Both the position numbers and the translations under genes were made by a program. From contig JAFTXX010000005.1 of assembly GCA_017461475.1 (NCBI GenBank), forward strand, positions 29,918 to 93,917: a stretch of DNA of 64,000 bases, given 5' to 3'. The stretch is from Clostridia bacterium (GTDB taxonomy: Bacteria; Bacillota; Clostridia; Oscillospirales; CAG-272). The notes beneath the pieces were generated by a model that saw nothing but the letters and a program-made list of their open reading frames with translations, was not told the origin of the DNA and did not search any database. Positions within the stretch are counted from its first letter, which is position 1. Every line of letters begins with the position of its first letter. Of the stretch, positions 1 through 64,000 are shown piece after piece.

Positions 1-1424
1 GTGTTGCAGAAGCGCTCTATATGCGGGTTCTGCCTGTCGCAGGCCAGGGTGTACTGTGTAAGGTCATTTGTTCCCACGCTGAAAAAGTCAACCATGGGAG
101 CAAGCTTGTCACTGATGATTGCAGCCGCAGGAGTTTCTATCATTACGCCCAATTCAAGGTTCGAATAAGGCAGTTTTTCGGCATCAAGCTCATTTTTTAC
201 CTCATCGCACAGGGCTAAAATCTCTTCAAGCTCACTTACACTTGTGACCATCGGGAACATAATGCCGAGGTTGCCGTAAACTGAAGCTCTGTACAGTGCG
301 CGTAGCTGTGTCTTAAAGATTTCGGGACGCTCAAGACACAAACGAATGGCGCGAAGTCCAAGCGCCGGGTTTTCCTCTTTTTCAAGGTGGAAATAGTCCG
401 CCTGCTTATCTGCGCCTATGTCCAGAGTACGGATAATAACCTTTTTGGTCGCCATACTCTCGAGAACCTTTTTGTAAACCCTAAACTGCTCTTCTTCTGT
501 AGGATAATCGGTCTTTTCCAAATAGAGAAACTCACTTCTGAAAAGTCCTATGCCGCCCGCATCATTGAGAAGTACGGCACCGATGTTATCCACGCTTCCG
601 ATGTTGGCAAAAATATTAATCTTTGTGCCGTCTAAGGTTACGTTTTCTTTTCCGGTAAGCTCCTGAAGCAGCATTCTTTTTTCAGTTTCTGCCTTCTGCT
701 TTTTCTGATACGCTGCCAAAGTTTCTTCGTCCGGATCAATAATAAACTCCCCGGTAAAGCCATCCGCAATTGCCATAGTGCCGTTTTTGATCTCATTTAA
801 AAAGTCCGCACCGAGGCCGATAATAGCAGGAATATTCATATTTCTGGCTAAGATGGCTGTATGAGAATTTGATGAACCGTGAGCTGTTGCAAAAGCCAAA
901 ATCTTTTCTTTGTCAAGCGACACGGTTTCGCTCGGAGCCAAATCATCAGCACAGATGATAACCTTTTCATCCGACAAGGTATTTGTGCTGTGCCCGTCAG
1001 TAAGGCAGGCGATAATGCGATTGGATATATCCTCCACATCGGCGGCTCTTGCCTGCATATAGCTGTCATCCATTGAGGAGAACATTTCCGAAAAATTCTT
1101 TGCTGTCGCCGCCACTGCATACTCGGCATTGACATTTTGCGTGCGGATCATTCCGAAAATTGCATCATTATAATCTTCGTCATCCACCATCATCATGTGT
1201 ATTTCAAAGATCTGCGCATTTGCCTCGCCAACCTCTTTAAGCGCCTTCTCGTGAATACTTCCAAGCTGCTCAAGCGCAATAGCTTTTGCGGACTCAAATC
1301 TTTGTATCTCTGCTTCCGCATCTTCAATCTTAATACGTTTTACACGAATACCCTGCCGCTCATAAACGGAGATCTTACCAACGGCGATTGCACCGTAAAC
1401 GCCTTTTCCGGTGAACTTCATCAT
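1..1424 (-). CDS. ptsI: PTS enzyme I (phosphoenolpyruvate-protein phosphotransferase); C-terminal part cut by the window edge
   Basis: Absent from the ORF track because it is open at the window edge. My minus-strand translation from the ATG at 1424 reads [21 protein letters not shown]...[23 protein letters not shown]...[12 protein letters not shown]...VMIETPAAA...[12 protein letters not shown]. This includes the EI active-site His loop and PEP-utilising barrel motifs. GAGGG RBS upstream; lies 13 nt after ptsH. Confidence 0.9.
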
Positions 1425-1437
1425 AGCGGAGCCCTCA

Positions 1438-1695
1438 TTAAAGGTTGGATTCAAGGAAAGTCTTAACTGCTGCCGCTGCTGCGTCCTCGTCATTGCCGTT
1501 AACTGTAACGGTGACAGTGTCTCCACACTTTACGCCAAGACCCATAAGAGCCAGAAGTCTTGTACAAGAAACAGTATTTTCACCCTTGGTGATAGTAATC
1601 TGGCTTTCATATTTTTGAGCGGTCTTTGCAAGCAGTCCTGCAGGTCTTGCGTGGATTCCCACTTCGTCTTTTATGGTATAGTCAAATGTTTTCAT
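1438..1695 (-). CDS. ptsH: Phosphocarrier protein HPr
   Basis: 85 aa with a GIHARPAG His15 phosphorylation loop. Sits between ptsG-like and ptsI. RBS AAAGGGGA. Confidence 0.9.
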
Positions 1696-1713
1696 TATAT
1701 TGTCCCCTTTTCA

Positions 1714-3864
<2,151 letters not shown>

Positions 3865-3930
3865 TTATTTTTCGGCACATTTACGGTCTTACAGCCGGTA
3901 CCTGCCGTACAGCCGTATCTGTTCCGTTTG

Positions 3931-4767
3931 TTACTTTGTTATTCTTTTCAGATGAACGGTAAGGGTTACAAGTTCATCATTATTGATGGTTTTTTTATAG
4001 GTTTCCTGAATATATTTCTGTATGCACAAAGCACATTTATACTGAGAAACACATGTTTTCTTTATCATGGTAACAAAAGTATCATCGTCACCAAAGGCAT
4101 TCGGAAGCGGCTTATTAAGAAACAGTCTTTGCGCAAGATGTTTTAAATGTGAAGCAAACCGCTCAAACTCCACGCTGCTTCTGTCAAACTTTTCTTTATA
4201 ATAATACTCCGCGATTTCGATACAACCGTTTATCAATTTTGTAATTCGGTAGATATCGTCCATCTTTGTATTCAAACTTGCATTGATAATATGCATTGCG
4301 ATGAAGCCGGCTTCATCTACACCAAGTTCAATACCGAGGCGCTCGCGCATTTGTTCCACGCAATACTCTCCTAGCGCAAGTTCCTTCGGATATGACTCAC
4401 GGATAGAATCGATAAGCGGATTTGTGAATTCCATACCGTTTTTCTTTCTCTCTATAGTGAAAGCAATATGATCGCTGAGCGTAACAAGTAAGGATTCGTT
4501 GAGCTTTGAAGAATACTCCTTTTTAATGTGCTCTACAATATCATTGGCAAAAACCATGTATTCAAACGGAATTTCTTTAAGCATGGTGATCATTTTTTTC
4601 TGAAGTTCCGAATCCGTAATCAAATATGTTTTCTGTATTTGCGAAATATCGACAGTATCACCGTATTTTTTCCCAAAGCCTATTCCCTTACCTGAAACAA
4701 TCTGTTCCCTGCCTTGGTCGTCAATTACACATAGATTATTATTGTTAATGGCTTTAATAACTTTCAT
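3931..4767 (-). CDS. glcT: BglG/LicT/GlcT-family PRD-containing transcription antiterminator
   Basis: N-terminal CAT RNA-binding domain (MKVIKAINNNNLCVIDDQGREQIVSGKGIGFGKK) followed by two PRD-like regions. I chose the ATG at 4767 (GGAGAA RBS), not the track start at 4800, because the upstream extension would run into the leader terminator U-tract. Confidence 0.85.
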   Translation of the reverse strand: MKVIKAINNNNLCVIDDQGREQIVSGKGIGFGKKYGDTVDISQIQKTYLITDSELQKKMITMLKEIPFEYMVFANDIVEHIKKEYSSKLNESLLVTLSDHIAFTIERKKNGMEFTNPLIDSIRESYPKELALGEYCVEQMRERLGIELGVDEAGFIAMHIINASLNTKMDDIYRITKLINGCIEIAEYYYKEKFDRSSVEFERFASHLKHLAQRLFLNKPLPNAFGDDDTFVTMIKKTCVSQYKCALCIQKYIQETYKKTINNDELVTLTVHLKRITK

Positions 4768-4784
4768 AACTTTCTCCGTTTTTG

Positions 4785-4842
4785 AAAATAAAAAAGCCAA
4801 CCTTATACACGAAACAATACAAAAAATCGCGTAAAAAGTTGG
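4785..4842 (-). terminator. Leader intrinsic terminator upstream of glcT, overlapping the 3' side of the RAT
   Basis: mRNA CCAACUUUUUACGCGA-(14-nt loop)-UCGUGUAUAAGGUUGG followed by CUUUUUUAUUUU. About 15 bp stem with one mismatch. Its 5' arm shares CCAA with the RAT basal stem. Confidence 0.6.
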
Positions 4843-4867
4843 TTATGCCCTTGCGGTAACACTCCAA
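4838..4867 (-). promoter_or_regulatory. RAT-like (ribonucleic antiterminator) element
   Basis: mRNA UUGGAGUGUUACCGCAAGGGCAUAACCAA. It resembles Bacillus RATs (GGAUUGUUACUG...CAGGCAAAACC), with UGUUAC and GGCA..AACC conserved. The apical stem is shortened to CC-GCAA-GG. The basal stem UUGG/CCAA is mutually exclusive with the terminator. Confidence 0.55.
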
Positions 4868-4899
4868 TAAATGTCATCAAAATATTCTTTTTCATTCAC

Positions 4900-4928
4900 A
4901 ATATATCATATATCAGCACAATAGTCAA
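4900..4928 (-). promoter_or_regulatory. Sigma-A type promoter of the glcT-ptsGHI operon
   Basis: TTGACT - 17 nt - TATATT on the minus strand, about 35 nt upstream of the RAT. Confidence 0.55.
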
Positions 4929-5110
4929 TACCTTTTTATCAACTTTAACGATTTTTATGCATCATGCTCAAAAAGAAAAGCCGTGAATATTAATATTGTA
5001 CAAACAAAATTCATCAACACAAAGGTAACTGCCGATACAGCCAATGTCATTAAATATTAATGAGACTTCTATAATTGTTTAAATTTGTTAATGCAAAACG
5101 CAGTGCAAAT

Positions 5111-5137
5111 ACCCGCATGAGAGTTACTCATGCGGGT
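5111..5137 (-). terminator. Hairpin downstream of the GRE activase gene; possible weak terminator
   Basis: ACCCGCATGAG-AGTTA-CTCATGCGGGT, an 11-bp perfect stem. On the minus strand it is followed only by AUUUGCACUGCGUUUU, a poor U-tract. Confidence 0.4.
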
Positions 5138-5146
5138 CTTTACTTT

Positions 5147-6079
5147 CTATAACATTTTGATTGCTTTTGCAGGAACCGAATTCACAAGAAGCGGCAAAAA
5201 ATCATTCTTTATGCGTTCTTTAAAAGTCTTCGCGTCAAAATTTTCGGGGGTAAAGATGTTTTGTTTACCGATGTCATTTGCTTTTGGTACACCTGTGGTA
5301 TGATAGGGCTCGATATGCACCTCAAGCAGATTTTGCAAAGAATTTGCAAGCTTTGCAATATAGGCAAAATGCTCGGCGTTATCGTTGACCTGTGGAATTA
5401 TTGGACAGCGGAGAATTATTTTTGCACCGCTCTTGTCAAGCTGCTTTAAGTTTTCGTGCAGTTTTGTGCCGTCGTTGCCTGTAAACGCTTTATGATTTTC
5501 TCCGGGTATCATCTTGCAGTCGTACAAAAAGATGTCCGTGTATTCTTTCGCGGCGAGCAGATCTTCAATCCGTGCAGCACCCGATGTTTCGATGCAAGTG
5601 TGAAGTCCCTCATTCTTTGCTGCTTTCAAGAGTTCAAGCAAAAATTTGCTTTGCGAAAACGGCTCGCCGCCGCTCACAGTCATTCCGCCGCCGTTTTTAT
5701 AAAACTCGACGTCGCGCATTACGGCAGCGATGACCTCGCCGACACTCTTTTCCTCGCCCGTAACTTCAAGCGCATCTGTGGGGCAAACATCGGTGCAGGC
5801 AAAGCAACCTTTGCATTTTGCGCGGTCAAAAAGATGCCTGCCGTCATTTATCGCATGGGCATTATATTGGCAAACAGTTGTACACGCTCCGCAGCCGATG
5901 CAAGTACCCGCATGGTAAAAGAGTTCGGATGTGCCATTCCATGACTCGGGGTTATGACACCACGCGCAACGGAGAGGGCAACCCTTTAAAAATACCGTTG
6001 TTCGGATGCCCGGACCGTCATGCAGGCAAAAGCGCTGGATGTCAAACACTCTGCCATTCATATCAGATACTGTGCTCAT
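5147..6079 (-). CDS. Glycyl-radical enzyme activating protein (radical SAM)
   Basis: 310 aa. Contains FCLHDGPGIRT, a CPLRCAWCHN radical-SAM cluster, and two ferredoxin-type motifs (CIGCGACTTVC, CKGCFACTDVCP). Its start overlaps the GRE stop by 17 nt. Confidence 0.9.
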   Translation of the reverse strand: MSTVSDMNGRVFDIQRFCLHDGPGIRTTVFLKGCPLRCAWCHNPESWNGTSELFYHAGTCIGCGACTTVCQYNAHAINDGRHLFDRAKCKGCFACTDVCPTDALEVTGEEKSVGEVIAAVMRDVEFYKNGGGMTVSGGEPFSQSKFLLELLKAAKNEGLHTCIETSGAARIEDLLAAKEYTDIFLYDCKMIPGENHKAFTGNDGTKLHENLKQLDKSGAKIILRCPIIPQVNDNAEHFAYIAKLANSLQNLLEVHIEPYHTTGVPKANDIGKQNIFTPENFDAKTFKERIKNDFLPLLVNSVPAKAIKML

Positions 6080-8189
6080 TGCGGTCTATTATCTCCTGCT
6101 GCATCTCGGGCGAAAGCTTTGTAAAATACGCGGAAAATCCGCCGACGCGCACAAGCAGGTCACTGTGATTTTCGGGGTGCTCGCGTGCGTCAAGCAGAGT
6201 TTCTCTGTCAACGGCATTGAGCTGCAACTGAAAACCACCAAGACGCATAAATGTGCGCACAAATTCAAGCATTTTGTCCTCTGATTCTCCCTGCATACAG
6301 CTCGGTGTAAACTTCATATTAACGGCGATGCCGCCGATAAAATTGCGGTGGTCCCACGAAAGAGTAGAAAGCATTGCCGCGGTGGGACCGTTGGTTTCGC
6401 GTCCTTGCACGGGACTTGAACCCGACGAAAGCGGATAACCCGCGTGGCGTCCGTCGGGCGTTGCACCCGTGCGCTTGCCGAAACGCGCATGCTCATAATA
6501 TGAAAACGCACCGGGAACAAGCGTAGAGCCGCGATATGTATAAAGTCCCTTGCACCCCGAGAGAATACTGTCGGCAAGGCGCTTTGCAAGCGAATTTGTA
6601 AAGTCGTCATCGGTGCCGTAGTGCGGCAGTTTATGGATAATGCGCTGTCTGAGCGCCTCGTTGTCCTCATAATCCTTTGCGAGGATGTCCGAAAGTGCTT
6701 CTACCGTATAATCTTCGCTCTCAAATACGAGGGCATTTATCACGGCGAGCGAATCTACCGCGTTTGAAAATCCAAGGAAGTTAGGTTCGACAAAGTTATA
6801 GACCGCGCCGCCTGCGTCAACCGCCTTGCCGCGCGACAGACAATCGTCGGTGAGACACGAAACTCTCGCACACTCATGTCCGTTGCGGGCACGTTCCATC
6901 TGCGCGCGATTCATATCGATGTTACGGCGTGCAATTTCATTGTGCAAAACACCCTCAAAAACTCTGTAAAAGTCGTCAAAAGACTTTGCGTCCCTTCCCT
7001 TTTCCATTGCAGTAAGGAGCATTGCGGCGAGATTGTGATAAGGCGAAACAACGTGTATGCCGGATTTGCCGACGGGAGTTATCTCAACACAGCCTGTGTT
7101 GCAATAGTTGTGTGCGTCGCTGTGCGGCATGCCTGCGCGCATAAGCCCTTCTACAATGATACGGTCGTTGAACAGAGCAGGTTGAGCACATCCGATGGCG
7201 TTCAGGCGAATAGCCTTTTTTAAGAGTTCATCGCTCATATCATCGGTGACAGCAAGGCTGACTTTACCGTTTGCACTGCGTGCGTATTCGATAGCTTCAA
7301 TGGCGATGTGTGTGACCTCGTTTTCGACAGTTTTGCCGTCCTCTGTCGTGCCGCCCACCATTGCGTCAAGCGCAATGCTCGGGGAGATATACGCCTCGGG
7401 CAAAAGCAAGAAGCAGGCGTAAAGTTCTACTGCGTCCTCATGCGTGAGTCTGCCTGCGGCTACATCGGCGTTGTAAAGGTCAATAAGATAGCGGTCAACT
7501 CTGCCGAAGTAGTAGAGGTTCCACATTGTAGAATTGTAAAAATGAATAGCCTCGAGTCCCTCGCGGAAGGTGCGGGGCGGCTCGGCGGGAACGCGGTCCA
7601 TCATCTCGGCAATGTCCAGCAGTTCCTTTTTTCTTGTTCCTTCTGTGCTCTCCGCAAGGCTTCTCGCCTTTTCGGCGTAGCGGCGCTGAAGTCGGACAAG
7701 CGCTTCAAGTTCAACCTTGCAGCACTCGTAAAACTCGCATTTATCGATGTTCTCGGGCAGATTAAGGTCAAGCGCCGCCATACGGCAATTGACCTCGTCG
7801 AGGAGACCGTTTACACCGATGCGAACAAGTTTGGCATAGTCGAGCGCCATATGACCCGAGGTGATGTGCGATCCCTGCGGTGAAAACTTCATCCCCTGCT
7901 CTAAGGTGTCGTATTCCTTTTGCTCCTCTTCGGTAAGCGGAGAAAGGTCAGGAAGACCTACTATAAGTTCGCCGTCATTGATGACGGGCTCCATATTGTC
8001 AAGCAAATACGCATCGGCATGAGCGCGGCGCAGGCGGTAGGAATAGAGATTTCCGTTTTTCGACAGTGCGCGCATAAAGTTCAGCCGCTGTCGGCGCTGA
8101 CGGTTATAAAATATATTTTCTGTGAAAATGGGGGTCGTCTTATAAAAAGCGCGGAGAGAATTTATTCTGTCGATTGCAGACTGTTTCAT
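6063..8189 (-). CDS. Glycyl radical enzyme, PFL-like fold, eliminase/dehydratase-type active site; substrate unknown
   Basis: 708 aa. C-terminal glycyl-radical motif LLVRVGGFSAYF (Gly684), thiyl loop NTGCVEITPVG (Cys367-x-Glu369), and GATPDGR and GGFQLQLN signatures. Confidence 0.85.
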   Translation of the reverse strand: MKQSAIDRINSLRAFYKTTPIFTENIFYNRQRRQRLNFMRALSKNGNLYSYRLRRAHADAYLLDNMEPVINDGELIVGLPDLSPLTEEEQKEYDTLEQGMKFSPQGSHITSGHMALDYAKLVRIGVNGLLDEVNCRMAALDLNLPENIDKCEFYECCKVELEALVRLQRRYAEKARSLAESTEGTRKKELLDIAEMMDRVPAEPPRTFREGLEAIHFYNSTMWNLYYFGRVDRYLIDLYNADVAAGRLTHEDAVELYACFLLLPEAYISPSIALDAMVGGTTEDGKTVENEVTHIAIEAIEYARSANGKVSLAVTDDMSDELLKKAIRLNAIGCAQPALFNDRIIVEGLMRAGMPHSDAHNYCNTGCVEITPVGKSGIHVVSPYHNLAAMLLTAMEKGRDAKSFDDFYRVFEGVLHNEIARRNIDMNRAQMERARNGHECARVSCLTDDCLSRGKAVDAGGAVYNFVEPNFLGFSNAVDSLAVINALVFESEDYTVEALSDILAKDYEDNEALRQRIIHKLPHYGTDDDFTNSLAKRLADSILSGCKGLYTYRGSTLVPGAFSYYEHARFGKRTGATPDGRHAGYPLSSGSSPVQGRETNGPTAAMLSTLSWDHRNFIGGIAVNMKFTPSCMQGESEDKMLEFVRTFMRLGGFQLQLNAVDRETLLDAREHPENHSDLLVRVGGFSAYFTKLSPEMQQEIIDRNEHSI

Positions 8190-8190
8190 T

Positions 8191-8925
8191 TTAATAATTC
8201 AATCCTCCGTTTATGTATATCGGCATACCCGCGATGCGGTTGCTCTTATCGGATGCAAGAAATGCCGCAAGGTCGGCAATTTCATCTGGGTGCGCCATTC
8301 TGCAAAAGGCGCTGTTGTACTCGTCCGACTTGCCCTCTTCCCAGCGCATCATCTCGGTTGTTACAGGACCGGGAGCGATATTCTGCAGAACTATTCCGCG
8401 CTTAAAGAGTGCCTTGGCAAGTCCTAGACACATACCGCGCACGCTCCATTTTGAGATGCCGTAAGGTGATATGTGCGGCTGATGTCCGCATTCCGAGCCG
8501 ATAACGATTATCTTGCCCTTGAAATCGCCTTCGTTGTTTTCGAGATAGTAATTTGCCGCCGACTGACAGCAGAAGTACGCGCCCTTGACATTGACAGAGA
8601 ATATCCTGTCCCATTCTTCCTCGCGCACCTGTAAAAACTTTTCGCGGTCAATAACGCCCGCGTTGTTAACAACTACATTGAGACCGCCCATGTACTTTGC
8701 GGCTTGTTTCATTACCTCGGGACCTTTTGCTACATCGGAAACATCCCACTCAATCGCATGGGCATTTGCACCGAGGGCTTTAAGTTTGTCCAAAACGGGC
8801 AAAAGCGTTTGCATATTCCGCCCCGTGATAACGAGGTCTGCCTCCTCTTTTGCATAGCAAATTGCAATAGCCTCGCCGATACCGCGGCTGGCACCTACAA
8901 TAAGGATTTTTTTGCCTTTAAGCAT
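8191..8925 (-). CDS. Short-chain dehydrogenase/reductase (SDR)
   Basis: VGASRGIGEAIA cofactor loop, NNAGV, and a catalytic Ser...YGISK triad. I chose the ATG at 8925 (GGAGG RBS) over the track start at 8982. Its stop lies 1 nt before the GRE start. Confidence 0.85.
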   Translation of the reverse strand: MLKGKKILIVGASRGIGEAIAICYAKEEADLVITGRNMQTLLPVLDKLKALGANAHAIEWDVSDVAKGPEVMKQAAKYMGGLNVVVNNAGVIDREKFLQVREEEWDRIFSVNVKGAYFCCQSAANYYLENNEGDFKGKIIVIGSECGHQPHISPYGISKWSVRGMCLGLAKALFKRGIVLQNIAPGPVTTEMMRWEEGKSDEYNSAFCRMAHPDEIADLAAFLASDKSNRIAGMPIYINGGLNY

Positions 8926-8959
8926 CTCAAAAACCTCCGAAAGTATGACATTCACATTC

Positions 8960-8988
8960 ATTATACTTAGAAAATCATACATCGTAAA
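8960..8988 (-). promoter_or_regulatory. Candidate promoter of the SDR-GRE-activase operon
   Basis: TTTACG - 17 nt - TATAAT on the minus strand, about 35 nt upstream of the SDR RBS. Confidence 0.35.
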
Positions 8989-9042
8989 TGCATTTTTCGG
9001 CTATGTTTGTAAAAATCGGAACAAAACAGCTTACGTCCAAAT

Positions 9043-9072
9043 AAAAAACCGACGGCGAGCCGTCGGTTTTTT
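9043..9072 (-). terminator. Intrinsic terminator after the DUF378 gene (bidirectional architecture)
   Basis: AAAAAA-CCGACGGC-GA-GCCGTCGG-TTTTTT immediately after the stop at 9075. Confidence 0.8.
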
Positions 9073-9074
9073 AT

Positions 9075-9284
9075 TTATTCATGCGATTCTACTTCGCGGG
9101 GGCGCATAAGAAGAGAGATACACCATATGCCTGCAAGGGCAACAGCGGTGTAAATCACTCTGCTGACTATTGCTGCCTGACCGCCGCAAAGCCATGCGAC
9201 AAGGTCAAAGCTGAAAAGTCCTATGGCACCCCAATTAAGCGCTCCGATGATAACAAGGAGCAATGCTATTCTGTCCATTATCAT
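9075..9284 (-). CDS. DUF378 family small membrane protein
   Basis: 69 aa, two TM helices, with the motif IIGALNWGAIGLFSFDLVAWLCGG typical of DUF378. Confidence 0.7.
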   Translation of the reverse strand: MIMDRIALLLVIIGALNWGAIGLFSFDLVAWLCGGQAAIVSRVIYTAVALAGIWCISLLMRPREVESHE

Positions 9285-9355
9285 TTTACAATCCTCTTTT
9301 CATAATATTGCCGCAATTGCAGTATACCCAACTCAGAGGAAATTTATTTAATTTT

Positions 9356-10900
9356 TTATTTAAATTCAAGCATAAGCGAGCGCACGCCCGAAAGTGCTTC
9401 GGGACGGGTGTAATCGCTCTCGGAAATTTCAAGCGCATTTACTTTGGCAAGAGACTCGGGATTGACATGATATTTTTTTGCGAGGTTCCAAAGACTTTCA
9501 CCGTTTGGATATATAAGACAAAGCGGGTACGTGCTCTTTTTATACTGCTCTTTAGATGTGCAGTCTACGGACGCGAGGATGCGTTCTTCCTTTTCCTGCG
9601 TCGCGCGGACAGAAAGTGCGATATCCATGTCGCAAACGAGGTTGTCGTCTTCAACGCGTACGCGCGGATTTATGAGAGTTGCGCATGCGGTTACCGCCGT
9701 ATCGGCGGATGTGTCACAATCGAGAGCAATGCTGAACGGAACTGTATAATCGGCGGATGTAACGCCGCCGTCAGTGCCGATGATTGATGAAAGCTCACAT
9801 CTGCCGGAGACGGTTATTTTCCCCGCAGAAGCTGCGGACTCCTCTATTACTGCTTTGCCAGATGTGTCAATAACAGAAGTCGCTTCTGCCGCGCCCGCAT
9901 TGGCTTTTGCCACACTTGCGCCGACGGTGTATACACCGCTGCGCGACAGTGCAAGGCGTGATGATTTTACGGTGCGGTGAGAGCAACTTGCACTGACATC
10001 GCACGAAAAAGCATCTTTCATCACCGAAACTGCTGTCGGCGTGTCGGCAGTGACTTCAACCGATATCACTGAATCTACTGTCACTTCCCTGTCGCTTTCC
10101 TTTGCCGCCTCGGTGGAAATGACATGCGCTACTGCGCACACGGCGCTTGCACGCGTCACATCACCATCGAGAAATTCGTCAAAAGGAATTTTCTTTGTGT
10201 ACATTCTCGGTGTTCCGTTTTCGTCTACAAGCACCTTGGCAAGCACTTCCCCACGTACGGTTACGCCGCCGTCGGTGGCACGTGCGTCAGTGACTGCAGC
10301 GGCTGAACCGCACCACAAAAGGCGCGAACCGTCGGCACCGCTTGTCTCAACGCGGTCAGAAATCTGTATATCTGACGAATTTAGTATCTGTGTTTTCAAA
10401 GTATCTGCTACGCCGTAGAGTTTGCTTACGTTTAAAGCGTCAACAGGGGTTATGTCGGCAGATACATCCTCTGCCGCAAAGCAATGTGATTTTATACCGA
10501 GGCGGGTGCGGATATTTAATTTGCGCGGTGCGGTAATGCGGTATGTGAGCCCGTCAACCTCGACTGAGGAAGTGACGGTTGGCGTGGGCGTGCCGCTTAC
10601 GGGCAGTGAAAACTCATACTTTGACGGGAGCACCGTTGCGCCAGTTTCGCCGTCCTCGCCGAGGTAAATAAGCGTGTGCAGAACGTTTCCCGACATCTGC
10701 ACGCTGTTTCCGCCCACATAGCGTGACGGCGGCAGTGCGCGCGCTTCAAGGCGAAGCACCTTTTGAATCTTCGGCATGTAGTCGGGCAGTACAAATTCCC
10801 CGCCGCTTTCTATAAGTTGGCTTTGCATCTGCGTCTCGCTCTGCAAAGCGGACGCGCGGTCAATTACAAATTCTTTTTTATCTTGGCTCTCTCTGTTCAT
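9356..10900 (-). CDS. DUF3794 repeat / C-terminal LysM protein, SipL/SpoVID-like spore morphogenesis candidate
   Basis: DUF3794-like EFVLPDYMPKIQKVLRLEA near the N-terminus and a C-terminal LysM (LCLIYPNGESLWNLAKKYHVNPESLAKVNAL). I chose the ATG at 10900 (AAAGGAGAA RBS); the track extension to 10999 would cover a terminator hairpin. Confidence 0.6.
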   Translation of the reverse strand: MNRESQDKKEFVIDRASALQSETQMQSQLIESGGEFVLPDYMPKIQKVLRLEARALPPSRYVGGNSVQMSGNVLHTLIYLGEDGETGATVLPSKYEFSLPVSGTPTPTVTSSVEVDGLTYRITAPRKLNIRTRLGIKSHCFAAEDVSADITPVDALNVSKLYGVADTLKTQILNSSDIQISDRVETSGADGSRLLWCGSAAAVTDARATDGGVTVRGEVLAKVLVDENGTPRMYTKKIPFDEFLDGDVTRASAVCAVAHVISTEAAKESDREVTVDSVISVEVTADTPTAVSVMKDAFSCDVSASCSHRTVKSSRLALSRSGVYTVGASVAKANAGAAEATSVIDTSGKAVIEESAASAGKITVSGRCELSSIIGTDGGVTSADYTVPFSIALDCDTSADTAVTACATLINPRVRVEDDNLVCDMDIALSVRATQEKEERILASVDCTSKEQYKKSTYPLCLIYPNGESLWNLAKKYHVNPESLAKVNALEISESDYTRPEALSGVRSLMLEFK

Positions 10901-10937
10901 AGTATTCTCCTTTAAACGGTTTTTGATAAATACTATG

Positions 10938-10970
10938 AAAAAAGAAGGCAAACTATGACGGTTTGCCTTC
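10938..10970 (-). terminator. Intrinsic terminator in the regulator/SipL-like spacer
   Basis: Minus strand reads GAAGGCAAAC-CGTCATA-GTTTGCCTTC followed by UUUUUU. Confidence 0.7.
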
Positions 10971-11163
10971 TTCAGTGTGTCGAAAAACTTTCGGCACACA
11001 ACAATATAATAAAATTGTTTTTGGGGCGGACATGTGCCGACCCAAAAACTCCTTAAAAACCGCGCGCGGTGAGCACGGCGAGAGCGAACGGTTTTGCCCC
11101 AGTCGAAAAAATCTTATTTTTTCGACTGACTCAATGAAGACAAACTATGACGGGGATTTGTCT

Positions 11164-12318
11164 TTACAATATTATCGAATTGTTCTTCTCCTCAATGTCG
11201 CTTATCAGTGCGAGGAGGCTTTCTTTTTTTATGTACTCGCGGATTATTTCGGCGGCATCGGATTTTTTGGCGGTGTCGAGCATTTGCTTGATTTTGCGGA
11301 CGCGATATTTTGCGGTGTCAGCGGAGACAAAACAAAACTCGCTCATTTTATCGTAACTGTAGTCGCATATCATGCAGTACATAAGTTTTAAATTTGCAAG
11401 GTCGCTTGACGCGAGGACGCGCTCGAGCCTTGAGAGATTTCCCGCGGACGGGCGGCTGCGTTTGGGTGAGGGTTCGGGGAGCAGGGGTTCATCGGGGGAT
11501 ATTATTTTTTCCTCTGAATACGGGATAAAATCGGTACTTCCGCGAATTTGCAGTTTTGCGGGGAGAAGCACTTTTGAATTTGCCCATCCGTATTTTATGC
11601 GGTTAAAATGGCTTTCCACCGCGGCTCTGCCGCAGTTGTAGAAGTTTACCGACATTGAAGTTATACCGTCCGAATAAAGCCTTGCCATTACGGTATCGGT
11701 ATGGCTTATGACAAACAGTTTTTCGCCGTCGCGCTCATAGTTTTTGAGATATTCGGTAAGGCAAATGGCGATATGGTCGTTTGTGCAGATGACCGCATCA
11801 AAGTCGTTTTGCACGGCGGCAAACTCACGGTAACACTCCTGCATATCATCCTTGACATAGAAAATGCGGCAATCATCGGGCACAATATGTTTTTTAAGCA
11901 TATGAACGCGCGCGGTATCGTTGCATGAATTACTGTTTGCGCCGACAAGGGCAACGCGGCGTTTACCGCACATGTGCAAATAATCGACCATAGTGCGCAT
12001 TGCGCCGTCGGCATCACTGCCGACCATACTGTAACTTACAGGCAATTCCGCGGCGATATAATTTGCAGATATTATAGGATGAATTTTATATCGGCGAAGC
12101 ATGGTGCAAACATTTTTGAGATAATTCAAAGAATCAAAAAGGACAATGACAGAAGAATCGGCATCGAGTTTAGCGGCGGCGGTCTCAAACTGTGCGATAT
12201 CGGTATAAATCTCGGGTTGGATGCGTCTGCGCACCGCCTCATCGCATATTCCGCGCAGTTTTGTATCGCACCATGAACTGTTGCGGTATTTTGCGTCGCA
12301 TAAAACAAGCAGAGCCAT
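11164..12318 (-). CDS. Hybrid transcriptional regulator: LacI-type periplasmic-binding-fold sensor domain plus a C-terminal LuxR/GerE-like HTH
   Basis: The N-terminal roughly 290 aa resemble the sugar-binding core of LacI/RbsB proteins (RRVALVGANSN..., DAVICTNDHIAI) and have no N-terminal HTH. The C-terminus SEFCFVSADTAKYRVRKIKQML looks like a LuxR-type recognition helix. ATG at 12318 has a GGAGG RBS. Confidence 0.45.
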   Translation of the reverse strand: MALLVLCDAKYRNSSWCDTKLRGICDEAVRRRIQPEIYTDIAQFETAAAKLDADSSVIVLFDSLNYLKNVCTMLRRYKIHPIISANYIAAELPVSYSMVGSDADGAMRTMVDYLHMCGKRRVALVGANSNSCNDTARVHMLKKHIVPDDCRIFYVKDDMQECYREFAAVQNDFDAVICTNDHIAICLTEYLKNYERDGEKLFVISHTDTVMARLYSDGITSMSVNFYNCGRAAVESHFNRIKYGWANSKVLLPAKLQIRGSTDFIPYSEEKIISPDEPLLPEPSPKRSRPSAGNLSRLERVLASSDLANLKLMYCMICDYSYDKMSEFCFVSADTAKYRVRKIKQMLDTAKKSDAAEIIREYIKKESLLALISDIEEKNNSIIL

Positions 12319-12402
12319 GAGTATCACCTCCGTTTATATAATATAACATACAGCGAAGATTTTTTGTTAAAAAAGCATGATTTTTTTTGCAAACTTTTTC
12401 AC

Positions 12403-12432
12403 TTGTTAGGCAATTTTGCCGCATGATACAAT
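12403..12432 (+). promoter_or_regulatory. Candidate promoter of the 1226-aa secreted protein gene
   Basis: TTGTTA - 18 nt - TGaTACAAT (extended -10), about 30 nt upstream of the AGGAGG RBS. Confidence 0.45.
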
Positions 12433-12463
12433 ATAGACGTATAAAAATGCAGGAGGCTTATTT

Positions 12464-15400
12464 ATGAAAAAGTTTCTTTTTGCCCTTTGTTTACTGCTAT
12501 GTCTTTCGCTTGCGGTTATCTGTGCGGGAGCGAGCGACGCGGTGGTATTTGTTTCCTCCGGCGGCACGGGCGACGGCTCTAGCGCGGACAGCCCGCTTGG
12601 CTCGCTTGCCGAAGGTTTTTCCGCTGTGGGTGAGAGCGGCGGTACTGTCGTGCTTACAAGCGACATCACCATAAGCACCGCGACCAATCTGCCCGACCAC
12701 ACGGGTACTGTAACGCTGACAAGCGTTTACGGCGGTGTTGACTACCGCACGTCAAACAATGCGGCTCTGCGCTACACCGCGTCGGCACGTCTTGTCCTCG
12801 GCGGTCCTACCGTTATTGACAACTTCAACATTGAAATCGACCAGGGCGCAAATGCGGGCGCGGTTATCGCCGCGGACTTCAACCCGCTGAAGATCGGTTA
12901 CGGCGTTGAGATAGTACATAATTATACGCCTACATTCCCGTCACGTATGTTTATCATCGGCGGCTCCAACAACGATGCAAACGGCAACGGTCTTGCCGCG
13001 GGTGAGGAATGTTCGCTTGAAATTTACAGCGGCGACTACATGCAAGTTACCGCGTTCAGCCGCGGTACTGCAAACAAGGCGCATTACGGCACGATGAATG
13101 TTACAATAGGCGGCGATACGACCGTATACGAGACATACCTCGGTGCGGTGACGACAGGGGCAAGCGGCGGTACTGTTAATTTAGAGCTTAAGGAAAATGC
13201 CAAGCTTAACGGCACTGGACTTTTCCTCAGCGGCAACGCAGGTTCTATGAACGGCGATGTTACCGTAAATGTACGCGACAATGCAGAAATCACCGCAATC
13301 AGCCGTTATGCTGCTTCTCTTCACAGCGGAACAAAGACCGTCAATGTTTACGGAGAAGACGTTTCGCTCCCGTCTTCTCTTGACACATACTTTGATGTTG
13401 TAAACATTTATATCCCCAAAGACACGGTAACACTCACCGAAAGCATTAATGCTGACAACATCGTTTTCGTCACGGCAGACGGCACGGAAATATCAGCGGA
13501 TATTACAGCCAACGAAAGCGGCATCACCTTAAAATATACCGAGAGCCTTGAAAACTTTACTCTCGCAATCACCGTGAAAGACAGCGGCTATACCGTATAC
13601 GAATACACCGTTACCGAGACCGACAACACCGCATCGGCTGTACTCGCAGGTACAAACACTTATGCAGGCAATGTGATCTACGTCGGTGCGACCGACGGCA
13701 ACGGTCTCACTCCCGAAACTCCCGTTTCTTCTTTTGCGAAAGCATATGAAATGCTCATAGGCAACGGCGGCACATTTGTCGTTTGCGGCGAAATAACAAT
13801 GAGCGTGGCTATCGTTGCACCTGAACATACGGGAAATCTCACCGTAACAAGTGTTTACGGTGGAATTGACTACCGCGAAAGCGGCGCAAAGCTCGTTTAT
13901 CCCACCTCTACAGGCTGGCAGATCGGCGGCGATACCGTATTTGAAAACCTCACATTTGATATTGCCACCACCGCGGTCATCAGCGGCGCATTTCATCCGC
14001 TGACATTCGATGAGGGCATCGAGGTCATCAATGACTATTCAAGCGCGGACGGTAACGGACTCTACCTCATCGGCGGTCACAACAAGGGCACAAACACACT
14101 TGACGAGTACCCCGATAACACATCTGTAACCGTTCGCAGCGGTCACATCCGATGTATCATCGGTTTCTCCCGCTACAGCGGCGCGCGCGTTCACACAGGT
14201 CAAGCAACCATAAATGTTGAAGGCGACGCATATGTACGCTATGTATTCGGCGGTGCTGCACAGGACAATTCAACCTCCAAGGATACACTTATCAACGTCA
14301 AAGACAAAGCTATTGTAGAGAACCTCTACACTGGCGGCAGCACTAAGACCAACCTCACAACCGGTGAAGTAATTATAGACGTCACCGAGCTTGACGGCGG
14401 CGATATCTATGAATTTGATACTATCAGCATCCATACCTCCGACGGAAAAGTAAAGCTTCACTACGATCCGCGTACCGTTGCAAACGGCATCACCACCATG
14501 GCAACAATGGCTCGCTTTGAGGTACTTTCCCCCTGCGACAGAGCAGGTGAACACACTTTTGGCGAAGTTTATGCAAATCCCTTCGGCGGCGAGTTCACCG
14601 CTCACACCTGTGAGATATGCGACTACACATGCCTTGTTGAAGAAGCCCCCGAGGCGGTTGCCGACGGCGTTGTATTCGTGGCTGACGGCGGCTTCGGCGA
14701 CGGTTTAAATCCGCTCCATCCTTTCGGCAATCTTGAGGATGCATTCAATGCACTTGGCAAAGAAGGCGGCACTATCGTGCTTATAGACGAGTGCACCCTC
14801 CCAGTCAACCTTGAATGGAAGTTTGGCGCAACTCACGTATCTTTCCAAGAACCCGTGCATACGGGCGAAGTGCTTATCACCTCTGTTTACGGCGGTACCG
14901 ACTACCGCGAGAGCGGCGCTAAGCTTATCTTTGACGGCAATATGCACTACCGTCTCAGCGGCCCTACTACCTTTAACCAAATCGTATTTGATACCGTAGG
15001 CAATCCCACCACTAACCTTGTTGCCGCAAGATACAATCCGCTTGTATTCGGCGAAGATTGCAAGATGAATAAAACGACCGAAGACGGTTACAACCTTTGG
15101 GTAGTGGGCGGATACCAGTATTTCCGCTACACCGACTTTATCGGCGTTGAGATCGAAGACAAATATCTTGAGATGGTTACTCCCGCACGTCAAAAGACCT
15201 GGGAATTTGAGCCCGATGACCTTGTTGAGTTTACTTATACAGCAGGTAACGGCAATACATATACCCCTTCGCTCCAAAAGGAAGCCGCTGCTGCTTTCTC
15301 TCAGATGTTTGCAGACATGGCGGCGGAAGGTCTTTACATCCCGTATTGCGGCTGGAACTTCCGCAGTGCACATATCCAGTACGGCATCTTCTCCGACTCC

Positions 15401-16144
15401 GTAGGAAATCTGCGTGCAAATGGATATGATTTTGACACCTCTTACCTCGCTGTAGCAAAAAGCGCTTCTCCCGCAGGTTCAAGTGAGCATCAGCTCGGCT
15501 TTGCATTCGATATCTATGACGAGAGACTCGAAGAGAACTATGGTGTGGGCAACGCTCATTCTCATTACGATGAAACTCCCGAATGGCAGTGGATAATGGA
15601 AAACGGTGCAAAATACGGTATCATCCACCGCTTCCTCGCAGACAAGACTGCAGTTACAGGCTTTATCTACGAGGCATGGCATTTCCGCTATGTAGGCGTT
15701 GAGCACGCAAAAGCCATTGCCGAAACCGACTACTGCCTTGAAGAATATGTCGGTGAGACTATGGGTATGTTCGCTAAAGATTCGAGCGTGACGGCGCTCA
15801 GCGGCTCATTCTATCAAATAATGGGCGGCTCGCGCGGCTGTGACAACCTCACTTTCACGGGTACAAACCGCGTAACTGTTGGTGAAAGCGCAACCGTTGT
15901 CAACCTCGTCGATGTTGACGAAGAGGTTAAAAACGAGGATGAAGACACCGATTTCGGTGAAGTTACCCTTGCGGGCGACGCCGACGGAAACGGCGTGCTG
16001 AGTCTTATTGACGCGCTGCGCGTATTGAAGTACGCAGTAAGCAACGATGTTGAAATCAACCTCGCAAACGCCGACATGAACGGCGACAAGGCGGTTGATA
16101 TTTTGGATGTGTTGCTTGTGATTAAAGCTATATTGAACAGTTAA
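12464..16144 (+). CDS. Secreted multidomain protein: three beta-helix-like modules, a VanY/peptidase M15B domain and a type I dockerin
   Basis: Signal peptide. Three roughly 330-aa modules each open with a ...GGxGDG...P...L..A...GGT(I/V)V... cap and contain the motif TSVYGG(V/I/T)DYR. VanY motifs SEHQLGFAFDI and EAWHFRYVG. C-terminal dockerin GDADGNGVLSLIDALRVL...ADMNGDKAVDILDVLLV. Confidence 0.75.
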   Translation: MKKFLFALCLLLCLSLAVICAGASDAVVFVSSGGTGDGSSADSPLGSLAEGFSAVGESGGTVVLTSDITISTATNLPDHTGTVTLTSVYGGVDYRTSNNAALRYTASARLVLGGPTVIDNFNIEIDQGANAGAVIAADFNPLKIGYGVEIVHNYTPTFPSRMFIIGGSNNDANGNGLAAGEECSLEIYSGDYMQVTAFSRGTANKAHYGTMNVTIGGDTTVYETYLGAVTTGASGGTVNLELKENAKLNGTGLFLSGNAGSMNGDVTVNVRDNAEITAISRYAASLHSGTKTVNVYGEDVSLPSSLDTYFDVVNIYIPKDTVTLTESINADNIVFVTADGTEISADITANESGITLKYTESLENFTLAITVKDSGYTVYEYTVTETDNTASAVLAGTNTYAGNVIYVGATDGNGLTPETPVSSFAKAYEMLIGNGGTFVVCGEITMSVAIVAPEHTGNLTVTSVYGGIDYRESGAKLVYPTSTGWQIGGDTVFENLTFDIATTAVISGAFHPLTFDEGIEVINDYSSADGNGLYLIGGHNKGTNTLDEYPDNTSVTVRSGHIRCIIGFSRYSGARVHTGQATINVEGDAYVRYVFGGAAQDNSTSKDTLINVKDKAIVENLYTGGSTKTNLTTGEVIIDVTELDGGDIYEFDTISIHTSDGKVKLHYDPRTVANGITTMATMARFEVLSPCDRAGEHTFGEVYANPFGGEFTAHTCEICDYTCLVEEAPEAVADGVVFVADGGFGDGLNPLHPFGNLEDAFNALGKEGGTIVLIDECTLPVNLEWKFGATHVSFQEPVHTGEVLITSVYGGTDYRESGAKLIFDGNMHYRLSGPTTFNQIVFDTVGNPTTNLVAARYNPLVFGEDCKMNKTTEDGYNLWVVGGYQYFRYTDFIGVEIEDKYLEMVTPARQKTWEFEPDDLVEFTYTAGNGNTYTPSLQKEAAAAFSQMFADMAAEGLYIPYCGWNFRSAHIQYGIFSDSVGNLRANGYDFDTSYLAVAKSASPAGSSEHQLGFAFDIYDERLEENYGVGNAHSHYDETPEWQWIMENGAKYGIIHRFLADKTAVTGFIYEAWHFRYVGVEHAKAIAETDYCLEEYVGETMGMFAKDSSVTALSGSFYQIMGGSRGCDNLTFTGTNRVTVGESATVVNLVDVDEEVKNEDEDTDFGEVTLAGDADGNGVLSLIDALRVLKYAVSNDVEINLANADMNGDKAVDILDVLLVIKAILNS

Positions 16145-16148
16145 ATTG

Positions 16149-16182
16149 AAAGCGGCTGTCGCCATGCGCAAGCCGCTTTTTT
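16149..16182 (+). terminator. Intrinsic terminator
   Basis: AAGCGGCT-(13-nt loop)-AGCCGCTT followed by TTTTT, 5 nt after the stop. Confidence 0.75.
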
Positions 16183-16196
16183 GCAGTGGAGAATGC

Positions 16197-16394
16197 AAAT
16201 TAATATTTAGCAAACTGCCATCTCCGCCCAAGATCCTTCGCTGACGCTCAAGGATGACAAGGGCGGGATTTAACAAAGTGTTAAAAAGCCTTTTTTATCG
16301 CATTGCAACAATCCCCGCTTGTCATCCTCGAACGTAGCGTAGCGAAGTGAAGGATCTTGCGGGGAGATGTTTGCCCCCATAAACGCTGATTTCA
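16197..16394 (+). repeat. MITE-like nested-palindrome repeat, copy 1 (long form without hairpin cassette; right end eroded)
   Basis: AAATTAATATTTAGC..CATCTCCGCCCAAGATCC..CTCAAGGATGACAAGGGCGGGAT..loop..CCCCGCTTGTCATCCTCGAAC..GGATCTTGCGGGGAGATG..AAACGCTGATTTCA. Its last 3 nt form the stop codon of the adjacent gene. Confidence 0.85.
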
Positions 16395-17672
16395 CACCAC
16401 TTTGACTATATCATACATTGCACCAAGCAGGGCGTAGTTTTGGGCGAAGGGGCGCATGATGTTCCAATAGCCTGCGCCGCGGAGGGCAAATTCGTCCATG
16501 AGGTTGAATTTTGCGAGGATACTGCGAACATCCTCAAACCAGACTACGTGGGATATGCCGCCGTCGGTATAATAGAAATACGGCGCCTTGGCGCGTTCGT
16601 CGAAAAGTATCTCTGCGCCGTACCCGGACGCTATGTCAATGGCTTCTTCGTTGCCTATTGACCGTGCGGCGGTTGAACCTTTGACATAGGGGAGCGGCCA
16701 GTCGTAGCCGTAATTGGGGATTCCGAGGATAAGTTTATCGTTTGGTATCTCGCTTACGGCATATTCGACTACTTCGCGCACGCGGTTTATCGGTGCGACA
16801 GCCATCGGCGGGCCGTAGGTGTAACCCCATTCATAGGTCATAAGGAACAGCGTGTCGGACGCGGCACCCAGGGCGGCATAGTCGTGTGCTTCGTATAGCA
16901 GACCCGCTTGTGTCGCCGAAGATTTCGGTGCGAGGTCGGTGTTTACGAAAAAGCCGTACGGCGACAGTTTTGCAACCGCGTTTTCAACAAAACCGATAAA
17001 TGCTTCCCTATCCTCGGGGGCAACAAATTCAAAGTCGATGTCAAGTCCGACATAGCCTTTCTCTATCATGGTGGCAACGATATTGTCAAGCACTTTGTTT
17101 TGCAGTTCGATATCGTTAAAAAGCACGCTTGCCTTTTCCGTGCTGAAATTGCCGTTTTCGGTAATTGAAGAAAGCAGCATTACGGGAGCGACACCGAACT
17201 TATAGGCAAGCGAAATCAGAGGTGAATCGTCAATGCCTATAAGTTCACCGTCGAGAGTAAAGCCGTAACTGAATATGGTCAGGTATGTAAGAAAAGGAAG
17301 TGCGCGGAGCAACACTGTGCGGTTGATAAACGGATATGCGTAGCCGGTTATATACACCTCACGGCGCTTTGGCACGGCGAAACTGATAACAAGTGTTTCG
17401 CCCGCAGTAAGACCTTGTGCGTCGACAAGATAGGGATTGTTTTGCAAAAGTTCTATCGGCGTGATACCTGCCGCGGCGGCGACAGAGTTTACGGTATCGC
17501 CCTGCCGCACTGTGTAGACGCGCGAGGGGTACAAAATAAGCAAAGCCTGCCCGACGACAAGGTCTTGCGACGGGCGAAGTCCGTTATCGCTGATAAGCCG
17601 CGCGGGCGATATGCCGTACTTTGCGGCTATACTGAAAATTGTTTCGCCGGGTGCTACAATATGAATTTCCAT
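16392..17672 (-). CDS. yaaH: Spore peptidoglycan hydrolase, 2x LysM + GH18 (YaaH/SleL-like)
   Basis: 426 aa. Two N-terminal LysM repeats (HIVAPGETIFSIAAKYGIS..., YTVRQGDTVNSVAAAAGIT...) and a GH18 catalytic motif GLDIDFEF. Architecture and length match Bacillus YaaH. Confidence 0.75.
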   Translation of the reverse strand: MEIHIVAPGETIFSIAAKYGISPARLISDNGLRPSQDLVVGQALLILYPSRVYTVRQGDTVNSVAAAAGITPIELLQNNPYLVDAQGLTAGETLVISFAVPKRREVYITGYAYPFINRTVLLRALPFLTYLTIFSYGFTLDGELIGIDDSPLISLAYKFGVAPVMLLSSITENGNFSTEKASVLFNDIELQNKVLDNIVATMIEKGYVGLDIDFEFVAPEDREAFIGFVENAVAKLSPYGFFVNTDLAPKSSATQAGLLYEAHDYAALGAASDTLFLMTYEWGYTYGPPMAVAPINRVREVVEYAVSEIPNDKLILGIPNYGYDWPLPYVKGSTAARSIGNEEAIDIASGYGAEILFDERAKAPYFYYTDGGISHVVWFEDVRSILAKFNLMDEFALRGAGYWNIMRPFAQNYALLGAMYDIVKVV

Positions 17673-17718
17673 ATAAAAACCTCCGCATATGCTTTTTCAA
17701 AGTATATGCGGAGGTGCG

Positions 17719-18594
17719 TTATATTGTTTCTTTCATCAACGAAATAAATGCTTTCATCGCGGGGCTTTGCCATTTGTTTTTGTGACAGATACACACCGCG
17801 GTGACGGTGTTTTTTTTCATCTCGGTGGGTATTTCCAAGAGCGTTCCTTCATTTAGTTCGCGCTCGACTGTGAAACGAGGAAGCACGGCTATGCCGACAT
17901 TGCTTTCGACACTGCGTTTTATGCCTTCGATGCCGCGAAGTTCCATGATACTGCCGAGCGAAATATCGCGGGCGGTGAGATATTGCTCAAATTGGCGAAG
18001 AAAAATGCTGTTTTTGTCCTCGACTATAAGGCATACGTTTTTGCGCGAGTGCGGCGTTATGTAGTCACGGTCGGTAAGCACAGGCGAACACACAAGCGCG
18101 AGGTCATATTCCGCGAGTTTTTCGACGCACAGGCTGTCGCCGTAACCGCCGACATCATATTGAAAGCCGCAGTCGACCGAACCGTTCATAAGCGGTTCGC
18201 GCACGGCGTAACAGTTCTGTGTCTGCAGTGAAAGACGCACCGACGGCGCCGCCTCGCGGAAGAGTTTCAGCGCTTTTTGCGATTTATATGTTAGCAGAGT
18301 TTCCGCCATTGAGATATTGAGTTCGCCTGCAAATTCGCGCAGTTCTTTGCCTTGGTTTTCGATAACAGCCATTTCGCCGAGAATGGTGTCAATGTGCGGT
18401 AAAATTTCGCGTGCCGATGCAGTCAGTGCCATGCGTCTGCCGATTTTTTCAAAGAGTTTGACAGACAATTCTTTTTCAAGTTGCTGAATCTGGAATGTCA
18501 CGGTAGACTGCGAGTAGCACAGACGCTCCGCCGCTCTGCCGAAACTTCCCTCTTCCACAATGGTTTTAAAAGTTTTAAGATATTTAAGTTCCAT
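17719..18594 (-). CDS. LysR-family transcriptional regulator
   Basis: MELKYLKTFKTIVEEGSFGRAAERLCYSQSTVTFQIQQLE wHTH domain followed by a LysR substrate-binding domain. Divergent from the LysE gene. ATG at 18594 preferred over the TTG at 18609. Confidence 0.85.
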   Translation of the reverse strand: MELKYLKTFKTIVEEGSFGRAAERLCYSQSTVTFQIQQLEKELSVKLFEKIGRRMALTASAREILPHIDTILGEMAVIENQGKELREFAGELNISMAETLLTYKSQKALKLFREAAPSVRLSLQTQNCYAVREPLMNGSVDCGFQYDVGGYGDSLCVEKLAEYDLALVCSPVLTDRDYITPHSRKNVCLIVEDKNSIFLRQFEQYLTARDISLGSIMELRGIEGIKRSVESNVGIAVLPRFTVERELNEGTLLEIPTEMKKNTVTAVCICHKNKWQSPAMKAFISLMKETI

Positions 18595-18709
18595 AAAATC
18601 CTTTAACAAAATCGAATTAACAATTCAATTAATTCAACTTTTTTAAATTGTATTTTTATGTTATTATACATACAGCGAAAGCAAATTGCAAGTCAAAGGA
18701 GAATTTTTT

Positions 18710-19300
18710 ATGAATTTCGCGGCGTTTTTTTCTTACATATTTCTTACTGCGTTTACACCCGGACCTAACAACATCATGTCGATGACAAACGCGGGTAAAT
18801 ACGGATTTAAAAAGTCTTTTCCGTTTAACCTCGGAATCTTCGCGGGATTTCTTACGGTAATGAGCGCGTGCGCCGCTTTTACTTCCCTGCTCTACAGCGT
18901 CATCCCGTCTGTTGAGCCATTTATGCTGTTCATCGGTGCCGCGTATATTTTGTGGCTTGCGTGGACTATCTGGCGAAACAAGCCGAGCAAAGGCAAAAAG
19001 GGACTTGCCGCGACGAACTCGTTTACATCGGGCATGGTTCTGCAGTTTGTCAATGTCAAAGTAATTCTCTACGGTATCACTGCGCTTTCGTCGTATGTAC
19101 TGCCGTATTATCACGGTTTTTGGTCGGTTGCGCTTTTCGTATTCATCCTCGCTTTTGTCGGCTTTGCGGGAACATGCGCGTGGGCACTGTGCGGCGCGGC
19201 GTTTGAAAAGTTTTTTGCAAAGCATGAAAAGGTGCTGAACGCAGTAATGGCTCTGCTCCTCGTATACTGCGCCGTGACCATGCTTTGGGAATTGATATAA
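18710..19300 (+). CDS. LysE/RhtB-family amino-acid exporter
   Basis: MNFAAFFSYIFLTAFTPGPNNIMSM... is a typical LysE N-terminus, with about 6 TM helices. ATG at 18710 follows AAAGGAGAA. Confidence 0.8.
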   Translation: MNFAAFFSYIFLTAFTPGPNNIMSMTNAGKYGFKKSFPFNLGIFAGFLTVMSACAAFTSLLYSVIPSVEPFMLFIGAAYILWLAWTIWRNKPSKGKKGLAATNSFTSGMVLQFVNVKVILYGITALSSYVLPYYHGFWSVALFVFILAFVGFAGTCAWALCGAAFEKFFAKHEKVLNAVMALLLVYCAVTMLWELI

Positions 19301-19314
19301 AAAAGTGTTAACGC

Positions 19315-19517
19315 TAAATAAATGTTTAGCGAAGTAACAAACATCTCCCCGCGAGATCCTTCACTTCGCTGCGCTCCGTTCGATGATGACAAGCGGGGGT
19401 TGTTACAATGCTATAAAATAAGCCTTTTCAGCACTTTGATTAATCCCGCCCTTGTCATCCTTGAGCGCAAGCGAAGGATCTCGGGCGGAGATGTTTGTAA
19501 CATAAACATTAATTTAC
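19315..19517 (-). repeat. MITE-like nested-palindrome repeat, copy 2 (long form, no cassette)
   Basis: TAAATAAATGTTTAGCGAAG..CATCTCCCCGCGAGATCC..GATGACAAGCGGGGG..loop..CCCGCCCTTGTCATCCTTGAG..GGATCTCGGGCGGAGATG..AAACATTAATTTAC. Reverse orientation relative to copy 1. Confidence 0.9.
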
Positions 19518-19520
19518 TTT

Positions 19521-19572
19521 ACAAAAAACAAAAAGCTTACAATTTCCTGAAAAACGGGCTTTGTAAGCTTTT
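19521..19572 (-). terminator. Intrinsic terminator after the FAD oxidoreductase gene
   Basis: Minus strand reads AAGCTTACAA-(18-nt loop)-TTGTAAGCTT followed by TTTGTTTTTT. Confidence 0.65.
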
Positions 19573-19610
19573 CTTATTCTAACTATCCTCGGTATTTTCA
19601 ACTGCGCCTT

Positions 19611-20792
19611 TTAAAGTTTATCGTCAAAGTGGATGCGGAAGTTGTTTTTGCGGAGTATGCCCTGAAGCTCGGTCACGTCTACATCACGGGCGGCAATGCC
19701 TTTATCAATTGCGAGTACCGCGGCGCGGGCGGCAACTTCTGCGGTCTGACATGCCACGGGGATCACGCGGACTGCGTCCCATGCGTCGCCGTGAGCGGAA
19801 ATAACTCTGCCTGCGGCAAACATATTGGGGTACTCTGGCGAGTACAGCGTGCCGTAAGGAATCTCAAACCAATAGCCCTTATGACCGAAGTACGGGCATG
19901 TGCCTACCGAATCCTCATGCGGTTTATAGAGGTCGTCCATTGTAAGTTCATAGCCGCCGACGATATGTCTTATCATGCGGAACTGCGGCATCATGGGAAG
20001 TGCTACAATTTCCTGCTCGAGCGGATCTTTTGCCTTTACCTCGTCGAGCAGCATCTGCTGACCTTTGATGAGGTAGTTATTGACCTCATCACCCGTAACG
20101 CCCGCGTAATACGGGAATCCGTCGGGATGCCCCTGCCCTGTCATACCGCTGCCGCTTACATGCCAGCCGCGGATTTTGAGCATGTTATATTCCTTGCCCT
20201 TAGCAAAGGTTGTGATATGGGTATAATACGACATAAAATTCTCGCCGTCACGGCAGGGGGCGCCCGCGCGGTGGAACATAAGGCATGTACCGCTTGCGTC
20301 TATAAGCGCGCGGCAGGAATAATACTCGGTGCCGCCTACGGTTTCAACGGATACTCCCTTTACGGTTTTGCCATCCATATCGGGATATGTAGCAAGCGCG
20401 TCATAACGGATATCCGCGCCCGCTTCAAGAAGCATTTCCTGAAGTACAAGCGACATTACCGTGGGGGAAAAGTGAGTAACAAATCTTTTATCGGTGTCCT
20501 GCTCCCACACACCTTCCTTTTGCCAGCATTCGGGTATGCGATGCATGCAGTATTTAACCGTGCGGCGCAAAATCTCCTCGGAAACTCCCGAGATAAGCTT
20601 CTTGCCCTCGGCGTTGCAAAGGGGTTCCCACCAGTTGATAAGACCTATTGTGGCAAGTCCGCCGAGCGCCGCCGCTTTTTCGAACAGAAGCGTTTTTTTG
20701 CCGTTTCTTGCCGCGGTGACAGCGGCGGCAACACCTGCGACGCCGCCGCCGACAACTACGATATCATAATCTTTTTTCAAAATGCAGTTCAT
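19611..20792 (-). CDS. FAD-dependent oxidoreductase (FAD_oxidored/GIDA-like fold)
   Basis: DIVVVGGGVAGVAAAVTAARNGKKTLLFEKAAALGG dinucleotide-binding motif. 393 aa with no signal peptide. Its start overlaps the upstream stop (TAATG). Confidence 0.7.
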   Translation of the reverse strand: MNCILKKDYDIVVVGGGVAGVAAAVTAARNGKKTLLFEKAAALGGLATIGLINWWEPLCNAEGKKLISGVSEEILRRTVKYCMHRIPECWQKEGVWEQDTDKRFVTHFSPTVMSLVLQEMLLEAGADIRYDALATYPDMDGKTVKGVSVETVGGTEYYSCRALIDASGTCLMFHRAGAPCRDGENFMSYYTHITTFAKGKEYNMLKIRGWHVSGSGMTGQGHPDGFPYYAGVTGDEVNNYLIKGQQMLLDEVKAKDPLEQEIVALPMMPQFRMIRHIVGGYELTMDDLYKPHEDSVGTCPYFGHKGYWFEIPYGTLYSPEYPNMFAAGRVISAHGDAWDAVRVIPVACQTAEVAARAAVLAIDKGIAARDVDVTELQGILRKNNFRIHFDDKL

Positions 20793-22237
20793 TATTCATC
20801 CTCCGTTGCGACGATGTCAAAAACCATCATGGAACGCATGTGCGAATAGCGGTAATTCATATCGTCATACGAAATTGAAAGTTCAAACGGGACATTGTCT
20901 CCCTCGGATGCCGCAAGTCCCGACGAGTCGTAAATTGTGAAACGGTAATTATTGGGGTTTGCGGCATCGGGATTGATGCAACCGGTAACTACGATATAAT
21001 GCGTACCGTTGTAAGAATTCTGCATGCAGACTATAACGCCCTCGGGGTGCTTGTCAAGAGCCGCTTTGAGCGACGACTTGGTAACGCCGTAAGTTTGGGT
21101 GAACGTTATAGGCTGACCGTAGAGTGAAAACGCGGATTTAAGTGGTCCGTAATTAACCAAAATCGGATTACCGTAAAGCCTGCCGCCCGCGGTTTCAAGT
21201 CCGCGGTTGCCCGTATTTGCAAGAGAGGCAACATATGGGTCTACCTCAAGATATCCGTCCGCTTCAAAGCGGAAATCGTAACCTGCGTCATATCTCGCAC
21301 CGAGATTGTGGAGTACCATCGCAATTGACGTGAGGAAACAGCCCGAGTCCATCCAGTCAAGTCCGCGATTGTAGCCGTTGATGATATAACGCTGATACGC
21401 GCCGCCCGACTGGAAATACACGCCCGAAAGTTCGCCGCCGCGCCATCCGCCTGCCATGGCAAGATGCTGACTGTACCATGTAAAGGCTTCCTCGTCGACA
21501 ACGGTAATATCAATGCTTTCGCTGATATTGCCGAGCGTTGCGGTAACTGTGGCGGTGCCGACGCCGAGCGCACAGAATGTTCCGTCGGTATCTATCATTA
21601 CGACAGACTCATCGCTCGACGACCACTTGATGTAATTCTTCATGTACGAAGGCTTGGTAACAGCGTACACAGCGCTTACGCTGTTGAGTTTGACCTCTTT
21701 GGATGTATAAACGGTTTTAAGCTGAAGTGAGGTAACTTCTGCCTTGGAAAACTCCCATTTTTGTGCATCGGCATCGGTATGCTCCTCTGCGTTGACAAGC
21801 GATTTGCCATAGAGAGTTTCGGTGCTGACCGTGAGGACTTTGCCGTCTTTATCGGCTATCACATATCCGCCGTCCGAAGCGCTTATATTAAAATATGAAG
21901 CTTCGGAAATCTCCTCGGACTTTGATATCCTGCCGCCGTCCGACAAAAAAGCGCACTTTCCCGCTTCGCTTTGCGGGTAAAACAGATATGTGCCGTCGGA
22001 CTGCTTTAAAACGAGAATATTCTCGCCCTCTTCGCCGCTTGCCGCGTCGGTATATGCATAACCGCTGTCGGAGTAGGCAAAGTCAAAAGCGTTAAGATTT
22101 TCACCGTTGTACTTATTTGTCACGGTATATATGCCGTCGTCGAGTGCGGCGGCAGGCAGCACGTCGTTTGCAAAGATGCCGAGCGCAAGGCATACGGCAA
22201 CAGCAAGAGCGAGCAAAACAAATATATATTTTCTCAA
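20792..22237 (-). CDS. Secreted protein: beta-trefoil lectin-like domain, Big_2 domain and a C39-like cysteine-peptidase domain
   Basis: Signal peptide. QKWEF (QxW) at the end of the N-terminal domain. Big_2-like IKWSSSDESVVMIDTDGTFCALGVGTATVTATLG. C-terminal DSGCFLTSIAMVLHNLG plus GTHYIVVTG, a Cys/His papain-like pair. TTG start with a GAGAGGA RBS. Confidence 0.45.
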   Translation of the reverse strand: MRKYIFVLLALAVAVCLALGIFANDVLPAAALDDGIYTVTNKYNGENLNAFDFAYSDSGYAYTDAASGEEGENILVLKQSDGTYLFYPQSEAGKCAFLSDGGRISKSEEISEASYFNISASDGGYVIADKDGKVLTVSTETLYGKSLVNAEEHTDADAQKWEFSKAEVTSLQLKTVYTSKEVKLNSVSAVYAVTKPSYMKNYIKWSSSDESVVMIDTDGTFCALGVGTATVTATLGNISESIDITVVDEEAFTWYSQHLAMAGGWRGGELSGVYFQSGGAYQRYIINGYNRGLDWMDSGCFLTSIAMVLHNLGARYDAGYDFRFEADGYLEVDPYVASLANTGNRGLETAGGRLYGNPILVNYGPLKSAFSLYGQPITFTQTYGVTKSSLKAALDKHPEGVIVCMQNSYNGTHYIVVTGCINPDAANPNNYRFTIYDSSGLAASEGDNVPFELSISYDDMNYRYSHMRSMMVFDIVATEDE

Positions 22238-22309
22238 AAAATGATCCTCTCAATCAAAACAAACGATATGAGTATTTTACCACAGTGAGCCGTAGATGTC
22301 AACCTGGCG

Positions 22310-22555
22310 AAAATTAATGTTTAGCGAAGAAGCAAACATCTCCCCGCGAGATCCTTCACTCCGCCCATACTCGCTTTGCGAGTATGGCAGGAACCTTCGG
22401 TTCCTTGTGCTCCGTTCGAGGATGACAAGCGGGGGTTGCTGCAATGCGATAAAATAAGGATTTTTTAGCACTCTGCTAAATCCCGCCCCTTGTCATCCTT
22501 AAGCGCAAGCGAAGGATCTCGGGCGGAGATGTTAGTAACATAAACATTAATTTAC
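22310..22555 (-). repeat. MITE-like nested-palindrome repeat, copy 3 (long form with two-hairpin cassette)
   Basis: Same termini and arms as copy 2, plus CCATACTCGCTTTGCGAGTATGG and AGGAACCTTCGGTTCCT at 22365-22405. Confidence 0.9.
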
Positions 22556-22574
22556 CGTACTTACTAACTAAACT

Positions 22575-22609
22575 CCCCTGCAAAATTCTCTTGCGGATTT
22601 TGCAGGGGG
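22575..22609 (-). terminator. Hairpin downstream of the VanZ gene (no clear U-tract)
   Basis: CCCCTGCAAAAT-(11-nt loop)-ATTTTGCAGGGG, a 12-bp perfect stem. Confidence 0.35.
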
Positions 22610-22625
22610 TTATGAATATACTTTG

Positions 22626-23132
22626 TCATTTGAGTGACTTTGACTGATGTTTTATTAATGCGTATGCGCATGCGAGCACAAACACGGTGCCCGCGAGGAC
22701 GCCGCAACTATCGAGTATTACATCGGTGAAAAGCGGACCGCGACCGGGAATAAAACTTTGGTGAAACTCATCGCTAGCGGCGTAGAGCGCGCCAAAGGCG
22801 ACGGGAAGAAGTGTATGCATAAGCCATGCGCGTTTATGGTAGAGCGACGCGAAAGTGAAAAAAGCGCCGAGCGTTGCATACATGCAGAAGTGCGCGATTT
22901 TGCGGATTATGTGGTCAACGTCCGAAAGCACCTCTAACCTTTCGTCGTGTCCGAGGGTTTCAAAGTTCTTGACGAAAAGCGGTGCAACAATGTCGGCGAT
23001 GCCGCCGCTTCGCTCTGCGGAAACTATTGCGGGTTCATGCGACATACAGAATATGAACATTGACAGCGCTATGCAGAGTGCAACCGCAACTGCGTAAACC
23101 TTACGCGATGAATAAGCGCTTATTTTTTGCAT
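22626..23132 (-). CDS. VanZ-like family membrane protein
   Basis: RKIAHFCMYATLG and SDEFHQSFIPGRGPLFTDVILDSCGVLAG are typical VanZ motifs. Confidence 0.75.
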   Translation of the reverse strand: MQKISAYSSRKVYAVAVALCIALSMFIFCMSHEPAIVSAERSGGIADIVAPLFVKNFETLGHDERLEVLSDVDHIIRKIAHFCMYATLGAFFTFASLYHKRAWLMHTLLPVAFGALYAASDEFHQSFIPGRGPLFTDVILDSCGVLAGTVFVLACAYALIKHQSKSLK

Positions 23133-24250
23133 CTTTGATTATACCCATCCTCGTATATCTTTTCCATCTTGCCTGTCATTATTTTGCCCGTAAGTCGGCA
23201 GATATATTTGGAATATGCGAATTTCGCCATTTCGGTGAGCTTATCGGGGTTATCCATAAGCTTTTGAACAGCTTCGGCGAGATTGGATGCGCTCTTTTGC
23301 GGGATGATATAGCCGTTTTTGCCGTTTTCAATTATGAATGCGTTTCCGCCGTAATCGGTGGCTATGGCGGGTTTTGCAAGGCTCATTGCCTCAAGAAGCG
23401 CCATGCTTGTCGCCTCGGTGCCGAACGAGCAGTTGACGATAACGTCCATTGCCTTGATATACGGCGCAACATCGCTGACAAAACCGGGAAAAAGTACACA
23501 ATCGGTGAGACCATATTCGGCGGTTTTGGCTTTCAGCTCGGCTTCGGTCGTGCCTGTGCCGATAATAAGCACTTTGAGATTATCACAGCCACGCTCATGC
23601 AAAATTCGCGCCGCTTCAATAAGGTAGATATGTCCTTTGACCTCTTCAAGGCGAGCTGACATACCGACGACAAAATCACCCTCTTTAATGCCGAGACTTT
23701 CGCGGAGCGTTGCAAGTTCTTCATCCGAAACATCGCGGAGCGGCTCGGCGCCGTTGATAACCACCTCAATCTTCTTGGGATTTGCGCCCATTGCGGTGAG
23801 GTTATCTTTGGTGGACTCCGACACGGCGATCATCTGAGTTGAAAGCGTGTTATTGATAAATCCGCAGACATTTTTAAGCGGAAACCGTGTAAGAACAGCG
23901 CGCGGCGCAAATGTGGAGTGGCGGGTGTGAATGCGCACGCGCACGCCCGAGAGAAACGCCGCTATTCTCGCCGCCATTGCCGCATGGGTATGCACAATGT
24001 CAGGCTTCTCTTTTTTGAAAATCTTGCGATACTCACTTATCGCACCGAGGTCGAGCGACTTATCGGCACCGCCGTTTGTGCATATGCACTCAAATCCGAG
24101 CGCATCAATACGGGAGATAAGCGCACTTCCCGCGGGCAGTACAACCTTTACGTCAAAGCGCGAACGGTCAATATTGCGCAAAGTTGTAAGCAATACGGTT
24201 CCCGCACCGCCGATGTTGGTATCGCTGATAACGTGAATAACTTTTATCAT
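23120..24250 (-). CDS. Glycosyltransferase family 4 (GT-B)
   Basis: MIKVIHVISDTNIGGAG N-terminus. C-terminal GT1/GT4 core (FPGFVSD..., EATSMALLEAMSLAKPAIATDYGGN). Overlaps the murJ stop by 4 nt. Confidence 0.8.
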   Translation of the reverse strand: MIKVIHVISDTNIGGAGTVLLTTLRNIDRSRFDVKVVLPAGSALISRIDALGFECICTNGGADKSLDLGAISEYRKIFKKEKPDIVHTHAAMAARIAAFLSGVRVRIHTRHSTFAPRAVLTRFPLKNVCGFINNTLSTQMIAVSESTKDNLTAMGANPKKIEVVINGAEPLRDVSDEELATLRESLGIKEGDFVVGMSARLEEVKGHIYLIEAARILHERGCDNLKVLIIGTGTTEAELKAKTAEYGLTDCVLFPGFVSDVAPYIKAMDVIVNCSFGTEATSMALLEAMSLAKPAIATDYGGNAFIIENGKNGYIIPQKSASNLAEAVQKLMDNPDKLTEMAKFAYSKYICRLTGKIMTGKMEKIYEDGYNQRCKK

Positions 24251-25773
24251 TTTTTATCCTTCTTTAATATATTACGAATTTCTGTGGGTGAAAGAATTAC
24301 TATCAGAACGGCGTATATCACAACGCCTGCCGCGCCGACAATGCAAACACGGAGAATGTCGGAGCCAAGCATGAGGCTGCTGTTTGCAAAATAAACGCAA
24401 AAGCCCATTACCGACGCGGCAATGAGTGATTTTGCAATGTCAACAAAGTCTTTGAAATGAAGCAATGAGCCGCCGCGAGAAAGCAGAATATAGTTTAAAA
24501 CCGTGCAAACTGCAATGGTTATCGACGAAGCAAGCGCGATGCCGTCAAAACCGACGGTGTTTACCAAAACGGTAACAAGCGCAATGTTTACACAGATTGC
24601 CGTAACGGACGCTATCATAGGCGCTTTTACTTTCTGCATTGCAAAAAACAGTTTGGTAAGCACTTCGTTTGCCGACATAAACGGTATGCCGAGCGCAAGC
24701 AGTTTAAGTACGGAGGCGGTCATTTGCGCGTCGTGTGCGGTAAACTCGCCGCGCATGTAAATGGCACGCACGATAGGCTCGGCAAGCAGGAATATGCCCA
24801 CCGCAAGCGGGATCATAATGTAGAGCAGAATTTTGAGCGACGAGCCTGCAAATGTCCTTGCGCCCTCGCTGTTGCCCTCTGCCTCGGAACGCGAAAGTTT
24901 TGGGAAAAGCAGGTTTGTTGCTACAAATGAGAACACGCCGACAATAATGATATAAAGGTTATTTGCATAGTTGACCATGCTTATTGCACTGCCGTCTTCA
25001 AAACCCGACGCAAAGCGAGTGTTGATAACGTTGCACACAGGCTGAAGCCATGAGCATACCAGAATCGGCACAGCCATTTTGAGCGCGCGTATGATGTACG
25101 GGTCGTTAAACGCAAGTGTCGGCTTGAATCTGAATCCGAGTTTGTGCGCGGCGGGCGCTTGTATAGCCGCCTGCAAAAACCAGCCGATAACAAGCGATAC
25201 CGACAGTCCCCATATGCCGAACTTGCCACACAGAGTGTAGAAATACAACACCATAACAAGGTTTGACACAAGGCTCATTATCGCGGGGAGCGTGTATTTT
25301 TCAAAGGATTGCAGAACCCCGACATAACAGTATGCAATTCCCGTGAAAATTATCATCGGGAACATAATACGGCTCAGCGACGCGGCAAGCTCCTTGACAT
25401 CAGCGCCAAGTTCGGGCGCTAGGAAAGACACAAGCGGTGATGAAAACGCAATGCCGCAGACGGATATTACCGCGGTGATACAAAGTATGAGGTTGAAATA
25501 GCGATTTGCAAACGCAAACGCGTCGTTCTTCCCCTTTTTTACAATGATTTCGTTGAATATCGGAATAAACGCCGCGGTGACAACACCGCCGAGCGCAAAA
25601 TCAAAAAGTGTAAGCGGGAGACGGCTCGCCGCCTCGTATGCCACCGAGTCCATCGACGTACCGAAGTTTGACGCAAGCAGCATGTTGCGCAAAAGTCCGA
25701 GCGCCTTGGCGAGCACGGTTACAAAAACCATAAGTATCGCGGTAGATGCGATTTTCTTTTCCGCGGCTTTCAT
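24247..25773 (-). CDS. murJ: Lipid II flippase MurJ/MviN
   Basis: 508 aa polytopic protein. N-terminus ...VLAKALGLLRNMLLASNFGTSMDSVAYEAASRLPLTLFDF matches the MurJ signature. Confidence 0.8.
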   Translation of the reverse strand: MKAAEKKIASTAILMVFVTVLAKALGLLRNMLLASNFGTSMDSVAYEAASRLPLTLFDFALGGVVTAAFIPIFNEIIVKKGKNDAFAFANRYFNLILCITAVISVCGIAFSSPLVSFLAPELGADVKELAASLSRIMFPMIIFTGIAYCYVGVLQSFEKYTLPAIMSLVSNLVMVLYFYTLCGKFGIWGLSVSLVIGWFLQAAIQAPAAHKLGFRFKPTLAFNDPYIIRALKMAVPILVCSWLQPVCNVINTRFASGFEDGSAISMVNYANNLYIIIVGVFSFVATNLLFPKLSRSEAEGNSEGARTFAGSSLKILLYIMIPLAVGIFLLAEPIVRAIYMRGEFTAHDAQMTASVLKLLALGIPFMSANEVLTKLFFAMQKVKAPMIASVTAICVNIALVTVLVNTVGFDGIALASSITIAVCTVLNYILLSRGGSLLHFKDFVDIAKSLIAASVMGFCVYFANSSLMLGSDILRVCIVGAAGVVIYAVLIVILSPTEIRNILKKDKK

Positions 25774-25892
25774 TTACCTCACTCCTTAATTTTTTACATT
25801 ATGTTTTAGTATATCACAAACAGCGTCCAAACGCAACATTGTGAGAAAATCATTATAAATAAAAATATTTTTAAAAATTTACAAAATTCTAC

Positions 25893-25921
25893 TTGACTTA
25901 ATGGAAATGATGTGTTATACT
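25893..25921 (+). promoter_or_regulatory. Promoter of tRNA-Pro
   Basis: TTGACT - 17 nt - TATACT, ending 16 nt before the tRNA 5' end. Confidence 0.6.
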
Positions 25922-25937
25922 TATCAAGTGCTTAAAT

Positions 25938-26013
25938 CTGGGTGTGGCGCAGTTGGTAGCGCGCTACCTTGGGGTGGTAGAGGCCGCAAGTTCAAGTCTT
26001 GTCACTCAGACCA
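25938..26013 (+). tRNA. tRNA-Pro (anticodon GGG), CCA encoded
   Basis: Hand-folded cloverleaf. Acceptor CTGGGTG/CACTCAG; D arm GCGC-AGTTGGTA-GCGC; anticodon arm CTACC-TTGGGGT-GGTAG; T arm GCAAG-TTCAAGT-CTTGT; discriminator A plus CCA. 76 nt. Confidence 0.9.
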
Positions 26014-26017
26014 GCAT

Positions 26018-26049
26018 AAAAACGGATGACTTTTGTCATCCGTTTTTTG
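26018..26049 (+). terminator. Intrinsic terminator after tRNA-Pro
   Basis: ACGGATGAC-TTTT-GTCATCCGT followed by TTTTTT. Confidence 0.85.
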
Positions 26050-26264
26050 CTTTTCTCGGTGGCGAGTTTCTTGTGACTTGCGTTGAATCCGCAAGGATTC
26101 ATCAGGGGTTGCGCAGCAAGACCTTGCAAGTCTCAAGTCTTGTCACAGGGTTGATATTTCCACTTTTCTTCTACGTACATATGAGACGACAATGTTTTCG
26201 ACCGGGTGCGCGTGCACTTGCAAGTCTTAATAATGAACTCAGCTAACATCATTTTCATTTCCTC

Positions 26265-26293
26265 TTGACTTCCCTGCTTTACGGTGCTACACT
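26265..26293 (+). promoter_or_regulatory. Candidate promoter of the GNAT gene (implies a 5' UTR of about 150 nt)
   Basis: TTGACT - 17 nt - TACACT. Confidence 0.45.
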
Positions 26294-26445
26294 GATTTTA
26301 ACAGCCTACGGCTGAAATCTATTTTCGGAGTTTGCTTTTTGAAGAAAATCAACACTTATGGAATTGTTTTGTAAACGGGAGGTTTGCAAATACATTTCCG
26401 CACGCCTCTCGTGATTGACGGTCAACAATGATGAAAGGTTTTAAA

Positions 26446-27096
26446 ATGAAAAATTTGACTATACGTTTAGAAACAGAAAAAGACTACAAAGCGGTTGAAA
26501 ACTTAACGCGCGAAGCATTTTGGAACATGTACGTCCCAGGTTGCGACGAACATTATCTGGTGCATATGATGCGGTCACATGAGGATTTCATCCCCGAGCT
26601 TGCATTTGTTATCGAAAAAGACGGCGAGATCATCGGCAACATTATGTACACCAAAACAAAACTCGTTGACGAGTGCGGTAGCGAAAAACCGATTTTGACA
26701 TTCGGACCTATCAGCGTACTGCCTGCGTATCAGCGTCAGGGGTACGGCAAAATGATTATTGAACATTCGCTTGAAAAAGCGTTATCACTTGGTTATGACA
26801 CGGTCGTGATTTTCGGAAATCCGTCAAATTATGTGTCGCGCGGATTCAAAAGTTGCAAAAAATACAATGTATGCCTCGAAGGAGACGTTTTCCCCGCTTC
26901 GCTGCTTGTAAAAGAGCTTTGCGAAGGCGCGCTTGACGGGCGGAAACGATATTTCCGTGAAAGCACAGTCGGCGAGGTCTGCGCGGACACCGCGGCAGTT
27001 GCGGCATTTGACGCGACATTCCCACAAAAAGAAAAAGCATGGCAGCCGAGCCAGGAAGAGTTTTACATCAACAGCCATTCGTCGATTATAAGGTAA
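26446..27096 (+). CDS. GNAT-family N-acetyltransferase
   Basis: Acetyl-CoA motif VLPAYQRQGYGKMIIEHSLEKA (Q/RxxGxG/A). ATG at 26446 follows GAAAGG; the track start is 26428. Confidence 0.8.
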   Translation: MKNLTIRLETEKDYKAVENLTREAFWNMYVPGCDEHYLVHMMRSHEDFIPELAFVIEKDGEIIGNIMYTKTKLVDECGSEKPILTFGPISVLPAYQRQGYGKMIIEHSLEKALSLGYDTVVIFGNPSNYVSRGFKSCKKYNVCLEGDVFPASLLVKELCEGALDGRKRYFRESTVGEVCADTAAVAAFDATFPQKEKAWQPSQEEFYINSHSSIIR

Positions 27097-27104
27097 ACTA
27101 AACG

Positions 27105-27142
27105 TAAAAAATACCGATGAGCGAAAGCTCATCGGTATTTTT
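27105..27142. terminator. Bidirectional intrinsic terminator between convergent genes
   Basis: AAAAAA-ATACCGATGAGC-GAAA-GCTCATCGGTAT-TTTTT, a 12-bp stem with a GAAA loop. Confidence 0.85.
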
Positions 27143-28670
27143 ATTCTTCCATCGCGAGGAAGTTTGTGTTATAGAATTCGGAATTTTTCTGCATTTCTAT
27201 ATCGAGCACTTCAAAGCCGTAGATTTCGGTGAGAGTTTGCTCTGCGGAAAAGAGGTTTGTGCCGAGCGCAAGGCGGTCGCCTTCGATTTTTACGCCCATG
27301 GCGGCGAGAGTTGTGGGAAGCATGTCAAATGTGCCGAACTCGCGGTTCTTCTCATTTACGGGTTCTACTGCGGAATTGACAATACAGTTATATACTGTTC
27401 GAGTATAGTTTTCGTCGATATCATCGAGGAAATTTGCGTCCATTGTAAGGTGATCGCCGCTGATTACGATAGTTGTATTTTCGTAAAACGGTTGCTGTTT
27501 TACCCATTCGATGAAGTCGTACACCTGCTTTGACGAGCAGGAGAGCACATTTGCATACTGTTCGGCGTGCTCAGCGCCGCACTTTTCGCATACATAACCG
27601 TCGGGAAAATGAGTATCGGCGGTGAGCATTGTGAGATTGAACGGTTCCTCTTTGGCGGCGAGAGCGGTGAGTTCCTCTTTTGCAAACTCAAAGAGTTTTT
27701 CGTCTTCAAATCCCCACCACTCATAGTAGTCCTCGGGGAGTATGCCATCTTCTTTAAGCGAAATGATATCGACTATTTTATAATCGCCGTGTCCTACAAA
27801 ATATGACTCTCTGCCGTGAAACTCTGCCTCGGAGCCGACGAGAAGCGTTTGGTTATACCCTTTATTTGCGAGAATTTCTCCGAGAGAGGTTACGCCGGGC
27901 ATGAATCCTTCCTCATCGCCGTAAGCATCGGCACCGAGCGGAACCTTGACGGGAAGACCTGATGTTTGTGCAACCATTGCCGAAGCAGTCCATGTGGTAC
28001 CCGAATAGGAATATGCACCGCCGTTTGTATCGGTATTTGAAAAACTTACGTTTTCTTCGGCAAGAGCAGTAAGCTCCGGAATATAGTTTGCGGTGATAGG
28101 CTCTCCGGCGGAAGTATCGGCATAGGTGTTTTCCATTGATTCAAGGAAAATATAGATAAGATTTCTCTTATTCTGAGGGAAAGTGAGTTCCACGGTGTGG
28201 GGATCGGCGTAGTGTTCTTCTATAAAATCCGAGTCTGTATAAACAGTATCTACATAAGCAAGTACATCAAGCTGAACTGCGAAAAACGATGTGCAGAAGA
28301 TGAATATTGCAAGTGCGAGCGGAAGTGCTCTTCTTCTGAAAAATCCGCAGGCATTTGTGGTGCAATAAAATATGTAACTGCTATGACCGACAAGTTTTTC
28401 GGCGAGTCTGCCCGACAGGAGCAGATACAAAAAGATTTGCACGGCGGTGCTAACAATGCTGAGTCCGCCGACACGCAGTACTGCGCTCCCCGCTATCTCG
28501 TGGTTAACGCCCGAAGACGAGGTTTTTATCTGAAACAGGCACTGGTCAAGACATATTTTATCGTATTTTTGCAAGAGCCAAAGTGTGAGAAAAAAGAGTA
28601 TATTTCCGAGCAGCAAAAACACGACCGACAGTATATGTCTTCTTTGTGTTTTCTTCTCTGAAACTGTCAA
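27141..28670 (-). CDS. LTA synthase (LtaS)/sulfatase-family membrane enzyme
   Basis: N-terminal TM bundle and an extracellular alkaline-phosphatase-superfamily domain (LIYIFLESMENTY, TWTASAMVAQTSG, LTADTHFP, VISGDHL). TTG start with a GGAGG RBS. Confidence 0.75.
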   Translation of the reverse strand: MTVSEKKTQRRHILSVVFLLLGNILFFLTLWLLQKYDKICLDQCLFQIKTSSSGVNHEIAGSAVLRVGGLSIVSTAVQIFLYLLLSGRLAEKLVGHSSYIFYCTTNACGFFRRRALPLALAIFIFCTSFFAVQLDVLAYVDTVYTDSDFIEEHYADPHTVELTFPQNKRNLIYIFLESMENTYADTSAGEPITANYIPELTALAEENVSFSNTDTNGGAYSYSGTTWTASAMVAQTSGLPVKVPLGADAYGDEEGFMPGVTSLGEILANKGYNQTLLVGSEAEFHGRESYFVGHGDYKIVDIISLKEDGILPEDYYEWWGFEDEKLFEFAKEELTALAAKEEPFNLTMLTADTHFPDGYVCEKCGAEHAEQYANVLSCSSKQVYDFIEWVKQQPFYENTTIVISGDHLTMDANFLDDIDENYTRTVYNCIVNSAVEPVNEKNREFGTFDMLPTTLAAMGVKIEGDRLALGTNLFSAEQTLTEIYGFEVLDIEMQKNSEFYNTNFLAMEE

Positions 28671-28778
28671 AAGAATGCCTCCAATTTGAGATTTATTATC
28701 TATTACAGTTTACAATCAAGGTCGATTTTTGTCAATATGTTAAGGATTTATTTAATTAAAATTTAAAAATTGCGTAGG

Positions 28779-28983
28779 GAAATTAATGTTTAGAGTTTAA
28801 GCAAACATCTCCCCGCGAGATCCTTCACTCCGCTGCGCTCCGTTCGAGGATGACAAGCGGGGGTTGTTGCAACACGATAAAACAAGCCTTTTTTTAGCAC
28901 TTCGTTTAATCCCGCCCCTGTCATCCTTGAGCGCAAGCGAAGGATCTTGGGCGGAGATGGTAGTAACATAAACATTAGTTTAA
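28779..28983 (-). repeat. MITE-like nested-palindrome repeat, copy 4 (long form, no cassette)
   Basis: GAAATTAATGTTTAGAG..CATCTCCCCGCGAGATCC..GATGACAAGCGGGGG..CCCGCCCCTGTCATCCTTGAG..GGATCTTGGGCGGAGATG..AAACATTAGTTTAA. Confidence 0.9.
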
Positions 28984-28995
28984 TTCCCTTGCTTG

Positions 28996-29035
28996 CAAAA
29001 ATACCAAGTTCACGGTGTGAACTTGGTATTTTTTA
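28996..29035 (-). terminator. Intrinsic terminator after apbE
   Basis: ATACCAAGTTCAC-GGT-GTGAACTTGGTAT flanked by A- and T-runs. Abuts the stop codon. Confidence 0.85.
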
Positions 29036-30064
29036 CTTCATATATTTTTCAAATCCTGCGGAGTATTTTATTTCGCCTGTGGGGAGTACCCACATGGCTT
29101 CGACGTTTTCGAGGGAATCAACAAGCGCACTGCCCTCCTCTGCGCTCATACAGAAAAGCGCTGTGGAAAGTGCATCTCCGAGGGCGGAACTGTCGCATAT
29201 GACAGAGACCGAGCGGAAGTTTTCACCGGGCATGAGCGTTTCGGGGTCGATGATGTGATGATAGGCTTTGCCGTCGACGTAGTAGTACCGCTGGTATGAA
29301 CCGCTTGTGACTACCGCTTCGCTTTCGACTGCAAGGTAAGCAAGATATGCTTCATCTTCGCTTTCGGCATCGGGGTTCTCTATGCCGACTGTCCATTTTG
29401 TGCCGTCCGGACGTGCGCCTACGGCGCGGACATTGCCGCCCACATTGAGAAGATAGCCGCTGATTTCCTTTTCTTCAAGGCTTTTTGCAACCATTTCCAC
29501 CGCGTAGCCCTTGGCTATGGCGCCGACATCAAGAGACATTTCACCGTCAAGGAGAGTAACTGTATTATTATCTTCGTCAATAATTACTTTTTCAATGTCG
29601 GTATGCAGTGACGCGGCTTTAAGTTTTTCCATATCGGGGAGAGCCGCTGACTCGGGGTGGCGCTCACCGTGGGTGCGTGCATTGTGCCAAAGCGAGAGCA
29701 CACTGCCCATTGCAACATTTGTATTCCCGTTTGTCAAAGTATATGCCTCTTTTGAAAAAGCGAGCATATCAGTAATTCTTTCATCAACTTCTACGGTGCC
29801 GTCGGAGTGATTGACGGTGTAAAGATTAGTGAGCCCGTCATAGTGATTATAGATATTATAAAGTCGGTGATACTCTGTAAATTGTGCGCTGATATCGGCG
29901 CAGACTGCGTCGAAATCCTCTTTGTTGTCGGCATAGCCGACAATTGTGGTGGCGGTGTCGAACCAGTCAAAATAGTACGCGGTGAATTTTTCGGGTGTTT
30001 TTTCCCCGCATGAGGAAAAAAGCAGGATTAAAACCGCCGAGGCGACTATTATAAATTTTCTCAT
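29033..30064 (-). CDS. apbE: FAD:protein FMN transferase (ApbE), lipoprotein
   Basis: Lipobox LLFSSC. ApbE motifs DVGAIAKGYA, TSGSYQRYY and GKAYHHIIDPETL. Confidence 0.9.
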   Translation of the reverse strand: MRKFIIVASAVLILLFSSCGEKTPEKFTAYYFDWFDTATTIVGYADNKEDFDAVCADISAQFTEYHRLYNIYNHYDGLTNLYTVNHSDGTVEVDERITDMLAFSKEAYTLTNGNTNVAMGSVLSLWHNARTHGERHPESAALPDMEKLKAASLHTDIEKVIIDEDNNTVTLLDGEMSLDVGAIAKGYAVEMVAKSLEEKEISGYLLNVGGNVRAVGARPDGTKWTVGIENPDAESEDEAYLAYLAVESEAVVTSGSYQRYYYVDGKAYHHIIDPETLMPGENFRSVSVICDSSALGDALSTALFCMSAEEGSALVDSLENVEAMWVLPTGEIKYSAGFEKYMK

Positions 30065-30087
30065 GTTTTTCTCCGCAAAAAAGATTT

Positions 30088-30115
30088 AAAAAGGGACGCC
30101 GAGGCATCCCTTTTT
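30088..30115 (-). terminator. Intrinsic terminator after the duplicated lipoprotein gene
   Basis: Minus strand reads AAAGGGA-(10-nt loop)-TCCCTTT followed by TT. Confidence 0.55.
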
Positions 30116-30132
30116 GATTTTAACTTAAAAGC

Positions 30133-31152
30133 TTACTGAGCTGCCTTTACCATAGCTGCTGCCATGTCGGTAATGCCGATAGTGCAACCTGCGGTCTGTA
30201 CATCCTCTACGCCGTAGCCGTCAACAACGAGTGCCGCAACTTCGGTAGCGGTGAGACCTGTGCATGCGGTATTGAATGCAGCAGCCTGCTCGTTCCACTC
30301 GAGAACTTTGCCGTCGCCGTTGAGGTCTGCGCCGTATGCTGCCATACCGTAATCTGCGCCCTTCTCAAGTTTGGTGAGAATCTCTGCAGCGGTATCGGTG
30401 GTTGCTTCGCCGAGAGCGGTGAAGGTAACTTCTGCTACTGCAACATCGGTTGCGCAAGCGGTAATCTTGCCGTCAGCGTCGGTTGCTGCAGCCGCTACGG
30501 TGATGTCTACTTCGATAGAACCTTCTGCGTCTGCGGTAGCATCGGTAGCGGATGCGGAAGTAACAACGCCTACCTTAACTGTATCGGTTGCTTTTGCAGT
30601 GGACTCTGCCGCGTTTGCAACTGCCTTTTCAACAGCCTTGATGTAATCGGAAATACCGATAGTGCAACCTGCGGTCTGAACTTCTTCAGTGCCGTAGTAA
30701 CCGTCAACAACGAGAGCCTTTACTTCATCAACGGTCTTGCCGACAACAACGCCTTCAAGAGCGTCAGCCTGCTCGTTCCACTCGAGAACTTTGCCGTCGC
30801 CGTTGAGGTCTGCGCCGTATGCAGCCATACCGTAGTCGGTGCCGAGTTCTGCCTTGGTCTTGAACGCATCTGCAACAACAGCCGCACCTGCGGAAGTGTA
30901 CTCTACAGAGATGTCTGCGCAGTCAATGTCGCAAGCAACGATTTTGCCGTCAGCGTCAACGAGAACTGCAGCAACAGTTGCAAGAACTTCGCCTGCGCCG
31001 TTGGTTTCGCCGTCAGCGGAGGTTGCTTCACCGTAGTAGGTGTAAACACCCATGCCGAAATTAACATTTGCAGCCTCTGCTTCAGAGCCGCAAGAAACGA
31101 GGGTAGTAAGTGCCATAAGCACTACCAATGCAATGCTGAGAATCTTTTTCAT
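30133..31152 (-). CDS. Tandem-duplicated lipoprotein with FMN_bind-like repeats (non-canonical AGCT motif)
   Basis: Lipobox LVSC. Two roughly 160-aa repeats each contain DADGKI(V/T)AC, DYGMAAYGADLNGDGKVLEWNEQA and VQTAGCTIGI(S/T)D. There is a 69-nt intragenic DNA repeat with 1 mismatch (30283-30351 vs 30766-30834). Confidence 0.5.
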   Translation of the reverse strand: MKKILSIALVVLMALTTLVSCGSEAEAANVNFGMGVYTYYGEATSADGETNGAGEVLATVAAVLVDADGKIVACDIDCADISVEYTSAGAAVVADAFKTKAELGTDYGMAAYGADLNGDGKVLEWNEQADALEGVVVGKTVDEVKALVVDGYYGTEEVQTAGCTIGISDYIKAVEKAVANAAESTAKATDTVKVGVVTSASATDATADAEGSIEVDITVAAAATDADGKITACATDVAVAEVTFTALGEATTDTAAEILTKLEKGADYGMAAYGADLNGDGKVLEWNEQAAAFNTACTGLTATEVAALVVDGYGVEDVQTAGCTIGITDMAAAMVKAAQ

Positions 31153-31224
31153 GTCTTTTCTCCTTTAGAATAAATTTTTACCACAGAAATTATGCCACAA
31201 CGGACATACTTTGTCAAGAGTTTA

Positions 31225-31719
31225 TCAATACTTTTTAAGGCGCTCTGTCAAAAACGCGCCCGCTATACCTATAAACACTCCCGCGAGCGTACCGCTTATC
31301 GCAAGTATAAACATATAGTACCCGATTTCGGCAGTTTCCAGAAGGAGCATGGCAACAAGAATTTGCCCGAGATTGTGCATGACCCCGCCGGCGACACTTA
31401 CACCTACGGTGGAAAATTTGTCGGTCTTTTTTAAAAGCGCCATAACGGTAAGACTGAGAGCCGCGCCGGCAAGGCTGTAGATGAATGTTGACGGGTTGAA
31501 CAAAAGTGCCATTATTATCAGACGGATAAATGACGCCGCCGCGGCACTGCCTGCACCGTATTTATAAAGCAGAACTATAATAACGATATTGGGTAGTCCG
31601 ACCTTGATTCCGGGAACGGCGGAATATATCGGCGGAAGCAGCATTTCTATATATGAAAGAATGACGGCAACCGCGCTTATCACGCCTATAAATGTAATTC
31701 TTTTGACACGGTTATTCAT
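31225..31719 (-). CDS. Gx transporter family protein (Hpre_diP_synt_I / PF07456-like)
   Basis: 164 aa, about 5 TM helices. Motifs VPGIKVGLPNIV, SLAGAALS and GVSVAGGVMHNLGQILVA are typical of this family. Confidence 0.75.
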   Translation of the reverse strand: MNNRVKRITFIGVISAVAVILSYIEMLLPPIYSAVPGIKVGLPNIVIIVLLYKYGAGSAAAASFIRLIIMALLFNPSTFIYSLAGAALSLTVMALLKKTDKFSTVGVSVAGGVMHNLGQILVAMLLLETAEIGYYMFILAISGTLAGVFIGIAGAFLTERLKKY

Positions 31720-32090
31720 TACGCCACCATATCAAGCCCTGTATCGCTTGCCTTTTCCGATTTTACAGTAACTACTACACCGTGAGGGAGACAGGTTATC
31801 GTCTCTCCAATGCGTGATATTGGTGTGTGATCGACACATATGCCGTCGGGACAATTTGCTTCCTTAATATATGCTTTGCCGTCCGCAATAACAAGAGTAT
31901 TTACACCGCCGTCGGTTTCTATCACAAATTCGGTATCGGTATCAAGCGGAAAACGGGCAGTTTCCTCACCGTTTATGAGTACCACGGCAAAATCGCCCTG
32001 GCGGCTTAATGTTTTAAACAGCAGAAGTCCTGCTACTGCTGCGAGTAACAGGACTGCCGTAAGTATTATATCATTGCGTCTTTTTGACAT
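31719..32090 (-). CDS. NusG domain II-containing membrane-anchored protein (DUF1312)
   Basis: N-terminal TM helix, then ...NTLVIADGKAYIKEANCPDGICVDHTPISRIGETITCLPHGVVVTV (CPDxxC...CLP signature). Confidence 0.75.
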   Translation of the reverse strand: MSKRRNDIILTAVLLLAAVAGLLLFKTLSRQGDFAVVLINGEETARFPLDTDTEFVIETDGGVNTLVIADGKAYIKEANCPDGICVDHTPISRIGETITCLPHGVVVTVKSEKASDTGLDMVA

Positions 32091-32098
32091 TTTTAATC

Positions 32099-32914
32099 CT
32101 ATACTTCAAAATTGACCGCCGTAATGCAATGAACGGGGCAAACTTCTACGCACTTGCCGCAATTTGTACACTTTTCATAGTCGATTGCCGCAAGATTGTC
32201 TTTTACACTTATAGCCTGCGCATGACAATTAAGTTCGCACTTTTTGCATGCGATGCAGGCATTTTTGCAATTCTTTCTTGCAACGGCGCCCTTTTCCTTA
32301 TTGTTGCAGAGGACGACCTGCTTTGAGCCAATTGGAACAAGGCTGATAATGTGTTTAGGACAAGTTTTTGCACATTTTCCGCAACCTATGCAAAGGCGGC
32401 TGTCTACTCTTGCAACGCCGTCAACAACGCATATCGCGTCTGCGGGGCAAACGTCTGCACAGTCGCCGCATCCAACGCATCCGTAGTTGCACGCGTTGGC
32501 ACCGCCGTAAAGCACGGATGCCGCGCGGCAGGAATTCATACCGTCGTAAATTGCCTTTTTGGGTGCTGCGTCGCAGGTGCCGTTACAGTGAACGACGGCG
32601 ACGCTCTTTTCTTTAACTTCGCTCTCGGCGACGGCAACGCCGAGAATTTCGGAAATCTGCTCAACGACTGCCTGCGCACCGGGAACACAGAGAGTGGTTT
32701 TTACCCCCTGCTCTTCTACGAGCGCTTTCGCGTATGCGTCGCAACCGGCATAGCCGCATGCTCCGCAGTTTGCGCCGGGGAGACATTCGCGGATTTTGGT
32801 AACGCGCTCGTCTGTTTTAACTGCGAAAAAGTGGGACGCAAGCACAAGAATGACCGATGCAATAAATCCTACCACTGCTACTACAAGGAGTGCTGTTAAA
32901 ATATCTGTAATCAT
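32099..32914 (-). CDS. rnfB: Rnf complex subunit B (polyferredoxin)
   Basis: N-terminal TM helix, CGACGYAGC, and several CxxCxxCxxxCP 4Fe-4S motifs. Confidence 0.9.
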   Translation of the reverse strand: MITDILTALLVVAVVGFIASVILVLASHFFAVKTDERVTKIRECLPGANCGACGYAGCDAYAKALVEEQGVKTTLCVPGAQAVVEQISEILGVAVAESEVKEKSVAVVHCNGTCDAAPKKAIYDGMNSCRAASVLYGGANACNYGCVGCGDCADVCPADAICVVDGVARVDSRLCIGCGKCAKTCPKHIISLVPIGSKQVVLCNNKEKGAVARKNCKNACIACKKCELNCHAQAISVKDNLAAIDYEKCTNCGKCVEVCPVHCITAVNFEV

Positions 32915-32926
32915 TTTAATCCTCCT

Positions 32927-33526
32927 TTAAGCAAACAGGTTTTCAACGATTCCCGCAAAGCCGAAGAATGCAAGAGATACAAACGACGCCGCTATAAGAG
33001 TTACGGGAAGACCTTTGAGACTTTCGGGAACTTCGCTCTCGTCGATGTATGTACGGATGCCCGAAAACATTACCATTGCAAGGAGGAAGCCGAGGCCGCA
33101 TCCGAGCGAGGACACCATGGATTCCAGGAAGTTGTATCCGTCGGTGATGTTGTTGATGGTAACGCCGAGTACCGCGCAGTTGGTGGTGATAAGCGGCAGA
33201 TAAACGCCGAGGCTCTTGTGAAGCGCGGGGATGAACTTTTTGAGCAGTATTTCAACGAACTGCACGAGTGACGCAATAACGAGGATAAATACAATAGTCT
33301 GGAGATATCCGAGACCGTTTGCGTCAAGGATGTAATACTGGAGCGGATATGTCACCGCGGTTGCCATGAGCATGACAAACGTAACGGAAACACCCATGCC
33401 GACCGCCTGATTGAGTTTCTTTGAAACTCCGAGAAAGGGGCAGATGCCGAGGAAACGGCTGAGTACGTAGTTATTTACAAGTACGGAACCCATGAGGATA
33501 ATTATAAGCGACTTGAAAGTTTCCAT
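32927..33526 (-). CDS. rnfA: Rnf complex subunit A
   Basis: 199 aa polytopic protein of the RnfA/NqrE family (NNYVLSRFLGICPFLGVS). Confidence 0.9.
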   Translation of the reverse strand: METFKSLIIILMGSVLVNNYVLSRFLGICPFLGVSKKLNQAVGMGVSVTFVMLMATAVTYPLQYYILDANGLGYLQTIVFILVIASLVQFVEILLKKFIPALHKSLGVYLPLITTNCAVLGVTINNITDGYNFLESMVSSLGCGLGFLLAMVMFSGIRTYIDESEVPESLKGLPVTLIAASFVSLAFFGFAGIVENLFA

Positions 33527-34215
33527 TATTTATCCTCCTTTGCTTCGGTTGCGCATCCGCCGTGGCATGTGGATGCCGTGGGGCATCCTGCGCAGGAAAA
33601 TTCTTTTTTCTTGATAGCCTTACCATTGGTAATCTTATTTACAACCGCAATCATAATACCGTAAACAAGCATACCGCCGGGTGCCTGAGTCATAACGCTG
33701 ATTTTGTGAGTTGAGAAGAACGGAAGTGCTATGCCTGCGAAAGAGCCGTTTCCGAGCACCTCACGGATTGTCGAAATGGAGAGGAGTGCGAGTACAAAGC
33801 CGATACCCATGCCGATGCCGTCGAGCGCCGCCTTGCCTACGGTATTTTTGCCTGCGAACATCTCGGCTCTGCCGAGGATTATGCAGTTTACCGTGATAAG
33901 CGCAAGGTAGACGCCGAGCATTTCGTACATTGCGGGAAGATACGCGTGCATGAACATCTGCACAAGGGTAACAAATCCCGCGATAACTACGATGTAGCAA
34001 GGTATGCGAACCTCATCGGGAATGAGTTTGCGAAGAAGCGAGATGAATATGTTGGAGCAGATAAGCACCGCCATGGTGGCAAGTCCCATGCCTATTGCGC
34101 TGACCACAGATGTGGTGGTGGCGAGGGTGGGACAAGTGCCGAGGATGAGCACAAAAACGGGGTTTTCGCGTAAAATTCCTTTAAGGAGGATGGAAAGATT
34201 ATTCTGCTGTTTCAT
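33526..34215 (-). CDS. rnfE: Rnf complex subunit E, with a Cys-rich C-terminal tail
   Basis: ENPVFVLILGTCPTLATT RnfE/NqrD signature. ATG at 34215 with a GGAGG RBS lying inside the rnfG 3' end. Tail: KKKEFSCAGCPTASTCHGGCATEAKEDK. Confidence 0.9.
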   Translation of the reverse strand: MKQQNNLSILLKGILRENPVFVLILGTCPTLATTTSVVSAIGMGLATMAVLICSNIFISLLRKLIPDEVRIPCYIVVIAGFVTLVQMFMHAYLPAMYEMLGVYLALITVNCIILGRAEMFAGKNTVGKAALDGIGMGIGFVLALLSISTIREVLGNGSFAGIALPFFSTHKISVMTQAPGGMLVYGIMIAVVNKITNGKAIKKKEFSCAGCPTASTCHGGCATEAKEDK

Positions 34216-35380
34216 TGTTTGCACCTCCTGTAAGAACTGTTACCGCTTCAAATACGCGGGAAATTGCGGTCATGTAACCCTTTGTTGTTACGGTTGCACC
34301 GCTTACGCCGTCAACCTCGCCGTAAGTGTCGGCAGTCTTGCCGTTAAACTGTGAATAGAACGAAGGTTCGCCGCATGCGGCACCAAAACCGTCGGTCTCC
34401 TTTTGCGATGTTGTCTCGCAAGCGATAATCTTGCCTGCGGGAGTTACGCTTACCTTGATGTAAATGTACTCGCCGGATTTGGAATATTTATCGCCGTTAA
34501 TGCCGTAACCAGATGCTTTGAGTTCGAGTACATAGTTACCGCTTTCTGTAATGTATGCCGCGAGGACTGCCTCGGGCATGTCCGCGTAAGCGGTGATGTC
34601 AACGGGGGTAAGCACCCAAGAGAGAATTGTTGCTACGGCACTTGTTGCCACCGCCTTTTCCTCGGTGGTAATGCCCTCGCTGATGACCTTGCCGTTTGCA
34701 TCTGTTGCAATAAATTTGTCATTTACGCAAATAACATAGCCAACGCCGTTGTTTGCAGAGTATGCGCCCTCGATACCCTCGATTGTATCAAGCATAAACA
34801 CAGATGTAAAGCCGTCTGCTTCGGGAAGTGCCGCCGCGAGATTTTCTGCGAAAATCTCTTCCTCGGTCTTTGCAGCTTCGCCGCCGCCGAGAATAATTGC
34901 CGCGTTGAGCGCGTCACGCACCGCCGAGCGATATCCGCCGGTGGTTTTGGTTGCGCCCGAAACAGTGTCTATGGTATCAATAGTGTCAATGGTAGCACCG
35001 GTAACGTTTTCGCCGTAGGTCTTTTCGTAGCCGTAAGTTTCTTCGCTGGAGATGCAGGTTGCACCGGTAACTGTACCGTCAGCAGAAACACCGACCATAA
35101 TAATCATATTGGGGCTGAGACCCGTGGCATTGAGTTTTACCACAACGCCGCCGCTTGCCTCGGTATACGCTTCCACAACGCTTGCGGGAAGTTCATACTC
35201 AGCAAGGTCTACAGCGGTGAAGTCTGTACCGTCCGGCATAACGACAAGCAGAGCGTCGTTTGCCGCGGAGGATTCATTTTGTGCGATTACGGGAGCGGTG
35301 ATATAATTTGCCGCGGCGAGCATAACCGCGATTACCGCGCAGATAAGAGTGAGGGAAAGTATGCACTTTATGTACTTCAT
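34199..35380 (-). CDS. rnfG: Rnf complex subunit G, about twice the usual length, with two FMN-binding domains
   Basis: 393 aa. N-terminal TM anchor. First FMN_bind domain ends at DTVSGATKTTGGY (aa 141-144). A second FMN_bind domain ends at DGVSGATVTTKGY (aa 360-363). Confidence 0.85.
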   Translation of the reverse strand: MKYIKCILSLTLICAVIAVMLAAANYITAPVIAQNESSAANDALLVVMPDGTDFTAVDLAEYELPASVVEAYTEASGGVVVKLNATGLSPNMIIMVGVSADGTVTGATCISSEETYGYEKTYGENVTGATIDTIDTIDTVSGATKTTGGYRSAVRDALNAAIILGGGEAAKTEEEIFAENLAAALPEADGFTSVFMLDTIEGIEGAYSANNGVGYVICVNDKFIATDANGKVISEGITTEEKAVATSAVATILSWVLTPVDITAYADMPEAVLAAYITESGNYVLELKASGYGINGDKYSKSGEYIYIKVSVTPAGKIIACETTSQKETDGFGAACGEPSFYSQFNGKTADTYGEVDGVSGATVTTKGYMTAISRVFEAVTVLTGGANNETAE

Positions 35381-36294
35381 TTTCTGTCACCTCCGATTAT
35401 CTTGCGGGATGTCCATATATCGATATACGGAGTAAGAATGTTCATAAGAAGGATTGCAAACGAAACGCCCTCGGGGTAGTTGCCGAACATGCGAATCATA
35501 ACGGTGATAACACCTGCGAGCAAACCGAAGAGAATCTGTCCGCCCCATGTTGCGGGAGATGTAACATAGTCGGTTGCCATGAAGATAGCACCGATAAAGA
35601 GACCTCCCGAGAGGGTGTAAGCAAGCGCGGTCGCGGCGTTGAAATCAACAAGCACAAGTGTAAAGAGGAACACAGTGCCGATGAATGCAACAGGAAGATG
35701 CCAAGTGATAACGCGGCGAGCGATGAGGTAAACACCGCCAATGATAAGCGCGAGTGTGCAGGTCTCACCTATTGCACCGCCGTGGTTACCGAGGAACAAA
35801 TCAAGAAGAGATGTAGATGCCGCACCTGCGCTTAAGGGAGTTGCGCTTGAAACAGCGTCTACGGGGAATGCGGCAGTGCCCATCTGAGTAAATGCAATGA
35901 GCATGAACACGCGCGCGGTTATGGCGGGGTTAACGATATTTTTGCCGATACCGCCGAAGAAACATTTTACAACCACTATAGCAAAAACCGAGCCTACGAT
36001 TGCCTGCCATACGGGAATGTTTGCAGGGAGATTGAGCGCGATAAGAAGTCCCGTTACAACAGCACTGAAGTCATCTACCGACTGCTCTTTTTTAACAATA
36101 ACATTAAAAAGAAACTCGGAGAGGACTGCCGTGCCGACGCACACGCCGATAACGAGGAGCGCGCGGGCACCAAAGATAATTGCACCCGCAATTGCCGCAG
36201 GGAGAAGCGAGATTATAACATCAAGCATGACACGGCGAGTCGAATGCGAACTGTGAATATGCGGAGCCGCCGAAATATGAAGCATATTATCCAT
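35377..36294 (-). CDS. rnfD: Rnf complex subunit D
   Basis: HISAAPHIHS N-terminus, a flavinylation-site region DAVSSATPLS, polytopic. Confidence 0.9.
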   Translation of the reverse strand: MDNMLHISAAPHIHSSHSTRRVMLDVIISLLPAAIAGAIIFGARALLVIGVCVGTAVLSEFLFNVIVKKEQSVDDFSAVVTGLLIALNLPANIPVWQAIVGSVFAIVVVKCFFGGIGKNIVNPAITARVFMLIAFTQMGTAAFPVDAVSSATPLSAGAASTSLLDLFLGNHGGAIGETCTLALIIGGVYLIARRVITWHLPVAFIGTVFLFTLVLVDFNAATALAYTLSGGLFIGAIFMATDYVTSPATWGGQILFGLLAGVITVMIRMFGNYPEGVSFAILLMNILTPYIDIWTSRKIIGGDRK

Positions 36295-37606
36295 TGCGCT
36301 TTGCCTCCTCTCTTGCTTTTGCGTCGCGGAGCGCCGCTTTTGCGAGTTTGTGCGTCTGGATTATGGGTCTGTTTGCGGGACAGCGGTATGCACATGTGCC
36401 GCACTCCATACAAAGGTCTACGCGAAGTTTTTTAAGTTTATCGACGTCACCGAGGCGGTATGCATCCGCGATTGCCGCGGGGTTGAGACCGAACGGACAA
36501 AGATTGGTGCATGAGCCGCAGCGAATGCAGTTTGTCACCTTAATGGGAGTCGAATCCTTTTCGTTGAACGCAAGAATTGCATTGTTATTTTTAATAATCG
36601 GAAGTGAAAGCGACGGAACGGCAATACCCATCATGGGGCCGCCGTAAAGCACCTTACCGGGCGTTTCCTTAAAGCCGCCGGTGAACTCAAATACATCCTC
36701 AAGCGAAGTGCCGAGGGGAACGATAACGTTCATCGGATTCTTTACCGCGCTGCCGTCAACGGTGACGAGACGGTCAACGAGCGGAATACCCGTTCTTAAA
36801 TACTTACCGATTGCAGCAACGGTGGAGCAATTGATAACGATACATCCGACGTCAATGGGAAGTTTTCCGCCGGGGACTACTTTGCCCGTGACGTGGTAGA
36901 TCATCACCTTTTCACCGCCCTGCGGGTACTTTGACGGAAGCACCTTGACGCTTACCGCGTCATGCTTTGCCGCAATTTCCTGCATCTTGCGGATAGGTTC
37001 TTTTTTGTTGTTTTCAATGCCGAAAATTATCTTCTTTACACCGAGATATTTTTCAAACGCCTCTAATGCGAGTTCGATATCTTCAGCATATTCAAGCATT
37101 GCGCGAGTGTCGCTTGTGATATAGGGTTCGCACTCTGCCGCGTTGATGATAAGCTCTTCGACACGTTCGGTGTCAACGTCGAGTTTTACATATGTGGGGA
37201 ACCCTGCGCCGCCGAGACCGACGATGCCGCTCTTTTTGACCGCTTCAATGAAGCTCGCGCGGTCGTTTACAGAGGGTGGAGCGATAGACGGGTCATATGT
37301 CATTTCGCCGTCCGACTCAATGGTAACGGCAGGTGCAACGGAGCCGTTTGAGATGCCCATAGGTTCAATCTTTTTTACCGTGCCCGACACGGACGCATAT
37401 ACGGGAGACGAAATCACGCCGTTTTGCTCTGCAACGAGCGTTCCGACGTCGACATGGTCGCCGACCTTTACAACTACTGTCGCAGGGGCGCCGATATGCA
37501 TGGATGTGGGCAATGTAACTGCCTTTGGAGCATCCATTTTCACAGCCGCAATTTCAGCGGTGTTTTTTCTGTGAGGCAGATGGATACTGCGGAGGTTAAA
37601 AGCCAT
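36287..37606 (-). CDS. rnfC: Rnf complex subunit C
   Basis: GLGGAGFPT nucleotide/FMN motif and two 4Fe-4S motifs (CIRCGSCTNLCP, CMECGTCAYRCP). Confidence 0.9.
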   Translation of the reverse strand: MAFNLRSIHLPHRKNTAEIAAVKMDAPKAVTLPTSMHIGAPATVVVKVGDHVDVGTLVAEQNGVISSPVYASVSGTVKKIEPMGISNGSVAPAVTIESDGEMTYDPSIAPPSVNDRASFIEAVKKSGIVGLGGAGFPTYVKLDVDTERVEELIINAAECEPYITSDTRAMLEYAEDIELALEAFEKYLGVKKIIFGIENNKKEPIRKMQEIAAKHDAVSVKVLPSKYPQGGEKVMIYHVTGKVVPGGKLPIDVGCIVINCSTVAAIGKYLRTGIPLVDRLVTVDGSAVKNPMNVIVPLGTSLEDVFEFTGGFKETPGKVLYGGPMMGIAVPSLSLPIIKNNNAILAFNEKDSTPIKVTNCIRCGSCTNLCPFGLNPAAIADAYRLGDVDKLKKLRVDLCMECGTCAYRCPANRPIIQTHKLAKAALRDAKAREEAKRNG

Positions 37607-37701
37607 TTTTCAGCCACCTTTCTTTAAGAAAAACTTTGTTTAAAAAATCACAAAGTTTGGTATTGATTTTACTGCAAAATGCACAAAATATTTCAGTTTA
37701 T

Positions 37702-37730
37702 AATATATACCTTTTTCGACGTAAAGTCAA
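37702..37730 (-). promoter_or_regulatory. Promoter of the rnf operon
   Basis: TTGACT - 17 nt - TATATT on the minus strand, about 95 nt upstream of rnfC. Confidence 0.55.
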
Positions 37731-37819
37731 TAATTTTTTGTGCTTTGGCAGGCATTTTCTGCTGTGTAAATGTATAGAAAATTTGAGGTTTAGCAAAGTA
37801 ATTGCGACGCACCGGCATT

Positions 37820-37893
37820 GTAGGGGCGATTAGTAATCGCCCGCTTGTAAAACATCTACGCACAGCTTTCGGGCGATTAATAATCGCCCCTAC
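37820..37893. repeat. Inverted pair of GC-rich hairpin units (REP-like)
   Basis: GTAGGGGCGATTAGTAATCGCCCG (37820-37843) and its reverse complement with 1 mismatch, CGGGCGATTAATAATCGCCCCTAC (37870-37893). Each unit is itself a hairpin (GGGCGATTA/TAATCGCCC). Confidence 0.8.
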
Positions 37894-37933
37894 GAGGTTG
37901 GTGGATAGCCGTTACTTCACTTGCCTTTCCGCT

Positions 37934-37965
37934 AAAAAACCGAAAGCGGATGCTTTCGGTTTTTT
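37934..37965 (-). terminator. Intrinsic terminator after the 722-aa secreted repeat protein gene
   Basis: AAAAA-ACCGAAAGC-GGAT-GCTTTCGGT-TTTTT, 6 nt from the stop. Confidence 0.85.
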
Positions 37966-37970
37966 AGTAT

Positions 37971-40139
37971 TTATTTAATAAGTGTTGCGGTATTGGTTGA
38001 TGCGTCCCATGTGATATTATCATCCAAAACGCCGAGGGCGTTTGCGATAGCACGTACGGGAAGGTATGTGCGATTGTTTTCGATAACCGCGGGAGAGTCG
38101 AGCGCAACTGTCTGTCCGTTTACGGTCATTGCGGGGGCATCTATTGTGACAACAATAGTGACGCTCTCGTTTGAAAGCGTTGCCGTGCGGGTTGACGCAT
38201 CCCACTTAATGCCGTCGTCGGTAATTCCGAAAGCGTTGGCAAGGAAACGGACGGGGAGCATTGTGCGGTTGTTGCGGTTTATCGGTGCGGCATCAAGATT
38301 ATTGGCAACGCCGTTTATATATGCAACATTTGAGCCTATTGTGAGTTCAACGACGCGCTTGCCGCCGAGATAGTTACTCAGAATATCGCCGCTGCCCTCG
38401 GTGTAGGTGATGACGGTTCCCTCTCCCGTAACGGTAAATTTCTTTTGTGCTTCTTCGGAAAGCAGTGCAATTGCGCCCTCATCAACTATGATTTTGTAAT
38501 GGCTACCGCTTGAAGATTTAAGCACCGCTTTATCGGTTACGGTGAGAGTAGCGCCGTTTTTAACACGGATAGTAGTTTGCCCCTCATCTTCAAGCAGGAC
38601 GATATCATCAAATATAACATCGCTTGAAATGATAAACGTGGTGTTGGGATTAAATCGGAATGAAGCTGATGCTTTATAATCCACACCGCCGTACACGGAT
38701 GTAAACGTGAGCGGTTTGGGAAGAGTGGGCATTGAATACTCATTATTTGCGCCCGTGCCGCCTATATAGGAGTTGCCGCTGACTACTACAGTGCCGCCGA
38801 CAGCAACACGCTTGAACACTCCGTTGACGTAACTCTTTACAGCTTTGTCTGCGCTTGTGCCGTCGTTTGAATTGTTTCCGTTTGCATAGTCGAGATAACA
38901 AACGGTGGTTTCTCTGACAACTTCAAATTCTTCGGTAACGTTATTATCAGCCTGACCTAAAACCGTGGCTTTTTCACCTATTACAATATTGCCCTCTCCG
39001 CTGACGGATGCAAATGTACCGCCGTTTATTATCGCGGTGGATCCCTCGGTGACAATAATCTTCATATATTCACCTTGGTTTGACATGGTGATAACCGATT
39101 CGTTAACTGTAAGAGTGGCTCCGCTTGTAACTATGACAGTGCACTGGGAATTTTCCTGAAAAAGGATAATGTCGTCAAACGTGAGGTCGCTTGCAACGGT
39201 AAGTGTTGCGCCGGGTTTCATCTTGAGAACACCGCTTGCGGGATTTGAGGCAGGCTCGGTATTTTTGTAATCCGTGCTGCCGTAATTTGCGGTAACGGTA
39301 GCCGCACCCGCAAGGCTCCACGCATAGTCGGTACCGATATAGAGTTTGCCGCAAACTACCAATGTGCCGCCTTTTTTCAAAATGCCTGCGACGCCGCTTC
39401 CGTCTGTGGTGCCAAGTCCCTGCTTGGGTGTGCTGTCTGTAAGACCGTCATTTGTATTTTTACCGGTGTTATAAGAAATATATGCAACCGGACCCGAGAC
39501 AGAAGGTGTCTCCTCTGCCGCATCCGCCTTTACAGTTGCTTTTGCTCCTATTGTAATGTTGCCGTCTCCGCTGACGGAATCGAAAATGCCGCCGTTTATG
39601 ACTGCGGCAGAGCCGCTTTCAACTACGATTTGCATATAGTGTCCGCTGCTTGTCATGGAAACAACTGTGTCGGTTACGGTGAGCGTAGCGCCGTTTGCTA
39701 CACGGATTGTGGTTTTTGCACTCTCCTGAAAAAGGATAATGTTGTCAAGCGTCAAGTCGCTTTCAACAGTAAGCGTGCAGTCGGGCTTAATCTTTATGAC
39801 GCCGCTTGCGGGATTTGTTGCGGGGGAGGTGTTTTTGTAATCCTCGCCGCCGTACACCGCGGTAATTACGGTTTCTCCGCTTGCGTTCCATGTATAATTG
39901 TCACCGACATAAATCTTGCCGCACGCAACCATTGTGCCGCCGTCTTTTATAAGGCTGAACGCGCCGTTTCCGCTTGCAGTGCCAAGACTTTGCTTGGGTG
40001 TGCTGTCTGTAAGACCGTTGTTTGAGTTGCTGCCCGTATTATAAGATATGTACGAAACATTCTCGACAGCGCACGCCGTAACGGAAAGGGCGGATATAAT
40101 AACAAGCGCAGTCAACAGCAAATAAAGAAATCTTTTCAT
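37971..40139 (-). CDS. Secreted protein: three beta-helix-like modules and C-terminal copper-amine-oxidase-N-like (stalk) repeats
   Basis: Signal peptide from the ATG at 40139 (AAGGAGA RBS). Three modules start (Y/L)xYxxGxNxNDG(L/T)(T/S)...; a 29-nt exact DNA repeat is shared between modules. C-terminal NRTMLPVRFLANAFG and NRTYLPVRAIANALG stalk-domain repeats. Confidence 0.65.
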   Translation of the reverse strand: MKRFLYLLLTALVIISALSVTACAVENVSYISYNTGSNSNNGLTDSTPKQSLGTASGNGAFSLIKDGGTMVACGKIYVGDNYTWNASGETVITAVYGGEDYKNTSPATNPASGVIKIKPDCTLTVESDLTLDNIILFQESAKTTIRVANGATLTVTDTVVSMTSSGHYMQIVVESGSAAVINGGIFDSVSGDGNITIGAKATVKADAAEETPSVSGPVAYISYNTGKNTNDGLTDSTPKQGLGTTDGSGVAGILKKGGTLVVCGKLYIGTDYAWSLAGAATVTANYGSTDYKNTEPASNPASGVLKMKPGATLTVASDLTFDDIILFQENSQCTVIVTSGATLTVNESVITMSNQGEYMKIIVTEGSTAIINGGTFASVSGEGNIVIGEKATVLGQADNNVTEEFEVVRETTVCYLDYANGNNSNDGTSADKAVKSYVNGVFKRVAVGGTVVVSGNSYIGGTGANNEYSMPTLPKPLTFTSVYGGVDYKASASFRFNPNTTFIISSDVIFDDIVLLEDEGQTTIRVKNGATLTVTDKAVLKSSSGSHYKIIVDEGAIALLSEEAQKKFTVTGEGTVITYTEGSGDILSNYLGGKRVVELTIGSNVAYINGVANNLDAAPINRNNRTMLPVRFLANAFGITDDGIKWDASTRTATLSNESVTIVVTIDAPAMTVNGQTVALDSPAVIENNRTYLPVRAIANALGVLDDNITWDASTNTATLIK

Positions 40140-40158
40140 AGTTTTCTCCTTGATAGGC

Positions 40159-42414
40159 TTACTTGATTCTTTCAAGTATGGCAACTACATCCGCCATACC
40201 TATGGAACCGTTGGCATCTACATCATAGTAACCGCTGTAGTCCGAGGAAGAGTTTACATTTTTCAAAACCATAAGCGCATCGGCAAGATTTTCAACGCCG
40301 TCGCGGTTTACATCGTAACGGTACTTGTTTGACGGAAGTTTTTGAGGTGTGCTTGACGGACCGCGTACGGTGAGGATGTCGGGACCGCCGTCTGGGTCTT
40401 CCACAAATTTGACGAGGTCAACGCAGACATCTCGCAGAGTACCGCCGTTATCCGGCACGGTGTGACGGTGATATACCATGTAAAGCTCTTCCCCGTCGGG
40501 AGAAGGAATCATCAGCGCATCACCGGGACCGTCAATTATATAGTTCCAGTTGAGAATAGGATTATAGTCGTATTTGACGTAGGGACCGAGCGGATTTTTT
40601 GAAACAGCGACCGCTTCGCCGTAGTGTCTGGAATAGGAGCCTGTTGCGTAAATGAGGTAATAATACCCGTCATGTTTCCATACAAAGCCGCCCTCACAAA
40701 GGCGTAGTGCGCCGTCGTTATCCCACTCGCGGTCAGGATATATAACGCGCGTTGCGGTCTCGGGCTTTGCGGTAACAACGCCGTCCTTTATGGTCACTTC
40801 CTCAAACCATATCGTTCCGCCCTCGTCGTAACGGGAGAAAGACATATAGGTTTTGCCGTCGTAACCGACAAACGGGTGTCCGTCGATTTCGGTTACATCG
40901 GGATTTATCGCAACAAGCGGGCCGTCGTGCGTGAACGGACCGTAAGGAGAGTCGGAAGATGCATAGTACACGCGTCTTGAGTTATCCGAGCCGAGCTGCT
41001 CTGCTGCGAAAAAGAGATAGAAAAGTCCGTCGCTTTCGTTATAGTAAACGTTGGGGCTCCACGCTGTTCTGCCGTTGACATTATTGTAAGCGATGGAATC
41101 CCATGTGAAAACAATGTTTCGGGGAGTAAAATGCGCAAGGTCGGGAGATGTGTACACACGGAAGATGTTTTCGCCGTCGTTGCCGGCGTAAACATAGAGG
41201 TAATATGTACCCTCATAGTAAAGCACGTCGGGGTCGGCACCGGGGCTTACGGTGTTAATGTATGTTTCCTCGGCGAGAGTAACCGTGCTGTCGCCGACGT
41301 TTAAGTTCTGCACTTTGCCGCTCTCGAGCCAAAGTCCGAATTTTCCGTCGGTGCCGTCAAGGTAAAACTCAAATTTGGGGAACGCATCTTCGCCCTCAAA
41401 ATAGTTGTCGTAATAAACAGACACAATTCCGCCGTGTACATCTACAGTAACATCGCAGAATCCCTCACGGATTATATTGGCTCTCTCTCCTAAGATTTTA
41501 AACACACCGTCTGAAATCTTGTAAAGAGTGACGCACTGTTCTTCCTCGTTTAATTCAAAGGCATAACCGTTTTTCTCGTCGGACATGCCGAAGTACAAAC
41601 GGGAAATATTTTTATTTGCAACAGAAAAACTAACTCTGTAGTCACCGGCAAGCGCTTTCTCGGAAAGCATTGCACCATTTCCGCTTGCGACAGCACCGTT
41701 TACGGTGATACCGCTTGCTTTGAAAGTATGTTCGCCTAAAGTTACTGTCCCGGTCATTTTCGGAAGTTCGTCATCCTCGAGAACAGTTACCTTGAAATTG
41801 TCAAATCTGCCCGCATCGGCATAATACTGGCGGAGACCGACGGTAGACGTAAATGTATCGTAAATATCGTTTTCGTGGTCACCGGGCTCGTATCTTATCT
41901 CCTGGAACAGAGTTTTTCCGTCAAGAGAAGTGGCGCGGAAGGTCATGGCGCCTTTGTATACACGAACAGAAAGGTGAAAGTCCCTGTCTTCTATTTTATT
42001 TGTACCGGGAGCAAAACTACCTCCCCAGCCTGTTTGGCTGAAATAGGCGATATATATTTTTTCACCTGTATTGTTTGTGGTCGCGGTATAACCGGAAAAA
42101 TACGAAGGTTCTTTTGTAAGGCTATCACTTGTTGCGCCGATGAGAAGACCGCCCATATTGTTGCATCCGAGATAGTCAACTTCTACTATGTAGTCCATTC
42201 CCTGATACTGCTTTGGGAACTCGTAAGCAATATATGCAGACGTTCCGCTGCCTACGGCTTTTACTCCGCCGTCCGACACCTGCATTGTGCCGCGCATCGT
42301 AAAATCGGAAAGGCTGCTGCTTGAAAAATCATTTTCGTAAATCACGGTTTCTTTAGCGCAAACCGAAACCGTCAGACATGCGAAAACAAGCAATGTAAAT
42401 AAAAATTTTTTCAT
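40159..42414 (-). CDS. GH43-family glycoside hydrolase with N-terminal LamG/DUF1080-like domains and a C-terminal dockerin
   Basis: Signal peptide from the ATG at 42414 (AAGGAGA RBS). GH43 blocks PGADPDVLYYEGTYYLYVY, AWSPNVYYNESDGLFYLFF and CEGGFVWKHDGYYYLIYATGSY. Dockerin DVNRDGVENLADALMVL...DVDANGSIGMADVVAIL. Confidence 0.8.
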   Translation of the reverse strand: MKKFLFTLLVFACLTVSVCAKETVIYENDFSSSSLSDFTMRGTMQVSDGGVKAVGSGTSAYIAYEFPKQYQGMDYIVEVDYLGCNNMGGLLIGATSDSLTKEPSYFSGYTATTNNTGEKIYIAYFSQTGWGGSFAPGTNKIEDRDFHLSVRVYKGAMTFRATSLDGKTLFQEIRYEPGDHENDIYDTFTSTVGLRQYYADAGRFDNFKVTVLEDDELPKMTGTVTLGEHTFKASGITVNGAVASGNGAMLSEKALAGDYRVSFSVANKNISRLYFGMSDEKNGYAFELNEEEQCVTLYKISDGVFKILGERANIIREGFCDVTVDVHGGIVSVYYDNYFEGEDAFPKFEFYLDGTDGKFGLWLESGKVQNLNVGDSTVTLAEETYINTVSPGADPDVLYYEGTYYLYVYAGNDGENIFRVYTSPDLAHFTPRNIVFTWDSIAYNNVNGRTAWSPNVYYNESDGLFYLFFAAEQLGSDNSRRVYYASSDSPYGPFTHDGPLVAINPDVTEIDGHPFVGYDGKTYMSFSRYDEGGTIWFEEVTIKDGVVTAKPETATRVIYPDREWDNDGALRLCEGGFVWKHDGYYYLIYATGSYSRHYGEAVAVSKNPLGPYVKYDYNPILNWNYIIDGPGDALMIPSPDGEELYMVYHRHTVPDNGGTLRDVCVDLVKFVEDPDGGPDILTVRGPSSTPQKLPSNKYRYDVNRDGVENLADALMVLKNVNSSSDYSGYYDVDANGSIGMADVVAILERIK

Positions 42415-42497
42415 ATCCCGTCTCCTTTTGTTAATTATCGCCAATTCCAATATATCACATTTATTTTTATAAAGCAATATAATAAATCGACATTTTT

Positions 42498-42526
42498 CTT
42501 GACTTTTTCTACATTACATGATAATA
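42498..42526 (+). promoter_or_regulatory. Candidate promoter of the stalk-domain/C39-like gene
   Basis: TTGACT - 17 nt - TAATAT. Confidence 0.5.
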
Positions 42527-42560
42527 TTCTTGTATAATTTTTTATGCGGGAGACTAATGT

Positions 42561-43751
42561 ATGAAAAAAGTATTTTTGCAAGTTTTTATTACAGTACTTT
42601 TAACTTTATCATTGGTTATCCCGTCTTTTGCTTCCGATGTGCACGAGCACTCATTCGGAGAGTGGAAAACAACTTCTCTGCCGACAAAATTCGACGCGGG
42701 CGAAAAAACCGCCGTGTGCAGCGTTTGCGGCATGCTTGAAGTGCGTGAAATAACGGCTGTAATAAAAATGACCGTGGGGCAATCCTCTTTCACCGTAAAC
42801 GGAGAGACAAAAAGCATGCACTGCGAACCTGTTATACGCAATGACAGAACCATGCTCCCTGTAAGATACGTCGCCGAAAATCTCGGTGCTGCCGTTTCAT
42901 GGAACACCGCTTCTTCTACCGCGGTGATAACAAACGGCAGTGCGGAAATAAAAATCACCATCGGCGACCATGCCGCTATGATAAACGGCGTGAGCGTCCC
43001 GCTTGACAGTCCTGCTTTCATCGAAAGCGACCGCACATATTTGCCCGTGCGTTTTATCGCCGAGAGCCTCGGCGCGGCGGTAGAATGGGACGGAGAGACA
43101 TCCACCGCGACCATCACAAACGAAGGCGGTATAGTTTCAAAAATTTTGGATGTGCCTTACATATATCAAGTGCGCGACTACCCCAACGGCTGTGAAAGCG
43201 TAAGCACGGTAATGGCACTGCAGTTTCTCGGGTTTGACATTGACGTTGACACATTTATAGACAGTTACCTTGATATGGGCTCCTCTCCCGTTGTCGGCGG
43301 CAAGGGGCCAGACCCGGATGAAGTTTACTGCGGCAATCCGCGGCTGCTCAGCGGCTGGGGCTGCAACTCGCCGGTTATTGTAAACGCGCTTAACAAATTT
43401 ATTGCCAAAGACAAGTACACTGTTTCGCAGTTTTACGGCAAATCGCTCGCCGAGCTTTGCGAGTATATCAACAGCGACATCCCCGTTATCATGTGGGCGA
43501 CGGTTGGCATGGTGAACTCAAGTTCAAGCGGATATTACGCAAAATGGACAACCGAGGGCGGTAAACAGATTTCATACAATAAGCGCCTGCACTGCCTCTT
43601 GCTTGTCGGATACGACGGTGAGTATTACTATTTCAACGACCCTATGAGCAAAGGCACAAACGGCGCAAGCCATGTCGGATACAAGAAAAGCGATGTTGAA
43701 AAAGCCTACGAGATACTCGGTATGCAGAGTATTGTAATTGAACCGAAGTGA
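42561..43751 (+). CDS. Secreted protein: two stalk (Cu-amine-oxidase-N-like) repeats and a C39-like cysteine peptidase domain
   Basis: Signal peptide. DRTMLPVRYVAENLG and DRTYLPVRFIAESLG repeats. C-terminal DYPNGCESVSTVMALQFLG with HCLLLVGYDGEYYYFNDP, a Cys/His pair. Confidence 0.6.
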   Translation: MKKVFLQVFITVLLTLSLVIPSFASDVHEHSFGEWKTTSLPTKFDAGEKTAVCSVCGMLEVREITAVIKMTVGQSSFTVNGETKSMHCEPVIRNDRTMLPVRYVAENLGAAVSWNTASSTAVITNGSAEIKITIGDHAAMINGVSVPLDSPAFIESDRTYLPVRFIAESLGAAVEWDGETSTATITNEGGIVSKILDVPYIYQVRDYPNGCESVSTVMALQFLGFDIDVDTFIDSYLDMGSSPVVGGKGPDPDEVYCGNPRLLSGWGCNSPVIVNALNKFIAKDKYTVSQFYGKSLAELCEYINSDIPVIMWATVGMVNSSSSGYYAKWTTEGGKQISYNKRLHCLLLVGYDGEYYYFNDPMSKGTNGASHVGYKKSDVEKAYEILGMQSIVIEPK

Positions 43752-43766
43752 TTTACCCAATCAACA

Positions 43767-43800
43767 TAAAACGACCGAGCGGAATGCTCGGTCGTTTTTA
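43767..43800. terminator. Bidirectional intrinsic terminator between convergent genes
   Basis: AAAA-CGACCGAGC-GGAAT-GCTCGGTCG-TTTTT. Confidence 0.85.
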
Positions 43801-45297
43801 TTACTTATTAACTGTATCAACAAACTTCTGGAATGCGGTCCTGCCCTCTTCGGTGCACTTGTATACACCTGCGTGAACGAGGACTTCGGCGAAGACTTTA
43901 CCTATCTCGCGTTCAACAACTGCGTCGATGTTGTCTGCGGTGACGGTTTCGTTCTTCATAAACGCATACGCCCAATCAGCGTGCTTTGCAAGGGTTTCAT
44001 CCTTGTAGAGGTCGTCGCCTGCGAGGATTGCTTTTTTGAGCATATCCATTTCGGCTTTAAGTCTTGCGGGAAGAACTGCGAGACCCATTACCTCGATAAG
44101 ACCGATATTCTCCTTCTTGATGTGGTGAAGTTCGGCATGGGGATGATATACACCGAAAGGATGTTCCTCGGTGGTGATGTTATTGCGGAGCACGAGGTCA
44201 AGTTCGTACTTGTCGCCGCGGCGGCGTGCAATGGGAGTGATGGTATTGTGAGGTTCGCCGTTTGTCTCTGCAAATACGAACGCATCTTCATCGGTATAGC
44301 CGCGCCATGCAATAAGAATCTTGTCCGCAAGTTCTACAAGGCGCTCGCGGTCGGTGCCGCAAAGACGAATGGTGGAAAGCGGCCACTTGACTATGCCTGC
44401 CTCAACGTCGTCAAAGCCCTTGAAAGTGAGTTTTTTCTCAATGGGAGCCTTGGTCATTGCAAACTCATACTTACCGCCCTGGAAATGGTCGTGGCTGAGG
44501 ATTGAGCCGCCGACAATCGGAAGGTCGGCATTTGAGCCGAGGAAGTAGTGCGGGAAGAGAGTTACAAAGTCAAGCAGTTTGCCGAAAGCGGCGCGGTCGA
44601 TTTTCATGGGAGTATGCTCACCGTTGAATGCGATGCAGTGTTCGTTGTAATAAACATAGGGAGAATACTGCATGTACCACTGCGAATTGTTAATGGTAAT
44701 CGGAATGGTACGGTGGTTCTGACGTGCCGCCGCGTTGAGGTGGCCTGCGTAACCCTCGTTTTCGTGGCAGAGCGCGCACTTGGGATAAGAGCTCTTTACG
44801 GCGTTGCGCGCTGCGGCGATAGCTTTGGGGTCTTTCTCGGGTTTGGAGAGGTTGACAGTGATATCAAGGTCACCGAACTCGCTTGCGTATACCCAGCGAA
44901 GGTCCTTCTTTACGCGGTATGTACGGATATAGTCGGTATCGCGGCTAAGTTTGTAGTAGTAATCGGTAGCCGCTTCGGGAGACTCTGCGTAGAGTGCGGT
45001 GAACATGTCGATAACTTCGCGGGGAGCGGGAGTAAGCAGACCCATGAGTTTGGTATCGAAAAGGTCACGGTAAGCAACGGTATTATCCTCGATAAGTCCC
45101 TTTTCTGCCGCGTAGTCGAGCAGTTCTGCGAGAGTGGACTCGAGATCAACATCGGTGTACTCGGTTTCGGGCTCGATATATTCCTGAAGGTTCAGAGCCT
45201 CAAGGATTCTGTTGGTCGCCCATGCGCGGTCAACGGGAGTGATAAGAAAATGTTCCTCGGCATAGGTGACGAGTTTCTTTATGCTGTCAAAAATCAT
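43801..45297 (-). CDS. galT: UDP-glucose--hexose-1-phosphate uridylyltransferase (type 2 GalT)
   Basis: 498 aa with a Firmicute-type GalT N-terminus and the core motif GGSILSHDHFQGG. Confidence 0.85.
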   Translation of the reverse strand: MIFDSIKKLVTYAEEHFLITPVDRAWATNRILEALNLQEYIEPETEYTDVDLESTLAELLDYAAEKGLIEDNTVAYRDLFDTKLMGLLTPAPREVIDMFTALYAESPEAATDYYYKLSRDTDYIRTYRVKKDLRWVYASEFGDLDITVNLSKPEKDPKAIAAARNAVKSSYPKCALCHENEGYAGHLNAAARQNHRTIPITINNSQWYMQYSPYVYYNEHCIAFNGEHTPMKIDRAAFGKLLDFVTLFPHYFLGSNADLPIVGGSILSHDHFQGGKYEFAMTKAPIEKKLTFKGFDDVEAGIVKWPLSTIRLCGTDRERLVELADKILIAWRGYTDEDAFVFAETNGEPHNTITPIARRRGDKYELDLVLRNNITTEEHPFGVYHPHAELHHIKKENIGLIEVMGLAVLPARLKAEMDMLKKAILAGDDLYKDETLAKHADWAYAFMKNETVTADNIDAVVEREIGKVFAEVLVHAGVYKCTEEGRTAFQKFVDTVNK

Positions 45298-45309
45298 AGT
45301 GTCCCCCTA

Positions 45310-46329
45310 TTAGTTGAACTTATAAACTGTTGCGTGGCTGTAAACCTCGCCGGGATTGAGTCTTGCCTCACCCTTGCTCGGACTGTCGGGCTCATACTGG
45401 GTCTCAAAAGCAACAGTCATATTCTGTCTTCTTGCAACGCCCTTGAAGTCACAGCCGCCTGCGCCTATAGCAGAGTAAATCTGCATGCAGGGCATGGTGG
45501 TGAGAATAGTCATGGTGCGTTCATCGGTGCGAACGGTTGCGGCAACGTTCATTTCGATGCCGGCGAAAGTTTCCTTAACTTTGCCGTCAAGCACGAAGTT
45601 ATTATCGTAACCTACGATGCCGAGACCGGTATTCTCATGGTCGCGTCCGAGAGGCTTTTCGGCGCGGAAGTCAAACGCGGTGCCGGTAACGTCAAGGCGC
45701 TTGCCTGTAGGAAGCAGTGTCTTTGCGTCTACATCGGTAACTTCGTCGCAGTTTATCTTAACGAGGTGGTCGCGGTTATCGCCGTTTGCAATGCCGTGGA
45801 GATTGAAGTACGCGTGGTTGGTGAGGTTGACATATGTAGGCTTATCGGTGGTTGCCTTATAGCCGATGAAAAGCGCGTTGTCAACGATTTTGTATGTAAC
45901 GGTAACTTTAAGTTCACCCGGATAACCCTCGTCGCCGTCGGGAGAGGTCATGGTGCAAACAAGTTTGGGAGCGCCGCATTTTTCACAGGTGGTCTCCTCA
46001 ATATCCCATACGTACTTATCGAAGCCAACTTTACCGCCGTGGAGATGTGCCTCGCCGTTATTACGTGCGATGGGGTAGTCAACGCCGTCAATGGTGACCT
46101 TGCCGCCGCTGATACGGTTTGCGTATCTACCGACGATAGCGCCCTGATAGCCGCCGTTTGTTCTGTACTTCTCGAGGGTGTCGTAGCCGCCGACAAGGTC
46201 GGTTCCCTTGTGAAGAAGTTTCTGGAGAGTTGCGCCGTAGGAAAGCACGGTTGCACTCACGTCGCCGTTTTCAATGGTGTAAGCATACACTTCTCTGCCG
46301 TCGGGCATGGTACCAAAAAGAGTTTTCAT
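45310..46329 (-). CDS. galM: Aldose 1-epimerase (galactose mutarotase)
   Basis: GEAHLHGG, LTNHAYFNL, and a C-terminal FETQYEPDS motif. Confidence 0.85.
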   Translation of the reverse strand: MKTLFGTMPDGREVYAYTIENGDVSATVLSYGATLQKLLHKGTDLVGGYDTLEKYRTNGGYQGAIVGRYANRISGGKVTIDGVDYPIARNNGEAHLHGGKVGFDKYVWDIEETTCEKCGAPKLVCTMTSPDGDEGYPGELKVTVTYKIVDNALFIGYKATTDKPTYVNLTNHAYFNLHGIANGDNRDHLVKINCDEVTDVDAKTLLPTGKRLDVTGTAFDFRAEKPLGRDHENTGLGIVGYDNNFVLDGKVKETFAGIEMNVAATVRTDERTMTILTTMPCMQIYSAIGAGGCDFKGVARRQNMTVAFETQYEPDSPSKGEARLNPGEVYSHATVYKFN

Positions 46330-46413
46330 TATATATCCTCCAATGTAAATTATTTACTATATTTATAATATTACAGTAGGTCTGCAAAGTCAATGCAGAA
46401 TTGTATGTTTTTT

Positions 46414-47541
46414 TTACACTTTGTTTGCACTTATTTTTAAGACGGTCGCAATGTTCTTTGCAGTGCGCCTGAGATTGTCTTTTGCATAGTCGCGCACATC
46501 GTCAAATGTGCAAAAATCGGTGACGGTGGAGAATACCGCGTCGGCTCCGAGCGCGTCGGTATTGCCCGCACTTCCCGCTATTACTATGACGGGAACATCA
46601 TGCTTTTTCGCCGCGGCGATAACACCGCTGACGGCTTTGCCTTTAGAACTTTGCTCATCTGCCCTGCCCTCGCCCGTAACGACTGCGTCAGCGCCGTCAA
46701 GCGCGTTTTCAAAGCCTATTCGAGAGAGGATCTCGTCAATGCCGCCGCGGATAGTCGCGCCGAGGAATGCAACAGCTCCAGCGCCGAAACCTCCTGCGGC
46801 ACCGCCGCCCTCGAGGCCTGAAATGTCAATGCCGAGGTCGCGGTTTATAATATTCTGCATATGAATTGCATTTGCTTCAAGCAGTTCGACCGCCTGCTCC
46901 GACGCGCCCTTTTGGGGTGCGAACATTCTTGCCGCTCCGCTCTCGCCCGTGAGGGTGGATTTTACATCGCAAAGGCAGATAAATTCTATCTCGCGGATAT
47001 TTTGCGGCACGCATGATGCGTCAATGCTTGCCACTTCGTCAAGTGTGCCGCCGAGGGGTAATGTGTCCTCGCCGCCCTCATCAATAAAGCGCACGCCGAG
47101 TGCCGCCGCCGCGCCGCATCCAAGGTCGTTGGTGGCACTGCCGCCGAGGCAAAGAAGTATGCGTTTTACACCGAGTCCCGCGGCGACGCTTATCATTTGT
47201 CCTACGCCGTAGGTGGTGGTGAGCAACGGATTTTTGCGTCCCTGTGCAAAGTGAAGTCCCGCCGCCTGCGCCATTTCGACAACAGCGGTCTCGCCCGCGT
47301 CAACTATGCCGATTTTGACCTGCGTATCTTCAAAAAAGCAGTTTTTGACGGTGGTGACGACGTACCCGCCGCCGAGCGCGTCAACAAAGCAATCGGTACT
47401 GCCCTCGCCGCCGTCGGCTATAGGCATTTTTATAACTTTAGATGTAGGGAATTTCGCGCTGAGTTCGTCCGCGATTATCTCTGTAGCCTCGCTCGCGCTT
47501 ATCGTTCCCTTGAATGAGTCTGTTGCTACTATTATTTTCAT
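46414..47541 (-). CDS. glxK: Glycerate kinase
   Basis: MKIIVATDSFKGTISASEA N-terminus, PIADGGEGS, and a C-terminal VTGEGRADEQSSKGK motif of the Gly_kinase family. Confidence 0.85.
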   Translation of the reverse strand: MKIIVATDSFKGTISASEATEIIADELSAKFPTSKVIKMPIADGGEGSTDCFVDALGGGYVVTTVKNCFFEDTQVKIGIVDAGETAVVEMAQAAGLHFAQGRKNPLLTTTYGVGQMISVAAGLGVKRILLCLGGSATNDLGCGAAAALGVRFIDEGGEDTLPLGGTLDEVASIDASCVPQNIREIEFICLCDVKSTLTGESGAARMFAPQKGASEQAVELLEANAIHMQNIINRDLGIDISGLEGGGAAGGFGAGAVAFLGATIRGGIDEILSRIGFENALDGADAVVTGEGRADEQSSKGKAVSGVIAAAKKHDVPVIVIAGSAGNTDALGADAVFSTVTDFCTFDDVRDYAKDNLRRTAKNIATVLKISANKV

Positions 47542-47564
47542 TTGGTGTGTCCTTTTTGATTTTG

Positions 47565-47810
47565 TAAATTAATGTTTATGTTACAAACATCTCCGCCCGA
47601 GATCGCAACGCTGACGCTCAAGGATGACAAGGGCGGGATTTAGCAAAGTGCTTTAGTTGCCTTATTTTATAGCATTTCAACAACCCCCGCTTGTCATCCT
47701 CGAACGGAGCACAAGGAACCGAAGGTTCCTGCCATACTCGCAAAGCGAGTATGGGCGGAGTGAAGAATCTCGCGGGGAGATGTTTGCTTCTCCGCTAAAC
47801 ATTAATTTAC
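47565..47810 (+). repeat. MITE-like nested-palindrome repeat, copy 5 (long form with two-hairpin cassette)
   Basis: The full-length reference copy. Contains TAAATTAATGTTTATGTTACAAACATCTCCGCCCGAGATC..., the inner GATGACAAG/CTTGTCATC palindrome, the cassette at 47711-47754, and ...GAATCTCGCGGGGAGATGTTTGC..TAAACATTAATTTAC. Confidence 0.9.
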
Positions 47811-47820
47811 TTTATTTGTT

Positions 47821-49098
47821 CTACCTTGTCACCATTACCGCGACGCCGTCGGGGATGGCTGTTACGGTTGCATTTTTATTGCCTAAGATCTCTTCTGCCT
47901 TCTGCATGGCTTCGGATATGGTTTTTGCGGGAATCATGTGATAGCCTTTTACGAGGTCATCGGGTGCGGTGGAAACGTAGATTATGCTTGCGCGCATGAG
48001 GATGCGGGAAAGAATCTGCGTCATCCACTGATCGCCTACGGTTTCGCCGCGTCCGCGTTTCATAATCTCTGCGTAGATTTCGGCGGGGTCGTCCTTTGCT
48101 TTCATACAGCGGTAGAACTCATCGCCGCCAGTGCCGTCGGATGCGTCGGCAAGCATGATTATAACGCCGCCGTCGCGCACTGCGGCTTCTGCCGCGGTCA
48201 TTCCCTTGACCGACTGGTAGATGTTCTGGTCGAGCGGATAGCCGCCATTTGTGGAGATTACGATATCGCTCTCGGTTGCCTTTGCGCCGCAATATTTTGA
48301 AAGAAAATCACAGCCTGCTTCGTGTGCGCGTTCGACGTCGCCCGCAACCGCGTAAACTACCTTTTTATCTTCGTTGAGGACCACATTTACGATATATGCG
48401 AGTTTCGCCTGCCTTGCCGCCCAGATCATGTCGAGGTGAATGGGGTTATTTTTAAGTATGCCGGTTCGCGCGTATTCACTGTGAATAAACTCTGCGCAAT
48501 GGTTGGCAAGTACGGTTTCTCTTGAGCAGATACCGGGTAGAACACTCTTGCGTCCGCCCGAGTAGCCTGCAAAAAAGTGCGGCTCGATAAAGCCTTCGGC
48601 TACAAGTAAATCAGCTTCTACGGCGAGTTTATTTACGATACATTCACCGCCTGAGGGGAGCGTACCGATGTTTGTAAGCATGTCCGTCTCTTCACAGTCG
48701 TGGACGTAAATTTTTTCATTTGTCACGATGTCCTCGCCGAATTTTGCGACAAGTTCATCGCGCGTTGTACCGCGGTGGCAACCTGTTGCAATGAGGATAG
48801 TAATGTCGGCATTGAGGTTACCCTCGCGGATTTCGGCAAGCATAAAAGGAATGATTACCTTGGAAGGTACGGGGCGTGTATGGTCGCTTGCTATGATAAC
48901 GACTTTATCCTTGCCTTTTGCCATCTCGGAGAGTTTCGCCGAGCCGTAAGGCTGTGCCATTGCAGCTTTGACGAGATTTTCCTCAGTGTCCGCCGCTTTA
49001 TATGAATGAAGCGACGACGTAAGCACACCGCAAAGGCGTGCGTCATCAATTTCGTAGTTCAATTTTTCTTTTCCGAAAGGAAAAATGATATTTGCCAT
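47821..49098 (-). CDS. LarA-family nickel-pincer-cofactor-dependent 2-hydroxyacid racemase/epimerase homologue
   Basis: 425 aa. Contains ASDHTRPVP, ATGCHRG (His108 equivalent), EPHFFAGYSGGRKS (His174/Lys184 equivalents) and LANH (His200 equivalent). Confidence 0.75.
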   Translation of the reverse strand: MANIIFPFGKEKLNYEIDDARLCGVLTSSLHSYKAADTEENLVKAAMAQPYGSAKLSEMAKGKDKVVIIASDHTRPVPSKVIIPFMLAEIREGNLNADITILIATGCHRGTTRDELVAKFGEDIVTNEKIYVHDCEETDMLTNIGTLPSGGECIVNKLAVEADLLVAEGFIEPHFFAGYSGGRKSVLPGICSRETVLANHCAEFIHSEYARTGILKNNPIHLDMIWAARQAKLAYIVNVVLNEDKKVVYAVAGDVERAHEAGCDFLSKYCGAKATESDIVISTNGGYPLDQNIYQSVKGMTAAEAAVRDGGVIIMLADASDGTGGDEFYRCMKAKDDPAEIYAEIMKRGRGETVGDQWMTQILSRILMRASIIYVSTAPDDLVKGYHMIPAKTISEAMQKAEEILGNKNATVTAIPDGVAVMVTR

Positions 49099-49205
49099 AA
49101 TTTCTCTCCTTACTGCTATTAGTAATAGTATAGTTCATTTTGTGCAAAAAGTAAAGATTAAAAACAGGAAAAAGCGAAGTGAAATTGTGAGCGGTTAAGC
49201 ATAAC

Positions 49206-49241
49206 AAAAAGCGTCAATCCGTGGACAGATTGACGCTTTTT
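49206..49241 (-). terminator. Intrinsic terminator after the BNR/dockerin gene
   Basis: AAAAA-GCGTCAAT-(10-nt loop)-ATTGACGC-TTTTT, 5 nt from the stop. Confidence 0.8.
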
Positions 49242-49245
49242 AATC

Positions 49246-51027
49246 TTATTTTACGATTTCTTTTACCGCAAGCAGAAGGTCGTTGAGTTCTACTTTTTTA
49301 TTGCCGGAGATGTCGCATGCGGCTATATCGTCAACTACGGTGTCGGTTGCGATGTACTTTACGATTTTGATAATATCGCTGAGGCTGACGTTGCCGTCCG
49401 CGTTTGCGTCGCCGTAGGTGACTATAGGTGCACTTGTAACCATGTAGTTTGCCGTGCCATCGGCGGTAAAGGAAACGTCCGAACCGCTTGAAGCTGCTTT
49501 GAGCGTTACAAAATCACCGTCAAGTTCGTAAACGTAAAACTCGGTTGCGCTTGACAATGTGACGGGCTTTGTGATTGTAACGGTGGTAGTGCCGATAGCG
49601 GGAGATGCGACAATGTATTCGTATGAGGCATCGCCCGCGCGCTTTACTGCCGCATTATAAGAAGCAAGCGCTTCAGCGGAAGAATATACTTTCGCAGGGC
49701 GAATGCGAATCTTGCCGCCTGTGCGTGTGGTGCTTCCGTCAGAAGCGATAGCGGTTACTGTTCCCGCAGTGCCGTAGAGATAAAGGTCGTCGCCAAAGCA
49801 GGAGACCGCATTCCAAATCTGATAGCCGTCGGTAACGCTTTCAAAAGGTGTATCAAGCACGGTAAAGCCGTCTGCCGCACCGCCTTTGGTTGCAGTAAGC
49901 GTTGTAGAATAAGTAATAGGTGTATTTGAGATAACGGCACCGAATACACGGCCGTATGTATCTGCGTTACCGCTGTCGGAAGTGCTGATATTACCGAAGC
50001 TTCCGGTATAGCCGTCATCGGTCTGATAGGAAATAACTACCCTGCCGTCGGGGAGAGTGGTTATCGAAGGAGCTGCGCAAGCCGCGCCCTCATTAAGATT
50101 TGTCGGAGCGACTACGGGAACGGGTGTGGTCCATGTCTTACCGTCTTTGGAAAGAGAAAGACCTATTACGAAAATGCAGTTATAGTCGCTGTTGGACGAA
50201 GTATAGTCGTGAGTTTCAACTACCATAGCAAACGAGCCGTCGGAAAGTCTTGTAACCATAGGCATACCGTCACGGGTATAGATGTTCGTGCGGTAAATTG
50301 CAGTGGCGTACTCGGTACTCCATGTACCTTTTGACCAGTCGCCGTCATCGCCTACGGTATAGGTGAAATACGCGATACGCTGATAAGCGTCGGAATTGAT
50401 GTTGTTATCAACATTAAAGTCATCAGCATAGTAGAGTGCAACGGTTTTTTCATCAATTTGAATCATAAAAGGTTCCCAAAAGCCTTCACCGCTCATGGTA
50501 GTTGCATTTTCGATAAGTATTTTTTCGTTTTCAAATGTCTTGCCGAAGTCATCTGAAGTTACAACGCGGATAGACGAATAGTATGTTGAAGTATATGTCT
50601 TTGTATTGGAACGGTATGCAACAAGCACGGTGCCGTCGGGGCATACGAAAGGCTGAAAGTTTGAGCGGAGAAGCGCGTGCTCGTTCTCATCAGAGGTCGT
50701 CGTCGACTCGTACCTGTAACCGAGAGCGGTTTTGTAAGTATGAACTGTCATTGCCGTAAGGTCAACGGTTGTTTTCGCATAGGACGAGGGCTTTGAATAA
50801 GTTGCCCATGTTACACCGTTATCGGTGCTGTAAAACATCGTGCCGCTTGCGTCGGATGTCATAAGCAAAGTGCCGTCGGGAAGCTGTGCCATACGGGGAT
50901 AGCCGCTGGTAGTTGCAGTTGTCTCGTCGCTCCAAAACAAAGTGCTGTCATTTTCGAGTGCAAAAGCAGAAAAACAAAAGCAGGAAATAAGCATGAGGAT
51001 ACAAAGCGCGAAAGAAAGTTTACGCAT
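49246..51027 (-). CDS. Secreted BNR/Asp-box beta-propeller (sialidase-superfamily-like) protein with a C-terminal dockerin
   Basis: Signal peptide. Asp-boxes STDNGVTW, SDDFGKTF and SKDGKTW. Dockerin GDANADGNVSLSDIIKIV...DISGNKKVELNDLLLAV. Confidence 0.65.
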   Translation of the reverse strand: MRKLSFALCILMLISCFCFSAFALENDSTLFWSDETTATTSGYPRMAQLPDGTLLMTSDASGTMFYSTDNGVTWATYSKPSSYAKTTVDLTAMTVHTYKTALGYRYESTTTSDENEHALLRSNFQPFVCPDGTVLVAYRSNTKTYTSTYYSSIRVVTSDDFGKTFENEKILIENATTMSGEGFWEPFMIQIDEKTVALYYADDFNVDNNINSDAYQRIAYFTYTVGDDGDWSKGTWSTEYATAIYRTNIYTRDGMPMVTRLSDGSFAMVVETHDYTSSNSDYNCIFVIGLSLSKDGKTWTTPVPVVAPTNLNEGAACAAPSITTLPDGRVVISYQTDDGYTGSFGNISTSDSGNADTYGRVFGAVISNTPITYSTTLTATKGGAADGFTVLDTPFESVTDGYQIWNAVSCFGDDLYLYGTAGTVTAIASDGSTTRTGGKIRIRPAKVYSSAEALASYNAAVKRAGDASYEYIVASPAIGTTTVTITKPVTLSSATEFYVYELDGDFVTLKAASSGSDVSFTADGTANYMVTSAPIVTYGDANADGNVSLSDIIKIVKYIATDTVVDDIAACDISGNKKVELNDLLLAVKEIVK

Positions 51028-51407
51028 GGTTTTTACCTCTTTTTCTTAATTATACGATATAACCATAACATAAACCTTACGCAAATGCAAGGCAAAATAT
51101 ATAGATAATGTTTAAAAAAATCAATATATCTTTCGCAACTTGACCAAAAAATGAATAGAAAATTTATTTTCGTTTTCTCCAAAATGCACGTATTTTTGCG
51201 AAATTTTTGTTTTATCATGGTAGGAGCGCCATGTGAATTTCAAACAAATTACATAAAAATAAACCTACAAAATCTGGCAATATGGCATAAATTACACATA
51301 AGTTAAAATTTTTACGAATTTGAGCTAAATATTTTGCAAAAAGTCACCATTTTGCTTATGATTTGTGCTATAATATAGTTATACTTATACATTAATCAGG
51401 AGTAATT

Positions 51408-51878
51408 ATGGCACAGGACTATAAAATTATCAATATCTATATTGACAAGAACAAAGCGCTTTACGGAGCGCCGTTCGGACCTTCCGAAAAATACGGTAAG
51501 CGCCCGATAGACAGACTGTTCTTGCTCATGCCCGGTTACAACGATGAAATGCTGTGCGCGTTTGTTGACCGTCTTTTTGACAAATGCGACAGTGAAGCTG
51601 CAAAAGACGATGTTCCCCCGAGTATCCAGACTTATCTGAAAGCAAAGTCTTATAAGGAGGCTATCAAAAACCTAGGTCTGCTCGTCGGATTTTACTCGGA
51701 GGGCGACGGATTTGCTTTCACTCCCACGATTAACACCGCTGAAAAGGGATTTGTGATGTGTGACGACAAGGTTTTTGAACTCCGTCCCAACTGCACACGA
51801 AAAGAAATGGCAAACGCACTGAGCAAGGCACTCAAAAGCGTCCGTGTAGGACAAACCGAAGAAGACAGCACAAAATAA
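51408..51878 (+). CDS. Hypothetical cytoplasmic protein, first gene of the glycogen operon
   Basis: 156 aa ORF with an AGGAG RBS. No TM helix or signal peptide, and no motif I recognise. Ends 29 nt before glgC. An extended -10 (TGcTATAAT at 51366-51374) lies upstream. Confidence 0.5.
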   Translation: MAQDYKIINIYIDKNKALYGAPFGPSEKYGKRPIDRLFLLMPGYNDEMLCAFVDRLFDKCDSEAAKDDVPPSIQTYLKAKSYKEAIKNLGLLVGFYSEGDGFAFTPTINTAEKGFVMCDDKVFELRPNCTRKEMANALSKALKSVRVGQTEEDSTK

Positions 51879-51907
51879 AATTTATATAAAATGTGGAGGC
51901 AAGGATT

Positions 51908-53095
51908 ATGAATCAAAAGAGAAAAGAATGTGTCGCCATGCTGCTTGCAGGCGGCCAGGGCTCTCGCCTGTACGCACTAACCAAGTCCACCGCAAAGCCT
52001 GCGGTAACCTTTGGCGGCAAGTACCGCATTATCGACTTCCCCCTCTCCAACTGCATCAACTCCGGCATCGACACCGTCGGTGTTCTCACGCAGTACCAGC
52101 CGCTTGTACTTAACGACTACGTCGGCAACGGACTCCCGTGGGACCTCGACCGCACATACGGCGGTGTAAAAATCCTCCCCCCTTATCAGGGACAGAAAAA
52201 GGCTGACTGGTACAAGGGCACCGCAAATGCCATTTACCAGAACCTTACATTTATAAACAACTACGACCCCGAATATGTAATTATACTCTCGGGCGACCAC
52301 ATCTACCGCATGGACTACGCGGCAATGCTCCGTTACCACAAAAAGAAGGACGCGGACTGCACAATTGCGGTTTTGGAAGTTCCGATTGAGGAAGCAAGCC
52401 GCTTCGGTATTCTGACCACTCACGATGACGGTCAGATATACAAGTTCACCGAAAAGCCCAAGGAACCCGATTCCACCAAAGCTTCGATGGGTATTTATAT
52501 TTTCAACAAAAAGAAACTTGAAGAATACCTCATCGCTGACGAAGCTGACGAGAACTCTTCAAACGACTTCGGTAAGAACATAATCCCCAATATGCTCGCA
52601 AACGGTGAAAGAATGTTTGCATATCCCTTTGAGGGTTATTGGAAGGACGTTGGAACCATTGACAGCCTCTGGCAGGCAAATATGGACCTGCTCGGCGACG
52701 ACCCCGCGTTCTCCATGAACGACGAGACCAAGGGTAAGATCTACTCCCGCTCGTCCGTAAGTCCTCCGCAGTTTGTCGGCGGCGGCGCCGTTATCTCAAA
52801 CTCCATCATCACCGAGGGATGCAAGATAAACGGTACCGTAATCAACTCCGTTCTTTCCCACGGCGTTACCGTTGAAACTGGCGCTGTAGTTAAGGACAGT
52901 GTTATCATGGCTAACACTTATATCGGCAAGGACGCATGCGTTGACTATTCTATCCTCGACGAGAGCATCACCGTTGAGGGCGGAGCCAAGGTAGGCGAGT
53001 CCAAAGAGACTGCCAAGGGCATTGCGGTTATCGGCAATGGTCTCACCGTTAAAGCAGGCACCACTGTTGAAGCAGGCGCAATGATTCAGGAATAA
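51908..53095 (+). CDS. glgC: Glucose-1-phosphate adenylyltransferase
   Basis: [47 protein letters not shown] at 51908 with a GGAGG RBS. Confidence 0.9.
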
Positions 53096-53108
53096 GGAGA
53101 GTGACAAG

Positions 53109-54242
53109 ATGAACGCAATTGGACTTATTTTCTCTAACATACATGACTATGTAATTCCCGAGCTTACACGCCGCCGCGCTATGGCATCCATTCCTTTCGG
53201 CGGAAGATACCGCATGATTGACTTTGAGCTTTCAAATATGGTAAACTCAGATATAACCAAGGTCGGCGTTATCACAAACTACAACTATCAGTCGCTGATG
53301 GACCACATCGGCACAGGTAAAGACTGGGACCTTGCACGCCGCAGCGGCGGTATCAAACTGCTCCCGCCTTTCGTTTCGGCGTATGACAGTTCCAAGAGCG
53401 AGTCTATTACCACCGCTCGTCTTGAACTCTTAAAGGGCGCTGTAAACTTTATCGAGCGTTCCAAGGAAGAATATGTGGTTATGACCGACTGCGACCGCAT
53501 TTGCACAATGGATTATCAGAAACTCCTTGACCGCCACATCGAATCCCGCGCGGACATCACAATTGTTACTCAGCGCAAGAAGGTGACTGACGAGGGTATC
53601 GGCAAGGAGATCCTCATTGACGCTGACATGCTCGGCAGAATCGAGGACATTTCCGAGCATACCGCGGCTGACGACGGCTATCACAATGTTTCGATGAATA
53701 TTTTTGTAATGAAACGTCTGCACCTGCTTAACATCATACGCGACGCTACGGCGCACGGCTTAAAGAGCTTCTATCACGATATCATTGCAAAGAATCTCAT
53801 GCACTCGGATTATTACATTTATAATTACGATGGATATCTTGCCACCGTAAATTCGCTTCCCACCTTCTTTGCGGCTAACATGGAACTGCTCAAACCCGAA
53901 GTCCGCGCTCAACTGTTTGAGATGCCTTATCACCCAGTTTACACAAAAGTACGCAGTTCTGCTCCTACAAAATACCGTGCGGGCGCTATAGTTTCAAACT
54001 CCCTTATCGCTGACGGCTGCGTTATCGAGGGCACTGTAGAAAACTCCATCATCTTCCGCGGTGTTAACGTTGCACGCGGTACGGTTATCAAAAACTCTAT
54101 CGTTATGCAGGACTCTATCATCGGAAAGGATGTATCTCTCAACTGCGTAATCGCAGACAAGAACACCGTTATCCGTGACGGAAGAAAGCTCTCCGGACAC
54201 GAAACCCTTCCTTTCTTTATTGACAAAGGAGTTATAATATGA
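53109..54242 (+). CDS. glgD: Glucose-1-phosphate adenylyltransferase regulatory subunit GlgD
   Basis: GlgC paralogue lacking the GGxGxRL loop (IPFGGRYRMIDFELSNMVNS). Position between glgC and glgA, as in Firmicutes. Confidence 0.85.
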   Translation: MNAIGLIFSNIHDYVIPELTRRRAMASIPFGGRYRMIDFELSNMVNSDITKVGVITNYNYQSLMDHIGTGKDWDLARRSGGIKLLPPFVSAYDSSKSESITTARLELLKGAVNFIERSKEEYVVMTDCDRICTMDYQKLLDRHIESRADITIVTQRKKVTDEGIGKEILIDADMLGRIEDISEHTAADDGYHNVSMNIFVMKRLHLLNIIRDATAHGLKSFYHDIIAKNLMHSDYYIYNYDGYLATVNSLPTFFAANMELLKPEVRAQLFEMPYHPVYTKVRSSAPTKYRAGAIVSNSLIADGCVIEGTVENSIIFRGVNVARGTVIKNSIVMQDSIIGKDVSLNCVIADKNTVIRDGRKLSGHETLPFFIDKGVII

Positions 54243-55684
54243 GAAGAATACTATTTGTCGGCGCTGAAGCGCTTCCCTTTGCCGCAACAGGCGGCCTCGG
54301 CGACGTTATGGGCTCGCTCCCCTGCGAAATTCAAAAGGCAGGCGGAAGCGATGTTGACGTTCGCGTAATAATGCCTCTTTACAAAGCAGTATCCGACTCT
54401 TTCCGCGCACAGATGCAAACCGTTTACGAAGGTTCGGTTTATCTCGGCTGGAGAGAGCTTTACGTAGGAATTCGCGCTCTTGAATACAAGGGCGTGACCT
54501 ACTACTTCGTTGACAACGAGCAGTTCTTCGGCAGAGATGGCAAGCTCTACGGTCACTACGACGACGCGGAGCGTTATGCCTACTTCTGCGAGGCGGTGCT
54601 AAGCTGCCTTCCCTACATTGACTTTGTACCCGATGTACTGCACGCACATGACTGGCAGGCAGCTCTCGCGGTAGTATATCTCAATGTAAAATATAAGAAC
54701 GATTGGCGCTACGGACGTGTAAAGTCGGTATTTACGATCCATAATATAGAATATCAGGGTAAATACGACCCCTATATCCTCGGCAACACTTTCGGCCTCG
54801 GCACCGAGCATCTCGGTCTTATGTGCTATGACGGCTGCATCAACCTTATGAAAGCGGCTATCGAATGTTGCGACATGGTTTCTACCGTCAGCCCGAAATA
54901 TGCGTCCGAGATCAAAGATCCCACATATTCCCACGGTCTGCACTATCAGCTTATCAAAGAGCACAGCAAGCTCCGCGGTATTCTCAACGGTATTGACTAC
55001 GACCTTTACAATCCCGAGACCGACCCTGTTATCGCGTCCAACTTTACTTCGAGAGCACTTTCCAAGAAAGCCGCTAACAAGAAGGCTTTGCAGAAGGAAC
55101 TTGCACTCCCGGTACGCGACGACGTTCCTCTGGTCGCACTTATTTCGCGTCTCGTTTCGCACAAAGGTCTTGACCTTTTCACTCCCATTGCTGACAAACT
55201 GCTTGAAGATGATATCCAGCTTGTAGTCCTCGGTATGGGCGATGAAACTTATGAAAACTTTATGCGTGAGCTTGAAGAGCGTCACCGCGACAAGGTTCGC
55301 TCGCTCATTCTCTACAACCGCGACACATCAAAGAAGATTTACGCCGCATGCGACATCTTCCTCATGCCCTCGAAGAGCGAACCCTGCGGACTTTCGCAGA
55401 TGATAGCATCGAGATACGGTGCGATTCCCGTAGTGCGTGAGACCGGCGGTCTTTACGACTCGATAAAGCCGTATTACGAGACCGAAGACGGTGAGATCCA
55501 CGGCAACGGCTTCACCTTTGCAAACTACTATTTCGGCGAGCTTGAGGAACGCACAAACGCGGCAATAGCACTTTGGCGCGACAAGGCAAAACGCAAGAAG
55601 CTTGTTACAAAAATTATGAAGACCGACTTCTCCTGGGGAGCGTCGGCACAAAAATACATCCAGATGTATAATGAACTATTTTAA
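54239..55684 (+). CDS. glgA: Glycogen synthase (ADP-glucose type, GT5)
   Basis: ILFVGAEALPFAATGGLGDVMGSLP N-terminal signature. The C-terminus contains PSKSEPCGLSQM. Confidence 0.9.
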   Translation: MRRILFVGAEALPFAATGGLGDVMGSLPCEIQKAGGSDVDVRVIMPLYKAVSDSFRAQMQTVYEGSVYLGWRELYVGIRALEYKGVTYYFVDNEQFFGRDGKLYGHYDDAERYAYFCEAVLSCLPYIDFVPDVLHAHDWQAALAVVYLNVKYKNDWRYGRVKSVFTIHNIEYQGKYDPYILGNTFGLGTEHLGLMCYDGCINLMKAAIECCDMVSTVSPKYASEIKDPTYSHGLHYQLIKEHSKLRGILNGIDYDLYNPETDPVIASNFTSRALSKKAANKKALQKELALPVRDDVPLVALISRLVSHKGLDLFTPIADKLLEDDIQLVVLGMGDETYENFMRELEERHRDKVRSLILYNRDTSKKIYAACDIFLMPSKSEPCGLSQMIASRYGAIPVVRETGGLYDSIKPYYETEDGEIHGNGFTFANYYFGELEERTNAAIALWRDKAKRKKLVTKIMKTDFSWGASAQKYIQMYNELF

Positions 55685-55699
55685 GGAGTAAACCCAAAA

Positions 55700-58138
<2,439 letters not shown>

Positions 58139-58150
58139 TCCTACAGTATT

Positions 58151-58178
58151 TATGCGTGCTGCGAAAGCGGCACGCATA
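58151..58178 (+). terminator. Hairpin after glgP; possible partial terminator
   Basis: TATGCGTGCTGC-GAAA-GCGGCACGCATA, a 12-bp stem with a GNRA loop. The T-run occurs only 6 nt downstream. Confidence 0.35.
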
Positions 58179-58226
58179 TAACTGTTTTATTACCATATTT
58201 AAAAATACATTTCATTGGAGTTTTTT

Positions 58227-60098
58227 ATGCAGCAAATTGCTATCACCAAGACCGTAAACGGCAAAGACTGCTCCGCTTCGGGCGCGTTTTGCATAAGCGA
58301 CACGCTGAAGATAACCATGAGTATCCCACGCTCAATGGAACTTGTCGACCCCTCCATGGTTATATGCCGCGACGGTCAGCGAGACAAGACACTGCTACCT
58401 TTTTACGAAGGTCAAAAAGGTGATGCGGACATTTTCACTTTCACCCTTGACCTTGAAAAAATGTGCGACTACGAATGCGACGGGCTTTTCTACTACGATC
58501 TTCGTTTTGCACAGAACCACAAAACGCTTTACACATCCAGCATCAACAATGTAGATTTTAACCTTTGCGACAGACCTTCGCGCCGTTTTTTGCTTCTGGT
58601 TTACGAAGATGGGTTCACCACTCCGAAAAATTACTACGGCACAACGATGTATCACATTTTTGTTGACCGCTTTGCAAAAAGTGAAAAGAAACTGCCCGTG
58701 CGAAATGACGCTATACTTCGCGAGGACTGGGACACCGGTATTCCGGAATTTGCCCCCTACCCCGGCGCGCCTCTCAAAAACAATCAGTTCTTCGGCGGTT
58801 CGCTTTGGGGAATTATCGAAAAGCTTGACTATCTCGAAAGTCTTTCGGTCAACTGCCTGTACTTAAGTCCCGTATTCAAAGCATATTCAAACCACAAGTA
58901 TGACACGGGCGACTACACAAAAATCGACGAGATGTTCGGCGGACGCGAAGCGTTTGACAAACTTCTTGCAGAGTGCAAAAAACGCGGCATCAAGGTGATA
59001 CTTGACGGCGTGTTCAACCACACGGGAGATGACAGCCTTTACTTCAACCGATACGGAAAATATCCGTCGCTCGGCGCTTATCAAAGCGAAAAGTCGCCCT
59101 ACAAAGAATGGTATCATTTCCTCAGATTCCCGAGTAAATACGAATGCTGGTGGGGCATTGACATTCTTCCCCGCTTAAACCACTCCTCAAAGCCGTGCAA
59201 GAATTTCTTTGTCGGCGAGGGCGGCATTTGCGAAAAGTATGTAAAAGAAGGCACCGGCGGTTGGCGACTTGACGTTGCCGACGAGCTCAGTGACACATTC
59301 CTCGACGGACTGAGAAAAGTTGTAAAAAACGCGGACAAAGACGCGCTTATCATCGGCGAAGTGTGGGAAAACGCCGCCGAAAAGGTTGCCTACGGCACCC
59401 GCCGCCGCTATCTTCGCGGCAAGCAGCTTGACAGCGTGATGAACTATCCCACAAAAAACGGTATTATCGACTATGTCAAGAGCGGTAACTGCAACATGCT
59501 TTACAACACCGTCACCGAAATCTATTCGACATATCCGCGCGCTGTCTGCGACTGCCTTATGAACCTGCTTGGCACGCACGACACTGAGAGAATTCTCACA
59601 GTGCTCGGCGGCAGGAACTCCGAGGGACTTTCAAACGCGGAGCTCTCGGAAATTCGCATGAGCGAGGACGAAAAGAAACACGCCGTTTCAATGCTGAAAA
59701 TCGCAAGCGCAATCCAGTACACGCTTTACGGTTTCCCCTCTGTTTTTTACGGCGATGAAGCAGGCATCGAAGGCTACCGCGACCCCTTCTGCCGCATGCC
59801 GTACCCGTGGGGCAGAGAATGCAAAGAACTTGTAGAGCACTACAAGGCTCTCGGCAAGATAAGAAAAGAACACAGCGTATATGCAGGCGGTGACTTCAAA
59901 GTGACCGCGCACGACGGCGGTCTGTTCGCCTTTGTCCGTGAAAGCGGCAAAGAAAAGATGCTCACCGTCACCAACCGCGCGTCTTTTGAAATAAAGTACA
60001 ATGTAGGCGCAAAGTGGCGCGACGTCATAAGCGGCGAAGTCGGCGAAGACACCGTTTCCCTGCCCAGCAATACGTTCAGGGTCTTAGAAATTTTATAA
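58227..60098 (+). CDS. GH13 alpha-amylase-family enzyme (neopullulanase/cyclomaltodextrinase-like, not a branching enzyme)
   Basis: GH13 regions I-IV: DGVFNHTG, GWRLDVADE, IIGEVWE, LLGTHDTER. ATG at 58227 follows GGAG. Confidence 0.8.
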   Translation: MQQIAITKTVNGKDCSASGAFCISDTLKITMSIPRSMELVDPSMVICRDGQRDKTLLPFYEGQKGDADIFTFTLDLEKMCDYECDGLFYYDLRFAQNHKTLYTSSINNVDFNLCDRPSRRFLLLVYEDGFTTPKNYYGTTMYHIFVDRFAKSEKKLPVRNDAILREDWDTGIPEFAPYPGAPLKNNQFFGGSLWGIIEKLDYLESLSVNCLYLSPVFKAYSNHKYDTGDYTKIDEMFGGREAFDKLLAECKKRGIKVILDGVFNHTGDDSLYFNRYGKYPSLGAYQSEKSPYKEWYHFLRFPSKYECWWGIDILPRLNHSSKPCKNFFVGEGGICEKYVKEGTGGWRLDVADELSDTFLDGLRKVVKNADKDALIIGEVWENAAEKVAYGTRRRYLRGKQLDSVMNYPTKNGIIDYVKSGNCNMLYNTVTEIYSTYPRAVCDCLMNLLGTHDTERILTVLGGRNSEGLSNAELSEIRMSEDEKKHAVSMLKIASAIQYTLYGFPSVFYGDEAGIEGYRDPFCRMPYPWGRECKELVEHYKALGKIRKEHSVYAGGDFKVTAHDGGLFAFVRESGKEKMLTVTNRASFEIKYNVGAKWRDVISGEVGEDTVSLPSNTFRVLEIL

Positions 60099-60103
60099 AA
60101 GTA

Positions 60104-60146
60104 AAAGCAGTAAGTTCAATGTGTTGAGCTTACTGCTTTGTTTTTG
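60104..60146 (+). terminator. Intrinsic terminator after the GH13 gene
   Basis: AAAGCAGTAAG-(14-nt loop)-CTTACTGCTTT followed by GTTTTT. Confidence 0.75.
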
Positions 60147-60155
60147 GGATTGAGG

Positions 60156-60308
60156 AAAATTATTGTTTATGTTACAAACATCTCCGCCCGAGATCGCAAC
60201 GCTGACGCTCAAGGAACCGAAGGTTCCTGCCATACTCGCAAAGCGAGTATGGGCGGAGTGAAGGATCTCGCGGGGAGATGTTTGCTACTCCACTAAACAT
60301 TTATTTAC
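60156..60308 (+). repeat. MITE-like repeat, copy 6 (short form: inner palindrome deleted, cassette retained)
   Basis: Same termini as copy 5. The junction GCTCAAGGA|ACCGAAGG joins the left arm directly to the cassette. Confidence 0.9.
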
Positions 60309-60355
60309 TCTTCTTTAATAATCTTAGGCTTTTTATTTATTATTACAATCTTTCT

Positions 60356-60865
60356 TCATATTTTATATACTCTGTTCGGAAGTCTTTCCGCCACGGCTCT
60401 CGGCTGCCCGTCGGGGTAACCGATGATGAGATTGCCTATGCCCTCGTAGTCGCCTTCTATGCCGAGGGAGCGGAGAATTTCTTTGCCTTCCTCGCTCTCG
60501 AACACTTCTTTTGCGCGATGTATCCAACAACTGCCGAGGTCGAGTGCGTGAGCGGCGAGCATCATGTTGCCCATGGCAAGCGAACCGTCGTAGACATAGG
60601 TAGGTTTACTTTTATCAGCGAGGACTATAAGCACGGCGGGTGCGCCGTAAAACGGGTCGATGTCCGCGCCCATCACGGCGGCGTTAAGCTTGGCAATGCG
60701 GTCGCGCATTGCTTTATCGGTGACGGCGACAATGATAGGCGACTGCCAGTTGCGTCCGTTTGCCGCGTAGAGACCCGCGTTTATGATTTTATCAATGATT
60801 TCTGCGGGAGGCATGGTCGGTTTATAACACTTTGTGCTTCTGCGGGACATTATTTTTTCGTACAT
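60356..60865 (-). CDS. Nitroreductase-family protein
   Basis: IMSRRSTKCYKPT..., GLYAANGRNWQSP, and a C-terminal ...IGYP motif. The start overlaps the copA 3' end; an alternative ATG at 60850 forms TAATG with the copA stop. Confidence 0.8.
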   Translation of the reverse strand: MYEKIMSRRSTKCYKPTMPPAEIIDKIINAGLYAANGRNWQSPIIVAVTDKAMRDRIAKLNAAVMGADIDPFYGAPAVLIVLADKSKPTYVYDGSLAMGNMMLAAHALDLGSCWIHRAKEVFESEEGKEILRSLGIEGDYEGIGNLIIGYPDGQPRAVAERLPNRVYKI

Positions 60866-63321
60866 ATTTCTTTTACCTTGTACCCTTCTGCCTCTACGGC
60901 TTTTTTCAGTTTATTGTCAGCAACATCTGCACTCAGTTTGACTGTTGCAATGCCATCCTTGTGGCTTGCGGCGGCTTCGGTAACGCCGCTCAGAGCTTCA
61001 AGGCACTTTTTAACTGCCGCTTCGCAGTGACCGCACATCATACCTTCGATTTTAATTTCTTTTTCAAGCGTTACCGCGGCGGCGCTTTCGGCTCGCTTAT
61101 CGGCTTTAAAGAAATTGAGACGCAACGCATTCATAACGACGCAAAAGCTCGAAAGGCTCATTGCCGCCGCGCCGAACATGGGGTCCATTTCAAGTCCGAA
61201 AAGGGGTATCCAAACGCCCGCGGCGAGAGGTATGCCAATGATGTTGTATATAAACGCCCAGAAGAGATTCTCACGGATGTTGCGCAGAGTTTTGCGGCTG
61301 AGACGCACCGCAGAAACCGCGTCAACAAGACTTGAGTGCATAAGCACGACATCTGCCGCGTCTATAGCTACGTCTGCACCCGCGCCTATGGCGATACCTA
61401 TATCGGCACTTGTAAGTGCGGGCGCGTCGTTTATGCCGTCGCCGACCATTGCCACCATACCGCCCACGGAAAGCTCCTTTACGGCTTCGGCTTTATTCTG
61501 CGGGAGAATGCCGGCGCGTACTTCGTCAATGCCTACTTTTTCGGCAATGGCTTTGGCGGTGCGCTCGTTGTCACCCGTAAGCATGACTGTGCGTATGCCG
61601 AGCGATTTAAACGCTTTAATTGCGGCGGCGCTGTCCTCTTTTACTGTGTCAGCTACCGCTATGATGCCGATATATTTTCCGCCATGGCAGAACATAATGG
61701 GGGTTTTACCCTCAGATGCGAGTTTTTCCGCGGCTGAAACGGTCTCTGTGGTGAGATTTACGAGGGATGAAATGTAGCTCAGGCTGCCGCCGTGTGCGGT
61801 TTCGCCGTTAACATTTGCAGTGAGACCTTTGCCTGCTACGGCTTCAAAATTCTCACTGTCGGGAGCGGCAATTCCCTTCTCCGCGGCGTATGCAATAACC
61901 GCTTTGCCGAGAGGATGTTCACTTTTGCTTTCAAGAGATGCGGCGATTGAGACAAGCTCGGTTTCGGTGGTACCGCACGGAATCACATCGGTGACGCTTG
62001 GCTCGCCGCGGGTTATGGTGCCTGTTTTATCAAGTGCAACTACTTTAACTTTACCCGTCTGTTCAAGTGATGCGGCGGTTTTGAAAAGTATACCGTTCTT
62101 TGCACCGACGCCGCTTGCAACCATTATGGCAACGGGAGTTGCCAGTCCCAGTGCGCAGGGGCAACTGATGACAAGTACAGAAATTCCGCGAGCAAGTGCA
62201 AATCCTACAGTCTGCCCCGCAAACATCCATACAGCAAATGTTATTGCGGCTATGGCGATTACCGTGGGAACGAAAATACCCGAAACTTTATCCGCCATTT
62301 TTGCAACTGGCGCCTTGGTTGCCGCCGCGTCGCTTACCATTTTGATAATGCCCGAAAAAGTGGTATCTTCTCCGACATGAGTGGCTTCGCAGGTGAGAAA
62401 TCCCGATTTGTTTATTGTTGCGGCATACACATGCGAGCCGACAGTTTTATCAACGGGAAGGCTTTCTCCCGTTAGCGCGGACTCGTCAACGGCTCCGCCG
62501 CCGTCTGCGAGAATGCCGTCGCACGGGATGCTTTCTCCGGGGCGAACCACAAAGATATCGCCTCTGTTAACATCGGAAACGGGAACTGTTATTTCCTTGC
62601 CGTCGCGTATGACATTTGCGGTTTTGGGTGCAAGGCGCATGAGACCTTTGAGCGCGTCGGTGGTCTTGCCTTTTGCGCGTGCTTCAAGCATTTTGCCGAC
62701 GGTGATAAGCGTTAAAATCATCGCCGCGGACTCAAAATAAAGTCCGTGCAATGAATGCATAGCTTCCTCGGCGGTTTGTGCCGTCATAAGAAACAACACG
62801 ACGGTACTGTATCCGAACGCCGCCGCCGAACCGAGCGCGACAAGCGTATCCATATTGGGCGCACCTTTGACAAGTCCTTTGAAGCCGCTGACGAAGAATT
62901 TGCCGTTGATTATCATAACGGCAATTGTGAGCAGCATTTGCGCCATTGCGGTAGCTACGGGGTTGCCTTCAAAAAATGCGGGCAGCGGCCATCCCCACAT
63001 ACTGTGCCCCATAGAGATGTACATGAGAAGCGCCAAAAAGCCAACCGATGTCACAAGTCGGCGGACAAGCTTTGGCGTTTCGGTGTCTTTTAGTTCATCC
63101 TCAGCGGCTGTTTTTTGTTTTGAGCCTTTTTTCGATGCACCGTAGCCTGCGGCTACTACTGCGGCGATGATTTCCTGTTCGGTTGCGGTACCGCTTACGT
63201 TCATTGAATTAGTCAAAAGGTTGACTGAACATTCGGTGACATTTTCAAGTGCGGAAACGGCTTTTTCAACGCGCGCACTGCACGCGGCACAGCTCATTCC
63301 CGTTACATTATACTGTTCCAT
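60850..63321 (-). CDS. copA: Copper-translocating P1B-type ATPase with N- and C-terminal HMA domains
   Basis: N-terminal GMSCAACSARV, TM CPCALGLATP, DKTGTIT, GDGINDAP, and a C-terminal second HMA IEGMMCGHCEAAV. Confidence 0.9.
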   Translation of the reverse strand: MEQYNVTGMSCAACSARVEKAVSALENVTECSVNLLTNSMNVSGTATEQEIIAAVVAAGYGASKKGSKQKTAAEDELKDTETPKLVRRLVTSVGFLALLMYISMGHSMWGWPLPAFFEGNPVATAMAQMLLTIAVMIINGKFFVSGFKGLVKGAPNMDTLVALGSAAAFGYSTVVLFLMTAQTAEEAMHSLHGLYFESAAMILTLITVGKMLEARAKGKTTDALKGLMRLAPKTANVIRDGKEITVPVSDVNRGDIFVVRPGESIPCDGILADGGGAVDESALTGESLPVDKTVGSHVYAATINKSGFLTCEATHVGEDTTFSGIIKMVSDAAATKAPVAKMADKVSGIFVPTVIAIAAITFAVWMFAGQTVGFALARGISVLVISCPCALGLATPVAIMVASGVGAKNGILFKTAASLEQTGKVKVVALDKTGTITRGEPSVTDVIPCGTTETELVSIAASLESKSEHPLGKAVIAYAAEKGIAAPDSENFEAVAGKGLTANVNGETAHGGSLSYISSLVNLTTETVSAAEKLASEGKTPIMFCHGGKYIGIIAVADTVKEDSAAAIKAFKSLGIRTVMLTGDNERTAKAIAEKVGIDEVRAGILPQNKAEAVKELSVGGMVAMVGDGINDAPALTSADIGIAIGAGADVAIDAADVVLMHSSLVDAVSAVRLSRKTLRNIRENLFWAFIYNIIGIPLAAGVWIPLFGLEMDPMFGAAAMSLSSFCVVMNALRLNFFKADKRAESAAAVTLEKEIKIEGMMCGHCEAAVKKCLEALSGVTEAAASHKDGIATVKLSADVADNKLKKAVEAEGYKVKEICTKK

Positions 63322-63359
63322 TTATTTGCAAACTCCTAAGTTAGTTACTGCTTACTTAA

Positions 63360-63388
63360 ATTGTAGCCTTGTTTGAGCAATTTGTCAA
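63360..63388 (-). promoter_or_regulatory. copA promoter
   Basis: TTGACA - 17 nt - TACAAT on the minus strand. The -35 lies in one arm of the inverted repeat TTGTCAAG-N9-CTTGACAA (63382-63406). Confidence 0.6.
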
Positions 63389-63429
63389 GGGTATATACTT
63401 GACAAGTGTGGTAAAATTAAAATGAAAGA

Positions 63430-63591
63430 AAAATTAATGTTTATGTTACTAACATCTCCGCCCGAGATCGCAACGCTAACGCTCAAGGATGACAAGGAAC
63501 CGAAGGTTCCTGCCATACTCGCAAAGCGAGTATGGCAGGAGTGAAGGATCTCGCGGGGAGATGTTTGCTTCTTCGCTAAACATTAATTTAC
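63430..63591 (+). repeat. MITE-like repeat, copy 7 (short form, a different deletion junction, cassette retained)
   Basis: Junction GGATGACAAGG|AACCGAAGG. Termini AAAATTAATGTTTATG... and ...TAAACATTAATTTAC. Ends 13 nt before the tcdA RBS. Confidence 0.9.
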
Positions 63592-63615
63592 ACCAACATT
63601 CACTGGAGAAATCAT

Positions 63616-64000
63616 ATGTCCGAACAATTTTCGCGTACCGAGAGGCTTATCGGTGCGGATGCTTTGAATAAACTTAAAAACGCGCGTGTGGCGGTGTTTG
63701 GTATCGGCGGTGTGGGAAGTTATACCGTTGAGGCGCTGGCGCGCGCGGGAGTGGGTGCGCTTGACCTTATTGACAACGACGATGTTGCCGAAAGTAACCT
63801 TAACCGTCAGATAATTGCCCTGCACTCAACCGTGGGAAAAGCCAAAGTAGATGTCGCGGCGGCGAGGGTCAAAGACATTAATCCAAACTGTACCGTGACG
63901 TGTCACAAGATGTTTGTTCTGCCCGAAAATATTGAGCAACTGCCGCTTTCATCCTATGACTTTATTGTTGATGCCATAGACACGGTTTCATCCAAAATTG
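63616..64000 (+). CDS. tcdA: tRNA threonylcarbamoyladenosine dehydratase (ThiF/E1-like), N-terminal part; runs off the window
   Basis: My translation from the ATG at 63616 (GGAGAA RBS) reads MSEQFSRTERLIGADALNKLKNARVAVFGIGGVGSYTVEALARAGVGALDLIDNDDVAESNLNRQI. This contains the ThiF-family Rossmann motif and resembles TcdA/CsdL. Confidence 0.75.
   Translation, partial: MSEQFSRTERLIGADALNKLKNARVAVFGIGGVGSYTVEALARAGVGALDLIDNDDVAESNLNRQIIALHSTVGKAKVDVAAARVKDINPNCTVTCHKMFVLPENIEQLPLSSYDFIVDAIDTVSSKI

Follow-up and report, generated by a model that had tools for sequence, protein, structure and literature searches.

A compact glycyl radical enzyme co-inherited with an SDR oxidoreductase in uncultured gut and rumen bacteria: a candidate C–O-cleaving eliminase module

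Glycyl radical enzymes (GREs) perform chemistry that is otherwise closed to anaerobes, and the newly assigned members CutC, HypD, IslA and YbiW each revealed a gut-relevant pathway. The B12-independent glycerol dehydratase (GD) of Clostridium butyricum (PDB 1R8W/1R9D) belongs to the module DhaB1/DhaB2/DhaT, in which the GRE and its activase are accompanied by an iron alcohol dehydrogenase that is encoded last. The genes of the GRE 1,2-propanediol dehydratase (PD; PDB 5I2G, 9RCO) are located in microcompartment loci. The YbiW/PflD 1,5-anhydro-hexitol-6-phosphate C–O lyases of 'anhydroglycolysis' (PDB 8ID7, 8ID0) act on sugars, and their substrates arise by prior reduction of a keto-sugar. The isethionate sulfite-lyase IslA/IseG, which cleaves a C–S bond and has a length of ~830 aa, follows the same logic together with sulfoacetaldehyde reductase, because the reductase makes the alcohol substrate of the GRE eliminase; IsfD, such a reductase, is an SDR. 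Among GREs, a conserved His is regarded as specific to C–O cleavage. His164 of GD protonates the leaving hydroxyl, the Cys-x-Glu motif (CXE) is kept by every C–O, C–N and C–S eliminase and by every isomerase, and the product of YbiW/PflD is a 1-deoxy-ketose (PMC13450708).

A stretch of 64,000 nucleotides from a Clostridia bacterium (contig JAFTXX010000005.1; "the window") was analyzed. ORF analysis revealed a three-gene operon on the minus strand in the order SDR, GRE, activase. The genes are as tightly packed as the initial annotation had stated: The stop codon of the SDR gene ends at 8191 and the ATG of the GRE gene is at 8189, which leaves a gap of 1 nt, and the GRE gene (6063–8189) overlaps the activase gene (5147–6079) by 17 nt. 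A promoter-like sequence, TTTACG-17-TATAAT (8960–8988, minus strand), is situated upstream of the SDR gene and 90 bp beyond the strong terminator that belongs to a DUF378 gene; with 10 of 12 matching positions it is a consensus match only. An 11-bp GC-rich hairpin (5111–5137) directly follows the activase stop codon, and, in agreement with the earlier description of a hairpin lacking a U-tract, its minus strand contains no T-run. The adjoining glcT-PTS operon is transcribed separately, and its adjacency is not conserved in orthologues of the cassette. The radical-SAM activase (310 aa) scored 318 bits with TIGR02494 (cut-off 174), and its CX3CX2C motif starts at residue 34. The proposed two-ferredoxin insert was verified, as residues 60–99 (5783–5902, minus strand) contain two CX2CX2CX3C motifs, starting at residues 60 and 89, together with Pfam Fer4 matches. 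The operon is a self-contained anaerobic module of an oxygen-sensitive radical enzyme from a compact, ~710-aa GRE family.

The GRE (708 aa) scored 353.8 bits with PF02901 (PFL-like; cut-off 24.3) and 89.5 bits with PF01228 (Gly_radical; cut-off 22.2). Both motifs that had been reported for it were found in the translated sequence, i.e., the Cys loop G366-C367-V368-E369 (GCVE; 7083–7094, minus strand), with the predicted thiyl radical Cys367 and the predicted general base Glu369, and the glycine loop R681-V-G-G684-F685 (sequence RVGGFSAYF; 6135–6149, minus strand), with predicted radical storage at Gly684. As general acid that protonates the leaving group we predict His113 (codon at 7851–7853, minus strand); in alignments it falls on the GH motif in PD and YbiW and, by alignment offsets, on GD residue 164. 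C367, E369, G684 and His113 are all invariant in 61 family members, which share 43 invariant columns at identities down to 36%. The AlphaFold check that had been suggested was performed, and it yielded a confident AF2 model (pLDDT 94.4) with the canonical GRE barrel. The glycine loop, the Gly_radical domain, the predicted ten-stranded barrel fold and the nearby radical-SAM activase place the protein in the GRE superfamily (PFL-like). Its loop TGCVE has a single Cys and does not contain the adjacent Cys-Cys pair of the formate-lyases (PFL/TdcE). In these alignments, the GRE carries the Cys-x-Glu and His of the C–O-cleaving 1,2-eliminases/isomerases, a pair that cannot tell dehydration from ring-opening isomerization.

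The unusual shortness of the enzyme, which had been noted before, is genuine. The SDR stop codon, 1 nt upstream, leaves no room for a longer GRE ORF, five contigs carry the identical protein and two more a 97% variant, and relatives have a similar length, so that a start-codon or assembly artefact was ruled out. About 108 relatives with lengths of 604–750 aa (median 711) group into a single cluster, which is separate from the ~787-aa canonical GREs, and about 100 relatives of 680–733 aa cover 98–100% of the query. The members found all come from uncultured bacteria of gut and rumen, and all 80 genome loci are from metagenome-assembled genomes; one source record names the GRE a 'hypothetical protein'.

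The comparison with enzymes of known function showed similar folds and distant sequences. With Foldseek, query-normalised TM-scores to all solved GREs listed were 0.85–0.92 and identities were 20–28%. GD was the best structural match (E 9e-48, TM-score 0.92), and it shares the CXE loop, the aligned His, an activase with extra Fe-S clusters and the composition of three genes for a GRE, an activase and an alcohol/carbonyl oxidoreductase. In contrast to GD (787 aa, 26% identity), the window GRE lacks ~50 N-terminal and ~28 internal-loop residues, and its oxidoreductase partner is a classical SDR that is encoded first. PD had TM-scores of 0.91–0.92, and its GH...DY motif, GCVE loop and N-x-K-F strand align; it differs by an identity of only 27% and by its genomic setting, as no BMC shell gene was found in the 90 loci searched. 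The best PDB sequence matches were CutC (302 bits), YbiW (second, 289 bits), PD and GD, with E values from 1e-88 to 5e-83. Like the window GRE, YbiW/PflD have CXE and the conserved His, and by analogy they would be the nearest functional counterpart to an SDR-plus-GRE route. They are, however, longer (765–810 aa), use phosphorylated substrates and are only 24–26% identical, and the PTS adjacency of the window is not retained by the orthologues.

The match to TIGR01774 (PFL2-3, the glycerol dehydratase/PFL2 subfamily) reached 405.9 bits (cut-off 678.2) and covered only model positions 152–786. None of the NCBIfam equivalog cut-offs (994–1150 bits) was reached: The scores were 332 bits for HypD, 310 for HpsG (cut-off 1000), 289 for HpfG (1000), 294 for CutC (1050), 286 for PflD (PRK09983; 1109), 290 for IAD (1100), 211 for HPAD (1150) and 91 for PFL (994), i.e., all were at most one third of the respective cut-off. 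Together with the low identities, these scores show that the protein does not group with any GRE of known function; such a clustering had been named beforehand as a refutation. A 2026 review of GREs does not list such an enzyme (PMC13450708). Orphan status is not rare among GREs, and orphan clades are common; ten of ten randomly chosen representatives of 818–840 aa were likewise below every equivalog cut-off.

The partner of the GRE is a classical SDR oxidoreductase (8191–8925, minus strand), which matched PF00106 (adh_short) with 150 bits and contains the motifs GASRGIG (residue 11), NNAG (87) and YGISK (155). Basic residues in ASRGIG and ITGR suggest a preference for NADP(H). The start at 8982 (263 aa) that had been assigned first was revised, and the most likely start is the ATG at 8925 (244 aa), which has a GGAGG upstream and agrees with homologues of 242–248 aa; if the promoter-like sequence is used, transcription would begin downstream of position 8982. 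The SDR forms a subfamily of its own (P0121 to about P0200), which is followed by a sharp drop to generic FabG-like sequences. It reached no NCBIfam equivalog cut-off (acetoin reductase, 155 vs. 304 bits), and it is equidistant from FabG, acetoin reductases and glucose/ribitol dehydrogenases (94–128 bits), thus offering no clue to the substrate.

The analysis of gene neighbourhoods that had been proposed revealed a conserved linkage of SDR and GRE. The SDR gene is located directly upstream of the GRE gene in all nine loci whose GRE is at least 73% identical, and at most two genes away from it in 18 of the 26 loci of the window's subclade. The SDR identities track those of the GRE, from 67–86% via 50–55% to 36–44%. 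In a reverse test, two of three members of the SDR subfamily (40–52% identity) were encoded directly upstream of a 707- or 729-aa GRE and an activase. The SDR is co-inherited with the GRE and is its dedicated partner. With this linkage conserved, the short length genuine and no tight clustering with a characterized GRE, the initial interpretation as an SDR/GRE operon with an undescribed substrate was supported.

The absence of a microcompartment that had been noted for the window applies to all 90 loci, as a PduA BLAST of six-frame ORFs, with a manually entered query and with the first 22 kb of the window included, yielded no BMC shell gene, and the BMC domain was also absent from the precomputed Pfam tables consulted for loci of relatives. 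The claim that regulators and transporters are missing nearby held for the window locus and its close orthologues and did not hold for more distant relatives. Around the cassettes of the nine closest orthologues, genes for transporters, kinases, aldolases and regulators are missing, and the flanks are unrelated (uvrB, ftsW, ABC ATPase). More distant relatives are situated among carbohydrate genes (GH43, GH2 and other glycoside hydrolases, sugar ABC transporters, kinases, aldolases) and carry AraC, LacI or IclR regulators, of which the AraC type is not sugar-specific. One locus (L090) has the gene order GH2, GDSL esterase, GH43, SDR, GRE, activase, GRE, aldo-keto reductase, and others contain sugar ABC systems, a FucI-like isomerase, an FGGY kinase, a class II aldolase, KdgK, Eda and UxuA. 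A GRE paralogue in the same metagenome-assembled genome is found with LacI, three (alpha/alpha)6 CAZyme-like proteins and a sulfatase. An apparent 'giant GH43' cluster across the loci turned out to be partly a shared-repeat artefact; a real GH43 domain is present in only six loci, and the window's member of the supposed cluster is a VanY-dockerin protein. Because the flanks of the nine closest cassettes are unrelated, the connection to carbohydrates is borrowed from paralogues with 36–54% identity, and the pocket residues of these paralogues differ from those of the window GRE.

What the data show are the genes present, their motifs, the fold, the distinctness of the family, the inheritance of the SDR along with the GRE and the gene neighbourhoods; the cleavage of a C–O bond, the succession of the two reactions and the type of substrate are our inferences. 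We assign a probability of roughly one half to the reading that the GRE is a C–O-cleaving 1,2-eliminase of a neutral diol derived from a sugar or polyol, and that a reductase using NADP(H) works alongside it. The activase, using SAM and [4Fe-4S] clusters, would install the radical on Gly684, from where it would move to Cys367, and the thiyl radical would abstract a hydrogen from the carbinol carbon of the substrate. Glu369 would deprotonate the hydroxyl on that carbon, and His113 would protonate the oxygen substituent on the neighbouring carbon; this substituent could be a hydroxyl and perhaps also an ether, either of a ring or of a methyl group. Its loss would generate an alpha-keto radical, which would retrieve the hydrogen from Cys367 and so become a deoxy-carbonyl product. 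The NADP(H)-type SDR, translated together with the GRE, would catalyze the neighbouring interconversion of carbonyl and alcohol on this carbon skeleton. It could convert an alpha-hydroxy-carbonyl by reduction into the vicinal diol on which the GRE acts as a dehydratase, a net reductive alpha-dehydroxylation, or it could reduce the carbonyl product of the GRE as an electron sink; the former order is slightly favoured.

The most likely substrate would be a neutral, carbohydrate-derived diol or polyol. In the window clade no Arg is present near His113 (sequence ITSGH), and the two sites with Asp and Tyr in PD, which we take to be equivalent to Asp447 and Tyr640 of GD, are occupied by Val380 and Val623; both features were counted for a neutral substrate. 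A more specific version should be regarded as tentative, with the odds against it: The GRE and its dedicated SDR could constitute a deoxygenation module of two enzymes, which would use radical chemistry on sugars or polyols that are set free from glycans of plants or of the host and are not phosphorylated. Such a module could carry out a reductive alpha-dehydroxylation (ketose to alditol to 1-deoxy-/3-deoxy-ketose), or it could cleave a ring ether or an O-methyl ether by a radical mechanism.

The strongest competitor, although unlikely, is an electron sink for small diols, in which the GRE would dehydrate 2,3-butanediol that the SDR has produced from acetoin, or else 1,2-propanediol, glycerol or ethylene glycol, and the SDR would reduce the product or make the diol, disposing of reducing equivalents like DhaB1/DhaB2/DhaT. 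The solitary position of the window-type cassette in the nine orthologous loci fits this idea, and so does the more hydrophobic pocket that results from Val380 and Val623. GD and PD are the closest folds, yet the identity to them is only 26–27%; acetoin reductase and butanediol dehydrogenases are among the best NCBIfam and PDB matches of the SDR, which nevertheless stays far under the acetoin reductase cut-off. In addition, the paralogous cassettes are embedded in glycan-degrading loci, and an NADP(H) preference, as predicted here, would be unusual for an electron-sink dehydrogenase.

Clearly less probable is a C–N or C–S lyase that cleaves an amino-alcohol or a hydroxy-sulfonate like CutC, IslA and HpsG, with the SDR supplying the alcohol by reduction of an aldehyde, in the manner of isethionate formation by IsfD. 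CXE is common to all eliminases, CutC is the top PDB sequence match, and a reductase feeding a GRE has precedent; the scores for CutC, HpsG and HpfG are, however, far below their cut-offs. The C–S lyases (IslA/IseG/HpsG) bind the sulfonate with an Arg/Gln/Arg triad (PMC13450708), the positions of which would correspond to the vicinity of His113 and to the strand GGIAVNMKF in the window GRE. In ITSGH(113) and GGIAVNMKF, no Arg or Gln is present. Furthermore, the recurrent annotated gene clusters of the 90 loci include no sulfite reductase, aminotransferase, microcompartment or aldehyde dehydrogenase, of which only BMC shell genes were searched directly.

Formate-lyase, decarboxylase or fumarate-adding chemistry is very improbable, since membership in the PFL-like superfamily is countered by the single Cys followed by x-Glu, by the PFL, IAD and HPAD scores and by the lack of small-subunit genes at the locus. 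A degenerate or misassembled gene without function, a suspicion raised by the metagenomic source and the 'hypothetical protein' record, was effectively refuted by conservation, i.e., the recurrence on several contigs, the intact motifs and invariant columns, the confident model and an intact, overlapping activase.

Taken together, the family is at present a well-defined enzyme-discovery target, not a demonstrated new reaction. It is a useful target, being compact, well predicted structurally and restricted to uncultured organisms, and its built-in SDR partner narrows the chemistry and gives a ready NADPH-coupled assay. That the family turns up repeatedly in loci for the breakdown of hemicellulose and other glycans points to a new radical reaction in the anaerobic sugar metabolism of rumen and gut ecosystems. 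If the reading as a deoxygenation module is true, it would represent an unrecognized anaerobic carbohydrate route that is widespread in uncultured rumen and gut Clostridia and PVC-group bacteria, with paralogues specialized for different sugars.

The cassette on the minus strand of the window consists of the genes for an SDR (reductase), a glycyl radical enzyme (GRE) of 708 aa (6063-8189) and a radical-SAM activase of 310 aa (5147-6079). The ORF coordinates agree with the tight packing described in the initial annotation, with a gap of 1 nt between the SDR stop codon and the ATG of the GRE gene and a 17-nt overlap of the GRE and activase genes. The GRE motifs reported there, GCVE (Cys367, Glu369) and RVGGFSAYF (Gly684), were recovered by script, as were the CX3CX2C motif of the activase (from residue 34), the two CX2CX2CX3C motifs of its two-ferredoxin insert (from residues 60 and 89) and the SDR motifs GASRGIG, NNAG and YGISK. 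The SDR appears in the ORF list at 8191-8982; its true start is most likely the ATG at 8925 (8191-8925, 244 aa), because this ATG is preceded by GGAGG, the homologues have lengths of 242-248 aa, and transcription from a promoter-like TTTACG-17-TATAAT sequence (8988-8960) would start downstream of the ATG at 8982. The cassette is bounded on one side by the strong terminator that ends the DUF378 gene upstream and on the other by an 11-bp hairpin past the activase stop codon, which, as had been noted, has no T-run. A riboswitch or leader RNA at the cassette was considered and rejected, because an Rfam scan of 3800-9450 yielded no family above threshold and only sub-threshold, terminator-like matches.

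The length of 708 aa is genuine. The GRE ORF cannot be extended upstream, and a search of 5.8 billion proteins revealed the identical protein on five contigs together with about 100 relatives of 680-733 aa, which span 98-100% of the query (1624 to 472 bits), while the next matches below this range were HypD-like proteins of 785 aa (334 bits). In a library clustered at 50% identity, which contained 1859 GRE clusters with E values of at most 1e-30, the full-length representatives above about 350 bits mostly had 684-741 aa. The enzyme had been described as clearly shorter than canonical members, and average-linkage clustering of 258 GREs indeed placed it in a group of 108 sequences (604-750 aa, median 711), apart from the canonical group (n = 112, median 787 aa). 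Compared with glycerol dehydratase (GD) and the C-O lyase YbiW, it is short by about 50 N-terminal residues and by 28-52 residues in internal loops.

Judged from its sequence, the enzyme is not one of the known GREs. The top PDB matches were CutC, YbiW, the GRE 1,2-propanediol dehydratase (PD) and GD, with E values from 1e-88 to 5e-83. A Foldseek comparison with all solved GREs listed gave identities of 20-28% at query-normalised TM-scores of 0.85-0.92, and thus the enzyme is roughly equidistant from every characterised class. It missed the TIGR01774 subfamily cut-off (406 versus 678 bits) and all NCBIfam equivalog cut-offs, scoring at most one third of each. A review of June 2026 (PMC13450708) covers GD, PD, HpfG, HypD, HpyG, HpzG, CutC, IslA/IseG, HpsG, HplG, YbiW and PflD and contains no short, SDR-linked GRE; it also states that entire GRE clades are still unvalidated. 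Nothing relevant on a short GRE, or on a pathway combining a GRE with an SDR, emerged from a literature search. Orphan status is common among GREs: ten arbitrary representatives of 818-840 aa, scanned in search of IslA/HpsG-like sequences for an alignment of the sulfonate triad, likewise all failed to reach any equivalog cut-off.

On genomic evidence, the SDR is a dedicated partner of the GRE. In each of the nine loci whose GRE is at least 73% identical, an SDR gene immediately precedes the GRE gene, and it lies within two genes in 18 of the 26 loci of the subclade (at least about 48% GRE identity), while in other subclades it is rare and a divergent AraC-type regulator dominates instead. The SDR and GRE identities vary in step, and the SDR family extends from 98 to 40% identity before an abrupt fall to generic FabG-like proteins. 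Conversely, of three SDR-family members with 40-52% identity, two were encoded immediately upstream of a GRE of 707 or 729 aa and an activase. The locus genes were chosen by conservation-weighted selection of six-frame segments; plain longest-ORF calling had missed SDR genes owing to antisense ORFs and over-extended starts. Under the Kallberg and Persson rules for SDR cofactors, the basic residues in ASRGIG and ITGR predict a preference for NADP(H).

The 80 loci taken from species-representative genomes all belong to MAGs. Their hosts are rumen and gut Clostridia, Oscillospiraceae and Eubacteriales, and also Kiritimatiellaeota, Verrucomicrobia, Planctomycetota, Lentisphaerae, Armatimonadia and Chloroflexota. 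Close orthologous cassettes are flanked by unrelated genes; paralogous cassettes lie inside glycan loci. One such array (L090, 1-12729) encodes on one strand a GH2 protein, an 822-aa protein of unknown function, a GDSL esterase, a GH43 protein, an SDR, a GRE (729 aa), an activase, a second GRE (740 aa) and an aldo-keto reductase, and it looks like a hemicellulose-utilisation operon with two orphan radical enzymes. On another contig of the window's own MAG (L004, 1882-14739), a LacI gene is followed by a paralogous SDR, GRE (729 aa, 51% identity) and activase, flanked by a sulfatase and three copies of a 660-aa protein without a Pfam domain. The latter was modelled as a beta-sandwich plus an (alpha/alpha)6 barrel, with the polysaccharide lyase BACCELL_00875, GH76 and AGE epimerases as best fold matches; its family is widespread, with 66-96% identity among the 120 best-scoring homologues of gut Clostridia. 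Other loci carry sugar ABC systems, a FucI-like isomerase, an FGGY kinase and a class II aldolase; a real GH43 domain was present in only 6 of 90 loci. The reported lack of a microcompartment was borne out, as a BLAST search of six-frame ORFs with a PduA query detected no BMC shell gene in the 90 loci. Co-located extra GREs are likewise orphan, keep the CxE motif and have an RVCGW glycine motif. Four loci (L020, L022, L087 and L019) each contain two to three divergent orphan GREs of 685-765 aa, mostly followed by an activase gene and 24-31% identical to each other's clades; several have RVCGW together with GCNE or GCYE Cys loops, and none reached an equivalog cut-off.

A functional tie of the cassette to the neighbouring glcT-PTS operon was rejected, and the operon is a separate unit: the genes for the LicT/GlcT-type antiterminator and PTS IIBCA have their own promoter and leader, and none of the orthologous cassettes compared has a PTS beside it. 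This leader (4767-4930, minus strand) has a sigma-70-like promoter, TTGACT-17-TATATT, and a RAT-like sequence, GGAGUGUUACCGCAAGGGCAUAACC, that overlaps the stem of a terminator with a U tail (fold z-score -3.3), and thus the antiterminator gene itself appears to be under antitermination control. The window holds no second GRE. Its genes at 9074-9283, 9356-10999, about 29000-37600 and 40159-42477 (all minus strand) are ordinary for a MAG of spore-forming saccharolytic Clostridia; they include a DUF378 membrane protein, a SipL/LysM sporulation protein, ApbE and Rnf-complex genes and a GH43 protein, with glycogen phosphorylase and alpha-amylase farther along. A 1226-aa protein (12464-16144, plus strand) combines a VanY D,D-carboxypeptidase domain with a C-terminal type I dockerin, which is unusual on a peptidoglycan peptidase, and its N-terminal repeats also occur in giant GH43 surface proteins from related MAGs; its apparent tie to the GRE through a "giant GH43" cluster was an artefact of these repeats.

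The AF2 model of the GRE was confident (pLDDT 94.4, pTM 0.93), and His113, Cys367, Glu369 and Gly684 are among the residues invariant in 61 members down to 36% identity. In the window clade Val380 and Val623 occupy the positions of an Asp and a Tyr in PD, which we take to be Asp447 and Tyr640 of GD. In alignments His113 matches the GH motif seen in PD and YbiW and, by offset, His164 of GD, to which the review ascribes protonation of the leaving hydroxyl (PMC13450708). The window clade (ITSGH) has no Arg ahead of His113, while distant subclades have an Arg-rich GRxDH before the catalytic His (columns of query residues 105-113), and this fits a neutral substrate in the former and an anionic one in the latter. 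Some GRxDH subclades adjoin KdgK, Eda or UxuA genes, a hint that they may act on anionic sugar acids, unlike the window clade; the neighbours in the examples at L007 8001-10106 and L032 2714-4834 are KdgK, Eda, UxuA and IclR genes.

With a probability of about 0.5, the GRE is a C-O-cleaving 1,2-eliminase, which would be a dehydratase or an ether lyase, combined with an NADPH-dependent carbonyl or alcohol step on a neutral sugar-derived skeleton. A small-diol electron sink, for example from acetoin via 2,3-butanediol to butanone, is clearly less probable, and cleavage of a C-N or C-S bond is doubtful. Another type of GRE chemistry is very improbable, and a defunct gene still more so. The observation and the interpretation of the initial annotation were both upheld: neither clustering with a GRE of known function, nor a start-codon or assembly artefact, nor a loss of the SDR linkage in relatives was found. 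Taken together, the GRE is a new compact form of a known kind of enzyme, with a conserved partner. As a target for enzyme discovery the cassette is good but not outstanding, since orphan clades are still numerous among GREs.

Follow-up and report, generated by a model that had tools for sequence, protein, structure and literature searches.

The window analysed here, a stretch of 64,000 nucleotides from an uncultured ruminant-gut 'Clostridia bacterium' MAG, carries seven dispersed copies of a short repeat, numbered 1 to 7 in order of position:

16197-16394, plus strand: copy 1, 198 nt, modules A-B-A', without module C, right end degenerate
19315-19517, minus strand: copy 2, 203 nt, without module C
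22310-22555, minus strand: copy 3, full length, 246 nt (A-B-C-A')
28779-28983, minus strand: copy 4, 205 nt, without module C
47565-47810, plus strand: copy 5, full length, 246 nt, the reference copy
60156-60308, plus strand: copy 6, 153 nt, module B deleted at the microhomology CAAGGA
63430-63591, plus strand: copy 7, 162 nt, module B deleted elsewhere, at the microhomology ACAAGG

The boundaries in the original prediction agree to within 1 nt with those obtained by nhmmer with a profile of the seven copies, and both orientations that it described are present, with four copies on the plus strand (1, 5, 6 and 7) and three on the minus strand (2, 3 and 4). At E<=1, this profile matches the same seven copies and nothing further in the window. 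The 17-nt arm pattern described below is found 14 times, that is, in both arms of all seven elements, against 0.04 matches expected by chance, and the 14-nt terminal repeat is found 13 times, always within the seven copies, against 0.93 expected. An eighth copy lies 6 kb past the right edge of the window (L142:3495-3740), and the measured density is seven copies in 64 kb, or eight in about 82 kb of the same species; the great genome-wide abundance claimed in the original prediction is an extrapolation. Copy 3 shares 98.4% identity with the eighth copy, which might be a sign of recent activity or conversion; the other pairs of copies are 78-96% identical, with copy 1 being the most diverged (78-85% identity to the others).

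Five of the copies are located downstream of separate, genuine intrinsic terminators: copy 1, 13 nt from that of a VanY/dockerin gene; copy 2, 10 nt from that of an FAD-oxidoreductase gene; copy 4, 16 nt from that of ApbE; copy 6, 10 nt from that of an amylase gene; and copy 3, which is flanked by the VanZ terminator and by the conserved TTGACA..TAAAAT promoter of a Big_2 gene. Copy 5 is sandwiched between two cistrons, 10 nt from the LarA stop and 24 nt from the glycerate kinase start, and copy 7 resides in a probable leader, between the operator/promoter region of a copper ATPase and the start, 24 nt away, of a ThiF-like gene. The view that all copies are intergenic thus holds to within 3 nt, the degenerate right end of copy 1 overlapping the stop codon of a convergent GH18 gene (16392-16394). 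The repeat copies have no family-wide ORF. An 86-aa ORF is spuriously called inside copy 2.

The anatomy of the element is given here on reference copy 5:

47565-47578, plus strand: left terminal inverted repeat, TAAATTAATGTTTA
47585-47604, plus strand: left subterminal arm, AAACATCTCCGCCCGAGATC, its 17-nt core a near-palindrome, ATCTC-CGCCC-GAGAT
47617-47705, plus strand: module B, an inner hairpin, CTCAAGGATGACAAGGGCGGG ... CCCCGCTTGTCATCCTCGAAC
47714-47754, plus strand: module C, 41 nt, two small hairpins, GGAACCGAAGGTTCC and CCATACTCGCAAAGCGAGTATGG
47766-47785, plus strand: right subterminal arm, (G)ATCTCGCGGGGAGATGTTT, the first base being A in copy 5
47796-47809, plus strand: right terminal inverted repeat, TAAACATTAATTTA

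The AT-rich terminal inverted repeats are, as originally described, a feature of the family: they span 13-14 bp, homology between copies stops sharply at their outer edges, and the proposed ATGTTT...AAACAT hairpins are found at both ends. About 20 nt inside each end sit the 20-bp inverted arms, bordered by AAAC/GTTT, with mutually inverted cores (ATCTC-CGCCC-GAGAT and ATCTC-GCGGG-GAGAT) that each consist of a 5-bp stem and a 5-nt centre. The two fixed mismatches between the arms, which the original prediction had pointed out, are confirmed, in that all seven copies have precisely two positions at which the left arm deviates from the pattern of the right; both fall in the 5-nt centre, so that orientation is encoded in the arms themselves. 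The interior is variable, being assembled from self-contained hairpins, and copies measure 153-246 nt in the window, with those of relatives reaching about 335 nt. The second palindrome predicted inside the arms, module B, is present in five copies, is absent from copy 6, and is reduced to its first bases in copy 7, having been lost in two independent microhomology deletions; its 3' half, CCCCCGCTTGTCATCCT, is nearly invariant over three species. Module C is present in copies 3, 5, 6 and 7 only and is missing from copies 1, 2 and 4.

Five independent assemblies or samples of the species carry the same copies at the same sites, without any presence/absence polymorphism among the same-species assemblies compared; the copies are therefore not assembly artefacts. 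A search with the arms through 185,579 species genomes recovered two ruminant MAGs only, and no true matches to the family were detected among JGI metagenomes, viral contigs, plasmids and phages. The description of the family as previously unannotated also stands, no counterpart having been found in Rfam, among plasmids and phages, or in published sequence strings. Altogether, the family is seen in three related species and, judging from these searches, appears to be restricted to a small clade of uncultured Clostridia from the ruminant gut. The seven repeats are a real, lineage-restricted family of short, gene-less, hairpin-forming MITE-like elements.

Comparison of orthologous sites supports this assignment. 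The sites of copies 3, 4, 5 and 7 lack the element in related species, although all these empty sites come from other species with about 70-80% nucleotide identity. The copy 3 site is empty in five related loci (L019-L025), and the promoter immediately beside the junction is conserved; the copy 4 site is empty in the sister species (L145), and there is no copy near the end of the ApbE gene of RGIG4012 (L002); at the copy 5 site, three relatives have other sequences in place of the element. The single precise empty site, that of copy 7 in L145, contains 13 nt of the element end itself, a solo TAAATTAATGTTT that is exactly the terminal repeat. Conversely, a copy in RGIG4012 occupies a site where the window has none, and diverged copies occupy other loci in two related species; the sister species is free of copies at every syntenic site compared. 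At another locus, this sister species has a 41-nt end-to-end mini-hairpin with a perfect 19-bp stem, which is missing from the orthologous site in the window. No flanking direct repeats longer than 2 bp were found at any copy. TA is present at 5/8 left ends and 5/8 right ends but is inseparable from the palindromic end and may belong to the inverted repeat; any target duplication would be TA at most. The left flanks have no conserved tetra- or pentanucleotide. An IS200/IS605-derived PATE was considered and rejected, given the clear terminal inverted repeats and the left flanks devoid of a conserved tetra-/pentanucleotide target. The sharp boundaries and the occupied and empty orthologous sites bear out the core of the original prediction, namely, that the repeats form a dispersed, non-coding family, MITE-like in build, with nested palindromes between terminal inverted repeats.

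The lack of a clear target duplication, together with the dyad symmetry within each arm and the location of the mismatches in the 5-nt centre, as in imperfect REP palindromes, brings to mind the REPIN/BIME class. Under such a scenario, the inverted 17-nt arms would be REP units around a variable spacer; the whole would fold as single-stranded DNA, be duplicated by a RAYT (an HUH tyrosine transposase whose single-copy gene lies elsewhere), and be inherited mostly vertically. The conservation of the arms around a spacer that varies greatly, both within and between species, matches the description of REPINs (bioRxiv 10.1101/2021.07.10.451892), and the presence of the family in three related species is consistent with vertical persistence. 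Furthermore, the window contains another REP-like doublet (37818-37895) flanked by GTAG/CTAC, so that REP-type repeats may occur in this genome. Nevertheless, the unit extends about 25 nt past the arms to defined terminal inverted repeats that are absent in REPINs, that co-vary between species and that survive alone as remnants; there is no GTAG-like tetranucleotide next to the arms; the arm hairpin, with its 5-bp stem, is weak; and the length of 153-335 nt exceeds the typical ~100 nt. The loci differ from species to species and the sister lacks copies at all syntenic sites, which argues for a faster turnover than that of REPINs. Pfam searches of 20 ORFs flanking 12 related copies detected no transposase, Y1 transposases included, and PF01797 (RAYT) has no match among the ORFs examined or in the Pfam annotation of related contigs totalling about 150 kb; REPIN-associated RAYTs have so far been described mainly in Proteobacteria (bioRxiv 10.1101/2021.07.10.451892). 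On balance, we regard a REPIN-like nature of these elements as unlikely.

The folding of the repeats raises the question of a role in the host. The predicted RNA of copy 5 has a minimum free energy of -104.7 kcal/mol (z -9.4) and that of copy 6, -67.6 kcal/mol (z -7.9); such extreme stability is seen on both strands (z -8 to -12). Conceivably, then, the element is a structured RNA or a DNA-binding module selected by the host, in which a transcribed hairpin stabilises, processes or terminates mRNAs, or the arms bind a host protein, with mobility being secondary or extinct. Compatible with this possibility, copy 5 lies within a probable LarA-glxK transcript and copy 7 in what is probably the 5' leader of the ThiF-like gene; the fixed mismatches yield perfect alternative local pairings (CCGCCC:GGGCGG and CCCCGC:GCGGGG), the left one of which is kept by double changes in two diverged copies (CTGCCC/GGGCAG in L007 and ATTC/GAAT in L001); and the LarA-glxK spacer holds three unrelated nested palindromes of similar size in three sister species. 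The arms and the CCCCCGCTTGTCATCCT block are also conserved in three species, better so than the extreme ends, while their pairing partners vary. Conservation of this kind would be unusual in a selfish element undergoing decay and hints at a function that depends on the sequence, although ascertainment accounts for part of the conservation of the right arm, with which the copies were searched for.

Against a host function, the transcript context is inconsistent (five copies after terminators, one in a leader, one intercistronic), both orientations relative to transcription occur, the sites differ between species, and modules B and C are dispensable. The compensated change in copy 1 that the original prediction had noted is indeed there, G-C to A-T, as is the same change uncompensated in copy 4 (pair 36-210: GC in five copies, AU in one, AC in one). 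However, it was overrated: only 2/69 predicted pairs show a double change within the window, and several substitutions break pairs; this lone change is too little to argue for selected structure, and conversion at the DNA level can co-evolve the arms of a palindrome without any RNA function. In the Rfam check, only a tRNA-Pro in the window reached the gathering score, and even at E<=10, copy 5 is covered by three noise matches and no family. As to the suggestion of terminating hairpins, the 3' arm ends in ...AAACATTAATTTA(C) and no U-tract follows the stem, so that this is not a canonical terminator; an intrinsic terminator or a SPRITE-like repeat was rejected on the same grounds, the GC-rich hairpin having no T-run behind it. 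Selection by the host as the main explanation of the family thus seems quite unlikely.

The layered interior could also be the product of growth at the site itself, with small palindromic modules entering hairpins or palindromes already there, one after another; the oldest layer would then be the outer AT-rich hairpin. The sister species holds just this outer layer, as the perfect 19-bp hairpin; all interior modules are self-contained hairpins, and relatives add different ones at several interior positions; and arrays of a repeated 7-9 nt linker with unrelated hairpins are found in related contigs (L147:9773-10000, L136:2913-3130, L009:4772-4945). Yet, module B was lost from copies 6 and 7 by microhomology deletion, and therefore, the size variation reflects at least partly loss rather than gain; solo modules were not found in the window, and a collapsed remnant explains the mini-hairpin equally well. 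We consider growth of the family by such insertion highly improbable. A broader version, in which the clade harbours a general mechanism that repeatedly inserts hairpin modules or whole palindromic elements into or beside existing hairpins, is a long shot as well, but it would explain at once the layered anatomy (outer hairpin, arms, B and C), the extra modules in relatives and the three unrelated palindromes in the LarA-glxK spacer. If it were true, one would have to think of a mobile system that targets hairpins or cruciforms, or of a structured spacer selected by the host whose sequence turns over rapidly, rather than of an ordinary cut-and-paste MITE.

The explanation that we favour, and that appears probable albeit well short of certain, is that of non-autonomous MITE-like DNA elements of 153-246 bp, represented by the seven copies and the eighth just outside the window and moved in trans. 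Prokaryotic MITEs are defined as elements of <500 bp with terminal inverted repeats of 4-30 bp, residing at AT-rich intergenic sites and giving rise to stable stem-loop transcripts (PMC10969869), and the features of the family match this definition: a size below 500 bp without coding capacity, terminal inverted repeats at sharp boundaries, dispersal in both orientations, and presence or absence at orthologous sites between species. The ends and arms would serve as recognition sites of a transposase or recombinase whose gene lies elsewhere in the genome; the elements would insert into AT-rich intergenic DNA, often directly after intrinsic terminators, with duplication of TA at most. After insertion, the long palindrome would be altered by slippage-type deletion and by gain of self-contained hairpin modules, and copies may decay to solo ends or end-to-end mini-hairpins. 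Rearrangement breakpoints coincide with copies 2, 6 and 7, the site of copy 2 being a synteny breakpoint with respect to all relatives, and therefore, dispersed copies probably act as recombination substrates. As the original prediction stated, the window encodes no transposase or recombinase: Pfam detects no such domain in any sizeable ORF, and the roughly 0.4 Mb of the clade that were inspected yielded neither an autonomous element nor a transposase bearing these ends.

Several known systems offer close parallels. The Correia elements (CREE/NEMIS) of Neisseria are non-coding elements of about 100-160 bp that are bounded by terminal inverted repeats, with TA where they have inserted, and are present in hundreds of intergenic copies in long and short forms produced by internal deletion, folding into long hairpins once transcribed, and associated with rearrangements (PMC10969869; PMC3184786). 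The small non-coding build with terminal inverted repeats, the internal-deletion forms, the long hairpin fold and the association with rearrangements all recur here. The sequences, however, are unrelated, the elements described here have AT-rich ends of 13-14 bp and a second conserved set of 20-bp arms about 20 nt inside, and the host is a Gram-positive anaerobe; Correia elements further have an IHF site, an outward promoter and RNase III processing, and a TA duplication is no more than a possibility in the present family. The enterobacterial ERIC/IRU and RU-1/2/3 repeats are imperfect palindromes of about 127 bp, intergenic and often transcribed, with larger variants that have internal insertions at fixed positions and with an unknown mobilising enzyme (PMC2759123; PMC3184786); again, there is no sequence relationship, and ERIC is shared across genera at conserved sites, whereas here the sites are species-specific and the species few. 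The pneumococcal BOX, RUP and SPRITE repeats are modular (boxA-B-C), hairpin-rich, small intergenic elements of a Firmicute that cluster and nest, RUP being a MITE that targets TA and is mobilised by a transposase of the IS630 type (PMC3049150; PMC10969869). They show no sequence similarity to the present family, which has neither a tandem boxB-type module nor the T-tract terminator signature of SPRITE, and no IS630 partner was found in the sequence inspected. The REPIN/BIME repeats share with it the inverted short palindromic units, variable spacer, extragenic location, lack of obvious target duplication and persistence in a lineage (bioRxiv 10.1101/2021.07.10.451892), and differ from it in the lack of terminal inverted repeats outside the arms, the shorter length, the GTAG motif and the slower turnover of sites; no RAYT was found for the present family in the sequence inspected. 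QMITE1 and QMITE2 of Coxiella and Chunjie of Geobacter are size-heterogeneous MITEs (39-400 bp) whose truncated copies lose their ends and become REP-like and whose transcripts fold into very stable structures, at about -113 kcal/mol (PMC10969869); unlike these, with their clear direct repeats of 7-9 bp, the present family has none longer than TA. Correia, ERIC, RUP/BOX, QMITE and REPIN/BIME make up a well-known class, of which this family is a new example rather than a new kind of system (PMC10969869, PMC3184786).

The type of element is, as it stands, well documented and ordinary, and the few known bacterial families of the MITE/REP-like type gain an example from a Gram-positive anaerobe. 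The finding would be worth more if the arms turned out to be recognised by a protein or as single strands, or if palindromes were really built up by nesting, and the unusually clear modular hairpin anatomy, with its fixed arm asymmetry, could help to identify the mobilising enzyme. For those who work with MAGs of rumen and hindgut Clostridia, the family is of practical relevance because it causes spurious ORF calls, marks rearrangement breakpoints and breaks short-read contigs, which end inside the repeat copies.

The seven-copy observation is confirmed: at each position where the original prediction had placed a member of the palindromic repeat family, a repeat search shows interlocking direct and inverted repeats.

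Copies in the window and their settings
16197-16394, + strand: copy c1, beside a terminator
19315-19517, - strand: copy c2, beside a terminator
22310-22555, - strand: copy c3, beside a terminator
28779-28983, - strand: copy c4, beside a terminator
47565-47810, + strand: copy c5 (the reference copy), between the LarA stop and the glxK start
60156-60308, + strand: copy c6, beside a terminator
63430-63591, + strand: copy c7, flanked by a promoter/operator region and the start of a ThiF-like gene

The 17-nt arm pattern GATCTYGCGGGGAGATG matches 14 times in the window with at most two mismatches, against 0.04 expected, each of the seven elements carrying a right arm that matches exactly or nearly so and a left arm with two mismatches. 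All 13 matches to the 14-nt terminal repeat (0.93 expected in the window) fall within c1-c7, and at E<=1 an nhmmer profile built from these copies recovers only the copies themselves in the window. Pairwise identity between copies is 78-96%, and the alignment shows homology breaking off abruptly, with (T)AAATTAATGTTTA as its left limit and TAAACATTAATTT(A) as its right limit. The anticipated presence of both orientations, the two arm mismatches fixed in all copies, and the G-C to A-T change, compensated in c1 and uncompensated in c4, were all borne out. An assembly artefact is contradicted by same-species contigs from five independent assemblies or samples, which hold the copies at the same places; Logan short-read contigs terminate within the repeat. 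The proteins encoded in the window are identical to NCBI entries MBQ88362xx, and ruminant metagenomes with this species include ERZ27256818, ERZ27256823, ERZ28654306, ERZ28654327 and SRR12529332. A further 9.3 kb rightward brings an eighth, full-length copy (c8, L142:3495-3740 on a same-species contig) that is 98.4% identical to c3; a further 8.3 kb leftward of the window brings none.

Every copy folds, as either strand, into one long branched hairpin (-68 to -110 kcal/mol, z -8 to -12), built from the following parts in the reference copy.

Anatomy of copy c5 (+ strand)
47565-47578: left terminal repeat, TAAATTAATGTTTA
47579-47584: left spacer, short
47585-47604: left arm, AAACATCTCCGCCCGAGATC
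47617-47705: module B, an inner hairpin
47714-47754: module C, two small hairpins
47766-47785: right arm, (G)ATCTCGCGGGGAGATGTTT
47786-47795: right spacer, 10-11 nt
47796-47809: right terminal repeat, TAAACATTAATTTA

Module C (41 nt, two hairpins) is limited to c3, c5, c6 and c7. Module B, the inner palindrome that had been ascribed to every copy, is missing from c6, and c7 retains next to nothing of it; the two losses are independent slippage-type deletions with different end points, each lying at a short direct repeat (CAAGGA in c6, ACAAGG in c7). The arm motif of the family is CATCTCCGCCCGAGATC. Two features extend the earlier description: each 17-nt arm core has dyad symmetry (ATCTC-CGCCC-GAGAT and ATCTC-GCGGG-GAGAT), with both fixed 'mismatches' in its 5-nt centre, and the same bases have perfect alternative local pairings, left-arm CCGCCC with GGGCGG of module B, and CCCCGC of module B with right-arm GCGGGG.

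This is a lineage-restricted new family within a known class of elements. Among 185,579 species, each represented by one genome, the 21-nt arm occurs in two MAGs, RGIG4012 from roe deer caecum and RGIG1777 from goat caecum, the coding DNA of which is ~70-76% identical to that of the window. The copies in these MAGs have diverged, with extra hairpin modules, and the end sequences are unlike those in the window; in several copies, both ends are still mutual inverted repeats. The 110 metagenome stretches (JGI) retrieved with the 17-nt arm contain chance 17-mers, BLAST finding the element in none, and the sole viral match (IMG/VR, 17-mer) is likewise due to chance. BLAST against plasmids and phages gave no relevant match to the element, and the searchable full-text literature yielded none for five signature strings.

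Comparison with relatives shows that the sites of the copies are species-specific and that breakpoints match the element ends, which is the pattern expected of a mobile element and its remnants and not that expected of a conserved regulatory RNA; every empty site found comes from a between-species comparison. The one junction at base level is that of c7: in a sister species (FAD-oxidoreductase 92%, DNA ~78% identical to the window), where the 42 kb syntenic with c2-c7 contain no full-length copy, the flanks align base for base and the 162-nt element is replaced by a site containing exactly TAAATTAATGTTT, the 13-nt terminal repeat (L145:12159-12171). The sister species also has a perfect mini-hairpin of 41-43 nt (L147:13792-13834) that consists of the two ends only, GTAAATTAATGTTTATGCGC-ATA-GCGCATAAACATTAATTTAC, forming a 19-bp stem; it lies 15 nt beyond the GalT terminator, a position at which the window lacks such a hairpin. 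Five loci lack c3, in species with an FAD-oxidoreductase 83-87% identical: the VanZ-Big_2 spacer measures 73-92 nt, and the TTGACA...TAAAAT promoter is kept, directly at the junction. At the c4 site, 27 unalignable nt lie between conserved flanks; around c2, c3 and c6, synteny differs in relatives; and at the c5 site, the LarA-glxK spacer is 62 nt in RGIG1777, with different sequences in an RGIG4012-like contig and in the sister species. The reverse case occurs as well, RGIG4012 having a copy upstream of a PRD-antiterminator gene, at a point where the sequence of the window is unrelated.

Rearrangement breakpoints relative to the sister-species contigs L145 and L147 match c2 (19315-19517), c6 (60156-60308) and c7 (63430-63591). 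ThiF, copA and nitroreductase genes come directly after the FAD-oxidoreductase gene in the sister species and are found 40 kb from it in the window, next to c6 and c7; downstream of the FAD-oxidoreductase gene every relative examined differs, with glgB, sigma70/LRR, AraC or an SSF transporter. A further short intergenic block that has relocated is the strongly folding segment 10971-11073, upstream of the SipL-domain gene, which is 83% identical to L145:11205-11309, downstream of the sister FAD-oxidoreductase gene.

Given the site pattern, a role selected by the host, as an RNA or in protein binding, seems quite improbable. Local pairing of the left arm with module B is kept via double changes in two diverged copies (L007 and L001), and the block CCCCCGCTTGTCATCCT is nearly invariant across species while its pairing partner varies; this is suggestive of constraint on the sequence, would also fit homogenisation of palindromes at the DNA level, and, as a cross-species pattern, is affected by how copies were ascertained. 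Covariation within the window is negligible (2 of 69 pairs, too weak for use), and Rfam gave no relevant match at the gathering score or at E<=10. UNCG tetraloops were rejected as a marker of the RNA strand, most loop registers being triloops.

We consider it probable that the family consists of MITE-like, non-autonomous DNA elements that are moved in trans. Recognition would be by way of the terminal repeats and the subterminal arms with their dyad symmetry, and insertion would be followed by deletion and gain of hairpin modules and by decay to solo ends. The MITE-like reading originally proposed was largely right, and the family has the structural features by which prokaryotic MITEs are defined in the literature (PMC10969869), apart from a partner IS and a demonstrated duplication. 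No copy has a flanking direct repeat >2 bp; TA is present at 5/8 left and 5/8 right ends, where it cannot be told apart from the end palindrome itself. The idea that a fixed target, TAAATTAATTTA, is duplicated as the 6-bp palindrome ATTAAT was rejected: in c2, c6 and c8, the variants at the two ends do not agree as direct repeats. No transposase was found beside 12 related copies, and, as predicted, no transposase or recombinase domain was detected among the sizeable ORFs of the window. A REPIN/RAYT-type single-strand mechanism is favoured by the missing duplication, the arm symmetry and the variable spacer, but is unlikely, given that the copies have additional terminal repeats, lack GTAG and turn over quickly between sites. 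Xer/dif-like core sites at the ends were dismissed for their unequal spacers (7 vs 11 nt), as were integron attC sites, there being neither R'/R'' boxes nor cassette context. The closest functional analogues of the MITE-like family are the Correia, ERIC, RUP/BOX and QMITE elements (PMC3184786, PMC3049150).

The copies are set in ordinary chromosomal gene content (PTS, glycyl-radical enzyme, Rnf complex, glycogen synthesis and dockerin-bearing glycoside hydrolases). All were predicted to be intergenic, which holds except for c1, whose decayed right end overlaps the GH18 stop codon. The five terminator-adjacent copies lie 10-20 nt 3' of genuine intrinsic terminators, all with the left end toward the terminator, an orientation that c5, c8 and the relatives L003 and L011 break as a general rule. 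Just ahead of c7, the divergent ThiF-like gene has an extended -10 element, TGTGGTAAAAT, so that c7 would fall in the 5' leader of this gene. At 63383-63406, upstream of the copper P-type ATPase gene, is an operator-like site that forms a perfect palindrome, TTGTCAAG-N8-CTTGACAA, and is conserved in the sister species. Public annotation calls an 86-aa ORF within c2 (window 19241-19501 region; L016:11211-11471), an indication that the repeats yield spurious protein predictions in MAG annotation. The apparent 1.7-kb ORF-free left edge (1-1424, - strand) is ptsI (PTS enzyme I) running off the window, as the same-species contig L144 indicates.

The most unusual loose end is the combination of the layered make-up of the family with the presence of three unrelated nested palindromes, in three sister species, in the same LarA-glxK spacer, the site of c5 in the window (L147:9773-10000; L136:2913-3130; L139:3371-3432). 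In the sister species, this spacer is a 228-nt array (MFE -82 kcal/mol, z -6.8) in which the 7-nt linker GCGATAT/ATATCGC alternates with unrelated small hairpins; in the RGIG4012-like contig, it measures 218 nt, with linker CATGATTTG/CAAATCATG (MFE -84 kcal/mol, z -4.5); and in RGIG1777, there is a single linker-hairpin unit. In-place nested build-up by hairpin-targeting modules would produce layering of this kind and is, for the family itself, a very remote prospect; no linker-hairpin array was detected in the window. A similar array (ATGATAT/ATATCAT) lies between two terminators beside a tRNA at L009:4772-4945. Finally, the spacer between rnfC and its upstream gene holds a REP/REPIN-like doublet, GTAG-GGGCGATTAGTAATCGCCC ... 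GGGCGATTAATAATCGCCC-CTAC, at 37818-37895. Its 19-mer has two occurrences there (0.02 expected) and a third 9 kb past the window (L142:5534-5552), and the doublet is a second small repeat family, unrelated to the MITE-like one.

What the first reader, a model, noticed from the sequence alone, without database searches (positions are those of the whole stretch)
30133..31152. Duplicated lipoprotein next to ApbE: FMN_bind-like repeats with AGCT instead of SGAT
What the sequence shows:
- Lipobox LVSC.
- Two roughly 160-aa repeats whose layout parallels FMN_bind domains: ...DADGKI(V/T)AC..., a helical segment, then VQTAGCTIGI(S/T)D-x3-A(V/M)-x-KA.
- The Thr aligned with the flavinylated Thr of [S/T]GA[S/T] is retained, but its context is A-G-C-T.
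- Each repeat also has an EF-hand/dockerin-like loop, DLNGDGKVLEW.
- A 69-nt DNA segment is repeated 483 bp apart with one mismatch, indicating recent duplication or gene conversion.

Established knowledge: ApbE-family transferases flavinylate extracytoplasmic FMN_bind domains. Listeria PplA is a two-domain flavinylated lipoprotein used for extracellular electron transfer.

Inference: this may be a divergent ApbE client, or a cofactor carrier using Cys, that links Rnf, ApbE and the Gx/NusG_II pair into an undescribed extracytoplasmic redox module.
Basis: partly seen in the sequence, partly recalled or inferred. Interest (0 to 1): 0.65.

Follow-up and report, generated by a model that had tools for sequence, protein, structure and literature searches.

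The report
Flavin-carrying lipoprotein beside the Rnf pump
This gene most likely encodes a membrane-anchored protein that carries two covalently attached flavins and takes electrons from the Rnf respiratory complex to the outside of the cell; it belongs to a large family that databases do not annotate but that has been briefly described, and its flavin-attachment site has an unusual spelling.

Summary
ORF 30133-31152 (-) encodes a 339-aa lipoprotein (lipobox LVSC) with two ~158-aa repeats. Each ends in an invariant A-G-C-T just before the last helix.

No Pfam, NCBIfam or PDB match exists, but the family is large: at least 1657 clusters at 50% identity. Domains come in twos, fours, sixes and eights. 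The gene sits directly upstream of apbE in 75 of 78 related genomes and in all 8 divergent contexts examined.

Over 711 domain copies the Thr/Ser is kept in 707. The Cys is replaced by Val or Ala in whole subfamilies that are still ApbE-linked. Some copies carry the canonical D-L-A-S-G-A-T. A profile-profile comparison aligns AGCT onto the SGAT of FMN_bind (83% probability, P 1e-5; controls P above 0.17).

The protein is therefore best read as an ApbE-flavinylated two-flavin carrier. It probably belongs to the "FMN-bind2" subtype (Huang et al. 2024). The Cys is not the cofactor-bearing residue.

The "Gx/NusG_II" neighbours are EetB/EetA homologues, a published FAD exporter known to colocalise with Rnf in Clostridia. 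The module is therefore largely described. The new element is the non-canonical motif, which nobody has tested. Foldseek found no structural match.

The parts
30133..31152 (-). Gene for the 339-aa lipoprotein with two FMN-bind-like domains
   Evidence: ORF. More than 3100 homologues. AF2 model pLDDT 91.7, pTM 0.87.
31090..31152 (-). Signal peptide and lipobox (residues 1-21, L-V-S-C21)
   Evidence: Sequence. Cys21 invariant in alignment A1.
30610..31089 (-). Domain 1 (residues 22-181): three long beta strands followed by five helices
   Evidence: HMM domain boundaries. DSSP of the model.
30136..30609 (-). Domain 2 (residues 182-339)
   Evidence: Single-domain model pLDDT 94.7.
30661..30672 (-). 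A161-G162-C163-T164. Thr164 is the predicted FMN attachment site of domain 1.
   Evidence: Codons read. Invariant in A1. Aligned on SGAT of FMN_bind by hhalign.
30181..30192 (-). A321-G322-C323-T324. Thr324 is the predicted FMN attachment site of domain 2.
30793..30810 (-). D115-L-N-G-D-G120 loop of domain 1. An optional insertion, possibly cation-binding.
   Evidence: Present in 275 of 711 domain copies and deleted in 389. No significant EF-hand or dockerin hit.
30310..30327 (-). D276-L-N-G-D-G281 loop of domain 2
   Evidence: Same evidence as the domain 1 loop.
30282..30360 (.). Gene-conversion tract, copy in domain 2. It codes YGMAAYGADLNGDGKVLEWNEQA.
   Evidence: Longest such tract among 81 loci.
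30765..30843 (.). Gene-conversion tract, copy in domain 1
31189..31217 (-). Promoter-like site (TTGACA, 17 nt, TG, CATAAT; 11 of 12 matches) just upstream of the lipoprotein gene
   Evidence: A consensus match only.
30088..30115 (-). Terminator-like hairpin (12 pairs plus a T run) between the lipoprotein gene and apbE
   Evidence: A consensus match only.
29033..30064 (-). ApbE flavin transferase, itself with a lipoprotein-type N-terminus (LLFSSC)
   Evidence: Pfam PF02424 E 7e-72. Directly downstream in 75 of 78 loci.
31225..31719 (-). EetB homologue (PF07456), the substrate-binding subunit of the ECF-type FAD exporter
   Evidence: Pfam E 3.4e-34. PF07456 = EetB in PMC9973259. Directly upstream in 76 of 78 loci.
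31719..32090 (-). EetA homologue (NusG_II, PF07009)
   Evidence: Pfam E 5.4e-28. Labelled EetA in Data Set S1 of PMC9973259.
32099..32914 (-). rnfB
   Evidence: Translation. The same position in L001 carries the FeS/Fer4 Pfam families. Synteny.
32927..34224 (-). rnfA (32927-33526) and rnfE (33526-34224)
   Evidence: PF02508 at the same positions in L001.
34199..35380 (-). rnfG, 393 aa with two canonical FMN_bind domains (DTVSGAT and DGVSGAT)
   Evidence: Pfam FMN_bind E 6.6e-23, two stretches. Motifs. Both domains present in 69 of 69 loci.
35377..37606 (-). rnfD (35377-36294, carries DAVSSAT) and rnfC (36287-37606)
   Evidence: Synteny.

Best explanation
The gene encodes a surface-anchored electron carrier with two flavins. 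It is a member of a large, unannotated family of paired ~155-aa domains that are distant relatives of the FMN_bind domain of RnfG/NqrC. This is most likely the 'FMN-bind2' subtype of Huang et al. 2024.

Proposed mechanism, with the status of each step:
1. The protein is exported and lipidated at Cys21. (Sequence shows the lipobox; the rest is inferred.)
2. It folds into one rigid pseudo-symmetric two-domain unit. (AF2 prediction.)
3. FAD is exported by the EetA/EetB-type ECF exporter encoded immediately upstream. (By homology with the Listeria system.)
4. The ApbE lipoprotein encoded immediately downstream transfers the FMN moiety onto Thr164 and Thr324. These are the Thr of the A-G-C-T motifs, which sit four residues before the last helix. 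(Inferred from alignment, conservation and gene context.)
5. The two flavins receive electrons from the additional, second FMN_bind domain of the double-length RnfG. They pass them to an unidentified extracytoplasmic acceptor, or run in the opposite direction. This gives Rnf a side outlet comparable to PplA in Listeria extracellular electron transfer. (Inferred.)

The Cys next to the Thr occupies the position of the Ala in the canonical S-G-A-T. It is most likely just a small buried residue.
For: Gene context
- apbE lies within 400 nt downstream on the same strand in 75 of 78 species-level loci, and EetB lies directly upstream in 76 of 78.
- In L053 the lipoprotein-apbE pair is inverted as a unit relative to rnf.
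- In 8 of 8 divergent members (about 35-40% identity; 2, 4 or 6 domains) apbE is again the next gene. Two of these contexts have no Rnf nearby: P0257 and P0121.

Attachment residue
- Thr/Ser is kept in 548/551 plus 159/160 domain copies.
- The positions before it vary along a continuum that includes the canonical D-L-A-S-G-A-T, seen in P0168 and P0320-P0322.

Homology to FMN_bind
- hhalign of the family against RnfG-type FMN_bind gives probability 82.6%, P 9.6e-6. It aligns AgCT on sGAT, GKT on GKT, and the last helix on the last helix.
- The 4-domain subfamily alone gives 79.6%, P 1.5e-5.
- Five column-shuffled controls and one reversed control give P 0.17-0.57.
- Two family members hit Pfam FMN_bind on a family domain just below threshold: P0244 at E 2.8e-4 and 21.9 bits against a cutoff of 22, and P0257 at E 0.029 as its top hit.

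Domain fusions
- P0191, P0232 and P0241 carry one to three genuine Pfam FMN_bind domains in front of the pair.
- The extra FMN_bind domain appears in complementary places. It is on RnfG in the window and in 69/69 close loci. In Feifania hominis it is on the lipoprotein, and RnfG there has a single domain (182 aa).

Architecture
- Domains occur in 2, 4, 6 or 8 copies. The two-domain model has pTM 0.87. Both match the published description of FMN-bind2 (PMC11334425).

Tolerance of ApbE
- In a tested substrate, Ala-to-Val at position -1 keeps about 50% flavinylation and Asp-to-Ala has a minor effect (PMC12052999).
Against: - No flavinylation of an A-G-C-T site has been shown anywhere.
- The window protein keeps only Gly(-2) and Thr(0) of D-x-x-[S/T]-G-A-[S/T]. 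Position -6 is Val and position -3 is Ala.
- Pfam FMN_bind does not hit the window protein even at E 1. It also fails to hit 10 further divergent members, including those with SGAT.
- The AGCT-type subfamily alone gives only 6% hhalign probability.
- Foldseek of the two-domain and single-domain models against the PDB returns nothing below E 0.0077, and no FMN_bind structure (3O6U, NqrC, RnfG) in the top 50.
- apbE is needed by RnfD and RnfG in any case, so adjacency in the window alone is weak evidence.
- The electron acceptor is unknown, and no reductase gene lies nearby.
- Identity with 'FMN-bind2' rests on a matching description. The reference sequences could not be retrieved.
Confidence: 0.7

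Rival explanations
1. The protein binds flavin non-covalently. It would act as an FAD-holding or FAD-delivery protein that takes FAD from the EetA/EetB exporter and hands it to ApbE, and would not itself be flavinylated or carry electrons.
For: It is always sandwiched between the exporter genes and apbE. The motif departs from the canonical ApbE site. There is no Pfam FMN_bind hit.
Against: Thr/Ser is near-invariant at exactly the residue that ApbE modifies, and some relatives carry the full canonical motif. Chains of 4, 6 and 8 domains, and fusions to genuine flavinylated FMN_bind domains, fit an electron wire better than a chaperone. Listeria manages FAD delivery with EetB/FmnA alone (PMC9973259).
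Confidence: 0.12
2. The conserved Cys is the functional residue. It would carry a cofactor (cysteinyl-flavin, Fe-S or metal) or act as a redox-active thiol, and the Thr would be incidental.
For: Cys is invariant in both repeats among close homologues and present in 88% of the first 551 domain copies. Foldseek gave weak hits to the Fe-S scaffold ISCU, which also has a Cys at the start of its last helix (probability 0.72, TM 0.39).
Against: Over all 711 copies Cys is present in only 72%. It is replaced by Val (129 copies), Ala (61) and a few Thr/Ile/Met. Whole subfamilies without Cys keep apbE as the next gene: P0121, P0306, P0330, P0232 and P0168. There is only one conserved Cys per domain. The ISCU match is not significant (E 0.03, rmsd over 10 Å).
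Confidence: 0.05
3. The protein is a non-redox surface lipoprotein, for example a calcium-binding structural, adhesive or solute-binding protein, that merely travels with the operon.
For: The DxNxDG loops resemble calcium-binding turns. The organism has true dockerin proteins nearby. There is no database annotation. P0334 and P0335 fuse the pair to a periplasmic binding-protein domain.
Against: The loop is absent from 389 of 711 domain copies and gives no significant EF-hand or dockerin hit. Linkage to apbE persists across about 35% sequence identity and different phyla, including Sphaerochaetaceae. The profile similarity to FMN_bind centres on the flavin attachment site.
Confidence: 0.08

Closest known systems
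FMN-bind2 domain proteins (Huang, Meheust, Barquera and Light, mSystems 2024, PMC11334425)
   Same: Domain of about 160 aa. Occurs in even numbers (2, 4, with a 6x example). Extended beta-sheet that pairs two domains into a pseudo-symmetric unit with two predicted flavin sites. Associated with ApbE. Had to be found by BLAST rather than by the Pfam model.
   Different: The paper does not mention an A-G-C-T site or Rnf-operon lipoproteins. I could not retrieve its reference sequences (NTW96865.1, WP_312031774.1), so identity of the two families is inferred from the description, not shown by alignment. Flavinylation of FMN-bind2 was predicted in that paper, not tested.
Listeria monocytogenes PplA with FmnB, EetA and EetB (extracellular electron transfer locus)
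   Same: A lipoprotein with two flavin sites, encoded together with an ApbE-type transferase and the EetA/EetB FAD-export genes. It is the last protein-bound carrier before external acceptors (PMC9973259).
   Different: The electron donor in Listeria is Ndh2 plus demethylmenaquinone. Here the operon is rnfCDGEAB, and no ndh2 or dmk gene is present in the region. Sequence relationship to PplA was not tested.
FMN_bind domain (Pfam PF04205) of RnfG / NqrC
   Same: Extracytoplasmic. Three strands then helices. Thr just before the last helix. The shared pattern G-K-T ... x-G-x-T ... A-V-x-x-A is aligned by hhalign at 83% probability. Same transferase gene in the operon.
   Different: About 155 aa instead of about 80-120, with a roughly 20-residue insertion (YGM..YG..EW.EQ) before the first helix. 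Obligate pairing. No Pfam hit. No Foldseek hit to solved FMN_bind structures. Motif is V-Q-T-A-G-C-T instead of D-x-x-S-G-A-T.
Multi-flavinylated RnfG / Rnf with a second extracytoplasmic outlet (Meheust et al., eLife 2021, PMC8238504)
   Same: The window's RnfG has two FMN_bind domains. The paper proposes that such Rnf complexes feed alternative extracytosolic acceptors.
   Different: The paper does not identify the partner protein. The lipoprotein here is a candidate for it.

Membership tests
FMN_bind (PF04205) ApbE substrates | Match to the Pfam FMN_bind model above the gathering score | tested here: not met
   No FMN_bind hit for the window protein even at E 1. Only two relatives come close: P0244 at 21.9 bits against a cutoff of 22, and P0257 at E 0.029. 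Ten other divergent members give no hit.
FMN_bind (PF04205) ApbE substrates | Detectable remote homology by profile-profile comparison | tested here: inconclusive
   hhalign gives 82.6% probability, P 9.6e-6, with the attachment sites aligned. Controls give P 0.17-0.57. However, the AGCT-type subfamily alone reaches only 6%, and the FMN_bind profile was built mainly from RnfG sequences.
FMN_bind (PF04205) ApbE substrates | Flavinylation motif D-x-x-[S/T]-G-A-[S/T] | tested here: not met
   The window protein has V-Q-T-A-G-C-T twice, so only Gly(-2) and Thr(0) match. Relatives grade into the canonical form: DLAAGCT, DLASGCT, DLAASVT, DLASSAT, DLASGAT.
FMN_bind (PF04205) ApbE substrates | Thr or Ser conserved at the modified position | tested here: met
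   707 of 711 domain copies.
FMN_bind (PF04205) ApbE substrates | Extracytoplasmic location | tested here: met
   Signal peptide with lipobox LVSC. Cys21 invariant.
FMN_bind (PF04205) ApbE substrates | apbE in the same gene cluster | tested here: met
   75 of 78 close loci and 8 of 8 divergent loci have apbE as the next gene.
FMN_bind (PF04205) ApbE substrates | Fold superposable on solved FMN_bind structures (3O6U, NqrC, RnfG) | tested here: inconclusive
FMN_bind (PF04205) ApbE substrates | Covalent FMN phosphoester on the Thr | not testable with these tools
   Needs protein chemistry.
FMN-bind2 subtype (PMC11334425) | Domain of about 160 aa | tested here: met
   HMM length 160. Domains span 22-181 and 182-339.
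FMN-bind2 subtype (PMC11334425) | Even number of domains per protein | tested here: met
   Of 271 proteins, 252 have 2 domains, 11 have 4 and 2 have 6. One further protein has 8. The few odd counts are mostly fragments.
FMN-bind2 subtype (PMC11334425) | Extended beta-sheet faces that pair two domains into a pseudo-symmetric unit | tested here: inconclusive
   Three strands of 13-16 residues per domain, and pTM 0.87 for the two-domain model, fit this feature. I could not inspect the coordinates of the interface.
FMN-bind2 subtype (PMC11334425) | Sequence similarity to the reference proteins NTW96865.1 / WP_312031774.1 | not testable with these tools
   The accessions could not be fetched. Three cluster look-ups and two extra protein searches did not surface them.
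PplA-type extracellular electron transfer system (Listeria) | Lipoprotein with two flavin sites encoded with apbE/fmnB, eetA and eetB | tested here: met
   Gene order NusG_II(EetA)-PF07456(EetB)-lipoprotein-ApbE. The flavin sites themselves are predicted.
PplA-type extracellular electron transfer system (Listeria) | Ndh2 and demethylmenaquinone genes as the membrane electron donor | tested here: not met
   The operon upstream is rnfCDGEAB. No ndh2 or dmk gene lies among the annotated neighbours.
EF-hand / dockerin calcium-binding loop | Significant profile match and conservation of the loop | tested here: not met
   EF-hand_5 E 0.068, Dockerin_1 E 0.39, FG-GAP_3 E 0.067, all below cutoff. The loop is present in 275 and deleted in 389 of 711 domain copies.

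The most novel reading that the evidence does not exclude
In the AGCT subfamily the Cys next to the flavinylated Thr could take part in the chemistry. It might form a second, thioether link to the flavin (a bicovalent FMN), or a flavin-thiol redox couple. Either would tune the potential of the flavin at the outlet of Rnf. That would be a new type of covalent flavin site built on top of ApbE flavinylation. The Val/Ala replacements in other subfamilies show that Cys is not needed by the family as a whole. They do not exclude a role specific to the Rnf-operon subfamily, where Cys is invariant in both repeats.
Probability: 0.08. Interest if true: 0.8.

Novelty: new variant of a known kind. Interest (0 to 1): 0.45.

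Why it matters
If the two Thr are flavinylated, three consequences follow.

1. The accepted ApbE recognition motif, D-x-x-[S/T]-G-A-[S/T], is too narrow. Motif- or Pfam-based surveys of the flavinylated proteome then miss a family of at least 1657 sequence clusters, abundant in gut and rumen Clostridia.

2. Rnf in these organisms would be more than a closed ferredoxin:NAD+ ion pump. It would have a built-in route for electrons to leave or enter the cell through RnfG's second flavin domain and this lipoprotein. That bears on extracellular electron transfer, redox balance and oxygen or quinone handling by gut anaerobes.

3. Cultured carriers exist (Feifania hominis, Clostridium malenominatum), so the question is directly testable.

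Tried and rejected
Searches that found nothing
- Pfam and NCBIfam scans of the window protein gave only sub-threshold noise.
- PDB sequence searches with the single sequence and with the profile gave nothing.
- Foldseek against the PDB, with the two-domain and the single-domain model, gave no significant match. The top hits (MHC class I, porins, ARC6) reflect the long sheet only.
- An Rfam scan of the whole window found only a tRNA, and no riboswitch in front of the operon.

Ideas considered and dropped
- ISCU-like Fe-S scaffold. Considered because of Foldseek probability 0.72 and a Cys before the last helix. Rejected because the match is not significant, there is only one conserved Cys per domain, the Cys is replaceable, and the protein is extracytoplasmic.
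- EF-hand or dockerin reading of DLNGDG. Rejected as a core feature because the loop is an optional insertion.
The significant hhalign alignment covers only the C-terminal ~100 residues and puts that turn on the family's F-x-x-x-G segment.

Attempts to tie the family to the published FMN-bind2 accessions
- Three cluster look-ups, a search with a 6-domain member and a search with a single-domain profile all failed. The profile search returned only short fragments.
- Scanning ten further divergent members, including SGAT-bearing ones, against Pfam gave no FMN_bind hit.
Full report
**What is there.** The minus-strand ORF 30133-31152 encodes a 339-aa protein that starts with a signal peptide and the lipobox L-V-S-C21.
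- Its two halves (residues 22-181 and 182-339) are 61% identical over 111 aa, E 1e-37.
- A DNA tract of 79 nt is repeated 483 nt apart, at 30282-30360 and 30765-30843. The first 58 nt are identical and there is one mismatch in the first 70.
- Among 81 related genes, the longest exact inter-repeat match has a median of 14 nt and never exceeds 53 nt. The tract is therefore lineage-specific gene conversion within an old duplication.

**Family.** Pfam, NCBIfam and PDB sequence searches give nothing significant. Yet the protein has over 3100 homologues in a word-indexed search and 1657 clusters at 50% identity in an exhaustive profile search. Almost all are unnamed and come from gut, rumen and digester Clostridia.
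- An HMM of the single repeat finds 2 domains in 252 of 271 proteins, 4 in 11 and 6 in 2. One further protein has 8.
- AlphaFold2 predicts the two-domain protein with pLDDT 91.7 and pTM 0.87. Each repeat has three strands of 13-16 residues followed by five helices. The A-G-C-T lies four residues before the last helix. The single domain gives pLDDT 94.7.

**Gene context.** In the window the order on the minus strand is rnfC-D-G-E-A-B, NusG_II, PF07456, lipoprotein, apbE.
- In 80 species-representative genomes (47-69% identity), apbE lies within 400 nt downstream in 75 of 78 loci where it could be seen. PF07456 lies directly upstream in 76 of 78. The full rnf operon precedes wherever the contig reaches.
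- In L053 the lipoprotein-apbE pair is inverted as a unit.
- In eight divergent members, apbE is again the very next gene:
  - P0306, P0330 and P0168 (four domains) sit with apbE-rnfC-rnfD-rnfG.
  - P0172 (six domains, Sphaerochaetaceae) sits with apbE and rnf.
  - P0121 (six domains) and P0257 (two domains) have apbE but no rnf nearby.
  - P0232 (Feifania hominis) and P0285 sit next to rnf.
- The constant partner is therefore apbE, not Rnf.

**The motif.** Over 551 domain copies from the first two searches, the residue aligned with the last T of AGCT is Thr in 530 and Ser in 18. In 160 copies from the multi-domain subfamily it is Thr/Ser in 159.
- The Cys is far less constant. It is present in 485/551 and 26/160 copies, replaced mainly by Val and Ala.
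- The variants form a continuum: AGCT, SGCT, ASCT, ASVT, SSVT, SSAT, TTAT and SGAT.
- Outside the window's own subfamily an Asp at -6 is usual. P0168 and P0320-P0322 read D-L-A-S-G-A-T, a perfect ApbE site.
- The window protein reads E-(E/D)-V-Q-T-A-G-C-T, so of the canonical D-x-x-[S/T]-G-A-[S/T] it keeps only Gly and Thr.
- Published mutagenesis of a real substrate reports that Ala-to-Val at -1 keeps about half of the flavinylation and that Asp-to-Ala has a minor effect (PMC12052999).
- RnfD in the same operon has D-A-V-S-S-A-T, so the local ApbE already has to accept variation at -2.

**Relationship to FMN_bind.**
- hhalign of the family domain against a profile of RnfG-type FMN_bind domains gives 82.6% probability, P 9.6e-6. 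It aligns G-K-T on G-K-T, AgCT on sGAT, and the last helix on the last helix.
- The four-domain subfamily alone gives 79.6%, P 1.5e-5, with Asp on Asp and Thr on Thr.
- Five column-shuffled controls and one reversed control give P 0.17-0.57. The AGCT-only subfamily alone gives only 6%.
- Two members nearly reach the Pfam FMN_bind threshold on a family domain: P0244 at 21.9 bits against a cutoff of 22, E 2.8e-4, and P0257 at E 0.029. Ten others do not.
- Three members carry genuine Pfam FMN_bind domains fused in front of the pair.
- Against this, Foldseek of both models against the PDB finds no significant match and no FMN_bind structure in the top 50. The more sensitive libraries were not available.
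- I therefore regard common ancestry with FMN_bind as likely but not proven. I do not file the protein under Pfam FMN_bind.

**What is already published.**
- Rivera-Lugo et al. 2023 showed that PF07456 is EetB, the substrate-binding subunit of an ECF-type FAD exporter that supplies the ApbE homologue FmnB in Listeria. Their data set labels NusG_II as EetA. They report eetB next to apbE in 2169 genomes and next to Rnf in 572 Clostridia genomes.
- Meheust et al. 2021 described RnfG proteins with several FMN_bind domains and proposed a second outlet to extracytosolic acceptors.
- Huang et al. 2024 described an 'FMN-bind2' subtype: about 160 aa, found by BLAST, occurring in twos and fours (with a 6x example), with extended sheets that pair two domains into a pseudo-symmetric unit with two flavin sites.
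- That description fits this family point by point. I could not retrieve their reference sequences to prove identity.
- No paper in the library mentions an A-G-C-T site, or this lipoprotein as part of the rnf operon.

**Most likely mechanism.**
1. The lipoprotein is anchored on the outer face of the membrane.
2. FAD exported by the EetA/EetB system is used by the neighbouring ApbE lipoprotein to attach FMN to Thr164 and Thr324.
3. The pair of flavins exchanges electrons with the second FMN_bind domain of the double-length RnfG and with an unknown external partner.

A domain-shuffling pattern supports the coupling. The extra FMN_bind domain is on RnfG in the window and in 69/69 close loci. In Feifania hominis it is on the lipoprotein, and RnfG there is single-domain. 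In L093 RnfD is fused to FMN_bind.

Steps shown here: lipobox, repeats, conservation, synteny, profile similarity. Steps inferred: flavinylation itself, the electron path and the acceptor. No candidate terminal reductase lies in the neighbourhood.

**Rivals.**
- A non-covalent FAD-handling protein fits the gene position. It does not fit the invariant Thr/Ser, the canonical sites in relatives, or the 4- to 8-domain chains.
- A Cys-borne cofactor is contradicted by Val/Ala replacement in ApbE-linked subfamilies.
- A calcium-binding or adhesive role is contradicted by loss of the DxNxDG loop in 389 of 711 domain copies and by the lack of any significant EF-hand or dockerin hit.

**Verdict.** The Cys-carrier alternative, the 'undescribed module' and the 'recent duplication' are not. 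The gene is a typical member of a large, database-invisible but briefly described domain family. What is new is the dominant non-canonical attachment motif in the Rnf-operon subfamily, and the identification of this lipoprotein as the probable partner of the two-domain RnfG. Interest is moderate.

Noticed in passing
window 34199-35380 (-); L087; L093: RnfG is double length (393 aa, two Pfam FMN_bind domains) here and in 69/69 related loci. In Feifania hominis (L087), RnfG is single-domain (182 aa) and the extra FMN_bind domain sits on the lipoprotein homologue instead. In L093, RnfD is fused to an FMN_bind domain. The extra flavin domain seems to migrate between partners.
   Followed up: partly
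window 31189-31217 (-) and 30088-30115 (-): A near-consensus extended -10 promoter-like site lies just upstream of the lipoprotein gene. A 12-bp hairpin with a T run lies between that gene and apbE. The lipoprotein may be transcribed on its own and more strongly than the rest of the operon. These are consensus matches only.
   Followed up: no
window 30282-30360 and 30765-30843: The 58-nt exact identity between the two repeats is the longest among 81 related genes (median 14 nt). L011 has a 53-nt tract in a different segment. Gene conversion between the repeats seems to recur sporadically.
   Followed up: yes
L084 13868-14302; L088 13871-14302; L090 12829-13260: In the four-domain subfamily the cluster is [4 domains]-apbE-rnfC-rnfD-rnfG, followed by a conserved 143-144 aa protein with no Pfam hit. 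rnfA, rnfE and rnfB are absent. This is a reduced, probably one-way Rnf-like module. In L084 it sits next to thioredoxin/AhpC-type and NapH-like Fe-S proteins.
   Followed up: no
proteins P0333, P0334, P0335: The domain pair also occurs fused to a Ser/Thr protein kinase (P0333) and to a periplasmic binding-protein domain, PF13407 (P0334, P0335). This suggests sensory uses of the same module.
   Followed up: no
window 35377-36294 (-): RnfD carries D-A-V-S-S-A-T as its presumed flavinylation site, with Ser instead of Gly at -2. The single apbE of the operon would therefore have to serve at least three different motif spellings.
   Followed up: no
window 37971-40184 (-) and 42561-43751 (+): A 737-aa secreted protein has three internal repeats of about 190 aa and a C-terminal copper amine oxidase N-terminal-type domain. 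A second protein has the same domain plus a C39-like peptidase. Huang et al. mention this domain (PF07833) as a dimerisation module of some multi-flavin proteins, but no flavin domain is seen here.
   Followed up: partly
window 40159-42477 (-): A GH43 glycoside hydrolase with a genuine type I dockerin (Pfam E 2.6e-5). The organism is likely a cellulosome-type fibre degrader.
   Followed up: no
window 25938-26010 (+): A tRNA gene, the only Rfam match at gathering threshold in the 64-kb window. No riboswitch precedes the rnf operon.
   Followed up: no
L091 13419-15368: In a Sphaerochaetaceae genome, the six-domain family member and apbE are followed by rnfC, rnfD and a 649-aa RnfG with only a weak FMN_bind hit. 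This RnfG may itself contain further unrecognised domains of this family.
   Followed up: no
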